This document shows positions 1-64,000 of a DNA stretch of 64,000 bases, piece by piece. The DNA comes from Chiloscyllium plagiosum. Taxonomy: Eukaryota. A program made the translations under genes and the position numbers. Where the stretch lies: contig NC_057718.1 of assembly GCF_004010195.1 (NCBI RefSeq), forward strand, positions 37,194,337 through 37,258,336, in the 5' to 3' direction. Below the pieces are notes generated by a model, which made no database searches, was not told the origin of the DNA, and saw only the letters and a list, made by a program, of their open reading frames with translations. Positions within the stretch are counted from its first letter, which is position 1, and each line of letters begins with the position of its first letter.

Positions 1-292
1 CCTCATAGCATCAGAAACCCGGGTTCAATTCCTGCCTCGGGCGACTGTCTGTGCGGAGTTTGCACATTCTCCCTATGTCTGCATGGGTTTCCTCCGAATG
101 CTCCGGTTTCCTCCCACAGTCCAAAGATGTGCGGGTTGTGCAGGTTAGGTGAATTGGCCATGCTAAATTGCCTGTAGTGTTAGGTGAAGGGGTAAATGTA
201 GGGGAATGGGTCTGGGTGGGTTGCTCTTTGGAGGGTCGGTGTGGACTTGTTGGGCCGAAGGACCTGTTTCCTCACCGTAAATAATCTAAATC
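1..292 (+). mobile_element. HE1-like tRNA-derived SINE, 5' end cut by the window edge
   Basis: B-box-like ggttcaattcc, core ggagtttgcacattctccc...cccacagtccaaagatgtg, CR1-like 3' tail ggccgaagg...ctgtttc and (aatct)n end; several other copies in the window. Confidence 0.85.
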
Positions 293-1462
293 TCGTAATA
301 TGAGGTTTTTTTAAGATTGAACCAGGCTATCTTTCCTTTGCTGCACATTATGTATCTCTGAACATGATACTTTGTGCACTTATTATTAGAGTCATAGCAT
401 TCTACAGCACAGAAAAACGACCCTACTATCCATTGAGTCTATGCTCGTCAAAAACAATCATCTAATTATTCTAATCCAATTTTCCAGTACTTGAACCATT
501 GCATGTACATTTTGGCATCTAAAATACACATCTAAATACTATTTTCTATCTCCAACAGCCTTACAGCCAGTGAGTTTCAGATTCTCTACAAAGTCTGGAT
601 AAACAAAAAAAAATTCCTTTAATCCCCTCACAACCTCCTGACCCTTCCCTTAAGTCGACATCCTCTGGTCATTGATCCCTCCACCAAGGGGAAATGTTCC
701 TTCTGGTCTATCCAATCTGTGCCCTTCATAATTTTATTAATCTCAATCAAGATCCCCCTCAGTCCTCGCTGCTTTGAGGAAAACAACCCCGATCTGTCTA
801 ATCTCTTTTTGTAACTAAAACTCTCCAGCCCAGGCAACATCCTGTTAAATCTCTTCTTTACCCTTTCCACATCCCACCTGTAAAGTGGATCTCAGAACTG
901 CACACAATACTGTATCTGTGGACCAATCAATTTCCAGTATAACATCCATGCTGTTAAATTCTATGCCTTGGCTAATAAAGATGAGTGACACATATAACGT
1001 ATTAACCATTTTATCTACCTGTCCTGCTAGCTTAATGAGGAGTGGACATGTACAGTAAAGTCCCCCGATCCTTGGTGCTTCCTTACTGTTCATTATGTAT
1101 TTCCTTGTCTTGTTTGTCCTTCCCAACTTCATCAAACTGAATTCCATTTGCCGCTGATCAGCTGACCTGACCAGCCCTTCTATATCCTCCTCACTTTTTA
1201 CTACCCCAACCAATCTTAATATCATTTGCAAACTTAATGATCAGCCCTCCTATGTTCAAGTCTAAATTATTAATGTATACCACAAACAGAGAGGGTCCAG
1301 CACTGATCCCTGTAGAATCCCACTATACACAGTTTTCCAGTCAAAATAACAGCCATCGACCATTACCTTCTCTTCCTGACATTCAGCCAGTTCTGGATCC
1401 AATTAGCCAAGTTTTCTTTGATCCCATGAATTTTTACCTTCATTGGCAATTTCCAAATCAAA

Positions 1463-1685
1463 ATCTGGAATGAGTGTCTGGAATTGATTGCCAGAGATGG
1501 TGGTAGAGGTGAATACAATTTTGTCATTTAAGAAACATTTGGACAGGTTAATGGATGGGATAGGTATGGAGAGATATGGACCAAACGTAGGCAAATGGGA
1601 CTAGTTTAATTGTGAAAACTGGCCAGCATGGACAAGTTGAGTTGAAGGGACTGTTTCCATGTTGTAAACCTCTATAAATCTATGA
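1463..1685 (+). mobile_element. HER1/CR1 LINE 3' end fragment nested in the older LINE
   Basis: ggaatgag..gccagagatggtggtagagg..catttggacagg..gggactag..gaagggactgtttcc with (ctatga)-type tail. Confidence 0.75.
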
Positions 1686-2027
1686 AAATCTTCGCTGAAG
1701 GTTCAAGTAGACTACACTAGATGCATTTCCCTCATCAGATAACCTGGTCACCTCTTCAAAAAATTCAATCAAGTTGGTTTGATATGACCTTCTCTTAACA
1801 AAATCATCCTGACTGTTCTTGATCAATCTCTGCCTCTCCTCAGAATTGCTTCCAATAGTCTCCCCACCACTGAGGTTAGACTGACCGGTCTGAAACTTCC
1901 CATTTTATCTCTTTGTCTCTCCTTGAATAACAGTATCACTTTGGCTGTCCTTCAGTTTTCTGATATCTCTCCTGTGGCCAGAGAGGATTTGAAAATTATT
2001 GCCTACACCTCTGCTATTTCCTCACTT

Positions 2028-2811
2028 GAGCTGAAGAGTGGCAGGTAGAGTTTAAATTATATAAATGTGAGGTCTTATATTTTGGAAAAGCAAATCAGGG
2101 CAGGACTTATACACTTAATGGTAAGGTCCTGAAGAGTGTTGCTGAACAAAGAGACCTTGGAGTACAAGTTCATAGTTCCTTGAAAGTAGAGTTGCATGTA
2201 GATAGGATAGTGAAGAAGGTGTTTGGTATGCTTTCCTTTATTGGTTAGAGCATTGAGTATAGAGTTGGGACTGTACAGGACATTAGTTAGGTCACTTTTG
2301 GAATATTGTGTGCAACTCTGGTCTCCCTTCTATCGGAACAATGTTGTGAAACTTGAAGGGGTTCAGCAATGATGTACAAGGATGTTGCCAGGGTTGGAGG
2401 GTTTGAGCTATTGGGAGAGGCTGAACAGGCTGAGGCTGTTTTTCCTGGAGCGTCGGAGGTTGCAGGGCGATCTTATAGAGGTTTATAATATCATGAGGGG
2501 CATGGATAGGGTAAATAGACAAGGTCTATAGAGGCCATAGGTTCAAGGTGAGAGGGGAAAGATTTAAAAGGGACCTAAGGGGCAACTATTTCAGGCATAG
2601 GGTGGTGCATGTATTGAATGAGCTGCCAGAGGAAGTGGTGGAGGCTGGTACAATTACAACAATTAAAAGGCATCTGGCTGGGTGTATGAATAGGAACGGT
2701 TTAGAGGGATATGGGCCAAATACTGGCAAATGGGACTAGACTAATTTAGGGTATGGGCAAGTTGGACCGAAGGGTCTATTTCCGTGCTGTCGACTCTGTG
2801 AGTCTATGACT
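2028..2811 (+). mobile_element. HER1/CR1 LINE 3' fragment
   Basis: ORF 2548-2739 (RGERFKRDLRGNYF..LNELPEEVVEAGTIT) is the CR1 ORF2 C-terminus; tail agtctatgac. Confidence 0.85.
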
Positions 2812-3866
2812 GTATAACTTGCCTCACTTAACAGCCTGGGCTTTATTTCATCCAACCCTGGAGATTTTAAACTTGCCAGGCCATTCAGAACCTCAATTTT
2901 GTCTGTCTTAATTTCTTTAAATGTATCACAATCTTTCTCCCTGATTGCTATACCCACATCAGCCTTTTCACACAAAGTAATCATTATGAACCCTACCAAC
3001 GTCCTCTGGCTCCATGCACAAATTACCATTGTGATCTTTAATAGGCCCTATGCTTTTGCAATTATGTTTTGATCCTTAAGGTACTTGTAAAATAACTGAG
3101 GATTTTCCTTTATATGACCAGCCATTATTTTTTCATGCCCCCTTTTTGTTGACCTAATTTATAAGCTTCTTCTTGCACATTCATACTCCTGCTATTTTGA
3201 GCCCTCAGAATCTGGCATAAGCTTCCCTTTCTCTGATCATCAATCCTGCATATCCCTTAATATCCAGTGTTCACAGAACTTGATGGTCCCACCATTTGCC
3301 TTTATTGGAACATGTTGGCCTTGTACTCTCTCTATTTCCTTTTTGAATGAAGTTTATGAAGGTTTGAAGGGCAAAAGCAGTGCAGCACTAAGACAGCTAT
3401 TTATTAATGAGTTCCTCCTCACAAGCATGCTGACCTTTGAATATTTAATTATTGAGAACAAAGCTACTTTTGTGGATTTGCTAAATTATTGTAAAGTGGG
3501 AGATAAGAGTATGAAGTTCTGAACAAAGAATCCAATGTTCAAAACAAATGTTTAATGTAAATGTAATCTGTACAGGATAGCAAACATCCTGGAAAAACAG
3601 GATGCTGTATTCCAAAATGCAACACTGTGTGTTGTCAATGTGTGTTGTCAATGCACTCGATTAGCCATGTAATTATCTGATTTTGTCCATATGTCATAAG
3701 GTAATGAAAATTTCACGGATAAGAAAAAGTGGTAAACTGTGCAATTATATACTCTTACTTCTATTTATACTTTCAGCTACTTTTGTTTTAGGTTTGTCCT
3801 GTGCTACACATCAATAGTATCTATCATGTGACTTTCAGACAATATTTGTATATTGGCTCCTTGATA

Positions 3867-4287
3867 GGAGGGTTTGAGCTATAGGGAGAGGCTGAATGGC
3901 CTGGGGCTATTTCCCCTGGAGTTTCGAAGGCTGAGGATTAGAAAATCATGAGGTGCATAAATAGGGTGAATAGCCAAGGTTTTTTCGCCGGGGTGGGGGA
4001 ATCCAAATCTGGAGGACATAAGTTTAAGGTGAGAGGGGAAAGATTTAAAAGGGTCCTAAGGGGCAACTTTTTCATGCAGAGAGTGGTGTGCATATGGAAT
4101 GAGCTGCTAGAGGAAGTGGTGGAGGCGGGTACAATTACAGCATTTAAAAGGCTGGATGGATATATAAATAGCAAGGTTTAGAGATATATGGGTGAAATGG
4201 GACTGGATTAATTTAGGATATCTGGTCAGCATGGATAAGTTGGACCGAAGGGTCTGTTTCCATGCTGTACATCTCTATGACTCTATG
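3867..4287 (+). mobile_element. HER1/CR1 LINE 3' fragment
   Basis: ORF 3948-4181 (GHKFKVRGERFKRVLRGNFFMQRVVCIWNELLEEVVEAG); tail ctctatgactctatg. Confidence 0.85.
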
Positions 4288-6424
4288 CTTGATCCTTTAA
4301 GATCAAGCAACTCAGGTTTCTTCTTGCAATTATTTTTATTGAAGTTATTTGTGAATTTTGTGATCTTGGCTCGGAAAGGGCAGTTTTTAGTTTTGTTGTC
4401 TCAATGGTAGCCAAATCTTCAGCCAAAACAAGCAGACCAATTTAATGTCGGCAACTGAAATGTATGCAGCTACATCAGAATGTGGACTTTGATTTTATAT
4501 GTGACCCCAAAGACAAGAGCTTGAACACCCTTGCCATATATTGATGATACACAGGCTCTCAGAATCTTTGTGGTCATTACTCTAGAACCAATGCCAGAGC
4601 TGTGACCTTGTGGTCATGTTATTCACTTTAGGATCTTCGCTGGCTTTCTACAGGGAAGTAACTGGCTTCCTGCTGAAATCAAGACGCTAGTGTGTAATAA
4701 ATTAAGAATGCGACTCTTTTCTGTTTCCTGTGGCATAATATGGTGTCATTACTTTGTTACAAAGCAGTCAGGGCTTCACATATTTTCACATATGTCCGAT
4801 TGGTCAGAGTCTGCATATGAATTTGAATTTGAATGTAACTCCACAACCTCCTCATAACTTTTCACCTATGATATTTTTGTAGTATAGAAGGAACAAGAGG
4901 CAACAGTTCAGAGAAGCATTGACAATAAAAGGTTAGATGAAACAAAATGAGATAAGATAGACTCTGACTGGGAGCAAAAAGATCAGAGGTTAGAGGTAGA
5001 TGGAACTTGTTTCTCATACTTCTTGGATCTGATCCAGAAATATGAGGAAAAAAATGATGACTTCCACAAAAGCAACAGTACACATTGACTAGCCATATGC
5101 TTTTTACAGAATTGGCAGTTTAAGGAAAAACAACTGTTTTATCGTAAAGAGAAAACAAAACACTTCTTAGATACTGTTTTAAAGAGAGACTCCACTTGAA
5201 AGAACAGAGCATAGTTTGGTCCAGAATTTTGATAAATTAAGATTGACAAATACAAGGTATTACCCATATGAGATCTGCTTTTCTACAACTGAAATATAGA
5301 AGTTTTCTTTTCATAAGGAAGCAGTTGAAATAGATTACTGTTTTCATGTGGTATTCTACTGGAAGCTTAAAGGATTATCCTGTACTGAATGTTAAAATAA
5401 CTGAAAACTTCTTTAGGGATCTCATAACTTTAATAAAATCCATGATCTAACTCCATTATTATGGTTTGTAAAAAAATTTCATTGTTAAACCCACACATGT
5501 TGCACTCAAAAATTATTACAAGTTCCAACTGCACAATAGCCTCTTTCATGTATCACAGACATCTGGCAGGTTTCCTGGTAATATTCAAAAACATGTTTTC
5601 GAATAGTAGTATGGTAGCAAGTAAAAACACTGCAACAATTGATGCAAATTACTTTGGGAGAAAAATAAAACATTTTTTTCAAAATACAACATAAATGGAG
5701 CATGGGGAGTAAAATAAATTAATCTGCTTTAAGAGATTCTCTTTCAGCTTATGCAGGTTTTGGAAATTATGAGAAGCTTATATATATGTCATTTTGGAAA
5801 GGTAGTTCAATGCAGAATAATGGAGATAACCAAGATGTACCATTTTGTTTGCATGTTGCAGATAGCTTCTAATGGATAAGAATGAACCCACAGTGCATTA
5901 AAAGATTCTGCATTCTTCAAACAGTTCCCAATTGCACATTGTTGAACACCTGATAGCCAGTTGGTGAAGAAGAGAAAACACAGCCAGTCTTCACTTGGAA
6001 TATATTTATTCACAGAGTCAAACATTAGTGGTAAAATGTATGTCTCCTAACTCCACTCTGTGACCAAAGTTGTCTCTTTATATGCACCCACATTGGAGGA
6101 AGTGAGGATTACAGATGCTGGAGATCCAATTAATGTCCTCTATCTGCATGTGCTTAACTCCAACTGAAACAATGCTTTCACAGTGTAAATGATGGCCAGT
6201 GGTGGAATTCAGAATGAGGATAGCAGGACTACCTGTTTCAGTGACATGAACAGACAGTTAACATGTTTTCCTTCATGTGTCCCTCTCGTTTCAGTAGGTT
6301 TGAGCTGTCAAATCTCAGTTCCTCCTTATGCAATCAGCATAATGTTGCTTTCTTTGCGTATCTAATTGTTTTCAAAATTTCAGGCACAATTTGAACAGGA
6401 CAATCTTACTCTGTTTTCTAGAAT

Positions 6425-6592
6425 CAAGAAGGAGTTAGACAGTTATTAAGGTTAAATAAATCAAAGGGTATGGGGTGAAAGCAAGAGCATGGTACTGAGT
6501 TGGATGATCAGCCATGATGGTATCGAATGGCAGAGCAAGCTTAAAGGGCTGAATGGCCGCCTCCTCTTCCTATTTACTATGTTTCAGTGTTT
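6425..6592 (+). mobile_element. CR1 LINE 3' tail fragment, second subfamily
   Basis: ggatgatcagccatgat..gaatggcagagcaagcttaaagggctgaatggcc..cctatttactatgtttc. Confidence 0.6.
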
Positions 6593-7688
6593 CTGAGCTT
6601 CAGCTTCATATATATTGCTGTGGGCTTATATAGTCACCTCTTCTTCATCTGAATGGTGACTGGAATTACTTCTTTCTGGGAATTATCACATCCAATTATT
6701 TGAAATAGTTTATGGTTGCTATGTCTAAAATATTTTCAAACATTTTGTCATCTTCCACCGTTTCGATAACATTTTGTTCTTTTCTCTCCCTCCTGCTGAC
6801 TTTGTTGCTCAGTCCCTGGTAACTCTTTTACCATTTTCTTTCTCTTTTTGCAAAGCTTTTCCCAGTGATTGGGCTTTGCATGAACTCTGCAGTTTGATTA
6901 TGATACAGGACATTTCCTTTTGTCTGTGAACTCATGTAGTCACTTGCATGTCTCTCTCACTGGCATATATCCCTTTGTTGCTGTTTCATCGTATCGGTCC
7001 TGCTGCCTTTGTCTTCACTTCAATGAAGGTTAGCCATTTGGGTAGTCAATGTCTTCATCTGTCTCCTTGAGACTTCATCTACGCTGGCAATGTCTGTAAC
7101 CACTGATATTGTGGGCTTGTCCTTTTCAGTCATAATTTTGTGTACTTCAGGGTGCACTAAGCCCCTACGTACCTGATCTAACAGCCTTGTAGCTGTTACT
7201 TCGCATTTCCATTTGTTGGCTTTAGTTCTCATCTTTTTAAGAAACTGTCAACAGGCCCACATTATTTCTGCCTCAGGCTCAGAAACTTATGTCAGTGGAT
7301 CTGATGACTGAACCTTAACTGGGAATGTGTACTAATGTTCTCAACTTTGCTATATAGTTGATTTTAATGTCATCCTCATTGATCTCGGAGCTATTAAACT
7401 GCCTTTACCATCTGCCCATGAAAGAATGTAACTGACTCCTTTCCTTTTCATTAATGCCTTTTAGAAAATGACTGAAAATCAGTATGAGTTTTTGTTTAAA
7501 CTTCCCTGGTGCATGAACAGCCTTCCAATTTATCTAGGGCTCGAGCTGTGTGTGAGACAAGAGCCATTTTGATTTTGTATAATTCACTCAGTTTTTCTCT
7601 CCTTCTCTGGCACTAATTCAGGTTGATTCCTCTAAACCTAACTTAACATTAAACTGAATTCTCAATACTGGAGCATTGTTGAACACAT

Positions 7689-8361
7689 ATAGAGCCACAG
7701 AGTCATACGGCATGGAAACAGACCCTTTGACTATGGCTCCAGTGAAAAAAGTCCCAGACTACCTAGCCGCTCCCCATAACTCAAACCCTCCATTCCCAGC
7801 AATGTCCTCATAAATCTCTTCTGAACCCTCTCCAGCTTAATAATATCCTTCCTATAACAAGCAACCAGAACTGGACACAGTACTCCTGAAGGGGTCTCAC
7901 CAACGTCCTGTACAACATCAACATAATGTCCTAACTCCTATACTCAAACATCTGAGCAATGAAGGCAAGCATGCTAAACGCCTTCTTAACCACCCTATCC
8001 GTATGTGTTGTAAACTTCAAAGAATTATGTACCTGAACCCCGAGTTCTCTCTGTTCCACAATATTACTCAATGCCCTACTTTTAATTGTATAAGTCCTGC
8101 CCTTGATTGTTTTACCAAAACACAATATCGCACATTTATCCAAAGTAAACTCCATTTGCCACTCTTCATCCCATTGACCCAATTGATCAAGATCTGTTTG
8201 TAATCTTAGATAACCTTCTTCACTGTCTAATTTACCACCAATCTTGGTGTCATCCACAAACTTGTTAACCATGCCTTCTGCGTTCTCATCCAAATGATTT
8301 ATATAAATGACAAATAAAAGTGGACCCAGCACCGAAACCCGTGGAACACTGCTGGTCACAT
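7689..8361 (-). mobile_element. CR1 LINE RT fragment with internal deletion and 3' tail
   Basis: ORF 7931-8359 (SVPRVSVLGPLLFVIYINHLD..KFVDDTKIGG) matches the GVPQGSVLGP and FADD RT motifs. Confidence 0.85.
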
Positions 8362-9476
8362 GATTACACCATGTACTGTGTACTGATACATTGACAATTC
8401 AATCCCAAGACTATAGTGTGGTAGTGGGTGAAGTGGAAGTCTGGTTAATTATGCATACATATAGATCCCAAGTTACAATGGAGTAATATAACAAATTAGG
8501 GGGAATATATTTAAGGAGAATTTAGTTAAACATATGGGGGAGAAATGAATGGAAGATATGCTGATAACATGAGACTAAGACGGATGGGAGGGGTTGTTGT
8601 AAAGAGCTAAGGCTAGTGTAAACCAGATGGAGAAATTCACTGAACTTGACCATTGATGTGGGGTCATTGAACTCCTGGAACCCTGAGGCTTCATTGATGC
8701 CATTGATCACCATGGCTGTCTGTCCGGCTGCCTTCACACAATTCAAGCGCTAATTAGGACTAATGAGCTGTTTCTCTAGTGTATACATTATACATGGTTC
8801 TCTGTAACTATTTTCCATTTTAATTTTCCTTATTCTGAAAAAGGATATTTAACTATTCTGAATTTCTCAAACTTCTTCCTTGGTTAAATAGCCACCTTCC
8901 CAAACATCAATTGAAGTGAACTTTTTGTTCAGTACCTGTTTAGTGCTTCAGTACTATGTAAATGTGATAGATCCCATCACTATCATTTGAATGAAATACA
9001 AGTTTTTGCAGCTATGAATCTGTGAGCATTCTCCCATTTCCCTCATAACGGTTTGCTGTTAAATTCCTGCCCATGCCATTGTGGAAGGACAGAATTTGCT
9101 ATGAAACATAAATTCATAAAATCATAGAATGGTCACAGCACACCCACACAATTCTTTTTTCTCTTTGTGGTTTGAAATTAAAACAGCATTCGGTGCAGCT
9201 TCAAGTGAAAGTCCATGAAACACAGCTGACAGCTGCACTGTGTATGGAGGAAAGGGAGAAGGATGTGATTCTGTGAACTGGGACAATGATTTCCTAGTAT
9301 TTAACAAACCATTACTCTACGATCATTAAGCAGAAGTTTGCAGCTCTTCCCAGTGAGGTCTGCAGTGCTCCACCCAGCCATTGAAATAAAAACTTCTGAA
9401 TATAAAGAAAGAGGATATTCAAATACAATGATTGCATTAGTTCAGGGGATAAAAGACAGGATATAGGTAAGTTATA

Positions 9477-9680
9477 CTGGGGCTTCCTTATTTACAAATG
9501 TTTGACTTACGAATGATTGCACTTATGAAGCAATCCTACACTGGGGTGTATTATTAATACTTTCAAATAAAGATCTCATCATACTTACAAACAGCTATTT
9601 TATATTGTCCAGCAATGTGTACAAGTCAACTTGTGAATAGATTCAAGAATGGAACACATTTGTAACCTGGGGACTGCCTG
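9477..9680. mobile_element. Degenerate Tigger/pogo-type MITE
   Basis: Right end reads (rc) caggcagtccccaggttacaaatg; left end ctggggcttccttatttacaaatg after TA; internal acttacgaa-like subrepeats. Confidence 0.5.
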
Positions 9681-9820
9681 TTTGTGTGACTAGCTCAAAG
9701 GAATCATACTATAATAGATTTATTTGTTTCATGAAAGATACTAAAGATGTAAGAACATACAGCATAAGAATTGTTAGCAATGTGAATTTGGAACTCCCTT
9801 CCTAACATTACAATGGAGTA

Positions 9821-10463
9821 TTTCATTTATCTATTCATGGGACATGGGCGTGGCTGGCTGGGCCAGCATTTATTGCTCATCTCTAGTTACCCTTGAGAAG
9901 GTGGTAGTGAGCTGCCTTCTTGAACCACTGCATTCCATGTGCTGTAGGTAGACATACAATGCTGTTAGAGAGGGAATTCCTGGACTTTGACTCAGCGACA
10001 CTGAAGAAATGGTAAGATATTTCCAATCAGGATGGTGAGTGCCATGGAGGAGAAATTAGAGATGGTGGTGTTGCCATGTATTGACTGCCCTTGTCTTTCT
10101 AGATGGTAGTGTGGATTTGAAAGGTGCTAATTAAGGAGCCCTTTTGAATTTCTGCAGTACATCATGGAGATAGTACACACCACCATGACTGAGAGTTGCT
10201 GGTGGAGGGAGTGAATGTGGTACCAATCAAGCTGGATGCTTTGCTCTGGAGGGTGTCAAGCTTCTCAAGTGTTGGTACAGCAACACTCATCGCGGCAACT
10301 GGGGAGAATTCCATCCCACTCTTGACATGTATCTTGTAGGTAGTGGACAGGCTTTGAGGAGTCAGGAGGTCAGTTAGTAGCTGCAGGATTCCTACTTCTG
10401 ACCAGCTCTTGTAACCATGGCCTTTTTATGACCTGTCTAGTTCGGTTTCTGGTCAATGGTAAC
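9821..10463 (-). mobile_element. Old LINE 3' region (CR1/L2-group family with tail gccagc..gcccatgtcccatgaat)
   Basis: Same family as 22853-25670 and tail pieces at 10490-10870 and 20820-20860. Confidence 0.6.
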
Positions 10464-10525
10464 CCACATGAACTGCAGCACCAAGAAGAAGGTTCACCAT
10501 CACCTTCTCATGGACACACTAAGTA

Positions 10526-10814
10526 GGTGGCACGGTGGCCCAGTGGTTAGCACTGCTGCCTCACAGCACCAGGGTCCCAGGTTCGATTCCAGCCTTGGCC
10601 TGTCTGTGTGGAGTTTGCACATTCTCCCTGTGTCTATGTGGGTTTCCTCCCACAGTCCAAAGATGTGCAGGTCAGGTGTCAGGTGAATTGGCCATGCTAA
10701 ATTGCCCATAGTGTTAGGTGCATTAGTTAAAGGGAAATGGGTCTGGGTGGGTTACTCTTCAGAGGGTCAGGTTGGGCTAAAGGGCCTGTTTCCACACTGT
10801 AGGAAACCTAATCT
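10526..10814 (+). mobile_element. HE1-like SINE, near full length, inserted in a LINE tail
   Basis: A-box tggcccagtggtta, B-box ggttcgattcc, conserved core, CR1-like tail. Confidence 0.88.
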
Positions 10815-11486
10815 TAAAAAAAGTACTAGGCTTTGTGGCAATGCCCACTTCCCCATAAACAATAATAAATAAAGTTACAAGACAAATGCACTTTGACAGA
10901 TACTGATTCCAACACCCACTTTTCCACCATATCTCTGAGCTTCTCACTTCCAGAAAGGTACAAATATCTTTTGAAAATATTGATGCTATTAACTTCAATG
11001 ATCTTCTCTGGTAACATCCCATAAGTCAATGTGATCCCTGCTTCTTCCTTTCCTACTACTTCCCAAATTTAATTTGCTGCTTAATTTAGTTCTTGAACCA
11101 CTTGCTGTGCTAAGCAATGGCTTGTGATGATTTGAAAAGCCAATAATTTTGGTTGCTTCTTAAATGAGGATCTAAACCCATTGGATAGCTATCATTATGA
11201 TATTGCTTCAAATAAATCAAACCTTCTGCAGAAAAGTCATGTGGATTTGATAACAACCAGGATCATTTGCTTGTGGGACCTTGAAATTTCTGAAATATGC
11301 AAAAATGTATTTTGAAATGGGAGATTTGACATTACTTATTCATTCTTCATTCCATTCTTACATTACTTAAAATATTAAACATATTAATTGAGGTGGATAC
11401 AGAGACACCCTCCATTTTAATGAATAATTGAGAATAAGGGGATATATGAAATTGGATTCTAAGGGGGGGTGGGTTTTAATGTTATA

Positions 11487-11705
11487 CAGTCGGTTCTGCT
11501 ATAACGTGTGCTTCTTCAATGCAAATGGGCTTTTATGTGATTGAAGAATTTAGACTGTTATTTGTAGAACGCAAACTGTCCTTATCTGTATTGGCCGTAA
11601 TGCAATTCTGACCTCATTAGTTTAAATGGTGCTGCTATTGCACTATTTCCTAATAACACAAGATTGCACGAGAACGGAATTGTCACGTTATGTCCGAATC
11701 GACTG
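11487..11705. mobile_element. Tigger/pogo-type MITE (219 bp) with TA target duplication
   Basis: TA|cagtcggttctgctataacgtg ... cacgttatgtccgaatcgactg|TA: about 22-bp imperfect TIRs starting CAGT. Confidence 0.8.
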
Positions 11706-11917
11706 TACTGGAGTTTTGCTGAGTGATGGAAATGAAGGCAATGGTCCAAGAGGGGACAAGACTTCAGTTCAATGTATCAGGATTAGGAGAGTGGATAGCA
11801 GCCTCTCTGTGTGAAATCAACCAATGACAAAAGAGGGTTCTGTAACCAATAAAAAGTCTAGGCTGGGACAGAGGTTTTGTGCAAACAACAGATAGTTGGT
11901 GAAAACAAAGCAGTTCA

Positions 11918-12342
11918 AGTCATAGAGTCATAGAGATGTACAGCACAGAAACAGACCCTTCGTCCAACTTGTCCATGCCGACCAGATATCCCAACCCAAT
12001 CTAGTCCCATCTGCCAGCACCCGGTCCATATCCCTCCAAACCCTTCCTATTCATATACCCATCCAGATACCTTTTAAATGTTACAATTGTACCAACCTCC
12101 ACCACTTCCTCTGTCAGCCCATTCCACATACACACCACCTTCTGCATGAAAAAATTGCCCTTTAGGTCTCTTCTGTGTTTTCCCTCTCCTATGCCCTCTA
12201 GTTCTGGATGGCCCCACCCCAGGGAAAAGACCTGGTCTATTTATCCTATCCATGCCCGTCATGATTTTATAAACCTCTATAAGGTCACTCCTCAGCCTCC
12301 ACGCTCCAGAGAGCCTATTCAGCCTCTCCCAATAGCTCAAAT
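11918..12342 (-). mobile_element. HER1/CR1 LINE 3' fragment
   Basis: Starts with rc tail catagagtcatagag; ORF 12074-12358 (LSYWERLNRL..RLRSDLIEVYKIM). Confidence 0.85.
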
Positions 12343-12674
12343 AAGTTGGAGCTGGCAATGAATTTAAAAGCCTCTCACTGTCTCAACCTTTCTTTATTTC
12401 CTACAGCAGGCTCAAAAAAGTTAGCAAGTGGAAACATACGGGCTTCTCCACATTTACCATCCCAATTTGCAGCTGGTGCTGGGAGCAGGCCCATTATCCT
12501 CCCATTGTCCCTGCTCTCAACATTTTTCCCATCTGCTTCCCAGAAGTTTTAGCAGGTAATAACAAACCTGTACACAATTGATTCTTTAAAAAGCTTGGAA
12601 GCCTGTTGATTGATGATTTGAAAACGGCAGACAAGCTTTCACTCTCCTTGTGTAGTAGATGACCTGGTGTGATG

Positions 12675-12878
12675 CCCCTCCCCCAAGTCCCTCCTCCCTA
12701 CCTTTTATCTCAAATCCATTGAACTCAGCACTGCCTTCCTAACCTGCAATCTCACCGCCCCCACCCCAGTCTGACCTACCACCCTCACCTTGACCTCTTT
12801 CCACCTATCGCATTTCCGACGCCCCTCCCCCAAGTCCCTCCTCCCTACCTTTTATCTTAGCCTGCTGGAACAGCAACA
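12675..12878 (+). mobile_element. Penelope-like C-rich 3' fragment with 14-bp TSD and internal 37-bp direct repeat
   Basis: TSD gacctggtgtgatg at 12661-12674 and 12879-12892; gcccctcccccaagtccctcctccctaccttttatct at 12674-12710 and 12821-12857. Confidence 0.7.
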
Positions 12879-14659
12879 GACCTGGTGTGATGACACCACC
12901 TTGCTAACTCAACATGTCATCACGCCATGTTTTATGCTGATCGTTTTGCCCAATTTGCAGTTAGAAAACCCAACTTCGATATTTGGGAGAGAAATCAGGA
13001 AGTGCTTTTCCACAACACCTGAAAACTTACATTGATGGGTCAGTTTGAATCTAGTACCTGGTTAGTGGATTGCATAACTGGTCCAATTGCTGGCACTGTG
13101 CCAACACAACAGCCCTGCAGATACACACAAGGTGCACACTATGGACTCTGCTCCCTGGCCTCTGAATGCTGGTTAAGTTAGAATGCTTTTGGAAAACATT
13201 ACTTTGCCCTGGTTGCAGTTTTATTGAGCCAAATTCACAGGTAAAACAACATGACAATAGGTGCTCACAATCTTTTTACCTCCATTTTAATTGGGTTGAT
13301 CTTGCAACAGAGTAATGTTAATCTGAAGTGTTCAGCAGTAGTATCGTTCACACCTCTGCTCTTTAAATTGGCATAGTTTCTCAAGGCATCAGACAGCTGG
13401 TGGGCTGCTGTTTACATTCCCTTTTTAGGGCAATTTAACCTGCACATTCCAATGGCAGGCGTGTGTCACAAAGCAGTAATGTACGCAGATACAAGGAGAT
13501 TTGAAGGATTACAGTCGGAGTCTCTGCCAGTTCAGATGAGATTAGCGAGACTGATGTTCTGGTGGTGAATGGACCACACCAAAAGGGAAGGAAAAAGGTT
13601 AGCAAAATTTACAAAAACAAAAGTCATATGCTGACTTATGCTTTGGGACAGCAAAGATAACATTGGCAAAAAAAAGGTAAATGATAGAGTGAGACAATGC
13701 TGCTGAGGAATTCCCACAAAGCCTTTTTCAAGTGGAGCCAATGCCCCTGAGGTTCCAAATTTAGGTGCGGTAAATGATTTGGAACTTTTGTTTTATGGCT
13801 GAGAGAAAAGCTTGGGAGTGGGGTGCATTTTGTTTATTGTTCCCACAGCAATGTCGCTCTGAAAAACATAGTAGCACACGGACATATTACCAATAGATCC
13901 ATATTGCTTTTTATTGTTTTGCTACTTTCATTCTCTTTCACTACTGTGGGTGTTCAGATGAGACTATTGATATAGAGAACTCTGCTGCACCCTGGAACAA
14001 TTTCAAACACTTCAAGGGGAGGGAACATTCTTTTAGCCCTATCTGAGAATGCCTGACCTCTGGTAAAACATGCTACAAGTTGAGGGAATTGCATACGTTC
14101 CTGGTAATATATTTTCCTCGATTGGATGGATCAGATTTGGATCCAGGCTGGTCCAATATTGCAGCCCCCATTAAACTGAAAGAGACACCCAGAGACTAGC
14201 AGAGAGTTCATCCCTGTCATTGCCTTTTATAATGAGTAATGAGATAACGTCATTAGGGACTAGGAAGAGTCACACTGGGCCTGATAGGGCGAGGCAGATG
14301 AGATAGCAGGAATACTTAAAATGACTGTGCTTATATCATCTCTGTGCTAAAGAGTCGCATATTTACTGAAACTAAATGAACTCCCTCACATTCAGTACAG
14401 AGCCAACCCAATAACTGCTTCAAGCCATTTCACTGATAAAATCAGCAGCAATCACTGTTAAGATAAAAACAGATTCTTTTTAAATCGACTGACATATTCA
14501 GAAAGAAACAAAAGGATCTTCATAACCATTGCCTTGATTACAAAGCTTGCTCTTAATTTGTCAGTTTTCACTAAAAGCATTAGATTTTAGAAAGAGACAT
14601 TGTGACAAGATTTTGCACAACCATTCCTTAATTTCTGAGGCAGAGTAAATCAAAGCAGG

Positions 14660-14716
14660 GAGGGATGAGTTGGACCGAAGGGTCTGTTTCCATGCTGTAC
14701 ATCTCTATGACTCTAT
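14660..14716 (+). mobile_element. HER1 3' tail only
   Basis: gagttggaccgaagggtctgtttccatgctgtacatctctatgactcta, near identical to 4238-4286. Confidence 0.75.
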
Positions 14717-16351
14717 AAAACCCCTCTACCTTCTACCAACAGCTATGGCCATAGCACCAATCACACAGTCTCACCACGGTTTATTTTCTGATTCAGGAAT
14801 TATTTAAACAAGTGCTTCCTGAACTTTTCCCCACTGTGACCTTATATCAAGGCTTGAAAATTGTCATGAGCCCTCAGTGAGGACTGTGAGAGGAGAGTAG
14901 GAGGGTAGGGGCTGGAACCTGTTCAAGCCAGAGTACGACTGCTTTAACTCAGATTGAGCTGTGTGGCAGCCATTGTTGCCTCAGAGCTCAGGACTCCAAC
15001 CTTTCAGCTCAAATCTCCACTTGGAATCCACCTCCCTAACCCACACCCAACTTTGGGAAGCCCTGACATAAACAGTCTTCAGTCGGGATTTAGGATGAGT
15101 GCAATTTACGTGGGCACCAACGTTGACACACTCATGTAGCAATAATAACCAAAAATCTTGTTATTTCTCCTTTTGCGTTTTAGAATCACTGAAATGATAC
15201 ATCACAGAAGAACAACTTTCAGCCCATCATGCACCTGTGAGCACTTTTGCTGATGCTTCAGCTAGAATTTGGGGACGGGCAATAAATTTGGGGACTCAGC
15301 CAGCGATACTCAAATTCCATGAATGATGTTTTCAAAAGCCCCTTCATCCGCCCTTTTCTTTCACCATTGCAGGGTTTTATTTCCAAGTATTTATCCATTT
15401 TCCATTTGAAAACTGTGGTAAATCCACTTCCACCATCCAATCAAACATTAACAGTCCAGGTCATAATAACTGACTGCAGAAACATTTTCTTCTTCAAGTA
15501 ATCCCGAGTTCTTCTGTCAATTACATTAAATCTTTATGGTTTGATCCTATGGCATGGAAGCTAAGCACCATAGCGATGACAGCAGCTTTAAGATGAGCTT
15601 CTCAGTTATTTGTAAATCAGCTTACAGAAGATAATGCAATGCACTTCCTCTCATGTGAAGGGGAATCACTGAAGAGGGGTCTGCTTCAAATATCCGGACA
15701 ATAGGGGTATGATTTACAAGAATAAGCCCTTGAGCTTGACTGGACCAAACCCCCAATGACATCCATTTGAACGTGAAGCTGTGGGTCCTTACAAGTCATT
15801 TTTTTTCATCCAGTTTACACAGAGCCAAGTAGATTCTGAATTGGATTCCCATCCTGTTAACTTAATTAGCTGTCGACCCACACTGAAGCAGCAATTTCCT
15901 CAACCCCAAGAAAATATACCTCTGCAAAGTGACTGAAGCCTGCACCATTAAAGTCATAAATATGGAAGAAACAAAATGTTATATACTAAATACATAAGTC
16001 CAAAATTTCTCAACTGAGAAAGTAAGTCATGCTTCTTTACTCAAACAAATAGCATCACCAAACTGGCTTTAAAAAACACCAACATCGGCGTCTCCAAATC
16101 ATGTTTTGCAAATAATGAGCAATCACCTGGAGAAATGGTCATGTAACAATGCAGCAGCAGGTTATTGAAACACTTGACAGGTGTAGTTGTCAATCACTTC
16201 TCAAGCACCCTCTGAGATACTAAGTGCTTTGAACAGCACTCAATGGTTGGAGCTGTTCATTGTAACTTATCAAAGCCTTCTGAGTTTGTCCATTTCACTG
16301 AAGAAGCTCTTCTCACTGTGAACTTACTATAGTGAAACCAGTTTTTTTCTC

Positions 16352-16810
16352 GATTTGGAGATGCTGGTGTTGGACTGGGGTGTACAAAGTTAAAAATCAC
16401 CCAACACCACGTTATAGTCCAACAGGTTTAATTGGAAGCACTAGCTTTCAGAGCGCCACTCCTTCATTCAGCTTTGCAGAGGTATATTTTCTTGGTGTTG
16501 AGGAAATTGCTGCTTCAGTGTGGGTTGCAGCTAATTAAGTTGACAGGATGGGAATCCAATTCAGAATCTACTTGGCTCTGCGTAAACTGGATGAAGAAAA
16601 ATGACTTGAATGGACCCACAGCTGATGAAGGAGTGGCGCTCCAAAAGCTAGTGTTTCCAATTAAATCTGTTGGACTATATTTTGGATTAGTGGTGCTAGA
16701 AGAGCACAGCAGTTCAGGCAGCATCCGAGGAGCAGCAAAATCGGTTATAGTCCATCAGGAAGGGTTTTTACCTGTTGGACTATAACCTGGTGTTGTGTGA
16801 TTTTTTAGTT
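16352..16810. mobile_element. Composite Penelope-derived terminal element: inverted family-B arms enclosing captured local DNA, plus a family-A piece
   Basis: Arm 16413-16471 is the reverse complement of arm 16622-16679; insert 16472-16623 is an inverted copy of 15777-15929. Confidence 0.75.
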
Positions 16811-16849
16811 TTTTTCTCCCCTGTCAAGTCGCTTCCGATTTACATCTGC

Positions 16850-17915
16850 GATTCCTCGGATGCATTTCATCAGTTGCAGAACTTCCAGTTTGCAGGCTCA
16901 GTTGTCTCCTCTTTACCATAGACATGCAATCTCTTCACACTTCTATCCCACGTGGGGATGGTCATGGGGCTCTCTGTTTCTTCCTGCAAAAAAGGTCTGA
17001 ACCGTCCCCATCCACTGCCACCCTCCTCTGCCTGGCCGAGCTTGGCCTGACTCTGAACAGCTTCTCTTTTAACTCCTCTCACTTTCTTCAGGTTAGAGGG
17101 CTGGTCATGGGTACCTGCATGGGCCCCAGTTAAGCCCATCTCTTTGTGAGGTAGGTAGAACATACCTTATTCCAATCCTATTCCAGCCCCCACCAACAAC
17201 TCTTTCTCTGGTATATCAATGATATCACTGGTACTTCCTCTCTCGTCCATGATTGGAAAAGTTTATTAATTTCACTTCCTGTTTCCAACACACTCTCACC
17301 TTCATCTGGTCTATCTCTGACTCCTCCCTTCCTTTCCTCGACATCTCTGTTTCTATTTCTGGGGATAGGCTGGCCAACGATATCCACAACAAACCCACTG
17401 ACTCCCACAGTTACCTTCACTACACATCTTCACACCCTGCTTCCTGTATAGACTTCACTCCATTCACCCAGTTCCACTTTCTCCGTCACATCTGTTCTGA
17501 TGATGCCAGTTTCATCAAGGGAGCCTCCAAAATGTCCATCTTCTTCCTCAACCCAGGATTCCCACCACCATTGTTGACAGAGCCCTCAGCTGGGTCCAAC
17601 CCATCTCCCGCACTTCAGCCCTCACCCCTCTCTTCCCTCCCACAACAGCGAAAGGGTCCCCCAGAAGATCATTGGCCTCTATTAATGCCACCTCCAGCGA
17701 GATGCCATCATCAGACACATATTCCCCTCCCCCCCTTTGCCAGCCTTTCACTAGGACTGTTCATTCCAGGATACCCTGGTTCCCTTCTCCTTCACACCCA
17801 ACACCCCCCAGGGACCCATTACACCTTCCCCAGCAACCGCAAAAGACCCTGAGCATTGTTGCCTGCCATTTCAACACACTACCATGTTCCCTGGTCAATT
17901 TCTCTGTCTCAGGAT
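16850..17915 (+). mobile_element. Penelope-like element RT pseudo-ORF
   Basis: SLHTSIP, GLVMGTCMGPS, WYIND (YIDD-like), LPFLDISV, KPTDSHSYL and VACHFN are motifs of Penelope RT and the downstream GIY-YIG region; stops and frameshifts present. Confidence 0.8.
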
Positions 17916-18067
17916 CTTGGATTTCCCAGCCATCCGCATGTAGAATAGTGGATCTGATGAGCAGGAGGGCAGCAAGCTCTTGTCCCACTGTTTCCTTTTG
18001 GCATTGAAGGACCTGGCACATACTTAAGGGGCATTATTTGAACTGGCATTGCCTGCTCCAATATCCT

Positions 18068-18150
18068 AGTCTAGATTAGAGTGGTGCTGGAAAAGCACAG
18101 AGGTCAAGCAGCATCCGAGGAGCAGGAAAATTGACATTTCAGGCAAAAGC
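18068..18150 (-). mobile_element. Penelope-derived short terminal element (family A) with 16-bp TSD
   Basis: TSD cctgctcc(a/c)atatcct at 18052-18067 and 18151-18166; retains stem II and GAAA of a hammerhead motif. Confidence 0.7.
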
Positions 18151-20229
18151 CCTGCTCCCATATCCTGCCCAACTCAACAACTGTGGGTGTCGCAGGCAGA
18201 ACAGAAAGTGACCCCATCATTTAGCACCATTTTACGTACCATCGCTTGTATAAGTGCAGGGTTCACTTACCCCAGCTTCATGTATGCATGAGGAGATGGA
18301 TTTGAATAAATAGCAGAGATTGATCATTTCAGAACTTTATCATAGAATCGCTACAGTGGAAACAGGCCATTCAGTCCATCAAGTCAACCTCACCTCCATT
18401 TTCTCAATTGTTCCCTTGTTAAGAGTAATCTCCCATCTTGAGCTTCCCGCCTTTACACTGGGCCCCATTAAAGTAGTCAACCATATGCATGTTCTCCATC
18501 CTGAGTGCGCTCCCAGCAACGTCCACAGGCCAATATCAGGGCTTCCTGCTCTTCACATTAGAGACCTCCCCTATGAGGCCATCGCACGTTTGACCCTGGA
18601 ACGCCCATCTATTTTGCAACTTAAACAACAGCCACCCAGCCTCAATAGTAGCACAGACAACTGGTCCCCAAAGAAGACACAGCAATTTCTACCCACTCCA
18701 AAGCTTTCAAAGGTGACTAATTTATTTCCACTTGTCTCTGTTATGAACCTGAAATCATGTATTGTTTGCTTGTCAGGAACTTAACTTATGGGAGAGGGAT
18801 CTTATTTCTGTGAGCTAGCATTTTATTGAGCTCATGTGAGATGCAATTGCAAGCAAAGGACCTGTGAAGTTTGCTGTTAGGAAGCTGGACCCACCTTTAC
18901 ATTTCTGAGAATGCAATTGCAAAGAATTTATCTTATTGCCGGGATTCTGCATTTTGGCCACCTGAACAATTGGCTTTTCTCACTTCTCCAGGTGTACCCA
19001 GAAGAACCCACCCATTAAGAAAGTCCAAGGCAGAGAATGTATTCTGGCTGAGGGGTCCCAATGCCAATGACAAGAAGTGCTTTCGAGGTCTGATTCCCAA
19101 TGAGATTGGCTGAATTCCAAGATCAAGCTCAGAAACTGAGCCTGAGTCAGCGGTGATGGAACTAACTTGTGGAAGTAACTTACTTCATTTTGTCCTCACT
19201 AACTTGCTGCGTACAAATCTATGTGTCCATGAAGTCAGTAAAAAGAATGACTACTGCATGGCCCTTGTGAAGACAATGTCTACTTTTTGTGTTTTCCAAT
19301 GTGTGCTGTTACACTGTGGTAGGTGGACTGGAAAGAACATTAAACTAGCAAGTCAAAACTCGTCACCATGTGGTTTTGTATGCTGTCAGTATAATGTTAC
19401 ATCATAAACTCTCGCCTCCCAGTTTCTCTTACATTCTTCAATTCTCCATTATGACTAAGCTGGATGATGAGCCAATATTTATTACAAAGTGTTAGAAGCT
19501 TTTTGTTCTCTTTGGGGAGTATTCATTGATGCCGTACAATGATTGAGATAGGATGTCAGTAGTTTTGTTGTCAAAGGTCACAGAGAAAGACTGAGGGATG
19601 GAGGCAGAAGGAGAAAGGGTATATGGCAAGGGGGCCTGTCAAGGATAGAGAGGTCACCAGGGCAGGGTGGAGGGTTAATTATGAATGTGAGTATGCAGCT
19701 CAGGGTGGGAGGAATTTCACAGATTGAAATGATAATTGAGTTTTAGATATCAATCAAAAATTGAAGGGAGGAGGAAGCGCTATGAACATTCCTGTCCCCA
19801 GTTATAATGGAGCCTAGGGCATGAAAGCAAAGGATTGAATGATTACAAGTAGCTTCAGTTAAACGTGCAAAGTTAGCAATCCCACCCACCTTCATCTCGA
19901 GCTCCTTAGTTTATGACCAAACAGTGTGGATAACTTTATGTAATGTTAATAAATGGCTAAATGCAAAGACTTCTGGAACTGCAGGCATGTGCAAGAGAAT
20001 TAACTGCTCCCCTCACTAAGTTATTCCATAGCAGCTATCTCCTGGCATGCCAACAAGGTCTCACATGGCCTAACCATGCCCATTCTATTAAAAGATGGTA
20101 AAAGGTGAATCCCCTCACCCACTATGAGCAGCTTTGAGGGTCAACACTGGCCAGAGCTTAACTGGGCCAGTCACATTAACAACGTTCGTACAGGACAGGA
20201 CAGAGACTGGATACTGCATAATTGTTAGG

Positions 20230-20372
20230 CAAGAGTGAGGACTGCAGATGCTGGAGATTAGAGACAAGAGTCTGAGGAGCCCTGATGAAGGGCTTTTGCC
20301 CAAAACATTGACTCTCCTGCTCTTCAGATGCTGCCTGACCTGCTGTGCGTTTCCAGCACCACACTCTCGACT
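20230..20372. mobile_element. Penelope-derived family-A element, partial inverted arrangement, decayed hammerhead core on + strand
   Basis: gtgaggactgcagatgctggaga.. then cctgatgaagggcttttgcccaaaacattg.. from 20281. Confidence 0.7.
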
Positions 20373-20885
20373 GTGTAATAGTTAGCTCACTTTCTTGCTC
20401 CTCAAAACTTCTCCACCATCTGCAAGGTTCAAGTAAGTCCATGATAGAAAGCTCAGCACTCACCTGGATAGATACAACTGCAGCAACAGTCAAAAAGCTC
20501 AACTCATTTCAGGATAAAGCAGTCTGCTTGATCTGTGCCCTTACCACTAGACTGGAGCTGGCCATCCCCCTTTCCACTGTGGCTAAATATGGAAACTCTG
20601 CCATAGCTCACTAATCAGGGTTTACACCTCCCAACTCCACAGTAGCTGGCAAAAAAAATTGGCTGAGAACAGCAATTATGTGAACCTCTGCTTATTCCAT
20701 CCTGGATTTATCATGTCGCACTATCTTTCATCACTGAGTCAATATCATGAAAATCCTTAATCCCAATTAATTCCTTTCAAGTTCTCCAGTAGCAGAAGAA
20801 CTACAATAGCTCTAATCAGAAGGCCCACTATCACTTTCTCAGGCAATTAGGGATGGGCATAACTTTAAAGAATGCCACACATGAG

Positions 20886-21000
20886 GACTTTGTGGTGTTG
20901 TGGCAATGTGCCTGTTTCAGAGACAGGAGGCCTAAGTTCACGTCCGACCTGTTTCTTAAGTGCAATAACATCTCTGAACAGGTTGATTTGAAAATATTTC
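20886..21000 (+). mobile_element. Short tRNA-like SINE, second family
   Basis: Degenerate A-box tggtgttgtggc and B-box agttcacgtcc, then ataacatctctgaacaggttgatt. Confidence 0.45.
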
Positions 21001-22852
21001 CAAAACGTCACAGGTGTCCTAAGAGCCCAATTAAAGAACCCTCGTGATGACTCATTCTAAACTTTATGGAACAAGAGGACAGTGTCTTTTGCGTTTTAAC
21101 TGTTGATTCTGGGTAATTATTTTCATTTGTGCCACTGAATTTGCTATTAGCCTTTCTGAAGTTGCTTACCAAGAATACTGAGAATTATATGGCCAGCATA
21201 GAGCATAAACTAATAATTCAGGCACATTGCTCAATTTCTTTCCTTTCTCCAGATACATCTCTTATACTTACTGAATTCCCCATGAAGATTTCTTCGAGAA
21301 AATTTGAAGGATGCTCACTCAGTAATATTTTGCTACAATCCTTAAAAATTGTTAGCACCCTGAAATGCTATGGTAATGTTGAACAGTGTTAATATCCTGC
21401 AGTGGTACCAATTCAAACTTTCCCATATGTCACAGTATCATCAATGTGCATTAAAGGCATGGGGCAGGTTATCAGAAAGCCTTACTTACCCACGAATACT
21501 GCAATTTAGGGGAGCGTTTTCAACAGCAAATGGTTCAAGTCGAAACATAAGCATGTACAGGGCCACTATTTCAGTCTCTAACCTGAGACATGGGCATTTA
21601 AAACCTGCTTGAAAATCTTGGGGTTTCATGAAGAAATGGAGTTTTAGTGCTGGTCAGTTAAGTACACCTGCACCAGATGTTTGAGAGATAATAGTCAGTA
21701 GTATTTGTCATTTTGCTGCTGCAGAAGTTCCTTGAAAATCTGAAATAACATCAGAAAATTACCAATGAACACATCTGTCACATGATATGACATTGAGGGC
21801 ACCGATGTTCAATTGAAGGTTTATGCTGAATTAATTGATTTCATATAGGTTTTATATTGAGCTTCATGACTAACATCTGCTCCTGATCACTATCCAGTGA
21901 ACCCTAATCCAAGGGCTTGTGGGTGGCCATTGGATAATGGAGAATCATGATCGCTTGTGATATCCTACAAATGCTGTCAAGTGTTTTCTGTTTCAAGTGC
22001 CCACATGAAGTGTGGCCATACTGTAGTCTCTTAGAAGGCTCTGGAGAGAAGAAATCTCAGAAGAACAAACCAAGCACACCTTTTTAATCTTTAACTAATT
22101 GTTCTTGAATTTGGTGTTTGCTTGGATCGACAGCTTTTCAATCATATGTGAGACTCCAGAATCCTCTGGAGGATTAAGCAAGAAAATGACAGTCGATGCC
22201 TACATTTCCAATCAGCTGGTAGGCTGAGGGGGGTCTCCACTGTGCAATTTCCTGGACTTCACAACAAAAGAAAAGGTTCTTAGAGTTTGGTGCTAGACCA
22301 ACATTAGCACTTTGTGCAAGTGACTAACAGAGAGATATGTATGCAATTTGTTGTGGAAACATCAACTTTTCTGTAACTGCTAAGCCTGCATTTAGGGAAT
22401 ATAAACTGAAGTCTATATTAAATATTGCCAACAAATTACATAATGAAACCATTAGCTTTCTTTAGTGATGGGCATCTATCCAGCTTGGCTGAAAGTTTGA
22501 GAACATTAAGCTCCTGGATACCTACAACAAATAATTCAAGCTGACATTTTCCTATATTCAGCACTCTCATTATCATCAAGTATTTCATTTCTTAAATCCC
22601 TGCCATAACAAAGCTTGATTTTTATTTTTATGACTAATTGATCTATTAATAAAAGTCTTCTTAAAAGATGATAGGACTGCTGGTTTTAATCCTGTGTCAG
22701 TACTGAGTTTCTGATATCAGGTCAGTAGACTGAACACAACAATCAGCTTCACAGCTCTTGGTTAAAGAGTGAAAGTGGTTCAGGATTTCTACCATTGATT
22801 GGTACCCAATGACTTTTGCTGGAAAATGTATGGATATTGGAATCCAGATTTT

Positions 22853-25670
22853 TCACAATTTTTTTTTCCATTCGTGTAAGCTGTGTTGGCAAGGCCAGTG
22901 TTTATTGTCTATCAATAATTGCCTTTGAAGTGTAGCTTTGGGGGTCGGGAGGTGAGTTTCTTGCCACAAAGTTCCCAGCCACTGCGCTTTTCTAGGATAG
23001 CCACAGTATGTATATGCCTGAACCCTTAAGTTTCTAAGCAACTTTGCAGTCCCAGAATGTTGATCTTGCAGGATACAACAATGGTAATGCTTGTTGAAGA
23101 CAGTCATTGCCTGGCACTTGTATGATGTGAATGTCACTTGTCACCAATGACCAAAGGCTGAAGGACATCTGAGTCTTGCTTCATGCAGTACCTAAACAAT
23201 CATGAACGGTTCTGAACACTGTAAATATCTGTAAACATCCCCACTGTGACCTTATGATGGAGGATGGTATTGATGATGTAGCCAAAAGTTCCTTGGGCAC
23301 TATCCAAGGAACTACTGCAGCAATCTGCTGGGGCTGAGATGATTGGCTTCCAACAATTGTAACCATATTCCATTGTGCAAGGTATGACACCAATACACTC
23401 TGTCAAAAGCTGCTTATGCCAAGGACGGTTACTGTCACACCAATGCTGGAATTCAGCTCTTTAGTCCATGCTGGACCAAGGTTGTAATGAGGTATGGGGT
23501 GAAATGCCCTTTGAAGAAGCTAACTGGCGGGTTGCTGCAGAGCAACTGCATTTGATACCACTGTCAATGGCATGTTCCATCATTTTTCTGATCACGGAGA
23601 GAAAACTGAGTGGTATCGGTTGATTGGATTTGTCCTACTTTTTGTGGACCGGATATACCTGGGAAATTTTCCCCATTTTGAGGTCATTACCAATGCTGTT
23701 GCTGTACTGGAATGGCTTGGCTAGGAGCACAGTATAAGTACAGCAATCCAGCTGAGATGTGGTCAAAGCCTTTGTTGTATCCAGTGCCTTCAGCTGTTTC
23801 TTCATACCATACTGAATGAATCAAATTGGTTGAAGACTGGAAACTACATTGGTAGGAACCTCAGGAAGAGGCCAATGTGAATCACCCACATTACACTTAT
23901 ATCTGAGAAAGGTTACACATCTTTAGCTTTGTCTTTTGTGTTGAAATACTGGGTCACACTATCATTAAGACTGGAAATGCCTATGCTGTTTTTGTTAATG
24001 GCCAAAAGCATTGATGACTGAATGTTGATAGGACCTCTGAGGTTTGATCTGCTCTGATCTGATGGTTGTGCTTAGCTCTATCTATCACATGTTTCCTCTA
24101 TGGATTCCTGTGTCGAAGCTTAATCAGATCAACATCTCATCTTTAGGTGTGCTGATATTGCTCCTGGAATGGTCTACATTCGTCATCGAATCAGGGTTGG
24201 CTATCCAACTTGATAGAAATGGTCCTGTGATGGTTATGCCAGTCTATGAGGTTATACATTGTGAATAAAGTTCTGTCACTGCTGATGACCAACAGCATCT
24301 AATAGGTGCTAGTTTTAATCAATCTGAATCAATCCCAACACATGGATAGTGTCACACAGCAGAATGGAGTCTACAGAACATGGAACATTACATTACAGGC
24401 CCTTCGGCCCTCGATGTTGCGCTGACCTGTGAAACCAATCTGAAGCCCATCTAACCTACTCTATTCCATTCGGTGGCTCAGTGGTTAGCACTGCTGCCTC
24501 ACAGTATAAGGGTCCCAGGTTCGATTCCAGCCTCGGGCGACAAGCTGTGTGGAGTTTGCACATCCTCACCATTTCTGCGTGTGTTTCCTCTGGGTGCTCT
24601 GGTTTCCTCCCACAGTCCAAAGATGTGCAGTTCAGGTGTATCGGCCATACTAAATTGCCCATAGTGTTAGGTTCATTAGTCAGAGGGAAATGGGTCTGGG
24701 TGGGTTACTCTTCGGAGGGTCGGTGCGGACTTGTTGGGCCGAAGGAACTGTTTCTACACTGTAGGAATCTAATCTAATATGCCTATTCAATGACCATTTA
24801 AATACCCTTAAAGTTGGCGACACTGTTGCAGGCAGTGCATTCCATACCCCTACTACTCTCTGAGTAAAGTAGCGAGAATGTATCTTCAGTGTGAAGGTGG
24901 AACACCATCAAAGACTGCAGTGATCATTCCTTTCAAAACTGTCATAAACAAATGCACCTAATAAAAAGTGAAGTCGTTTTTTTAAAAAGCTCTTGTTAGT
25001 TCTTTCAGCATGAGCCGCAGGCATATTTTGGCAAGAATGTTCTTCAGGACTTAGCCAGCAATGGTCCTCTTGATAATGGACATTCAGGTTCTTCACCCAG
25101 TGCCACTGGTGTCTACAGTGCACCTTCCAAATTCAACAGAGTGGAACACTGTTTCATCAGCTGTAAGATTTAGTAGCTGGAAACCAGGAGATTACCCATG
25201 TTTGATAATATGCCATGGAACTTCCTAGAGCCCAGAGTCAATGTTGAGGAGTCCCAGGACCACTTGCTCCATAATAGTGTACCATTGTTCTGCCACTTTT
25301 GGTGGGTCTGCACTGATGATGAAACAATGCATGTTGATGGATGATGGTAGAGGCATTCACTGTAAAGTATAGTGCAGAGATTTGACTAGTTTTTGAGACA
25401 GTTCTCAGAATGTTAGCATTATTTGGTGAGGATGACATTATAAGGTCAACAGAGCAACATGTGTCTTTGTAGCTTTGATGCCAGGTGGTCCATCTGTTGT
25501 TATTTGTATTGAACTTTTCTGTAACAGTTTCATGTCAGTGGCTTCCCAGGCCATTTCAGAGGGTCATTAAGGATCGACTACATTGGTGTGGTCTCATGTC
25601 CCGTATAGACAGACAACAGGTTTCCCCCTGAAGGGAAATTGTGAAACTGAAAGGCTTTCATGACAATCTA
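22853..25670 (-). mobile_element. Old, highly decayed LINE with nested CR1 tail (24375-24870) and SINE
   Basis: Residual RT-like text (TFTSYKCQAMT, VPWIVP..); homologous to 9821-10463. Confidence 0.55.
24471..24777 (+). mobile_element. HE1-like SINE
   Basis: tggctcagtggttagc A-box, ggttcgattcc B-box, (aatct)n tail. Confidence 0.9.
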
Positions 25671-25675
25671 AGATG

Positions 25676-27150
25676 AAAATAGGAACAGGGAACAGGACAA
25701 GGGTATTTAATCCATCAAGCTTGCTCTGCCATTTAATAAGACCATGGCTGATTTGTTTAGAAACTCAAATCTACTTTCCCACCTCCTCCTAATAACCTTC
25801 ACCCTTTTGTCCTACCAAAATTCCATCCAGCTTAGCCCTAAAAAATTCCAAAACTCTTCATCCATTAATTTATCAGGACAAGAGATTTAAGGACTCATAA
25901 TGTTTATGAGAAAAAAAAATTCACCTCCTCTGTTTTAAATGGACCACCCCTCACTTTTAATCAGTGACCCCTAGTCTCCCAGATGAGGAAACATCCTCTT
26001 CTCAAAACCCCACTCATGACGCCTTAGGTTACATTTCAATCCGGTCACCTCTTCATCTTCTGATCGTTAGCAGATAGCCTGTCCAAACTTCCCTCAGAAG
26101 ACATCCTGCCCATTTAAGATTTTGGTCTGGTAAACCTTCTCCAAACCCTTTCCAAGGGATTATATCCTTTTTCAAATAAAACAAAAACTGTACACATATT
26201 GTATACATTACTGAAGAGGCCACATCTGCAATACACGACTGAAGCATGACCTCACTACATTTGTACTCAATTCCCTTCACAATAAATTATAACATTCTAT
26301 GAGCTTGCTAAATTATTTGCTGTACCTATACACCAGCCTTTTTGATTCACGTGCGAGGCGACACAGATCCTTCTGCATCTCAGAGCTCTGCAATCTCTCA
26401 CCATTTAGCTATCATACATTGTTTTTATTTATCCTATGAGAACTGATAATTTCACAATGACCTCCATTTGCCAGGTATTTGTCCATTCATTTAACTTGTC
26501 TATAATCTTTTGCAGCATCCTTCTGTCCCCTTCACAACTTACTTTCCTAATAATCTTTGTATCATAAGTAAATTTGGTCAACATACAAGAGTTTCATTCA
26601 GGTCAGTCATATAAACTGTAAACAATGAGGTCCCAGCATCAATTACTGTGCAATATCACTTGCTATATCCTGCCAACCAGAAAATGACCCATTACTGCCT
26701 ACTGTCTCTTCTTGTTAGCCAGTCAAGGTGCCAAGAAGCTATCCTCTACACCATGACTGTTTATTTTTCCCTCTAACCTTTAATGTGCCACTTTATCAAA
26801 TGCCTTCTAAAAGTCTAAATATACAACATCTATGGTTTACCTTTAACCGCAAAAAAGTTCAAATAGATGGTTAAATATGATTTCCTTCCCACAAAACCAA
26901 GTTGATTCTGCCTGATCACTTTGAACTTATCTAAATGCCCCTCTATAATGACTTTAGCAATAGGTTCTAATGTGCAATTTTCCATTTTAATGGAGTCTTC
27001 ACTGAATCTAAGGAGTTTCAGAAAATTAAAACCAATGCATCAAATATCTCACTCATCACTTCTTTTAACACCATAGTTTGAAATTCATCAGGAGCCAGGC
27101 ATTTCTCAGCTCCAATAACTTACTCAGTACCATTTCTCTGGTGATTGTAA
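25676..27150 (-). mobile_element. Decayed CR1 LINE
   Basis: rc tail with gccatttaataagaccatggctgat; ORF 26053-26280 (KGIEYKCSEVMLQ..YLKKDI). Confidence 0.7.
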
Positions 27151-28569
27151 TTTATCGCTGGGTCTGGGAGAAAGTTACCCACAATATGAAGGGATCTGTT
27201 TTCTAATTAATCTCATTGTGATCCAGAGGGTGGGTGAATAAAGATGAGGAGCCCGTGCATCCCTCCTCTCCCAGGAGATGAACAAGTTGGAGTCTCCGTC
27301 TAGAACCATAACAAATTGGGGAATCTTACTTGGGAAGGACTGGTCATAACAACCTCTAACCTTAATCCTGCAAGTATTCCTCCATTGATTTCACCCCTAA
27401 AACATTAATTTGCATGTGATTGCTCAGTTCATGTTCCTCACAACAGTCAATAAAGTTATTATGCAAACACCTGGTTTTGATGGCATCTCAGCCAGAAGTC
27501 ATTCTCACATTTTGTAATATTTTTATAACAAAAGATGATCTTATAACAGCTGAGGCATAAAAGGTGACAGACAGCAAAACATTAAATCATTGCCTGCTCA
27601 TCCCAACAGAAAAGAAGCAGTGGAGTACCTGGGAGAGTTGTTATAAGAGGAGCACTGTATGGAGGGATAGTAAGAGATAGGCCAGCCACATACTTGTCAT
27701 TATACTCTGCTTCTATTCTTTCTCATCTTATTGCATCAGACTTTAAGTAGTGCCACAAAACCTCAAATTACTCATCTTCCAGAAAGTGAAATGTGAAGTC
27801 TGTCCCTTGTCATTTTAACCTCTTTCCTTCGCCTAGATCTGTTTGAAGAAATGGAAGTAAGGGTTTCAGTCCCCTTTACAGCTGGCTGTGCCAGCACTTC
27901 AGTATATGTGCCTTCACTCAATCACTGCCTTTCAATTACCAGTGCTGAGGCATCTGAGGAAGAACAGAATGTGTCATAGAAGACTGTATTGAGCTAAACA
28001 ACAGCACATGAATGAGCAGGAATAGTTGGCACTGCAAGTTAGAGAGTGATGTGTTGCTGACTGGAAATATTCTCCACCGCATCCTTCCACCCCTACAACC
28101 CGCCTCCCCAGGTGAAGAACCCAGAGGTCCAATAGTCAGAGATGAGCTTTCAGAAGGCGAATGCTTGCACAGTATCAAATTTACATCTAAGTACTAAGGA
28201 ACACACAAGAAAGCTGACTAAGCAGAGGCATCCATTACCGGAATGAATGCTAATGCAAAGGATGGCTTTTGGAGTGTGGGGAACCTTCAGCTAGATCTTC
28301 ATTAAAAAGGACTATATGGGTCATTGGTATTTTCTCAGTGGATTTTCAGACTGTTGCCTCAGAGGCTGCAGCATCAGAACTGGGAGACTCGTCTGGCTCC
28401 AGAATGACAGTTGAAGATCTGATTTTACTGATCTCATGAATACTGCGCAATCTTTTCCTCCAGGGATAAATGGCTATGAGAAGTACAGCAGTCCAACAGA
28501 AATTAATAAGGATGATGCTTTCCCTCTTATATAATAAACGAAAACATGTGAAAGCCACAGATCTGATAC

Positions 28570-28735
28570 AAAAGTAGAAATTGTTGGAGAAACTCAGCAG
28601 CTCTGGCAGCATCTGTGCAGACAAAGCAGAGTTAACATTTTGGATCCAGTGACCCTTCTTCAAAACCTTAAATGTTAACTCTGCTTTGTCTCCACAGATG
28701 CTGCCAGAGCTGCTGAGTTTTCCTAGCAGCTTTTC
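28570..28735. mobile_element. Penelope-derived fold-back element (family C) with 51-bp inverted arms
   Basis: 28590-28640 vs 28670-28720 show one mismatch; the loop reads (minus) tgaagaagggtcactggatccaaaatgtta, a decayed hammerhead core. Confidence 0.75.
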
Positions 28736-28830
28736 TTGATTGCAGCAAAACTAGCCTTGAACACCATCTCCATGACCTAAATATTGTTAAAATATTTGGG
28801 TTGGGCAGGTTTACACAAGGTGTAAATTAC

Positions 28831-28960
28831 TCATTCCTGGTGAAGGGTCTTTGCCCAAAACGTCAATTTTCCTGCTCCTCGGATGCTGCCTGACCTGCTG
28901 TGCTTTTCCAGCATCACACTCTTGGTTCTCATCTCCTGCATCTGCAGTACTCACTTTCAC
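28831..28960 (+). mobile_element. Penelope-derived family-A element with 15-bp TSD
   Basis: TSD caaggtgtaaa(t/c)tac at 28816-28830 and 28961-28975; cctggtgaagggtctttgcccaaaacgtc core. Confidence 0.78.
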
Positions 28961-29200
28961 CAAGGTGTAAACTACATCAATTCACACTGCATCAGATGAA
29001 GGCCATCTCAGTTCAAACAGACCCATGAAGGATCGTAATAGAGAGCCATTTCCAAGATTGTTGATATGTTTGCAGTACTTAGGGGAAGACAAGATTAAAT
29101 TAAAGAGTTCACACCTATGCCAAGGTGAAGCAAAGTGATAACAGCTTGGCTTTTGATTAAAACTACTGTTGTTGACAAGATTTAAAAGCTTTTTTTGTAT

Positions 29201-29490
29201 GATTAGATTACTTACAGTGTGGAAACAGGCCCTTCAGCCCAACAAGTCCACACCAACCCTCCAAAGAGCAACCCACCCAGACCCATTTCCCACTTCACCT
29301 AACCATGGTCAATTCACCTGACCTGCACATTTTTGGACTGTGGGAGGAAACTGGAGCACCCGGAGGAAACCCAGGCAGACACGGGAAGAATGCGCAAACT
29401 CTACACAGACAGTTGTCTAAGGCAGGAATTGAACCCAGATCGCTGGCAATGTGAGGCAGCAGTGCTAACCACTGTGCCACCATGCCACCC
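29201..29490 (-). mobile_element. HE1-like SINE, full length
   Basis: Reverse complement of the same SINE with A/B boxes and aatct tail. Confidence 0.9.
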
Positions 29491-31120
29491 ATACCACAGA
29501 AAGAATGAGAGCTGTGTATTGTGTAGCGTGCAGGCAAAACTATATATCTTTGGTGGGAAGGAGAGGAAACCCTCTCAGGATTGACAATGGAACATTTAGA
29601 TGTTATAGTGGAGAAAAGATTTTCAATATCATTATGATATCAGTGACTTTTCATGGCCCTTAAAACAGTCCTTTATAACAGATTCTATTTATTGCTCATT
29701 TTTAAAGAACAGTAAAGGTCAAAAGGAAGACATTTCTTATGCTTGAAAGAAGCACTCACCTGCCTTTGTTCCATAGCCCGACAAAACGTTCTGCTTATAT
29801 TTATCCAATTCCTCTTCTGAAAAGTATCAAAGCTGCTTCCAAATGCTCTCAAGCAGTGCATTCTATATCATAGGAACTCACTGTGCAAAAACATTTTCCC
29901 AATTTTGCTTCTTCCTCTTTTGTTAGTGACATCAAATAGCTCCTTCGGCTTGTAGAAATGCCCCTGTTAAATCTCTCGGGTTAAGGTTTCAGTGGATAGG
30001 TGTCATTTTATGCCCACTACAGCCTGGCTGCCCAATGCTGTTCCTCCTCTTTGTTTAGGAAGGAAAGGAAGAGAGGCTGATTCAAAAAGTCCTTGTTTGT
30101 GTAGGGGTTGAGCTGGGTTCTCCCGAAGTGACACTCATTTTCGGTCGCTAAGAAATAGTGAAGGCGAAAGATTTTATAAAGCTTTCAGTAACCTTCACAT
30201 GGCTCACTGAATAACTGGTGATAACTCTCCTGCTTTCACTCAACAATTTCCAACCTCCCTCAACACCACCACCACCACAAAACTCTCAGCCCACCTGTTC
30301 AATAACTTGCCAAGGCTCCCCACACAACCACCCCCAATTTTCATTCTGGTATCACAAAATTACCTCAGGCACTAAAATGGGATCACATCGGGAATAGGTT
30401 TGGGAAGTGCTGGCCTAGAGCATTTTCTGCAGTTACTGCTGAGCACAAATGATGGAAGATGGAGTGTATGATGTTAACAAGTTATTACAGCTTTACTGAA
30501 GTGTCAGAAATGACAGTGAAAATTTAAGTGAAAAGGTACCAAGGAGTTGGTATACTGATCCATCCTTCCACCTGAGGTGATATTAAGATCAAGCAATACT
30601 GTACTTGGCAGACAACCCAAGTTGAAGTTTAGCTAATGTATACAACGAGAAAGAGCCTCCAAAACTGGAGTATTTTTGGCTCCCATTTGAAGAGTAATTA
30701 GGCAAGAATGGTGCTGCAGGATGCACTAAAGCTTGGGGGAGCTGCTGCCAAGGCGCAGTGGGGAAAGACCACTGCCTGAGGTCCTTGTGTGCAGTTATTG
30801 GACCCTCCCTGTGCCTCAAATACATGCAAATATAATACGTTTCAAGTAAGAAATGCCTTTGGTTTGTTTTGATAGAGTGAAACTCCAATATTTGCTTGCT
30901 TCCTTGATATGCTACTGTACAGAACAGAACTGCATGTGTGACTGTAAGGTATATTTTATGAATAAAGTATATTTTTGAAATTTAAAAAAAAGTAATGAGG
31001 CAAGAACTAAAAAAGGCTCTTGTACTTTTGGGAACTCTATTGCAATGTTAAAAAGTGTCTTCCAAAGATGGGAAAAGAACAGGGAGAGCAAAGGAAGAAA
31101 GGAAGTGCTATGTGTGTATA

Positions 31121-31604
31121 CAGGGCGACCCCCGTACCCGCGGGTCCGGCTTTCTGCAGTTTCAGTTACCCACAGTTTGCTGCAGCCCAAACATGTTACA
31201 GGAAACCTTCCAGAACCAGGGACCAGGGGGCTGCTGGGATGGTAAATTTCCTATTTAAATTAATGGGTTTGCATAGGGGTGGCTCAGTGATTAATACTGC
31301 TGCCTCACAGCGCCAGGGACACAGATTCAATTCCAGTCTCTGGCGATTGTCTGTGTGGAGTTTCACATTCTCTCCGGGTGCTCTGATTTCCTCCCACAGT
31401 CCAAAGATGTGCAGGCCAGGTGAATTGGCCATTCTAAATTGCCCATAGTGTTAGGTGCTTCAGAGGATTACTCTTTGGGAGGGTCAGTGTGGACTTGTTG
31501 GGCCGAAGGGCCTGTTTCTACACTGTAGGAAATCAAATTTAATCTATCCACGGTTTCAGGCTTCTGCAGTAGGTCTTGCAACGTATACACCGGGGGGACT
31601 ACTG
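31121..31604. mobile_element. Tigger/pogo-type MITE interrupted by an HE1-like SINE
   Basis: TA|cagggcgacccccgtacccgcgg left end; right end rc cagtagtccccccgg; internal ..ggtttcag subrepeats on both sides of the SINE. Confidence 0.6.
31276..31545 (+). mobile_element. HE1-like SINE with internal deletions
   Basis: ggtggctcagtgattaatactgctgcctcacagcgccaggg..aatct. Confidence 0.85.
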
Positions 31605-32478
31605 CATTTAGTTCAACATTTGGATGGGTGAGCATATTGGTGCTGCGCTGTCCTTTTAAACTCCACAAGCAGTGAACCACTCCTCATACATTCACACAAA
31701 GCGAAATTTGTCAATTATCCAGCTCCAATCATTATTAGCAAATTGATTGTTGTAACTGAAATTTTATTCCATGATTGTTGTAACTGAAAACATCTTAAAA
31801 CATCAAAGGATTTTCTCTCTGAGACAAATATATTAAAGTGGACTATAGATAAATAAAGTAGCAACAGCATTCGGAAGTTTAAGGAAATGTATACAAAATC
31901 ATTCTGTACTCCTCGATCTAGTTATCCCATTGTTCCACAGTCACTTTTCATCATTGGCTGCTGGTCTTGTACTGAGCAAATATCATTCAGCTGTGCTTTT
32001 TTTCCCCCAGATTTGTTTATCTTGAGCGCTAGGTCAGCCATTCGACAGATCCCTGGATCTTCTTTCAGAGCAAGGGTTAGAGCTCATCTCAAGACAGAGC
32101 GATAGTGAGTGGATGTGTTTGAACAGGCAAAAGGGCAGGTCAGCCTGTTTGAACCTCACAGTGAGGATAACGTAACAAGCAATCCATCACACCTGCCCCA
32201 TTCAACACAGACATTTCTTTAATCAGAAGTACTGCCCATCTGTTAACTGCTTTAAACACATTATTTGTCTTCCAAATTTATCTATTTCAATGAGCTGCTT
32301 GGGAGGCTGGAAACCTGCTTCTTTCTCCTCCCCCCTGTATTTTAAAAGACTTTGATGGACTGTGCTAAATTTTAGATTAATCAAATGGGTAATCAAAAAT
32401 TATTTTGTTCAGGCCGCACATGACACTCACCACACACTAAGGACATTCTTTGTAGATCATGTTCTGCAACTGAGTGAT

Positions 32479-32750
32479 GGGCAGCATGGTGGCTCCATGA
32501 TTAACACTACTGCCTCATAGTACCAGGGACCTGGGTTCACTCCCAGCTTCAGGTGACTCCCTGTGGGTTTCCACCGGGTGCTCTGGCTTTCCTCTCACAA
32601 CCTAATGGTGTGCAGATTAGGATGATTGGCCAAGGGAAAGGTGAGATTATGGGTATAAAGTGGGGGCTGCTTCTGGGTGGGATGCTTTTTGAAGGGTCAC
32701 TGTGGACTTGATAGGGCGAATGGCCTCTTTCCACATTGCAATGATTTTAT
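32479..32750 (+). mobile_element. Diverged HE1-related SINE
   Basis: gggcagcatggtggctc..gggacctgggttcactccc..gtggacttgatagggcgaatggcct. Confidence 0.7.
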
Positions 32751-32780
32751 AATTGCCAGACTGAACAAGGCTGTCACACT

Positions 32781-32908
32781 AGGGGAAGATGAAGACTGCA
32801 GATGCTGGAGATCAGAGACAAAAAGTGTGGCGCTGGAAAAGCACAACCGGTCAGGCAGCATCTTAGGAGCAGGAGAGTCAACGTTTTGAGTATAAGCTCT
32901 TCATCAGG
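32781..32908 (-). mobile_element. Penelope-derived family-A element
   Basis: rc cctgatgaagagcttatactcaaaacgttgactctcctgctcc..catctgcagtc. Confidence 0.75.
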
Positions 32909-33224
32909 CGGGATATACACCAGCAGTTCCAGCTACAGCCAAATCACACAGGAAACGTGTACAGAACTTTCAAATTGCAGTGATGGAGGGAAAGTGCCAT
33001 TTTACCATCCCAACACTGCAGCAAACAATTTCCCCAGTGCGTGACTACATTTACCCACAGTTCACTAAGCAATTTCCATTTCCCACATACCCTCACCACT
33101 GCCTGGCAGCTGCAGCTCCACCACCACTTCAAGCAAACCATCCCAGATGTACCTAGTTTACTGCAACTGGAGAGCATGAAAACTGATGAGAAGCATAACA
33201 TTGTGTCCTAGAGCGATCCCAGAT

Positions 33225-33289
33225 CACAGTGTAACACAAGAACTCACACTCAACACAATACACTCGATACTCACTTCATCAAGTTTAAT
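33225..33289 (-). terminator. Probable PKDCC polyadenylation site: ATTAAA plus GU-rich downstream element
   Basis: Minus strand: U-rich tract, ATTAAA (33284-33289), then gagtgtattgtgttgagtgtgagttcttgtgtt about 20-55 nt downstream. Confidence 0.55.
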
Positions 33290-34610
33290 GCTGTTTCAAT
33301 ACCAAAAAATAAATAAATGTGCATTAAAACATGTATATCACATTTTTAAAAAATGTTAAAGAGGTGATTTTCTGCCTCTACGCTCTCAGTGGAAAGCCTC
33401 ATCCATTTCAAAAATTCAGGCATGAGTTATATGATGCCATAAGACAATAACAAAGAAATTATGCACAGTGCACATCACAATTTCCAATATGAGATCCATT
33501 CGGTGATACTCCCTCACTGAAATGTCATGCTGGAAAATTACCTCTTGGAGCCAGAAAGGATCATAACAGATGTCATTGCATCAACAATACTTTCACTGAA
33601 AGCAAATAAGCAAGACAAACTTTGTCCATCGCAGAAAATACATTTCAAAATACACCTTGCGTCACTTGTGATTGTGTTCTTAGTGTATATTAATGCTTTA
33701 ATATCCTGCGTTCTTAGATTCTCCTTCTCTGCTAATGTTACTGAACAGCACTGAATTGATGAATGTTGGTTTTGTCCAAATAATGAAGAACATTTTGTTA
33801 TTAGGTAGTAAATTAGTCAAGTGATTGGGAAAGTTTAGTGCCTTGGAATTAGGCATGAAGGTAATTTAGCAGAAAAGAAGAATTTCTTCTGAACTCGTTT
33901 GTATTCCAAAGACCTATCTTTAAGGGATAGGTCTCAAACCTGAGTTTCCCTGAGATTTTGGCAGATAGAGAAAGCATTTGGAATGGGGGATCCATTTCCC
34001 AATTATTTACATAAATTCCCCTTTCAGCTATTAGGAATAACATCAGTGAAGATTGGAGCAAGTCTTTGCATGAAGTCACTGTGTAGCAAGTTAGGTAGAG
34101 AGGGAACAATAACACCAATAAATAAAAATGATTCCAAGATTGAAAATGCCTGAGCTTAGTGTGACTAAATTTATTTCTGTACCCTGACATTTTGGAATTG
34201 TTGCCATTACTATCACTTTCAAAATGCCCTCCTCATCTACTCCGAACAGTGAATTAATGGTTTGGCTTATTTCTCTCAGCATTCTGAGGTGGTTTCTGTG
34301 CTTGAACAGTGACAAGAGAAGTGGAGGAGATTTCCAGACTAAATAATGTCAAAATAAATGGCAGTGACCTTGTATTAGAAAGCCACATATCCATGTCAAT
34401 TATTCTTCTGCTCACTATCCTCCACCCTCACAGTATTGCACATTTTCCAGGTGATCCTGATCACCCTTCCTTTCATTCCATTACACGATACCCCATGGAA
34501 GAAAAAAACGCAAGCACCAGAGCAGAAGCACTTCATCCTGCAGTCGGCCTTGGGTTTTATTTCCTGCTAGGATGGCGTAAATTCTTGAGTGTCCAAGGCT
34601 CAACTGGTAC
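33265..34610 (-). other. PKDCC: Putative PKDCC 3'UTR
   Basis: Follows the stop codon, is AT-rich with no recognisable repeats, and ends at the candidate poly(A) signal. Confidence 0.55.
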
Positions 34611-34696
34611 TCAGTTTGCCACTTTTACAAATGTTATTTTCTCTGCAGCAGGCACTATATGATTTGAGCTGGTTTTGAAGAAAATAAGATGGCGAC
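34611..34696 (-). CDS. PKDCC: PKDCC (VLK, extracellular tyrosine kinase), last coding exon: (G)RHLIFFKTSSNHIVPAAEKITFVKVAN*
   Basis: Acceptor cttctcttccattcacag|; 86 nt ending TGA; phase 1 matches the previous exon; resembles the recalled human C-terminus [28 protein letters not shown]. Confidence 0.93.
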
Positions 34697-35785
34697 CTGT
34701 GAATGGAAGAGAAGTAATACCTGGTCATAATTATACTCAAGTGAAAAAGGAAATCCTGAACTGCTGGAATCCACTCCAGTTTGTTTCAGGAAAGCTAATC
34801 AAGGTAATGCCAAACGATGGCTTTCCTTCAAATGTCCACTTTAATTAGATGGAACTTTGTTTTCAAAACTTCCTATTAAATTACAGAAGCAGCATATTAT
34901 GCTGACAGACAAACACCTATTATGGTAACTGCTAGACTGGTTATCCTTCTGCAGCTCCTAAAAGTAATTAAAGCCATCTTTCAGGAGAGTGTCATTTGCA
35001 GATTTCATTGGTGCCTGGTGTTTTCACACCCTGACCTCATACAAGCTGAACTGAACTCCCACTCGCATTCTCCAACAGCTGGACTCGATCCTAGCCTGTG
35101 CTGTCAGCAATCACTGGAGCATTCATCAAGATATGACACAGAAATATAGATCAGTAGTTCATCCAGTTCACCACTGGAATGCACACTGTGGATTGCTGTG
35201 ACTTTTTTTTAAGCTAAACTCCTGTCCCTCTCTATGTGAAGAAGGGACTTTTCTCTTTAGAAATTCTCATATTTCAAGACAGTCCATAATCTAAAAGTTT
35301 TCTTAACATTGGTATTTCTTTTTCAAATAGTTATAAAACAGTCAGTTCCTTTCAAATTTGGACGTTCTAGAAGTTCCTCAAGTATTCAAATTATTGTTAA
35401 CCATGCTCATGGAAACAAGCCTCAATTTAAGACTGTCATGATACTGTGCAGCTTCACATTTAAATGTCATAAAGTAAGAGTGCAAGAAGTGGACATGGCA
35501 AGGATTCCCCTGAGGGTTGTCACCAATGGATTTATCTTTGACTTTGAATCAGCAAGACCAAGGAAGGAAATGAGGAAGGTAAGATCTCTTTTATAGAATG
35601 AGAAATAGAACAGTTAAATAGGTTATCACCTGGAATCTCTCATATGTTAAAAAAACTAGTGAATTGGAGGTAAACATAACTCTGTTTATAACTCTGACCA
35701 GGCCAATATTCTCACTACATTTGCCTCCAATAGGACAACTTGTTGTCATCATATTAGATTTTGCCTGTATTGTAATAAGGCTTAC

Positions 35786-35959
35786 CTGTCCAAGTTGTCT
35801 GGTTGGTCAGAACAAAGGCATGGCACTGAGAATGGTTATCACATATCTCCTTGGCCTCATTAAGGTCGTAGACTGACAGCAAGCAGCCTTCATGGTGATA
35901 AGATGGCCAGCACCGATAATTTTCATCTGGGACAGCAACATTGGCAAATTGTTTGTACT
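35786..35959 (-). CDS. PKDCC: PKDCC penultimate coding exon: (E)YKQFANVAVPDENYRCWPSYHHEGCLLSVYDLNEAKEICDNHSQCHAFVLTNQTTWT(G)
   Basis: Acceptor ttcatttggtttgcag|, donor cag|gtaag, 174 nt open, phase 1/1; YRCWPSYHH-CLLSV...C...QC.AFV.TNQTTWTG is the PKDCC C-terminal signature; absent from the ORF track. Confidence 0.96.
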
Positions 35960-37877
35960 CTGCAAACCAAATGAATAAATGAGCTTAACATCAATGATTT
36001 ATGAAGCATACTGATCTGCATAAACCTGGTGAAACACATCCAGACTTTCTATTGTGAACAGTGAGGCAACCACACAAACTGCATCAACACATCATGGAGA
36101 TGAATTCACCTTTTTATTTTGGTTTTGGTTTTTGCTCTTACTCTCTACTCCTATAAATCTTGCAAATTTCACCTCCCAACATGTCTTACCTTCTGGTGCT
36201 CTCCAGCGAGAGAAATGCCACAAATTAAGTGCACATACTCAAGGAGCTGGCAATTCTGAGGAGCTCACGAATCTTCATGATGCTCCCACTATCTATAGGA
36301 AGGCGAGTTGTCCTAGTAAACTTCCATATCAGAAAAGTATGGCAAACAACCAATGATCAAATGGTCCAGCCATTATAAACAAATTACCTGTGAGAACACA
36401 TTAAATCCATTCATGCATTGTGAAATGTAGACACAGTCCTAAATTCCTTCCAGTTTTTATATGAGCTATTTTCCAGCAATGGTACGAGTGTCCACCTTAA
36501 ACATGCAGGCACTTAATTTAAAGATTAGTTTAAGGCTTGGACATCAGCTCCCACTACTCTGATATGCAGTACATCAGATCTGGACCACGTTCCATTTAAA
36601 GAGTGTGTCCAAGGTTGCTACACAAGGTAAGTTAAATGATGCAATGTGTGACAGTACAGTAAGGTTAAGGTCACTGTATTTCAGCGAATTTTCAATCTTC
36701 CTTCTCATCTTCCCTTGCCAAACCTCCCCCTCCAACCAGAAGAAAACATTACTCTGCCACTGCCATGTATGTTCGCTTGATCTTTTCTATCAATGATTGT
36801 ACATTTATTTGCATTTACTGGCAACAATTCCTTGCTCATCGGGTCATGATTTATCAGGCATAACTAGATGATGAACACTTTCTACCCAATGAACCCCCTA
36901 GTGTTTGCTAACAGACCATCCTTTTTTAAGTCCTTTTCCAATGCGTAGTTAGTATGGTTGGTCAGGTGGCATGACTAAGATATGCGAATGGCTGGCTACA
37001 AACCTTCTACAGTTTGTCATGTTTGTTTTAATGTCACTGAATGAAAGGAGCCATCAAACAGAGAACAATACAACATGCTGAGTTGCATTTGCTAGGTGCT
37101 ACTGCTCAATATGTCAAATCCTGGCCTATCAATGGGTAAAAAAGAAACTTGTAATTTATTTTTATGATCTCCAGACAGAATCTAAAATACTTCTGTAGAC
37201 AGCAAATTTTGACATTTCCTTCAGTGCTGCAGTTTGATTTTTTGGCTTTTCAGGGCTCCTTATTCATTCAACCTGACTTATTTATTAGAATATGCAGTCA
37301 TTTAGCAACAATACCTCGCATATTTTTGACGAAAGGGGTATTTGGACAAACACCGAAGCAGAATGTGAAGAATGCATCAATTTCCTAAATAATGAACCAA
37401 GCTTCCATTAAAGTTACACTGTAGCATGCAATGAAAGCATGGATCTTTTTACTTACCACAGTATTTTTAAAAAGGCACAATGCAACAGGGATAATTTTGT
37501 AATAAACATTTTCTCAAAACATCTGATATGCACTCCTACAGCCAAACACCATCATCCAAAACTCACGTTCCACAAATGGTTGTAGTCAATGTGTTCTCAA
37601 TGTATAAGCACAAAGCTGCAAGATTTAATTATGCAGTCACAACCCTTTTTTTATGCTTCTTGGATCTCGGTGTCAGATTTAAATGTAACAATTGCCACAG
37701 TATTCATTGCAATAGCATCCAATAGATGTTTCCCCATTTAGTAGTTCCTGAACATATGCAACCTTAAACTAGTGATTCCACATTATTTGCAAGGAATTCA
37801 TTACCTCATCTACTTAGCTTAACTTCCCTGACTGTTAGCAAGTTGTGTACTCTTTTTTTGGCAGGTTTAAAATAATT

Positions 37878-38157
37878 CTCTCCCCTTTGCAGCCTTCCCT
37901 TCCCTACCCCTTCCTTGTATCTTCCCTCTTCTCCCCTCCTTGCAGCCTCTGCACTTTCCTGTCTCTACAGCCTTCCTTCCCACCCATGCAAAAGTCCCTT
38001 CATTCCATCCTTGCAACCCTTTTGTTCGCCCCATCCAGCCTTGCAGCCTTTCTTTCTTCCCTAAGGTATTCCTTACCAAACAGATGCCCACGTCTGCCCC
38101 AACCCCTGGCGTCTGCCCCAACCCCCAGCTGCGCAAGGTTTCTTCCCAACCCCTCCA
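37878..38157. repeat. Pyrimidine-rich low-complexity tract with degenerate ccttgcagcct units
   Basis: At least five variants of cc(t)tgcagcct. Confidence 0.5.
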
Positions 38158-38364
38158 GGAACAAAAGGATTTAGAAATACTGCTAGGAACGGGCACACAG
38201 CACAAACTTTTCTGTGAACATTTCCATTTCAACAGTCATAAAACAGCGGTTGGACAGGTCTTAAAATGCATCTCTTTGACCAAGAGTTAAGAGTTTGAAA
38301 ACTCAATAGTTCTTGAGTAGTGATGGGCAATAGGAAACCTCCCTATTCTTCTTATTAAAATTTA

Positions 38365-38760
38365 CTATCTCACATGTCCCAGTTTTGAGCATCATTTGCC
38401 AATTATTTGTCCATTGTGCAAGTTTATTAATGTCCTCCTACAATCATATGCAATTTTCCTTAGGAACCTATCCTCACCCAACTTGATATTTCTTGCAAAT
38501 CCAGAAGTTTAGTTTTTGATTCCATTCCAAAGCTTTAACATAAATTGTGAACAGCAGTGGTCCTAAAGTCAATCCTTGTGAAATACCAATCTCCTTCCTT
38601 CAGCCACTAGCAATAACTAAGCTTTATATTCACTCTCTGACTGCAGTCTTGAACCTAGCAATCCATTCTGCCACTTGTCCTCTGACTCTATATTCTTTGA
38701 CCTTATTTATTAGTCTATCATTGGACACATAATTGAATGCCTTTTCAAAATCCAGATAAA
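38365..38760 (-). mobile_element. CR1 RT fragment
   Basis: ORF 38630-38821 (IYLDFEKAFNYVSNDRLINKV). Confidence 0.7.
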
Positions 38761-39261
38761 TGTTTTTGTTGCTGCGTTGTTGTTGTTTCATGACATGATT
38801 GAACATGACCTGAACCTGCAATAACCACCCAAGTATGACAAAATGTTGCTTTCAAATAAGATTTTGTTGAAATATACATCTCTGGAATGCTGCTTTAATC
38901 TTGGTGCAGTGCTTTCGCTAATCTGATATAAAGTCAGAAGGCTAAGATGAACTGCAACAAATAATTACAATTATAGTTGCATTTTTTACCTTGGCCTAGT
39001 TATTTGTAATTATAAGAGCCAGTACTGTATTCATTCTTACATGTGATTGTGATCTCCCATCAAATAGTACCTCACTATCATAGATCACAACGTGGAAAGA
39101 TTAAACATCTGTAATTACCTGCTACAACCAATGATTCTTTGAACTCAAGCCTGGTCTGATTTTGATTTCAAAAGAATGTTAATTGCTTTACTTTTATCAT
39201 TCAGTGAATTTCATTCAAATTTCTTTGCTTATTCCATTCTAGAATATAGATTAGCATTTTG

Positions 39262-39660
39262 GAGCGTAGGAATATGGAAATTGGAATAGACCATTCAGCC
39301 CTTTGAGTTGCTCCCTGATCCAATTACAGTATAGGTGATCTATATCTTACTTCCACATACCATCTCCAGATCCCTTGATACATAGGAAGAGGAATAGGCT
39401 ATTCAGCCCCTCAGGCCTGCTCTGCCATTCAATAAGATTATGGCTGATCTTTGATCTAATTCCATATGTCTGCCATGGGCCTGTATCCCTTGATAGCCTT
39501 GCTCAAGTAAAACTTGTCTGTCTCAGATACAAATTTAACAAATGATTTAGCATCAAATGCTGTTTGAGAAAGAGAGTTCCAAACCTACAACACTTTTCGT
39601 GTGTAGAAGTGCTTTCTAATATCTTTGCTGGTTCTAGCATTTTCAACAAGTGGAAATAGT
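39262..39660 (-). mobile_element. Two stacked CR1 3' tails
   Basis: ggaatagaccattcagccct and ggaataggctattcagcccctc..aataagattatggctgatct. Confidence 0.6.
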
Positions 39661-41035
39661 TCATACAATATACCTGACAAAAAGTACTTTAAGGCGTTTA
39701 ATACAAATCAATCCTTTTTCTTAATGCAATTGTTCTTCACAAGAAACTGAGATGAAAACAACTTTCGAGCAACAAGAATTGTGGAATTCTCTTCCATTGG
39801 AACACAACCTACAAAGATTACAGTGAGTTTACTCATCACAAAATCCCTATGTTGGTTGTATCTTTTGAGGTGATCCATATTCTCCCCTTATTTTATTTTT
39901 TCTCAAGATAAGACTAAAATGCCATGGGTCCAAGTTGTCCTTCGATCATAGGAACGTACAGTGAAGAAGGAGTATCTGCAGTACATGTGCTAGTGTTTTA
40001 CCCAAGTTTTTTTTTTAAATTTGTGATTTTCACCAGTGTTTTGATATCAAGCAGAACTTTAACTGTTAGACAAATGGAAAGATGGAGATCGTCAGCTGGG
40101 AACCATATACATGAAAGTATATATTGGGCCAAAAGCGCAGACGTGCATCTGTCACTTACCATGCAAGAGTCTTTTGAGTGGCATTAACCTACTTTCTTCC
40201 ACCATTTCTTATTCCTTCCTGACTCTTTTTTCTCACACACATACTCTCTCCTCAGATCAAATGGTAGCTTGCGAAAATGTTCTGTTGCTCTTTCTCGCTT
40301 ACTGGACAGCAAGAAAAATGTTGTGGTATACTGGCACAGCAAGTGAATTACAACGGTATGTTATGGTTTGCAGGGAATCAGCCTCAGCTCCCGGGGGACA
40401 AGATACCACCTCCAAGAGTTCCAAGGAGATGCCTGACACTGCCACAGTAGGAACTGCAGTCAGTTTCCAATGAGGAGACGGAGAGGTGGTTGGACAACCA
40501 AGAAAGTGGGGCCAGCATTACTGGGGCAAGTAGGGCAGACTCTAGTGAGGTGGCAACTGTGTCAGCAGAGATAAGCAAGCTTGGGTGGTCCCTTCTATGG
40601 ACATGGAGGTGGGAAAAGATCTTAATGGGGCACTGAGTGCCCAAGTAACAAGGACCACTCTCCCTTGCCAGCATTACAGCATCACCACATCACCTGAGCA
40701 TTCTCCCCCACCCCGCCTCCTCATCACAGTGTAAGCAGGAGGAGTCAATTAATTACCCACTTGAAGATCTCAGTTGGCTCAATGTTGGGTGCCCCCCAAC
40801 ACCCACCCACCACAGGTGAAATCCCAGGGGAGGTGCGTAAGTGATGGACACACCACCTCATCTCTTGCATACTACAGGTGGGTGAGGGGGTTGGGAATGT
40901 AAAATTCCAGATTTTTCTTCCAAATCATCTAGATCCACAACATAGTAATTTAATTGGAAATAGATGAATTAAGATATTGTGGTGTAATGTGTTTCACTGT
41001 AGATTATCCAGTTCTTCCTTTGATTATTAGGTGCA

Positions 41036-41215
41036 GGAGTCAAAGAGTGTGGTGCTGAAAAAACACTGCAGGTCAGGCAGCATCTGAGGAGCAGGAACGT
41101 TGATGTTTCAGGCATAAGCCCTTCATCAGGAATGGATGCTGCAGAAATTCTCCTGCTCCTCAGATGCTGCCTGACCAGCTGTGCTTTTCCAGCACCATAC
41201 TCTCGACTCTGATCT
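41036..41215. mobile_element. Penelope-derived family-A fold-back pair with hammerhead core on the minus strand (41102-41129)
   Basis: About 60-bp inverted arms; minus strand ctgatgaagggcttatgcctgaaacatc. Confidence 0.78.
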
Positions 41216-42377
41216 CGGCACACTCTTAAGCAAAGCATTGCTGACCTGGCCACATGCAATTTAAATGGATTAACTAATAGATTTATAACCTTGGGGACTG
41301 TGGCTGTCACATTCAGTATTGACAAATGGATGCTTTGTACAGTCAATTCAATGCCATTAAATGGGACTCAAAATACTAAAAGGTGAGCTTTTAAAGTCGG
41401 ACTAAAGAAATGAGTAAGTAGTTAACTATGGGCCTGGAACTTCATAAGGATGGATTTCCTCTGTAAAAAAAAGCTTATAGCTACAACATCCTTGGTAAAT
41501 ATACCACCAAGGAGGTTCTTGTGAAGGTTTAGTTCCTGGCAAAACTACTGTGTGACAACAATGTAATATGATATAAAGATCAGGTTTAACATATCTTTTG
41601 CTTGGCTATGTGGTTTCTATATTTACTTCCCAATTTGCCACACTCGCCAAAGGCAGTGAATCTTGCTGCTACATATAGCTTGCTTGGCACTCCAGTATTT
41701 TGCCCACATACAAATTGGAATGTTGTGTATGAGCAGACTATACGACCTCATACATTCACACCCAATATCCACACATATGTAATTGCTGGACAGTGACTAG
41801 AACGGCAAACCTTAGTTGATTTTAGTCTCTCCTAACAGAAGAGTATAACTGTAACAGCTCTAACATCACCTAGGCTGCAACCAACAGACTAAGTGTTAGA
41901 TCTTGGGCCTTCTATAGTTGTGCTGATAAATATCATTAAATGACAAACCTATGTAGTAAGCCACTGTCAAAGCACATCAAGTATTTATTTATATATATAT
42001 GCACCATTGTATCGTTAATACACAAACATGGTTATCTGTTTACAAGATACATGATAACATGACAACACATCCTCTTAAATTGTTGTTTAATGGTGCTAAG
42101 AAAAAAATCTCAAATTCTCAAACATGTTCACTTCACTCAGCTTTCAAAAGTCAGTTGGTCTTCATTCTGTGCATCTTAGTTACAGACAGCATAGTGCCAC
42201 CGTAGTTTAAAGGCAAAACATAGCATGAACATATGTTCAGACACAACAGTCTTTCTGGTAGTGAGTTCATATTTGGCCCATTTCAAAAGAGAACGGATCA
42301 GCGAGAAGGTAGACACTGAGAGGGATGGAAAGCAATTCCCGAAACACTAACTTGCACTTGGTCACCTTTGTATTAAA

Positions 42378-42463
42378 GCTGAAAAATGTGCTGCCGGAAA
42401 AGCGCAGCAGGTCAGGCGGCATCCAAGGAGCAGGAGAATTGACGTTTCGGGCATAAGCCCTTC
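42378..42463 (-). mobile_element. Young family-A element with perfect 10-bp TSD
   Basis: TSD ttgtattaaa at 42368-42377 and 42464-42473; CpGs retained; rc gaagggcttatgcccgaaacgtc. Confidence 0.8.
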
Positions 42464-44240
42464 TTGTATTAAACACAAGACCTGGATATCTGTCTGCCAT
42501 CTCAGCCATACAGGAACATGTCACTGACTGTATTGCCAGCATAGCAAACAACACTTTCATACGTACAATTAAAAACTTCCGAAATAAAAATAGGAAATGT
42601 TGGAAATACACTAAAACCAAAGAGTCAATCTGCTTTTTCTTTTTCTGGTGCTAACTGACCTGTTCTGCACTTTCTGTATTTTGTACATTTATTTCTTCAA
42701 ACTTCCATTAGCTCTACATTGAACAATACTTCACTAAATTAAGCAGCAGACTGAAAGCAAAATTCTCAAGAGCACCTAATTGTGTTTTTTTTAATAAAGG
42801 AACAATATGATACATTTAACGCACTCCAGCAGTCAAGTGTTTAAATGTCTAATCATCGACTTTTTAATTATTCACAAGCATATAGGAAATAGGTGTTTGT
42901 GAGCCCTTCAACCACCTAAAATAAAATGTAAAAAAATGGCACTGACCGTAACTTCAAAAGTTCCTTTGTGATTCACTGCACAAAGCTCTATCTATTAAAT
43001 CTACAGAAAGCTGACATACGTCTGAAAAAGATGTTGCAGATAAATTTGGTTCAGCAAATTCAATATCCATTACCCTGTGAAGTGCATGTCTCAATCTATT
43101 TAGTTCTCACAGAAAGAATGCAGCTTTTAATAAGTAGCATCCATTCAACTAAACTATTTCTTCATCAAATCCCAAACACTGAGTTTGATTGTTGCTGTTA
43201 GTGCTGAACTGGCGTCTTCAGCCCCTCCCCCCCCCAAATCAGAAACACAAAACTATTTTGCTTTTCTTCTCTCTGAACATGAATGGTGCAGAGGCTTTTA
43301 ATTAACAAAACGTTTCTTGCTCTGTTTGACAAAAAAGGTTTCTTGATGGGATTCTAAGAAAGGATTACATGAAGCATGTCGGTTTGATTCTTGCCCAGTT
43401 CTTCTGGCCTGCCCTGTACTGCACCCTTGGCTGCCATTCAGTCTAGTTTTCCTTCATGAACTCCCTCTTTTCTGTGTGGTTCAAGGAGAAAAGATACGTG
43501 TCCTGTCTCTCAACTCCCCAGCTGCCTCAGAACTTTAAAGGTAAGCCATGCAGCAGCAAATTAAAATAATCACTAATGAAATTTTTTTTTTGATTTGCAG
43601 CTGTTTGTAGACTCCACCGTTTAACCTTACTCTGTTGTTTGAAGTTTTTGCTGAACTACACTCTCAGCATCACATATCCCTGTAATGACACATTCATATT
43701 ATTGAGTAACTTCCACTTGAATTTATTTCTGTGGCAACTTTAGCTGCTACTGTATAATGTAGCCTACGTCATAACCCATTAAATAACAGCAAACAACAAT
43801 CACAACTACAATACCTTGTCATAAGTATTTCCCCAGTGGCTGTGGAAGATCCATACCAGCCAGTGAATATAAAATTCATGTGCTGCTGGCCAGAGAGTTA
43901 ACTAAGCAATCAAAAAGCCTGTGGATAGTTCAGGCAAAAGAAAATAGCAACTTGCTCCCAAAATATCCACAAAAACAATATATATTTGTGCATCGCCTTG
44001 AACACTACAAAACCTCTTAAGATACTTCACAGCAGTGTCATACATTAAAATATGATAAGGGACTAATGATGTTGTTTAACTACCACTGTTGCTCTAAGCA
44101 TGTCCACAGGAGCCAGGTTTAGGAAGCTAAAAATTGGTCTTTTCCCTTCGCAAGTCTCCTTCAGGGAAGGTACGGACCTGCTGGGAATATGATTTAGCAG
44201 GTACTTCCATTACCTTATCCAAGTTACCATCATTCACCTA

Positions 44241-44355
44241 CAGGGAAGACCGCATTATCTGGATCCCAAACTTCCAGAATTGACATGCAACTGGCATCCA
44301 AGATTCGAAAAAATAATTCCAGAAGCTTCAAAGCCGGATATCAGGCACTTTACTG
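44241..44355. mobile_element. Possible short degenerate Tigger-like MITE
   Basis: TA|cagggaagaccgcattatctgg ... ccggatatcaggcactttactg|TA. Confidence 0.4.
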
Positions 44356-45133
44356 TATCAACAATTAGAGGGAATAATGAATCAAATACTGTATTAAAGC
44401 TGGTTCAAGAGTTATCTTATCAATAAAAATGAAATCATCAATTGAGGCCAGGTATACTGGTATTTATGACTGGTCCTGGGTTTTCACTTTTAAATGCCCT
44501 TCCATCTTGTGGCAGCGACAAGTCAGGTTCTCCCAGCCACGTCTAGTATTCCTCATATTTCCGGCAGACTCAGCTAATGGACACCACCACCACCAACACC
44601 CCCACCCCCCCAATCCCCACATACTGGGAAGGTGACTGCACTGTCCACATACTGGCAGGGGTGATTGTCCAGTGATCATTAATGGCACCTCAGCTGATTT
44701 TCTTGTCTCTCTATAGCTTATCAAAAAAATCAGACCTATGTCTCTGACAGCAAACTGACATGAGACCAGCTCCCTCGCACAGATCAAAGTCTGAAACTAG
44801 AATTTTCTGGTTTGTGTGGCTTGAAATCATATCTGGTAGCATATTAATCCAAGTAACTATTGAGAGGATTTCGCCATTAATTGTGTGCAATGGATCAGAG
44901 TTAGCACTCTGTCGAGGTTTTACCACTCTGATTTAGGCCAAATCGCCCAATGATGCTTGGGCAGTAGATTAATCTACACCCATGGACATCTCAGAGCCTT
45001 CTCATTGGTTCAAGCTGAAGTTGCTGTCTGCTCAAACCTTCGCAATGGCAGCTGAATCAACTTATCAGAAGAACAATACACTTGAAACCAGGCCATCAGA
45101 TTCGATTGAATCAGTTAACTGCAAGGTGAGTAA

Positions 45134-45318
45134 AATGCAAGGAAACACTGCTAAAAAGAAATTCCTTTCATCTGCCTAAAAATATTGGATCAAACTTAAG
45201 ATGTAGACATTCAAATTTAATCCAATACAGTCTGGATGGGTTACTCTTCGGAGGGTTGGTGTGGACTTGTTGGGCCGAAGGGCCTGTTTCCACACTGTAG
45301 TCATTCTAATTCTAATTC
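45134..45318 (+). repeat. Copy 1 of an inverted duplication: about 95 bp non-SINE sequence plus SINE 3' end
   Basis: Reverse complement of 61623-61806 with about 7 differences. Confidence 0.9.
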
Positions 45319-48129
45319 AGTTGTTAACAATAAAAAATATTTTAGAGAAATTTCATCGAAGTAAGATTCCAATATAGAGACATTTAACGAAAGAAATTAC
45401 AATTAGCACGTTTCATCAGGCATGTGGGTTACATAAAGAAATTATTTTGCACTTCCACGAAAACATAAGTTGATTCAACAGTTTGGGTTATCACACCCTA
45501 ATTTCACAAAGAGCTCCGGTAAATTTACACCTTCCTCACAAGATCCAACATGCACTCTTTGAGACACTCTGCGAAGGAAAATTTGCTCTGACTGCACTGT
45601 CACATGCATAGTTTCCTCTATGATCCACAGATAAAGCATCAATCTACTCAATGCCCAATTTCCAGCACTTGGCTCACGTCATCCTCATATTTTAACACAA
45701 TAACTCTGAAAGATGAGGAAAGAAAACAGGCAAAAAGAGATAGTACTCAAGAATGAATATGTTTACCCATTAAACCGCCCAGTTTATTGTTAAAAATGAA
45801 TTACAGTCAATGGAATTTTTCTTTTATTATCATTCCTCATGGTTTCTCAATGTGAATGACTATTCAAACAGGCACAAAGAATTCAGTTGCACAACTCCAG
45901 TTATAAATAATTTAGTGCAAGCCATTTCTTAAAATGCTTTTCATCACTTGATCATCTGATCACTAAGACAGTTTTTAGAATATGTTTCAGAGCTCTGACA
46001 TTGCTGCAAAGAAGCAATGAGCTGAGGCAGGTGTTTTCCCCAGTGAGAGGGAGGGAAAATTGGAAACAGAATCATCCTGAGTCTGCTGTTCAGTGACTTA
46101 TTTCAGAGGAGCGCCAATGCTGTTTGGAAAGCTGAACATCCAGTCAGCCTTTCGGACTTGGACACTGTGTGAAATGGAAAGTCTCCACTGGGTCCAGAGA
46201 AGTACAGTAAATCACTTTTTAGAAAGGAATACCCCTGTCCAAAAAAAGTACTTCAAGTTATACAGAGAGACCATTGTTGATTTTTCATTTGTGCAGGAGA
46301 GTGCAATAACCGAAGCCACTATTTACAACCTTTCACATGTGTGAAAGCACTTCTTCACCACATGGTAATGCAATTTCCCAACACTTTCATCATCATTTAT
46401 TACACGTTCCTGCACATTGTCAGTCAGCATGCCTTCCTTTTGCATTAAACTGTTTACATGGAGCTACTTGAGGCTGCTATTAGACTGGTCTTCCAAATCA
46501 TGTTAAAGTGGTAACATGTGTTCCACGCAGTGCTGGAATCCACACAACTGGCCAGGTAAATGGCAAAGGGAAGGCTGAAATGAAATGTTTACATATGTTT
46601 AAATGTAGCAGATATTGCTATATGGAAGCTGTTAAGTTAACATAGTTAAAGACAAATAATTAGTCTCCTGTTTACACATACAAATTTATGAATCTCATTC
46701 ATTCAAAACTGAATAATGATTACATTTTATAGTTTGTACATTAAATGAAACGGCCTTAATTTCATAGCAATTTCAACGATTTTATAAGTCAAGTTCGTTC
46801 TACTTGTGATTATGATACTTAAAAATTAATAATACTTAATAATAATTCACGGAGATATTCACTGACACGATCTCTAGACTGTATGTTCAGTAAGCTGACC
46901 TCAATAAGGGACAGAAATGTTATAAATTGCATAGTTTTCCTCAGTTATGGGAAGCTGGCTGGGGTTCCTGCTCTTGATCACAATCCAGCAACCCCTGCTG
47001 ATAATGCACATGTGAAGACAATCATGTTTGCACAGCCTACTCTTGGGTCCTCCTGGATTCTACTGTAACCAACAAGGAGCAAATAGGTACCAATCTCAGC
47101 CTGACCCCCCACCCCCCCCCCTAAAATCACTATGAGATGCTACAACTTGATGCATCTGTTTTTATATCGATAGTCAGCTTGATCAGACTGGAGTTTGCAT
47201 GTGTATTAATCCTCAGTACTGTTACGGTGTCATTTTTAAGATAGGCATCAGCTCCATGAAGGTTGCAATAACAAAAATTTCCTGCAGTCCTTCAAACTAA
47301 AGCTGGCCGGGTTGCTAGAAAACAACAGCAATCCAGTTGCAGAGAATAAGTTTGCAACTTAAGTAGGCCTTTTTGTTTCAGTTAACAAATAGCAAGGACA
47401 CTAATTTGCCCCATTTGCCCCAGGCAGACCTAATAGGGCAAGAGAAAAGTATTGCTGAGTTGAAAGTCTGAAATGGAAACTGAAGGTCCTAGGGACGACT
47501 GTGACAAAGAGACAAAAGAAAAAGAATATGACTCTTCTTCGGACTGGTGAGAACTATTCAGATACATTATTTAAAGATGATTCAAAAGTTTCATAAAAAG
47601 CTAGACATTATATAGGACCTTTACACTAATAATGTGTACATTGAACAGTAATTTGATTGCAAGGACTAAATTAGATTGGATTAATAGGATTTATGAGCTA
47701 TTGTGATTTGCTGAAACTTTTCTTGATTGGGAATTGTAGAGAAAATTCACATGGTTTTACCCTCAGGTATTCTCACCACTCCTTGGAATTAGTGTGCTAT
47801 GATAATGGATTAATGACACACATGGTTGTACTACGGGACAGTGAGAATGAAGTGAATAGTAATTTCTGATTCTTCGAGTAAATAACTTCTGAAGTACTCT
47901 GACAATCTACTTACATGTATCAAATTGCTGGAAGGACAAAATAGAGGAACCATTTGACCTCAGAGTCAACAACAAATCAGGGCCCACAAAGGCACATTCA
48001 ACCTACCTAACCCCGCAAAGTCCTCGCCACTAACACCTAGTGACAATTGAAGACTAATCAAGCAACAGCCAGACATAATGATGGTCACAGAATCAATCCT
48101 ATCAGCCATGTCTCAAACTCCTCTATCGC

Positions 48130-48990
48130 TATAGCAACAGTAGTAGTGTTTTCTTGAGCCTGTTTCTCAATTCAATTCATTACAATTGATCAACCCCTCA
48201 GTTTGATTAACCTCCGTTTGTTCTATATGTCTTGATTTCCCTACTCCACCCAAAACAATCAAGCAAGCCCAGTTTTGTACATTTGAATTGGTTCAGACTG
48301 CACACTGTTTGGGTAGGGTTAGTGAAATCGAGGTATCACTGTAGTTCACGTGCAAAGGTGTTCTTAAATAACTTTACAATTTTTGCTTTATTTTCCTTGT
48401 CTTGAATGCTCCCACCAGTGGAAGTTATATCTCATCACTCACCATATTAAATCCTGATATCATTTTAAACAGACCAAAATTCAGTCATCCCACAACCATC
48501 CAAACTCAAAGGAATTAAAGTCAGGTTTTTGCAATCAGTACACATAATTTAACCTTTTAGCCTATTAGGAAAAATATAAACTTTTCACCCTGAAGTAATT
48601 TGGCTGAATTTGCCCAATATGCCTTTCAGGGTAAATATATACATTTTGAAGCCCTGTGTTGAGAACTGATGAAGTATGATCAAAGCTCTCTGTATAACTG
48701 AAGCATCACTTGACCTAATGGCTGACATTCTATTAACCTTGCTGATTATCTTTTGTACTTGTGTACTAGCTCTTAGTTGTCAGTGCGTATACACCTAAAT
48801 CCCTTTGCCTCTCGACAGCTGCTAATTGTAACCTCTCACCATCAAGAATATATTTTGTTTCTTCTTCTCAGACTCAATGTGGACGACCTCATATTTTCCT
48901 CCATTGAACTTGATCTGTCAAAGATTTGCTCACTCACTTACTATGTCTAGGACTGTTTGTTATTCTCTGCTCCAATCCAGTGACTGGAGT
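48130..48990 (-). mobile_element. Very decayed CR1 LINE
   Basis: Residual similarity to 25900-26500 (ctgtataactgaagcatcac, ctctcaccatcaaga, ccattgaacttgatctg). Confidence 0.45.
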
Positions 48991-51900
48991 TGCATCTAGA
49001 TCAAAGGGTGACAGTGGTCATTGAAGGTCACCATCTTAGTTTCAGAAATTCCCCAGGTCACTAACTTTACTTATCAATGATTTTCTCACCATCATAGGGT
49101 CAGAAGTGGGGCTGATCACTGCTGAGTTAACAGAAATCAAAGCTCTATACACAATTCCTCAGATAAAAAAAAGCAGTCCATGCAGCAAGTTTGGGATAAC
49201 GTTCAGATTTAGTTGATACATCTCAGATGCTAGTAGGGCCCAGGACTGGGGGAGGGGGGCTTGGGCTTACATCAGGAGCCAATAATTGGAGCCCAAAACT
49301 CTAACAGGCCTGCTATGCTCAGACCAGAATGTAGCCACAGTGCTCCAGGTGAGGCCAGAGCCACTAGGCTCAAGCGAGGCACTGGGGTAGGGTTGGGAGT
49401 AGCACCAGGGCTCATGCTTTCTGTCCCTGAGCCTGAGTACAAGGTATACTATGAGCATCACCAACAAGATGGAGCTTAATCACCTCTCCTTTGCATTCAA
49501 ATTAACTTCACTGAGTTTCATGCCAATTGCATCCTGAAGGGGGTTCACTCGCCAAAAACTCAACTGAAGCTGGCTCATAAATGTTGTGATGATGACAGCA
49601 CAGAGAAATAGAAAGATTATGTCAAAGACTGAGGTAGATCAGGGTGCAGGGATTCTGTCACAGGCGGGCCATCTCCTGATGCCCAAAAGCATTTTCAAGC
49701 CATGTTATGGATAGGATACTTTCCACTTGCCCAGATGAGTGCAGCCAGATCAAATGGCCAGAAACAATTTCAAGAAAAAGACTCTCCGATGGCATTCTGA
49801 GAATAACTATGAATGTGCACTGCTAAAAATGAATGTCAGGCATTATCCACATGAATCTCCATGTACTTTTATCTTTGAATGAGAAGGAGCATTTTGTCTG
49901 ATTGATAGGCCATTAGGACTTACTATGTGAGTGGTAACAATATATTGCTGAGGGATCACCACCCATTCTGCAAAGAATCTTGATACTTTCATATGGATAA
50001 TTTTGGACGTTAGCCAAGAGAAAGTTAGCAATGATCAGAGACACCTGCTGAATCTCCTAGAAAAGTGGGACTTCCTACAACAGTTCATGCAGGTATGCAA
50101 AAGGTATGCCAGTGTTATAAACTTCTTTACATCTCTGTGCCAAATCCTGTCAGGTCACAACTACTTCCATACCTTTCAGTCAATCAAAGCAAATCTCAGA
50201 TTAAGAAAACTACAGGTTTCTCATCAGCAGTGACCAGCCTCACTCCAAACAGTATACAACAAAATTAAACTGACCAGACACCCTGGCCCTTTTCAAACAG
50301 CAATTACTCCCTTTGGAACCTTTAGAACCTTTAGATTTTACTGAGGCTTAGCTGAGTTCAGCCTTGTGTCCTACCAAGACAGCCCTTCACCCAAAAAGTC
50401 TGAATAAAATGTAAAGGCTCACAGTACTAAATCATTGTACAAACAGCAGTGTTATGGTTGATTTACACCCTAATGATCTTTTAAAGTACTACTTACATTG
50501 TATGCACAGCAATAACATCACACATTTTCATTTCATGTGCAATCAATCTACACATGCAATGGTAAATTGTATTAAAAATATCATCAACATTGGGAAGACA
50601 AATTAAAGCAGTTATTTTAAAAGACTATTAGGTTTGATATCAGCAATGTTTCAAAACTGTGGATAAGATGCTATTTAATAAGACTGTTTGATGTTTCTCT
50701 CACTTCAGATGACTCAGTTCCCAGACAAGACTTAAGCAGTTTCAAGTTGTGGCCTGCGGTAATATTTCCTGGCAACTTCTATTGGGTATTTTGTCATTTC
50801 TAAAGGTTGAACTGTGTTGGTGATCACAGTCCTTGCCTTAGACTAGTGCTTTTCCTTTTACTTAAAGTTTTTAGGCTAAACAGCATATATTATAATTTGC
50901 ATGCTGCAGCCTTATAAGTAAGGACTCTAAACAACTTGTTTTGCTCACACATGTTCACTTACAATTTGCATTTTTGGATTTTGGTTTTATTTTATTCCAT
51001 GCTATCGTTTTAAAAGTTAATCATTTTTGATAATTGAACAGTTCTTTGTCCCCAGGCCCAAGAATCCCTTTCCCAGTATCTCCTTTTCCTTAGCTAGCAG
51101 GGCGTCTCGTGCTGCTACCTGAAAGTTTGGCAGGGAACATATCCCAATGATGCAGGCTGTCCCTCATTTAATGCCTGCATGAGCAGGATTTCTGTCCCTC
51201 GCTCAGGAAGACATTCTGCCTCAGAGAGAGAGCGGCCAATCTGATTGACGGGCAGCATTGGCCACAGCTTGATTTGCAAGCAACCCTTAGATTCTATATC
51301 CTGGATCCCAAGATAGAGGTAACTGTAGGGAACTGGATGGGGCTTTAGTGGTGATAGCAAGAGCGAGGTTGACATGGCAAGGCGAGGAGAGGAGAGAATG
51401 GAGCACTTGGGTTTTGGGGTGGGAGGGTGCGTTGGGTGAAAACTTCTGGATTTGGTCAATCTTGAAAGGGTGCCAATAAAAGAAGAATGATGCTTTCTCC
51501 CCTGAGATCCAAGCAGAGTCATCTGTCAGGCTTCACTGTAAACCTCCTTCGTTACCCCAACTCCCCCCCCAAAAAAATGTTACTGAGTAAGAGATGGCCC
51601 TTGAGAGGGCCAGTAATTTAGCATGTATTTAAAAACTTCAATTGGATGACCTTTCCTTGCCTTCTATAAAGTAATGAATGGGCAGGAAGGCAGCAGGAAA
51701 GCTACCCTGGGAATTATCTATGACCCCTGAACCTGCTGATTCAGGCCGTCAAATTGTACCTTAGGAGTCAATACTCTACTGTAGAAAAAAAAACAAGTCC
51801 CACCCAGATGCTCAATTGATAAATGTATTCCTCAGTGCAGTCTTGAGCCAGTAGACAAGGACGATTGGAAGTTTGATCCCATTGGCTAACCTCAATTGAC

Positions 51901-52948
51901 GTACTGGCTGCATGGCTATCCTCAATGCCCCTGACCTAAAAGGATGAAAATAATCAGGTTGAATTACTACTCCTGATCATTTTACAGTGATACCGTGGAT
52001 ATATGTGGTCATTGGACAAAGTTGGGTTGGAATTCAGCTGTCAGCCTTCTCATTCAAACAATTCAAGCTCAGACATGAAGAATAGAACTTGGGTCAAGTA
52101 CCAGAGGACATCAAGTTCCAATGAAGCCATAACCCAGTATCTTCAAAAAACAGGGAGAAAATGGACACTGTAGTATAGTTTTACATTGCTGGTCAGCAAA
52201 TTCTCCATACCCACTTTAATACTTCAAACTAATACTTTTAAGAACGGATAGTAATGTGCTAAAAAAGTGACTGCAGGTCTTTATTAATGCTTGATCAATT
52301 CTTTGGTATCAACAGAAACAATGTCACATTGCTCAATTGAACATTTGCTTCTTTTAACAAAATTCTTGATAAAAATCTTAAAATTTAACGGCAATTTCCT
52401 TTTCCGATTAATATGTTATTTGAGTTGAATTAACTTGACAGTCATGCTTCTTTCAAAGAATGAATACCATACATCACATGTAAACAGCCTTGGTGAGTAC
52501 AAAATGATCTGTTACATTTCGCCTTTAGGCATCCTGCTGTAAATATAGGTAAAACAACACAAAACCGATTACAACAGGCACAATTCACCAGTAATAACTC
52601 AGTCTTGTATACATTTCCAATAAGCCCATATCCCAAAAGCCTGTAGGGTCAAACAAACTCACTTTACAGTTAAATGCAATGTAATAGATGCAATAGATTG
52701 TGGTCTCTTTATTCAGCTTGTCTCAAGAACCCCTGAAGCTGAATTTAATCAGCCTTAATGACCATTTACTCTACCCACAGCAGTCAGGTTGTGATTTACT
52801 GCTTAATGCAGATCCTGGCTGGAAAACAGCCAGGCTTTCCCAAGTTATCACCTGCAAATACAACATCTTTCCAGAAGTACAGCTGCAACAAAATAAAACG
52901 TAGGTGCAGCATTTAGATGTGTGCTCACAAAAAGACAGAACAAAAAAA

Positions 52949-53432
52949 ATAGAGTTAAAAAGATGTACAGCATGGAAACAGAGCCTTCGTCCAACCCATC
53001 CATGCCGACCAGATATCCCAAACCAATCAAGTCCCACCTGCCAGTACCTGGCCCATATCCCTCCATATTCATATACCCATCCAAATGCCTCTTAAATGTT
53101 GCAATTGTACCAGCCTCCATCACTTCCTCTGGCGGCTCATTCCATACCCGTACCACCCTCTGTGTGAAAAAGTTGCCCCTTAGGTCTCTTCTATATCTTT
53201 CCCCTCTCACCATAAACCTATGCCCTCTAGTTCTGGACTCCCTGACCCCAGGGAAAAGACTTTGCCTATTTACCCTATCCACGCCACTCATAATTTTGTA
53301 AACCTCAATAAGGTCACCCCTCAGCCTCCGACGCTCCAGGGAAAACAGCCCCAGCCTGTTCAGCCTCTTCCAATAGCTCAAATCCTCCAACCCTGGCAAC
53401 ATCCTTGTAAATCTCTTCTGAACTCTTTCAAG
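52949..53432 (-). mobile_element. Young HER1/CR1 LINE 3' fragment, reading frame largely open
   Basis: ORF 52848-53402 (MLPGLEDLSYWKRLNRLGLFSLERRRLRGDLIEVYKIM...). Confidence 0.9.
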
Positions 53433-54171
53433 CTAAAGAAGGAAAGCTCAAAGGACATCGCTGCCTCTTCTATGCTGCACTAAATGTCATTTTATTAATG
53501 TGATGTTGCAAAGTATTCAAAAAATATAAGTTCAAATCACAACATTCCTCTTATCTGCTCTCTGTGGCAAGTGTAGTCAGTTTTCAGCTTGACTGTCTGA
53601 ATGGTAATCTAGTGGATGCATCTCTCAACCATTACAAAATTAATCAGTTCTACTGGAATTAGAAAAAGGTGGATTCTATAATGGATGAGGGATTTAATCT
53701 GTCAGATTACTGCCCAGGCAATGAAGATACAAATCTACTCTTCTATTTACCTTCTCATCACAAAGCAACAAGATGGATGTTATGCCAAGTTTAATAATTT
53801 CTCGTCATACGACTGACATATTTCACCTAGGAAAGCACACATTGTACAATCGAGTGCCCAAAATAGGCGACACACACCGCGAACAATTTCCAATTAGCAA
53901 CTATTGTAATCCAGAAAGTCGGCTGAGGGAAGTTAGGAATGAATCCAATATTTCCATATTTTTTATAAACTTGCATCTCTTAAACTTGCCGCCATAGTTT
54001 CAATTTGCTCCCAATTATTGGGTAAAAGTGATTCCCCAGTTAAACTCAACCAACTCCATTAAATTAAAATGTAATTCATAGACAATACATCTCATGCCAA
54101 GTTACTGAAAGCATACAGTTTATACATATTCATTTCTAAGCAATGAGATATGCCTACACAAACACACTGTA

Positions 54172-54275
54172 TTAGATAGGAATATAGGCCATTCAGCCCC
54201 TCGAGCCTGTTCCACATTTCAATGTGATCATGGCTGATCTGTAGTTTAAATCCACATACCTGCCTTTGGCCCATA
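54172..54275 (-). mobile_element. CR1 3' tail
   Basis: ataggccattcagcccctcgagcctgttcc..gatcatggctgatct. Confidence 0.65.
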
Positions 54276-54730
54276 AGCAGTTCCCCCATATTATTGCAGC
54301 CCTGTGTTACTCTATCATCTTTAAATGCACTCTTCCCATCGATTTATTTGAAATAAAATTTCTTGTATTTTTAATTTTTGTAATTCACATGTTAAATTTA
54401 TACATCTATTTTTGTGACTTCTACTCTTTCACACCTGGTAGTTCCTTATTTAGAGGAGGGAGAAACACAACAGTCTAGTTACACCAACAGAAATATAGTG
54501 GGATCAACTCGATATTGTTTTGTGGGAACATACTACAGTTGTGCTAGCAATTGAGGTTTCTCCTGGGGTAGAGGGAGGAATAGAAAATCTTTAGCTGCAT
54601 TAGAACTATGAAGGGTGTTATTCTTTCAATTGATGGAAGAATATAGTTACAGAACACAGTAATGCACTTGTTACTTTGAATCTAGTCTTAATTTGGCTCC
54701 TGGTGGGAGTTGGGCTGAGGTGAACAGGAA

Positions 54731-54782
54731 ATTGACAGGCCTTGGCAATGTGAGATTGACAGGCCTTGGCAATGTGAGATTG
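54731..54782. repeat. Perfect 24-bp tandem duplication
   Basis: attgacaggccttggcaatgtgag x2 plus attg. Confidence 0.9.
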
Positions 54783-56049
54783 TGATTATTCAGGTCTCAT
54801 GGGTGTTCTCAACAAAACTCAACAAAAAGTGCCAGCTGACTGATGTGGTTTCTAGGGTCAAACTCCTCTGTCAGTATGATATGTTCCGACTGCTATCCTA
54901 TACACTAGCTTACACAACCTATACTACAAAGACAGAGTTCTTGTTGAGATGGATGTCTCAGAGTTTATTAACAGTTCTAGCCATTTAAACTGTTATAATA
55001 TCTCAGATTTATAGGGTAGTCTGAGTTTAATACTTATTGATATTATGGTTACATTACACGACATATAGCCGACTGCGAGATTGTTGGCTGCACTGTCTCC
55101 ACTACAGAGACACAGAGAGAGTGCTGCAGGTGAGACAAAGATGTCATCTGTCTTAAAGGCACACTGCATTTCTGAAACTTAAGCAATAATACAATATTGA
55201 CGAGCGGGTGAGGGGCTGCAATCAAGTGTCCATAGATATATGTCCCATTGGTCAGTTACATATCTAGGAATGGAGTCCCAAGGGTCTCTTGGCCAGGGTA
55301 GTGAACAATGGCAGAGGGAGGGCCTAAGCTAATCTTTTCAACCTGGGGTAGAACGCTTGCACACTGGACAACTTACAGTTTAGAAATAGTCATATTATCC
55401 TGGTACCCAGGATAATATTTCAGAAAAAAATTGAGCAGCTTGTGGGACTGACAGAGTAAAAAGATGGGCAGGATGAACTGAGCAAAAGCTAGACAAAAAT
55501 ATAAATAGAAAAGACATGGAGGAGACAGAAAGGGAATAAATCTGATTGAGAGCAAAATAATAAAACCTGCAGACGGCAGATTAGAAAGAAAGAATTAAGG
55601 GGCTGGATTTTTCACCGCTCTCTGAGAGTTGGGAATGGTTGTCCATGTGATTGTAAAATCACCTTCTACACGTTTTTAAATCCCAACATGTACAGATGCA
55701 TTCCAATTTACAAAGAGAGGGCAGGAAGGGGTGGTAACAGGGGAACCATTCACCTCCAATTCATGTTCTATAATTTCAGGAGCTTCTTAACAAGTCAGCA
55801 TTTTCAATTGGTAAATCAGCGAACCTGAACAGTTTAGTGTCTATTAGTGAACAACTGTCAGACTCAATGTGGGGAGAACTGAAAAGTTTTTCTATGTCGT
55901 AGAGAATGTTGGAACCTGGGAGAATTTTCTACTGAATTGTGGTATTACCTTTCATTTGGTCTTAGGTCATTTTCCTGCATGATTAGTGTGGCATTTTTGC
56001 CTCGGAAATATGGACAGACTAATCTAAGCAGAAGTTTCATTTGCAACGT

Positions 56050-57150
56050 ACCTCTTAGAGTCTGAAATGGGTGAATTCATCATGGAGATCAAGGAAATGG
56101 CACAGCCATTAAACAACTACTTTAGTTCTGTCATAGAGGCATAGAGTCATACAGCATGGAAACAGACCCTTCGGTCCAAACCGGTCCATGTTGAACCTAA
56201 TCCCAAACTAAACTAGTCCCACCCACCTGCTCCTGGCCCATATCCCTCCAAACCTTTCCTATTCATACATCTATCCAACTTCCCAGAAATTGTAGGGAAG
56301 CAAGGGTCTTCGGGAAGGAAGGTTTGCAGGAAATCAGTATTAGTAAAGATAGCGATGGATAAAGCAATAGTACTAGAATGCAGGTAAATAAGGACCAGAT
56401 AGTCTACATCCAAGGGTATGAAAGGAGCTGGTCATAGGAATCGTGAATGTGTTAGATCTGTACATTTTGCAACAGTCCAGCAGATTGAAAGATGGCAAAT
56501 GTAGCCCCAATACTTAAAGAAAGAAGGAAAAATGAGAAAAGGGAATGACAGACTGGTTAGTTAGCAGTAGGTGAAATCCAGGAGTGCTTGCCCAAGCAGA
56601 AATATATTTGCCATTGATATGGTTCAGCAAGTTTTCACTGGGTTGATTCTTGGGATAGCATGTTGGTCATGACAGTAGAGATTGGGTCAACTTGGCTGTG
56701 TTCACTAGAGTTCTGAAGGTGATCTGATTGAAATGTATAAATTTCTGACAGAGGTGGACAGGTTTTGTGCAGGGGTGATGTTCCCCCGATCTGGGGTGTC
56801 CACAAGAGATCGCAGTCTCAAGAAATGGAGTGGACCATTTAGGATATACAGACTGAATTTAAAACTTAGAAAATGAGACATTTCTTCACACACAGGATGG
56901 TGACCCTCTGGAATTTTCTAACTCAACAGTTGCTGGAGGTCAAATCACTAAATTATGTTTAAGAATGAAGTAGATGGATTTTTAGACACCAAAAACATCA
57001 AGGGTCTAAGAAGAGGCTGGAAGTACGCAGTTGAGGTAAAAGATCAGTCATGACCATATTGAATGATGGAGAACTCGTAATGATCTGAATTCTCTCCTCT
57101 TTCTCCTACTTTCCATGTTTCTCCTTTTGCTCCCATTTTCCATGTTTCTC
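56050..57150 (+). mobile_element. Decayed CR1 LINE with a nested minus-strand HER1 tail (56131-56281)
   Basis: gaaatggcacagccattaaacaactacttt, gattgaaagatggcaaatgtagcccc, ggtgatctgattgaaatgtataaa; duplicated tail at about 57090-57150. Confidence 0.65.
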
Positions 57151-57693
57151 TGCTTCAATTTCAGTTCAAAAACATAGCAGCTTCACTCTAAATTCTGTGT
57201 CTCCCTGTAGCCACAACCAGTCTTTACTAACAGCACAGATATCAGAGAAGAATCAACAGACATACATAATCAAAAACATAATCATTCACCAGTCCACTTA
57301 GGCTGCTGGCCCTCCGAGGGGCTGTCTGCACCATTCTGCAATGGCAGCTTATGCCACGCTTTGGCTGCCATTGTCCCTCATACTCTGAAGCAGCAACAGC
57401 TCCCTACTCCTGGTAATGCACATCTCTTCTTTGATAGTGAGATGGCCTCCAGCCCCAACAGAGCATTCACATGGTCAACCAGCATTGCACTAAATTTAGA
57501 CTTCATACCGTAAATGGTCTACCCTATTTCATGCAATGCTTTGACCCAGATGTTATCCAGGCTTCAACTATCCAAAGCAATTTGAAAAGCAAGTACAAGG
57601 TGTGAGAAAGGCAGAGAGAGAAGTAGGACAGGAGGGAGAAACAATATGACAGGCAGAATGGGAAAGGAAAACAGGAGTGTAAGAATGTGATAC

Positions 57694-59087
57694 CATAAGA
57701 CCATAAGACAAAGGAGTGGAAGTCAGGCCATTCGGTCCATTGAGTCCACTCTACCATTCAATCATGGCTGATGGGCATTTCAACTCCACTTACCCGCATT
57801 CTCCCCATAGCCCTTAATTCCTTGCGACATCAAGAATTTAGCAATCTCTGCCTTGAAGACATTTAGCGTCCCGGCCTCCACTGCACTCTGCGGCAAAGAA
57901 TTCCACAGGCCCACCACTCTCTGGCTGAAGAAATGTCTGTTCTGAATTTACCCCCTCTAATTCTAAGGCTGTGTCCACGGGTCCGAGTCTCCTCACCTAA
58001 CGGAAACAATTTCCTAGCGTCCACCCTTTCCNNNNNNNNNNNNNNNNNNNNNNNNNNNNNNNNNNNNNNNNNNNNNNNNNNNNNNNNNNNNNNNNNNNNN
58101 NNNNNNNNNNNNNNNNNNNNNNNNNNNNNNNNNNNNNNNNNNNNNNNNNNNNNNNNNNNNNNNNNNNNNNNNNNNNNNNNNNNNNNNNNNNNNNNNNNNN
58201 NNNNNNNNNNNNNNNNNNNNNNNNNNNNNNNNNNNNNNNNNNNNNNNNNNNNNNNNNNNNNNNNNNNNNNNNNNNNNNNNNNNNNNNNNNNNNNNNNNNN
58301 NNNNNNNNNNNNNNNNNNNNNNNNNNNCCAAACTGTCTAGCTCCTTCTGCAGCCTCCCCACTTCCTCAGTACTACCTGCCTGTTCACCTAACTTTGTATC
58401 ATCGGCAAACTTCGCTAGAATGCCCCCAGTCCTTTCATCCAGATCATCAATATATAACGTGAACAGCTGCGGCCCCAACACTGAACCCTGCGGGACACCG
58501 CTTGTCACCGGCTGCCATTCCGAAAAAGAACCTTTTATCCCAACTCTCTGCCTTCTGTCAGACAGCCCATCCTCAATCCATACCAGTAGCTCACCTCGAA
58601 CACCATGGGCCCTCACCTTGCTCAGCAGCCTCCCGTGTGGCACCTTATCAAAGGCCTTTTGGAAGTCTCGACATCCACTGGGTTTCCCTGGTCTAACCTA
58701 CTTGTCACCTCTTCAAAGAATTCCAACAGGTTTGTCAGGCACCACCCCCCCTTACTAAATCCATGTTGACTTGTTCTAATCCGACCCTGCTCTTCCAAGA
58801 ATTTAGAATCCTCATCCTTAATGATGGATTCTAGAATTTTACCAACAACCGAGGTTAGGTTAATTGGCCTATAATTTTCCATCTTTTGTCTTGATCCTTT
58901 CTTGAACAAGGGGGTTACAACAGCGGTCTTCCAATCATCCGGGACTTTCCCTGACTCCAGTGACTTTTGAAAGATCTCGACCAACGCCTCCGCTATTTCC
59001 TCAGCCACCTCCCTCAGAACTCTAGAATGTAGCCCATCCGGGCCAAGAGATTTATCAATTTTAAGACCTTTTAGCTTTTCTAGCACT
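57694..59087 (-). mobile_element. Young 5'-truncated CR1 LINE spanning an assembly gap; 8-bp TSD
   Basis: ORFs with GPDGLHSRVL, NYRPINLTSVVGKILE, GVPQGSVLGP, FADDTKL; tail rc cataagaccataagac; TSD tgtgatac at 57686-57693 and 59121-59128. Confidence 0.9.
58032..58327. other. Assembly gap (296 N) inside the LINE
   Basis: Run of N flanked by collinear LINE sequence. Confidence 0.99.
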
Positions 59088-60072
59088 GAACCCTGCGGGA
59101 CACCTCTTTCATTCTCTTGCTGTGATACTGGCAGCAAGAGGATGAAAGGAGAGGGCAATTAATATAAATTGAGAGGGAGACAGGGAGGGAAAGTGCGAAA
59201 GTGATGAACAAATAGAAAGAGAGGGAGAAAGTGAGAAAATTGAACAAGCCTGAACAATGACAGAGAAAAACTGAGGACAGCTTTCCTGTTATTCCTGCAC
59301 TCATTTTCTTGATGTAATGAATCTCTCATCATTTTTTAAAAAATCAAATCAGTGCACAGCAGGTCATCCACAGCACCTCAACGAAGGGTTCCAATTTAGC
59401 TCTTAAATTGAGATCAGCTACCACCCGAGAAACCACAGCCTTCCTCGCACTTCCTCGACAAAGGAAATGTTTGTTGTATTTATTATGGTGATGTGAATAA
59501 ATTTAATGTGATGACAGGCCTCAGTCAGCAGAAAGCATAACAGATCCCAAAGAATTAGCAAATCTTCGGAACACCTGTGCAGCTTCTTATGCTAATTATG
59601 AAGCAAGGTAACTACAGACAATCTGGGTTTATTTCAGTTCTGTTTGACAATGAATGGCTTTTCTGTCCTTTCTATTCCCAGCTCTGAACTCCACAATCAA
59701 TCATCACTCGCCTCCCTTTGCTATACAGCTGCAGTGAAGCGGTAAGCGACAGACGCCCATTTCAAATCAAACAACCCACAGCCAGCCAGAAAGGCTGGAC
59801 AACCCGACTTCAGTCAGCCTAGAGTCTGCCCACAACCCCAACCTGTTCAGAATTCATCTTTACAATACCCAAATGTTTTTATTTTGTCTCATTATTCAGG
59901 TCCTGAGCGATGGAATGTGACAGATTTGAACATTACAACATTAAACAAAGAATGCAATGACTCTGAGACACACAGGAAATGCAATGTGAACTTTTGTTGT
60001 GCTTGGTTTTTTATTAAATGCATGCTGTACATGGGAGAGTTAACAGGAACAAGTGAAAGATAAAAGGCTGGT

Positions 60073-60170
60073 TTCTAATGAAGGGACCTTCCTAAACGTT
60101 TAAGCTGTCTTTTATCCTTTTGGTGCTGACAGACCAGCTATGAATTTCCAGTATTTCTCTGTTTTATTTC
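60073..60170 (+). mobile_element. Old Penelope-derived terminal element with eroded hammerhead core
   Basis: tctaatgaagggaccttcctaaacgttt..ggtgctgacagaccagctatgaatttccagtatttc. Confidence 0.5.
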
Positions 60171-60282
60171 TTTGGACAAATTTTGTGTGGTAGCTGCTCA
60201 TGTTAAGTCATGGCTATGCTGTTTTATTCGTAAAGCAAGACAGACTTATTGGGAGGAATTTAACTGTCTTCACTATCAAGCT

Positions 60283-60485
60283 GGGAATTGGTTTACCTCA
60301 GTTGGCTGGCTTGTTGGTTTATGGAGCGGTGTGATGCCAAATACCATTTGAGGTTACCATGAAGGACTCGCCTTCACAACCTTGTCCCCTGCCTGAGGTC
60401 TGGTGGCCCTCAGGTTAAATCACCACCAGTTGCTTCTCTCAAATGAGAGCAACCCCCATGATCTGGTGAGACTATGGAGACATGA
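60283..60485 (+). mobile_element. tRNA-like SINE, third family
   Basis: A-box-like tacctcagttgg, body gaggttaccatgaaggactc..ccctcaggttaaatcaccacc; family assignment from recall. Confidence 0.5.
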
Positions 60486-60830
60486 CAACTGTAAAACCAG
60501 TGTTAATGACATCTCCCACCAATTCAGTTAACAGGAGACCCGTCCAACTGGACCAGCGGGCAGACTGCACACCCACAGAACCAATGGGAAAAGCCAAGGT
60601 TCTGAGTGGCAGGTGTCCTCACTGAGAGATGGACACTGCCACTGTAAATGGTGACTGGGAGGATGCCCCAAGATGCCAGGTTCCCTCTGGAGACTTAAAA
60701 ACTTCAAATGAATGATGGACACAGCTCCTATGCCATCATTGTAGATAATGGGGTGACTGTTAACCACAGTTTCAGTCCTCTAGTGCCTCCGACTCTGCAG
60801 GGTGGCAATTTAAAGGAGGTCTACAATCAG

Positions 60831-61183
60831 GAGTTACAGAGTCATACAGCCCGGTTACAGACCCTTCAGTCCAACCAGTCCATTTCGAACATAATCCCAA
60901 ACTAAACTAGTCCGACCTGGCTGCACCTGGCCCATATCCCTCCATACCTTTCCTATTCATGTATTTATCTAGGTGTCTTTTAAACTTTGTAACTGAACCC
61001 ACATCCACCACTTCCTCAGGAAGTTCATTCCACATGCGAACCACCCTCTGTAAAGAATTTGCCCCTTCTGTCATTTTTAAATTTCTCTCCGCTCACCTTA
61101 AAAATATGCCTCCTCATCTTGAAGCTCCCCCACCCTCGGGAAGAGACACTTACCATTAACCCTATCTACACCCCTCATGATTT
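60831..61183 (-). mobile_element. HER1/CR1 LINE 3' fragment
   Basis: Homologous to 56131-56281 and 11918-12342. Confidence 0.8.
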
Positions 61184-61213
61184 CTGGCTTTCTTGCATGG
61201 CAGACAAGTGTAA

Positions 61214-61218
61214 AATAT

Positions 61219-61249
<31 letters not shown>
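61214..61249. repeat. (TA)n microsatellite, interrupted
   Basis: Direct reading. Confidence 0.9.
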
Positions 61250-61622
61250 GCACACACAAGTATCTTGGAGAGATACCTTCCCAACTAGAGGATGTGCAGA
61301 GCTGAGAAAAAGCATTCTGCAGTGTGACTAACAAGAGAAACATCACACTGGATCAAAGAGCACCTTGACTTGCAACTGAATACAGAAACCTATTTGTTCA
61401 CATCAAACATCTAACTAACTACTCAAATTATTTGTTTTTAATTAAAATAAAGTAGCTTCAAAGCAGAGCAGCTGAAAGTCTGATATATAGATACAAACTT
61501 ATAATTTCAAGACCAGCTGTCAGGGGTTACAAATATCTGTAAATATTTTTGGTAGAATGATAGATGGGTTTATGAATGTAAATTGTACACATAGCATATG
61601 TGGTGTATGAATAGATTTTTTA

Positions 61623-61806
61623 GAATTAGAATTAGAATCACTACAGTGTGGAAACAGCCCTTCGGCCCAACAAGTCCACACCAACCCTCCGAAGAGTAAC
61701 CCATCCAGACGGCATTGGATTAGATTTGAATGTCTACATCATAAGTTTGATCCAATATTTTTAGGCAGATGAAAGGAATTTCTTTTTAGCAGTATTTCCT
61801 TGCATT
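61623..61806 (-). repeat. Copy 2 of the inverted duplication of 45134-45318
   Basis: Direct comparison. Confidence 0.9.
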
Positions 61807-62754
61807 GTTATGTGCTTTAAAAATTAATTGTGGGTTCAGACCATTACAGGGTCCAGACACCCCACTTGCCAGCAACTCATCCATAGGTGCAATGTTGTGT
61901 GAGGCAGCCTCCAAATTAGCCAGTTCTGTGATGGCCATCCAATTACAAACAGTAGACTGATTCCTGAGGCTTCAAACCCAACCCAGTGGGCCTGCATCCT
62001 GGACAATAGAGGAGAGCAATGATGCAGTAGGATAGTGAGTGCGAGAACGTCACCATCTTGAGGTACGCTCTGAAAATGTGTTAGATTTTTAACATTAAAA
62101 TGTGAGCACAGTTGCTAATTCACCCTCTGGATTAAAGCGTACCCCCAACTCCCCTCGGTGCTCTGACCCCTGTGCCGCTGATGGATGGGACAAGTAAAGA
62201 AACCCTTTGAGCCACCACAGCCAACAGCTGGCAAAGAACCTCCAGTACCACCTGGACTTTGGCCTCACTGAGAATCCAGCTGCCACCAGGATATACTTGA
62301 ATAGGCTTCCCACTGCTGCCCTGTAGGCTGCCCACTGCTGCCCTTACCGGTTTCAACAATCCAAGACAGAATCAGACAGAGATAGGAACATGCCAGATAA
62401 ATGAATCATGTGGTTTTTACAACATTTTTTTCAGTTACTTTCTTTGAGCCTACCTCTGTGCATCCAGGAAGATTCCATTCAAGCATGACATTTCAACTTT
62501 CTTATTAAAGCTACTTTTTCTGGCTCCCCACTGCACATAGAACAAATGCCTGGACTCACATGTATACACTGGCCTGTTGTGACACAGACATGCACACACA
62601 CCGGCGTGTTCACACACAGGAATATTGACACATCGGAACATACATTTTATTGTTTTTCAGATGAAAGAACTGATTAAGAATTGTTAATCTTGCTATTCTT
62701 CAGGTCAAAAAACAAATTCAAATTGTTCTTTATAGAAATTTGTAAATAACAAAC

Positions 62755-63780
62755 AGGTCATGCCTCACAAACCTTATCGAGTTCTTTGAGGATGTGACTA
62801 GAAAAGTTGATGAGGTTCGAGTTGTGGATGTGGTGTATATGGACTTCAGCAAGGCATTTGATAAGGCTCCCCATGGTAGGCTCATTCAGAAGATCAGGAG
62901 GAATGGGATACAGGGGAACTTAGCTGTCTGGATACAGAATTGGCTGGCTAACAGAAGGCAGCGAGTGGTAGTAGAAGGAAAATATTCTGCCTGGAAGTCT
63001 GTGATGAGTGGTGTTCCACACGGCTCTGTCCTTGGGCCTCTATAGTTTGTAATTTTTATTAATGACTTGGATGAGGGGATTGGAGGATGGGTCAGCAAGT
63101 TTGCAGACAACACAAAGGTTGGAGGTGTCATTGACAGTATAGAGGGCTGTTGTAGGCTGCAGTGGAACATTGACAGGATGCAGAGATGGGCTGAGAGGTG
63201 GCAGATGGAGTTCAACCTGGATAAATGCGAGGTGATGCATTTTGGAAGGTCAAATTTGAAAGCTGAGTACAGGATTAAGGATAGGATTCTTGGCAGTATG
63301 GAGGAATAGAGGGATCTTGGGGTGCAGGTACATAGATCCCTTAAAATGGCCACCCAAGTGGACAGGGTTGTTAATGCTGCCTGAATTGCTGTGCTCTTCC
63401 AGCACCACTGATCCAGAATCTGGTTTCCAGCATCGAAAAGAGGGGACCTAATTGAGGTATACAAGATAATGAGAGGCATAGATAGAGTCGATATCCAGAG
63501 ACTATTTCCCAGGGCAGAAATGACGAACATGAGGGGTCATAGTTTTAAGCTTGTTGAAGGAAAGTATAGAGGGGATGTCAGAGGCGGGTTCTTTACACAG
63601 AGAGTTGTGAGAGCATGGAATGCATTGCCAGCAGCACTTTTGGAGGCAGGGTCATTGGGGACATTTAAGATGCTCCTGGACATGCATATGGTCACCGAAA
63701 TTTGAGGGTGCATACATGAGGATCAGTGGTCGGCACAACATTCTGTGCTATTCTGTTCTAGTTCTATGTTCTATGTTCTA
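62755..63780 (+). mobile_element. CR1 LINE 3' portion with internal deletion filled by a Penelope-derived piece
   Basis: VYMDFSKAFD, GVPHGSVLGP, FADNTK, WQMEFNLDKC, FFTQRVVRAWN; (gttctat)n tail. Confidence 0.88.
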
Positions 63781-64000
63781 ACATTGTGTATTTACACACT
63801 CAACTTATCGGGAGCATTGTTTGTCGGTGGCCTGTTTGTTGACTGCACAGTACTTTTCAAATTGTTGGTTGGTTTCAAGTAACTTAGAGGAAACATCACT
63901 TGCAATTACTTCATGTCTTTCACAACCTCAGCAATTCCTAAAGTGCTTTGTGGCTATTTCGATAGGTTTTTTTAAAACAATGGTACTAACCACTATATTA

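Follow-up and report, generated by a model that had tools for sequence, protein, structure and literature searches.

How does a stretch of unique genomic DNA come to stand a second time, inverted, between two head-to-head hammerhead-bearing arms in its own neighbourhood? The question arises at one locus in a 64,000-nucleotide stretch of the Chiloscyllium plagiosum genome (hereafter the window), for which the initial annotation proposed that a Penelope RT or repair synthesis had switched template onto nearby DNA during insertion, leaving a TIR-like cassette and a possible route to transduction. The cassette is one ordinary Penelope-like element (PLE) insertion, consisting of a long arm with a tail, a short arm and a 12-bp TSD. 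We think it probable that, within this single insertion, the arms were bridged by a copy of DNA lying 410-563 bp away, through microhomology-primed synthesis during sealing. The observation is real and is a variant of known processes; new here are the class-level count of such captures, their geometry and a test of their age.

The cassette and the source of its centre

Global alignment of the segment between the arms against the reverse complement of its source gives 8 differences in 153 positions (7 substitutions and 1 gap), with a gap of 542 bp between source and copy (Table 1). The inverted copy with about 8 differences in about 152 bp, and the spacing of about 540 bp, are thus as first described, as is the position of both junctions at the 5' edge of CTGATGA, with CT common to copy and arm at the right junction. 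The worry that the segment might itself be multicopy is not borne out, given that a search of the 3.56-Gb genome, in which very common words were skipped, found the source in 2 places only (2 of 2 candidates scored). As in other templated insertions, the segment inside the TSD duplicates nearby genomic DNA, and the source is retained.

Table 1. Coordinates of the features at the window locus
Feature	Position	Strand	Basis or remark
Source segment, unique genomic DNA; its end lies 410 bp left of the insertion site	15777..15929	+	Alignment, genome search
Imperfect microhomology TGACTGAAG versus element TGATGAAG, adjoining the source	15930..15938	+	8/9 match
Stray ~25-bp 3' terminus, same family as the arms, outside the TSD	16079..16103	+	Continuous contigs in organisms B and C
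Left TSD AGTTTTTTTCTC, 12 bp	16340..16351	+	Direct repeat
Long arm: PLE pLTR 3' end, minimal hammerhead core, ~35-bp tail (about 16352-16386)	16352..16471	-	
Inverted copy of 15777-15929, bridge between both arms	16472..16623	-	Alignment, relatives' junction contigs
Short arm: core to second start site, without tail, split by nested insertion	16622..16806	+	16622-16623 (CT) common with the copy
Nested TSD, first copy, 13 bp CTGTTGGACTATA	16667..16679	+	Direct repeat
Nested 3' fragment, second hammerhead repeat family	16680..16742	-	
Junction patchwork of the nested insertion	16743..16771	.	17-bp inverted flank copy (16743-16759) plus ~12 bp like the second family's core (origin of these last 12 bp read by eye)
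Nested TSD, second copy, 13 bp	16772..16784	+	Direct repeat
Right TSD AGTTTTTTTCTC, 12 bp	16807..16818	+	Direct repeat

The arms are the pLTR of an EN+ Penelope-like element. The locus has the layout of such insertions, namely an inverted 5'-truncated copy, a 30-40-bp tail on one arm and a TSD. The description as TIR-like does not hold, since these are the usual unequal PLE arms, the long one reaching ~35 bp beyond the mirror of the short one. A TIR DNA transposon or MITE was rejected on the same inequality of the terminal repeats, which recurs in the family: long plus short is the commonest layout, found in 74 of 119 scored cassettes (121 examined).

At the window locus the element is 5'-truncated, without its GIY-YIG ORF, and both hammerhead cores are mutated. 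Longer family copies (L029 and L059) carry an upstream ORF with VYLI...WYIGET, a GIY-YIG-type motif, and the linkage of arm to ORF was read from position in L020/L065. The top matches of the ORF in a protein atlas (score 0.95-0.96) belong to clusters in which 12-27% of the members carry GIY-YIG and 55-90% carry HTH_animal; Pfam returned nothing significant for five ORF fragments. Judged by their letters, family copies contain a putative minimal type I hammerhead (CAC-CTGATGA-A-GGAGC..GCTCC-GAAA-GC-TA-GTG), and stem II forms in the predicted fold of the core. The core shows the hallmarks of minimal hammerheads given in the available part of PMC4209133, which are an extra nucleotide between 9 and 10.1, a G10.1-C11.1 pair and a palindromic 15.2-16.2. 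An Rfam scan of the window at gathering score gave 0 matches. Elsewhere in the window, a decayed ORF fragment on the + strand (17253-17849) looks by eye like the PLE RT-to-EN region and like the ORF of L029; it has no Pfam match.

Contigs from relatives carry the same junctions. The segment continues into element letters at the right junction in Logan unitigs X1 (organism A) and X9 (organism C), and at the left junction, without the window's extra A, in Logan unitig X6 (organism B); X14 has the source alone. The overhangs in A, B and C are 25-28 letters, below the 31-letter bridging standard, and among the relatives' contigs examined none spans the whole cassette. The insertion is carried by organisms A, B and C, and an empty site, sought in the contigs of B and C, was not seen. 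Given that flank contigs with the insertion present differ from the window at 14-16 letters in ~500 (organism B) and 26-27 in 534 (organism C), the insertion is old and shared. At 15819, 15875 and 15905 the source letter in relatives is the letter of the window's copy, so the changes there came later, in the window's source.

The stray terminus reported at about 16079-16103 is present and is inverted relative to the long arm. It is probably a separate truncated insertion. Its role as the outer end of the cassette insertion was ruled out, as the TSD abuts the long arm; no TSD around the stray terminus was found by eye. The letters before it are TTAAAAA, and the terminus may represent a very small twin-primed joint between both start sites.

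Head-to-head pairs and local captures across the genome

Head-to-head pairs are the norm in this family. An inverted partner accompanies 15 of the 29 best other copies, and exact-pattern searches find 2557 pairs with 0-55 bp between the cores and 975 with 56-406 bp, the second pattern demanding 6 more exact bases than the first; reversed-pattern controls gave 0 pairs. Because the space between the hammerhead cores is at most ~55 bp in most pairs, a junction at the core edge reflects a hotspot shared by the whole family, and the special meaning that had been attached to junctions falling "exactly" at the core edge is lost. The junction as a ribozyme cleavage site was also rejected, given that the inferred cut lies ~30 nt downstream. 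TSD scores of at least 8 occur in 77 of 119 cassettes versus 9 of 300 mismatched flank pairs, and the ends of the arms cluster at two sites ~35 bp apart, 0 and -31 to -38.

Some details of single cassettes bear on where cDNAs start and stop. The predicted RNA fold of L118 contains a stem formed by GGTGTTGTG, close to the second start site, and the ~11 nt immediately upstream of the core; its position coincides with the stopping hotspot of the cDNA, which the stem may cause. In L133 and L166 (2 of 242 arms) the arm ends at -89, the inferred hammerhead cut, and looks as if the 3' end of a cleaved RNA had served for priming.

The initial annotation called for comparing the spacers of other inverted pairs with nearby DNA. 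Element sequence was masked in each spacer and the spacer's own flanks were searched, with other loci as controls; the search covered 1.5-4.5 kb of flank, so that more distant sources fall outside it, and had a detection floor of 28-40 bp, so that very short near-site templates are uncounted. Local captures were found in 17 further cassettes among 152 examined, which makes 18 with the window. A first set yielded 2 of 31; a second gave 9 raw matches, 5 of them kept, in 41 loci (49 rows less 8 duplicates); and 31 loci picked by eye (16 of 42 from one list, 15 among 100 rows listed of 159) gave 11 raw matches, 8 of them kept. The least biased set, the first places among the 975 pairs with 56-406 bp between cores, yielded 2 of 49 (exact 95% interval 0.5-14%). 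Extrapolating 2/49 to the 975 pairs, over ~3500 pairs, gives a local capture rate of roughly 1-2% of inverted cassettes.

Across the 18 cases the captures are 55-358 bp long, and their sources lie 52-1592 bp from the nearest arm end (median ~585 bp). The source is on the long-arm side in 8 and on the short-arm side in 10. The inverted orientation first described for the window recurs, in 11 of the 18 with the window included, but is not obligatory, the other 7 being direct. All four combinations of orientation and side are seen, as expected if either cDNA end can use either flank. Many junctions show, by eye, 2-5 nt of microhomology or short iterative filler; an automated microhomology count was set aside because self-matches and mutations distorted it. 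Among the 17 other templates, five (L094, L158, L188, L237 and L239) are repeats, retained on account of their high local identity, and the copy in L167 is only 72% identical to its source.

Several candidates were dropped from the count: L165 (29 bp, in a nested context), L096 and L168 (satellite context), L087 (a high-copy repeat matched by 55 of 120 control loci) and L191, L198 and L199 (repeat matches of 70-84%). L113 and L169/L034 are duplications within or between cassettes, and L159, L160 and L097 include chance 12-mer "arms". L192 and L235 were assessed as candidate distant or re-mobilised captures, and the spacer of each occurs once in the genome; L235 reads as two facing separate insertions. 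The spacers of L193, L135 and L139 have no local source in the flanks searched.

Two further loci have unusual structures. About 283 bp left of the spacer of L049 (G000:C38:16897064 region) lie a 22-nt stray terminus and ~150 bp of untraced DNA, inside the TSD and before the long arm, which look like an aborted first cDNA start of the same insertion. In L202 (G000:C6:66729395-66729695) the second family forms a near-perfect palindrome. Its centre, 279 bp long, folds back on itself in turn and begins with letters repeated at the right flank.

Formation of the bridge

In the course of events that we favour, the PLE protein would cut both strands 12 bp apart, and two cDNAs would be primed, one per element start site, giving the long and short arms. 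Both would stop a little beyond the hammerhead core, in the zone where cDNAs of this family commonly end. The end of the long-arm cDNA would not anneal directly to the other cDNA but fold back onto its own flank strand at the microhomology adjoining the source, which we infer to be its priming site, and be extended by ~152 nt; the new end would then anneal to the short-arm cDNA via CT, and the gap would be filled. Host Pol theta, Pol delta and the PLE RT are candidates for the polymerase. The second family inserted into the short arm later. The fold-back step is not unique, as a short-arm cDNA that invades the duplex and copies towards the break gives the same product. Of the template switch or repair synthesis originally proposed, templated copying within a single PLE insertion stands, given the one TSD, the microhomology at both junctions, the 17 other cassettes and a copy age that tracks arm age.

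With the insertion present in organisms A, B and C, the case for a one-step origin is built on the TSD and on divergence, a measure with only coarse resolution in time. Over the 18 cases, the more the arms differ from each other, the more the copy differs from its source (Spearman 0.69 without CpG, p = 0.002; 0.72 overall), a correlation that supports captures that would have formed during integration. We consider it unlikely that the palindromic PLE insertion came first and that a later break at its centre was patched by host repair with a local templated copy. Such a history has its attractions: palindromes are known to be prone to breakage, near-perfect palindromes with a short centre make up most of the cassettes (the 2557 pairs), and both window arms stop at the core edge and are shorter than most, which is what trimming would produce. 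The window copy is also nominally less diverged than the arms, which would fit later capture, both in a hand count of non-CpG changes (5/152 versus 4/78) and in an automated count (3.8% versus 9.4%), but the difference is not significant (Fisher p = 0.49 for the hand count). More generally, copy divergence follows arm divergence and is not lower when non-CpG changes are pooled (copies 7.1%, arms 5.6%), so the copies are not younger, and captures are already present in the youngest cassettes, such as L188, where the arms are identical at 89/89 positions and the copy matches at 102/103.

Improbable, in our judgement, is a jump of the PLE RT from element RNA to a nascent host transcript of the locus (or flank DNA) and back, which would place the origin of the capture in the RT instead of in host repair. 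The accessible part of PMC3846280 proposes template jumps for PLEs, and copies of 55-358 bp fit a processive enzyme. A structure that a jump out and back would give is found in L020/L065, where the immediately adjoining 3' flank has been copied in inverted form over 226 bp; the copy starts at the element's 3' junction and replaces ~35-40 nt in the GIY-YIG coding region, between co-directional element pieces. L020 is, however, a single case without an identified TSD, and repair at a later time could also have produced it. Spliced templates were not seen among the captures, and L233 points the other way. Its spacer, read by eye, is a patchwork of a direct copy from ~750 bp away and an inverted copy. 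The inverted copy extends from the short arm across the TSD to the flank; its template was therefore DNA that already held the element. That the assembly is at fault here, or that two separate insertions came by chance to lie on either side of a repeat, is very hard to credit. The short overhangs and the lack of a contig across the whole cassette would allow it, and chance pairs do exist in the pattern sets (L159, L190 and L235), but the copy differs from its source at 8 positions, the segment has two copies genome-wide, the junction letters occur in three organisms from three studies, and one TSD surrounds the cassette.

A wider reading, that 1-2 kb of flank is routinely laid open by PLE integration and that it is the PLE RT that moves from RNA to local DNA and returns, seems doubtful. 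If true, PLEs would be a systematic source of local direct and inverted duplications of 50-350 bp, far longer in range than reported for L1, and the head-to-head insertions, as yet unexplained, would have left a record of their resolution in the junctions.

Known systems and the meaning of the captures

The comparisons that follow draw on portions of the papers cited. EN+ PLE insertions are described with an inverted pLTR, a 30-40-bp tail and a TSD (PMC8557442, PMC3846280), and the window cassette is like them in its short TSD, its head-to-head arms, one of them ~35 bp longer, and the minimal hammerhead that the arm contains. In vitro, an Anolis PLE cuts both strands and extends them from two start sites (PMC11167929); the two arm-end peaks ~35 bp apart and the long plus short layout match this activity. 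Capture between pLTRs has been noted without a local source (PMC3846280), and the available text of PMC8557442, PMC3846280 and PMC11167929 neither traces captured DNA to the neighbourhood of the insertion nor gives a rate, whereas here the source is local in 18 cases. We found no description of local templated capture in PLEs in the open-access literature, supplements being outside the scope. The available part of 10.64898/2026.07.22.740005 is not relevant to the junctions.

The favoured reading resembles, by analogy, L1 templated insertions and R2 snap-back, and would reach farther than reported for L1. L1 twin priming likewise joins two cDNAs from both target ends by microcomplementarity, and L1 templated insertions also copy non-element genomic templates into the insertion (10.1101/2024.08.27.596794, PMC11702581). 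Their rate is of the same order, 22 among ~3,600 L1 insertions (10.1101/2024.08.27.596794) against our extrapolated figure for PLE cassettes. L1 templates, however, are typically <250 bp and within 15 bp of the site (10.1101/2024.08.27.596794, PMC11702581), unlike PLE templates, which are up to 358 bp, come from a median of ~585 bp away and sit at the inner junction between two element 3' ends. In R2 snap-back, before joining, the 3' end of the cDNA primes further synthesis either on the cDNA itself or, more rarely, on target DNA (rDNA) close by; R2 differs in having one cDNA, an engineered system and a fixed rDNA target (PMC11371274). Pol theta insertions are similar in being flank-templated, primed by minimal homology and left with iterative patchwork junctions, but are generally <25 bp (PMC12426944). 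At 17 bp, the copy within the nested insertion is of such a size; Pol theta fits poorly with the 152-bp copy and with the captures as a class.

Similar patches recur at other insertions in this genome, and the likely reading is therefore that repair leaves such scars routinely as an element inserts, rather than that host DNA is mobilised in a novel way. The suggested route to transduction found no support in the three of the 18 captures for which further copies were sought: none has a third copy, the window segment and the L234 capture occurring in 2 places genome-wide, and the L188 capture having one 99% local source and 27 other matches that are partial or at most 81% identical over >75 bases. 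A transduction or Pack-type cassette is unsupported, and the captures do not demonstrate gene capture.

The window locus alone is a dead fossil, and its significance lies in the class. The formation of PLE tandem and inverted structures is called undefined in the accessible part of PMC8557442, and the captures bear on this open question. The long plus short cassettes with TSDs, which number in the thousands, match a two-strand, two-start-site activity known in vitro, and the captures suggest that the inner cDNA ends were free to use DNA on either flank as a template, in either orientation and at distances of up to ~1.6 kb, which yields a testable prediction for de novo PLE insertions. The captures would also be a minor source of local micro-duplications.

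The nested insertion offers a small parallel. This second-family insertion (16680-16771) sits in the right, short arm with its own 13-bp TSD, and its fragment ends at the second family's inferred hammerhead cut or 1 nt past it, judged against a consensus from contig loose ends. The fragment is followed by the 17-bp inverted flank copy, which looks like the main event in miniature.

Follow-up and report, generated by a model that had tools for sequence, protein, structure and literature searches.

The window, a stretch of 64,000 nucleotides from contig NC_057718.1 of Chiloscyllium plagiosum, carries short dispersed units with minimal hammerhead ribozyme motifs, which raises the question of whether these units form a mobile layer of their own or are by-products of the copying of larger elements.

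Hammerhead units of the window

The preliminary description listed ten motif copies and assigned them to three families (A, B and C) with differing stem II and a palindromic ACGU or AGCU stem III; all ten were recovered in position and strand, and the family features agree as well. None of the ten is an intact hammerhead, the intact form being present in the family consensuses only: the copies at 16622, 20282, 28662, 28837 and 32907 carry a G12>A change, those at 18150 and 42463 start within the core and have no CUG, that at 16467 has A6 as its first base, that at 41129 retains both boxes but no longer has stem III or the first pair of stem I, and that at 60074 is eroded. A bare motif scan of the window gives 10 matches, 3 of which are family members and 7 are not. 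Rfam reports no hammerhead in the window (E up to 5) and none in 150 kb of other loci at the gathering score, as minimal motifs escape its models. The window contains 17 arms (positions within arms are numbered relative to the ribozyme cleavage bond) from about 11 insertion events, including head-to-head halves at 16352-16806, 20234-20375, 28565-28728 and 41037-41216, which had been overlooked. The features are as follows:

6095..6126, minus strand: family A tail piece, +66 to +97, absent from the preliminary list
16352..16806: composite family B head-to-head insertion, one event, with a 12-bp target duplication (16340-16351 / 16807-16818)
16352..16467, minus strand: family B long-tail arm, -25 to +90, starting inside the first core box
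16462..16623, minus strand: captured inverted copy of adjacent host DNA 15777-15938 (163 bp, 93.9%)
16619..16679, plus strand: family B piece, -31 to +29, hammerhead with G12>A, ending at the family B polyadenylation position
16690..16743, minus strand: family A piece within the composite, cleavage bond (0/+1) to +53
16770..16806, plus strand: family B short-tail end, +15 to about +56
16826..17911, plus strand: decayed Penelope-like fragment from reverse transcriptase to endonuclease, lacking its own pseudo-LTR, 74-79% identical to family C elements
18068..18153, minus strand: family A solo arm, -20 to about +64, lacking the first core box
20234..20375: family A head-to-head pair, minus arm 20234-20271 (+55 to +92), plus arm 20281-20375 (-28 to +67)
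28565..28728: family C head-to-head pair, minus arm 28565-28666 (-32 to +69), plus arm 28670-28728 (-6 to +52)
28830..28960, plus strand: family A solo long-tail arm, -34 to +97, with an 11-bp target duplication (28816-28826, 28961-28971)
32790..32908, minus strand: family A solo long-tail arm, -28 to +90
41037..41216: family A head-to-head pair, minus arm with hammerhead (41129-41102), plus arm from +2
42377..42465, minus strand: family A solo short-tail arm, -24 to +63, with a 10-bp target duplication
60070..60165, plus strand: eroded family C arm
63374..63434, plus strand: family A tail piece, +19 to +79, lacking the hammerhead, absent from the preliminary list

The target duplications ascribed to several units were found at three of the 11 window boundaries tested (28830-28960, 42377-42465 and the composite at 16352-16806) and not at the remaining ones. 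Profile searches built from the window families recovered 505 arms in 1,548,783 non-N bases of a blind sample from elsewhere in the genome, so that the families are repeats and not chance matches; if extrapolated, this corresponds to about 1.2 million arms genome-wide. The units had been called very dense in this stretch, but with about 266 arms/Mb against 326/Mb in the sample the density of the window is ordinary. An intact motif is present in 87 of 272 evaluable arms, or roughly 200,000 intact motifs genome-wide when extrapolated from 87 in 1.55 Mb, and, with long arms included, the stubs make up as much as about 4% of the sample. RNA reads (a poly(A) single-cell run and contigs) contain copies on both strands.

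Parent elements and ribozyme fold

The suspected Penelope origin is confirmed, as the units of all three families are fragments of the pseudo-LTR (pLTR) that carries the hammerhead in protein-coding Penelope-like retrotransposons with a reverse transcriptase (RT) and a GIY-YIG endonuclease. Family A has a near-full parent element (L023) in the order pLTR-ORF-pLTR, and Pfam RVT_1 and GIY-YIG domains were detected in 3 and 2 of its 8 scanned proteins, respectively. In family B, an RT thumb and a GIY-YIG motif were recognised by eye upstream of the pLTR in L127, L133 and L125, while the Pfam search gave no GIY-YIG match. Family C lies about 1 kb downstream of RT matches in the same sense, with RT homology and a degraded endonuclease region. 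L023 also displays the layout of endonuclease-positive (EN+) elements, with partial tandem pseudo-LTRs, an inverted 5' copy and a 30-40 bp tail at one end. The linker C-x4-C-x2-C in A (L023) and B (L127) conforms to CX2-5CxxC, by which the parent elements may be provisionally placed in the Neptune/Nematis type; in the one family C copy inspected the linker is not clean. An apparent inversion of the ribozymes upstream of the RT was rejected, as the loci concerned lay on the minus strand.

Five subfamily consensuses, together with their per-column counts, contain all elements of a minimal type I hammerhead: the CUGANGA and GAAA boxes, an extra base after A9, the G10.1-C11.1 pair, a palindromic 15.2-16.2 and an NUH cleavage triplet. 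A stem I partner is present in the consensuses, and stems I and II covary between families, where the covariation rests on only five or six independent lineages. Pair 2.1-1.1 is C-G in A and B and U-A in C1 and C2; pair 2.2-1.2 is U-A in A and C1, A-U in B and C-G in C2; and pair 2.3-1.3 is U.U in most A copies, U-A in 13 A1 copies, C-G in B and G-C in C. The core pair 3-8 is swapped to U-A in 5 of 6 C2 arms. Energy folding of consensus monomers and dimers yields no clean hammerhead for A or B, and the dimer folding gain (-1.8 to -7.8 kcal/mol), which has no control, is left out of the argument.

Ends of the copies and their origin

The 5' ends of 211 of the 472 non-edge arms fall at -39 to -24, with a sharp boundary 3-8 nt upstream of the ribozyme core. 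The stop rate per base at risk in this interval is 0.073 (A), 0.066 (B) and 0.062 (C) against 0.0035, 0.0031 and 0.0077 further upstream, so that in each of the three families the rate jumps 8- to 21-fold over 16 nt. If full elements had simply been truncated at random from the 5' side, the short class would be no more than the commonest length; such a process would suit the 83 of 472 arms that are longer with scattered ends and the 86 that end downstream of the cleavage bond, but not this jump, nor the matching step displayed by read depth and loose ends; it is very improbable overall, and the notion that all short copies are random-length truncations is ruled out for the main class.

The main 5' end sits 31-36 nt upstream of the cleavage bond, where the modal base is the A of TCATTC (-31) in A1 (12/96, tied with -30) and A2 (17/161) and the A of TCAGTT (-33) in C1 (7/102, tied with -31), while the ends of family B are spread, with a peak at the A of TCCACA (9/80, -36) and more ends at -31 (12). 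A TATA-like box with 7-8 of 8 matches lies at -31/-32 from the initiator-like A in B, C1 and C2; in family A the match is weak (5-6 of 8). Loose ends of reads on the family A pLTR peak at the same A (152 reads, as opposed to 40 at the next base in), as do those of contigs (55 in X1; 34, 24 and 17 in X5). An extra G precedes the initiator-like A in 17 of 37 ends as compared with 38 of 189 control ends (Fisher p 0.001; binomial against 0.284, p 0.017), in 6 of 8 for B and 9 of 21 for A, but not in C (2 of 8). No piles of molecule starts or ends occur in either read set, and the family B start at -36 is not among the loose ends listed. The 5' modes, TATA-like boxes, read and contig loose ends and extra G suggest that transcription starts at the initiator-like A behind the TATA-like box, which would place the ribozyme first in the RNA.

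The boundary might instead be set by the ribozyme structure or a bound protein, with RT or processing stopping at the edge of stem I. Position alone cannot separate a start site from structure in A and C, as the initiator A is the outer stem I base there, and in A, C1 and C2 the commonest 5' base corresponds to stem I position 2.4. The second peak of family B coincides with the outer edge of stem I (-31), and 13 ends in A and C lie at -7, at G12 on the foot of stem II, so that structure is able to stop RT. However, RT meets the helix from its 3' side and would be expected to stall near +4 rather than once it had opened the helix, the family B peak at -36 lies 5 nt past stem I with its extra G in 6 of 8, and the TATA-like boxes hold their -31/-32 spacing in three unrelated upstream sequences, which together make a purely structural boundary unlikely.

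Two discrete 3' end classes about 35 nt apart are found in each family, at approximately +60 and +98 (A), +55 and +92 (B) and +67 and +99 (C). Head-to-head pairs include 202 of the 505 arms, and the 88 pairs typed comprise 82 long+short, 5 short+short and 1 long+long (p 2e-18), with no tail-to-tail pair among them. Target duplications of at least 8 nt flank 53 of the 88 pairs; among solo short copies the figure is 31 of 191, and shuffles give 1-2%. Arms are closest to their own pair partner in only 3 of 76 cases, so there is no sign of conversion or fold-back copying. Strand transfer, as sought in subfamily switches between upstream region and tail, has no evidence, the 3 of 52 discordant arms all having near-tied tail scores.

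Most short units are thus probably dead-end run-off cDNAs, produced by the enzyme of the element itself, begun at one or other of two internal RT start sites and extended as far as the cap at the 5' end of its RNA. The RT-endonuclease would cut the target strands 10-16 bp apart and use one of them to prime at the long site and the opposite one to prime at the short site; an anole element likewise has two internal RT start sites and both-strand extension in vitro (PMC11167929). Each cDNA would run off the cap after 90-130 nt and would then be connected either to a second one in head-to-head orientation or to the target. Roughly one arm in five extends upstream of the main 5' boundary, and these may derive from read-through RNA or a strand jump. 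The pair comparison does not tell twin priming from fold-back synthesis as the source of the second arm, which counts against this reading. The short copies have no upstream TATA-like box, and stubs lacking an upstream promoter would not be transcribed on their own.

The preliminary description had suggested a non-autonomous, retrozyme-like layer. Spelled out, the short units, in the manner of retrozymes or SINEs, would then be transcribed, cleave themselves as dimers and be re-copied by Penelope proteins. Their defined ends, own target duplications and very high number are in keeping with it, as are the intact motif in 87 of 272 evaluable arms, the copies in RNA reads on both strands and the derivation of animal retrozymes from pLTRs, some in one chondrichthyan, described in Li et al. 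2026 (10.64898/2026.07.22.740005). In the family A tree, short copies are interspersed with long ones and mildly clustered (32 changes of the short/long label against 37.3 +/- 2.2, p 0.016; CpG masked, p 0.006), on only 78 columns and after removal of 25 of 171 rows against inflation by sister arms, which had led a first test (37 changes against 45) to be discarded; this leaves room for some sources making mostly short copies. Head-to-tail arrays are nevertheless absent from the 1.55 Mb sample, which cannot exclude rare arrays elsewhere in the genome: abutting arms of the same strand and family amount to 2 of 505, both partial, with 16 such neighbours within 300 bp. In a head-to-head pair the ribozymes lie on different strands, and a single transcript can therefore contain only one of them in sense orientation. 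Moreover, 95 of 101 inverted junctions are distinct, only one shared flank occurs among 104 solo copies, each of the six family A tail classes also includes long copies reaching the 3' region of the element, no diagnostic site survives 312 tests per subfamily, and a circle or monomer made by cleavage would begin at +1 and not at -31. The proposal of such a layer is accordingly not borne out and has a low probability.

Indirect traces of cleavage itself, in 5' ends and U6 fusions, come from family A. Arms starting at +1 to +3 number 14 of 472 over all families; in family A there are 12 against 1.8 expected from flanking rates, in an interval picked after seeing the data, whereas B and C show no such excess, with 2 ends over 523 base-positions at risk. 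Among the 20 U6 copies examined out of 48 matches, 2 are fused exactly at the cleavage bond (+1), while two further U6-element fusions have internal junctions away from it. For family A, the 5' ends and the U6 fusions point to a ribozyme that cuts only a minority of RNAs, probably as a dimer.

A used poly(A) site, observed for family B only, lies directly after the ribozyme of this family and would yield a U3-R-U5-like layout; none of 83 genomic family B copies ends in an A-run at the poly(A) position. In a U3-R-U5 LTR, the terminal repeat is bounded by the start site and the poly(A) site, and in retroviruses RT begins near the 5' end of the RNA and runs off the cap to give minus-strand strong-stop DNA. 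It is conceivable, though tentative, that the pseudo-LTR is a true U3-R-U5 repeat whose strong-stop DNA jumps via R, that the stubs are failed jumps and that cleavage is real in the germ line. Transcription would then begin at the first base of the ribozyme and polyadenylation would follow the ribozyme of the downstream repeat, as seen in B, so that the full RNA would have a hammerhead at both ends and hence a dimer partner. Target-primed RT would start in U5 and jump through R to the 3' end, which would regenerate the pseudo-LTR, and the cleavage-bond ends and U6 fusions would record germ-line cleavage. The shark stubs would differ from retroviral strong-stop DNA in being primed on cut target DNA rather than on tRNA, and the stop product therefore integrates.

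Significance and comparison with known systems

The roughly one million dated insertion scars give exact predictions of the start site, the RT starts, the cut stagger, the poly(A) site and the cleavage bond, and their regular ends are testable clues to how Penelope-like elements are copied. The stubs also form many intronic hairpins, and the working poly(A) signal of family B could end host transcripts. Schostak et al. 2008 (PMC2377424) saw no evident way in which the pseudo-LTR is regenerated, and the function of the Penelope ribozyme is called unclear in Craig et al. 2021 (PMC8557442), while Frangieh et al. 2024 (PMC11167929) describe it as dispensable in vitro.

The shark motifs resemble those described in Cervera and de la Pena 2014 (PMC4209133) in being of type I with an extra base between A9 and stem II, G10.1-C11.1, a palindromic 15.2-16.2 and a short stem I, in their many families and U3-A8 core variant, and in occurring mostly as solo copies with some close opposite-strand pairs. 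That work counts about 4,000 motifs in coelacanth and about 9,000 in Xenopus, as against roughly 200,000 extrapolated here; it did not map copy ends, which are mapped here, and the part of its text consulted makes no mention of sharks. As described for EN+ Penelope-like insertions (PMC3846280, PMC8557442), partial tandems, an inverted head-to-head copy, a tail at one end, target duplications of about 8-16 bp, a TATA box and initiator in the pLTR and capture of host DNA are all encountered. Those insertions are variably 5'-truncated (Arkhipova et al. 2013; Craig et al. 2021), whereas a fixed 5' end dominates here and both arms are often minimal.

The anole element Poseidon (Frangieh et al. 2024, PMC11167929) is comparable in its two internal RT starts, which bound the tail, its extension on both target strands and its weak, protein-assisted ribozyme near the ORF start. 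No strand bias in start site was seen for it, in contrast to the long+short combination in 82 of 88 pairs here, nor any RNA reads ending at the cleavage site, where family A copies and U6 fusions start. Non-LTR retrozymes (PMC7229834; 10.64898/2026.07.22.740005) are likewise non-coding and pLTR-related, with a type I hammerhead and larger target duplications; as characterised there, they form head-to-tail arrays of 150-450 bp with mostly canonical ribozymes and circular RNAs, whereas the shark units are minimal, occur singly or head to head, and have ends that coincide with start-site and RT-start positions. In the U6/LINE-1 chimeras of Moldovan et al. 2019 (PMC6789731), the U6 3' end is also joined to a retroelement RNA and retrotransposed, through RtcB ligation that requires a 5'-OH partner; the shark fusions differ in having their junction at the ribozyme bond, cleavage of which would supply that 5'-OH.

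Hammerhead motifs and their abundance

The ten hammerhead motifs listed for the window in the preliminary description were all found as given; none of these copies (0/10) is intact, and the main causes of loss are CpG decay or 5′ truncation reaching into the core. The window contains 17 arms (an arm being one copy of a family unit) from about 11 events. In the five subfamily consensuses (A1, A2, B, C1 and C2) both core boxes are preserved, as are the additional base following A9, G10.1-C11.1 and the palindromic stem III. A stem I partner of 3–4 bp is present, with compensatory changes between families A, B and C, and stem II varies in sequence by family while its pairing is kept, as described, this covariation coming from few independent lineages. 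Five of the six C2 arms carry a U3-A8 core swap, a variant known from Schistosoma according to a passage of Cervera and de la Pena (PMC4209133). Judged by sequence, the consensuses of all three families are minimal type I hammerheads, for which self-cleavage is predicted.

The genome assembly (3.56 Gb, 101,977 contigs) was sampled blind in 160 stretches of 10 kb, placed at round coordinates on large contigs and comprising 1,548,783 non-N bases. This sample holds 505 arms scoring at least 40 (287 A, 83 B and 135 C), or 326 per Mb, which corresponds to about 1.16 million arms if the rest of the genome resembles it; of its 272 arms that span the motif, 87 are intact by strict criteria. The other repeats of the window (1–64000) are mostly tRNA-like SINEs and CR1/L2-type LINE pieces. 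On the minus strand at 28346–28450, an open frame ends in sequence resembling a host exon, and the copies in the window may accordingly be intronic.

Paired insertions and the short copies

Head-to-head pairs number 101 and take in 202 of the 505 arms of the blind sample, among which no tail-to-tail pairs and no arrays were found. The 3′ ends form two classes about 35 nt apart, and one long tail is combined with one short tail in 82 of 88 classifiable pairs. Flanks share at least 8 exact bases in 53/88 pairs and in 31/191 solo short copies, against 1–2% in shuffled pairings. Such a layout is already known for Penelope-like elements (PMC3846280; Craig et al., PMC8557442), and Frangieh et al. 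(PMC11167929) show two internal RT start sites that bound the tail and extension on both target strands. At four loci elsewhere in the genome (L164, L215, L220 and L085) both arms begin at the initiator A with AT shared or flanked, giving near-perfect palindromes; L085 has an extra G on each arm. The composite at window 16352–16806 is a single family B insertion that includes 163 bp of host DNA, copied in inverted orientation from about 500 bp away, and also a family A piece beginning at the cleavage bond; the captured DNA and the family A piece imply that the template switched to local DNA and to the RNA of another family.

The proposal that the short units form a retrozyme-like non-autonomous layer was not borne out, as arrays are absent from the sample, 95 of 101 pairs have junction signatures of their own and long copies occur in all six family A tail classes. 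One shared flank was found among 104 solo copies, no diagnostic site separates short from long copies, and 77/472 arms extend to the TATA position. Short and long labels cluster on the tree slightly above chance, which may reflect some short masters, a lack of upstream references or source elements that differ in jump rate. The short units are not retrozymes.

Regular 5′ ends, possible cleavage traces and a candidate poly(A) site

End statistics cover 472 arms, after removal of 33 close to an edge or N, with positions numbered from the predicted cleavage bond (+1 is the first base past NUH). The 5′ ends lie at −39 to −24 in 211 arms, beyond −45 in 83 longer arms, within the ribozyme in 87 and past it in 86, and the stop rate at −39 to −24 jumps 8- to 21-fold in families A, B and C alike. 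The peak 5′ base is an A in an initiator-like context; scored against the commonly accepted TATA and initiator consensus, B, C1 and C2 have a TATA match of 7–8 of 8 located 31–32 nt upstream, instead of which family A has only a weak AT-rich match. An extra G precedes the peak A in 17/37 cases vs 38/189 in controls, clearly in B, more weakly in A and not in C; copying of the RNA cap would leave a G at this position. Loose ends of reads and contigs on a family A repeat fall on the same A as the genomic peak, but derive mainly from transcribed genomic stubs (short copies, read as run-off cDNAs), and thus confirm the boundary and not the start site. A live alternative is that ribozyme structure, rather than a start site, sets the boundary, as the peak A in families A and C is also the outermost base of stem I. 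On balance, the regular ends probably represent run-off copies of a capped leader. Several contigs, each join seen in single contigs only, return to the leader start (2672–2683) from either the long tail or 5′ ORF sequence, the pattern expected of template jumps after run-off.

Cleavage may also have left traces, albeit in small numbers: 12 family A 5′ ends lie at +1 to +3 vs 1.8 expected, with no such excess in families B and C, and among the 20 U6 copies read from 48 matches, two are joined to a family A tail at exactly +1, two to internal element sequence and none at the −31 boundary, though −31 is far commoner among stubs. U6 ligation requires a 5′-OH partner, as a passage of PMC6789731 states, which hammerhead cleavage, yielding 5′-OH, could provide. 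Ten of the 20 U6 copies (L230, L231, L233, L237 and L240–L245) are directly followed by the 5′ end of a tRNA-like SINE frequent in the window, and a tRNA-like sequence comes after U6 in L227. Among U6 pseudogenes here, chimeras with a SINE seem to be the most frequent type.

In the single RNA run X19, about 2% of which was read, 151 reads on a family B repeat depart from it at +27, and 215 at +28, into an A run, mostly on one strand. A genomic A-run is found at this point in none of 83 B arms, AATAAA (33/75) or ATTAAA (29/75) lies 13–15 nt before it, and a GU-rich stretch lies behind it. X19 depth extends about 200 nt upstream and over the uncut ribozyme. These reads may come from a host transcript, or a small number of them, that ends in a B copy. 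If the poly(A) site is the element's own, it would enclose with the start site a 64-nt repeat containing the ribozyme, and both RT start sites would lie beyond this repeat. At the corresponding place no hexamer occurs in the consensuses of families A and C; one family A variant has a hexamer near +48. A strand-transfer model of pseudo-LTR regeneration, which we consider possible though somewhat doubtful, becomes testable through the regular ends. In the family C tail (+5 to +24 in C1 and C2) the ribozyme is followed by a pyrimidine run, CAG and ATG in that order, resembling a splice acceptor ahead of a start codon, and the long end of family A finishes in a branch-point-like and pyrimidine stretch.

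Parent elements and relation to known systems

In a search confined largely to open-access literature, nothing was found for Penelope-like elements with strong-stop and hammerhead, or for Penelope with U6 snRNA, hammerhead and RtcB, and only unrelated papers for Penelope pseudo-LTR polyadenylation with strand transfer. Hammerhead, Penelope and shark together returned a review, Penelope and bamboo shark little, and families A, B and C may already be catalogued in supplementary material to Li et al. 2026. The value of the finding lies in the regular ends of the copies.

The RT-like frame at window 17253 has 40,601 first-look candidates genome-wide. Loci around long frames have the order RT, GIY-YIG domain and family A unit in one sense, and L023 is a near-full partial tandem, in which repeat 1 continues into the ORF and repeat 2 ends at the short end. 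Several of 25 long copies carry RT-thumb and GIY-YIG motifs with the family B unit downstream of them, and the family C unit lies about 1 kb behind RT matches, which upholds the proposed Penelope origin. Families A and B contain a C-x4-C-x2-C linker, of a kind assigned to Neptune and Nematis in a passage of Craig et al. (PMC8557442). The units are real and abundant, and of a known kind in both origin and ribozyme.
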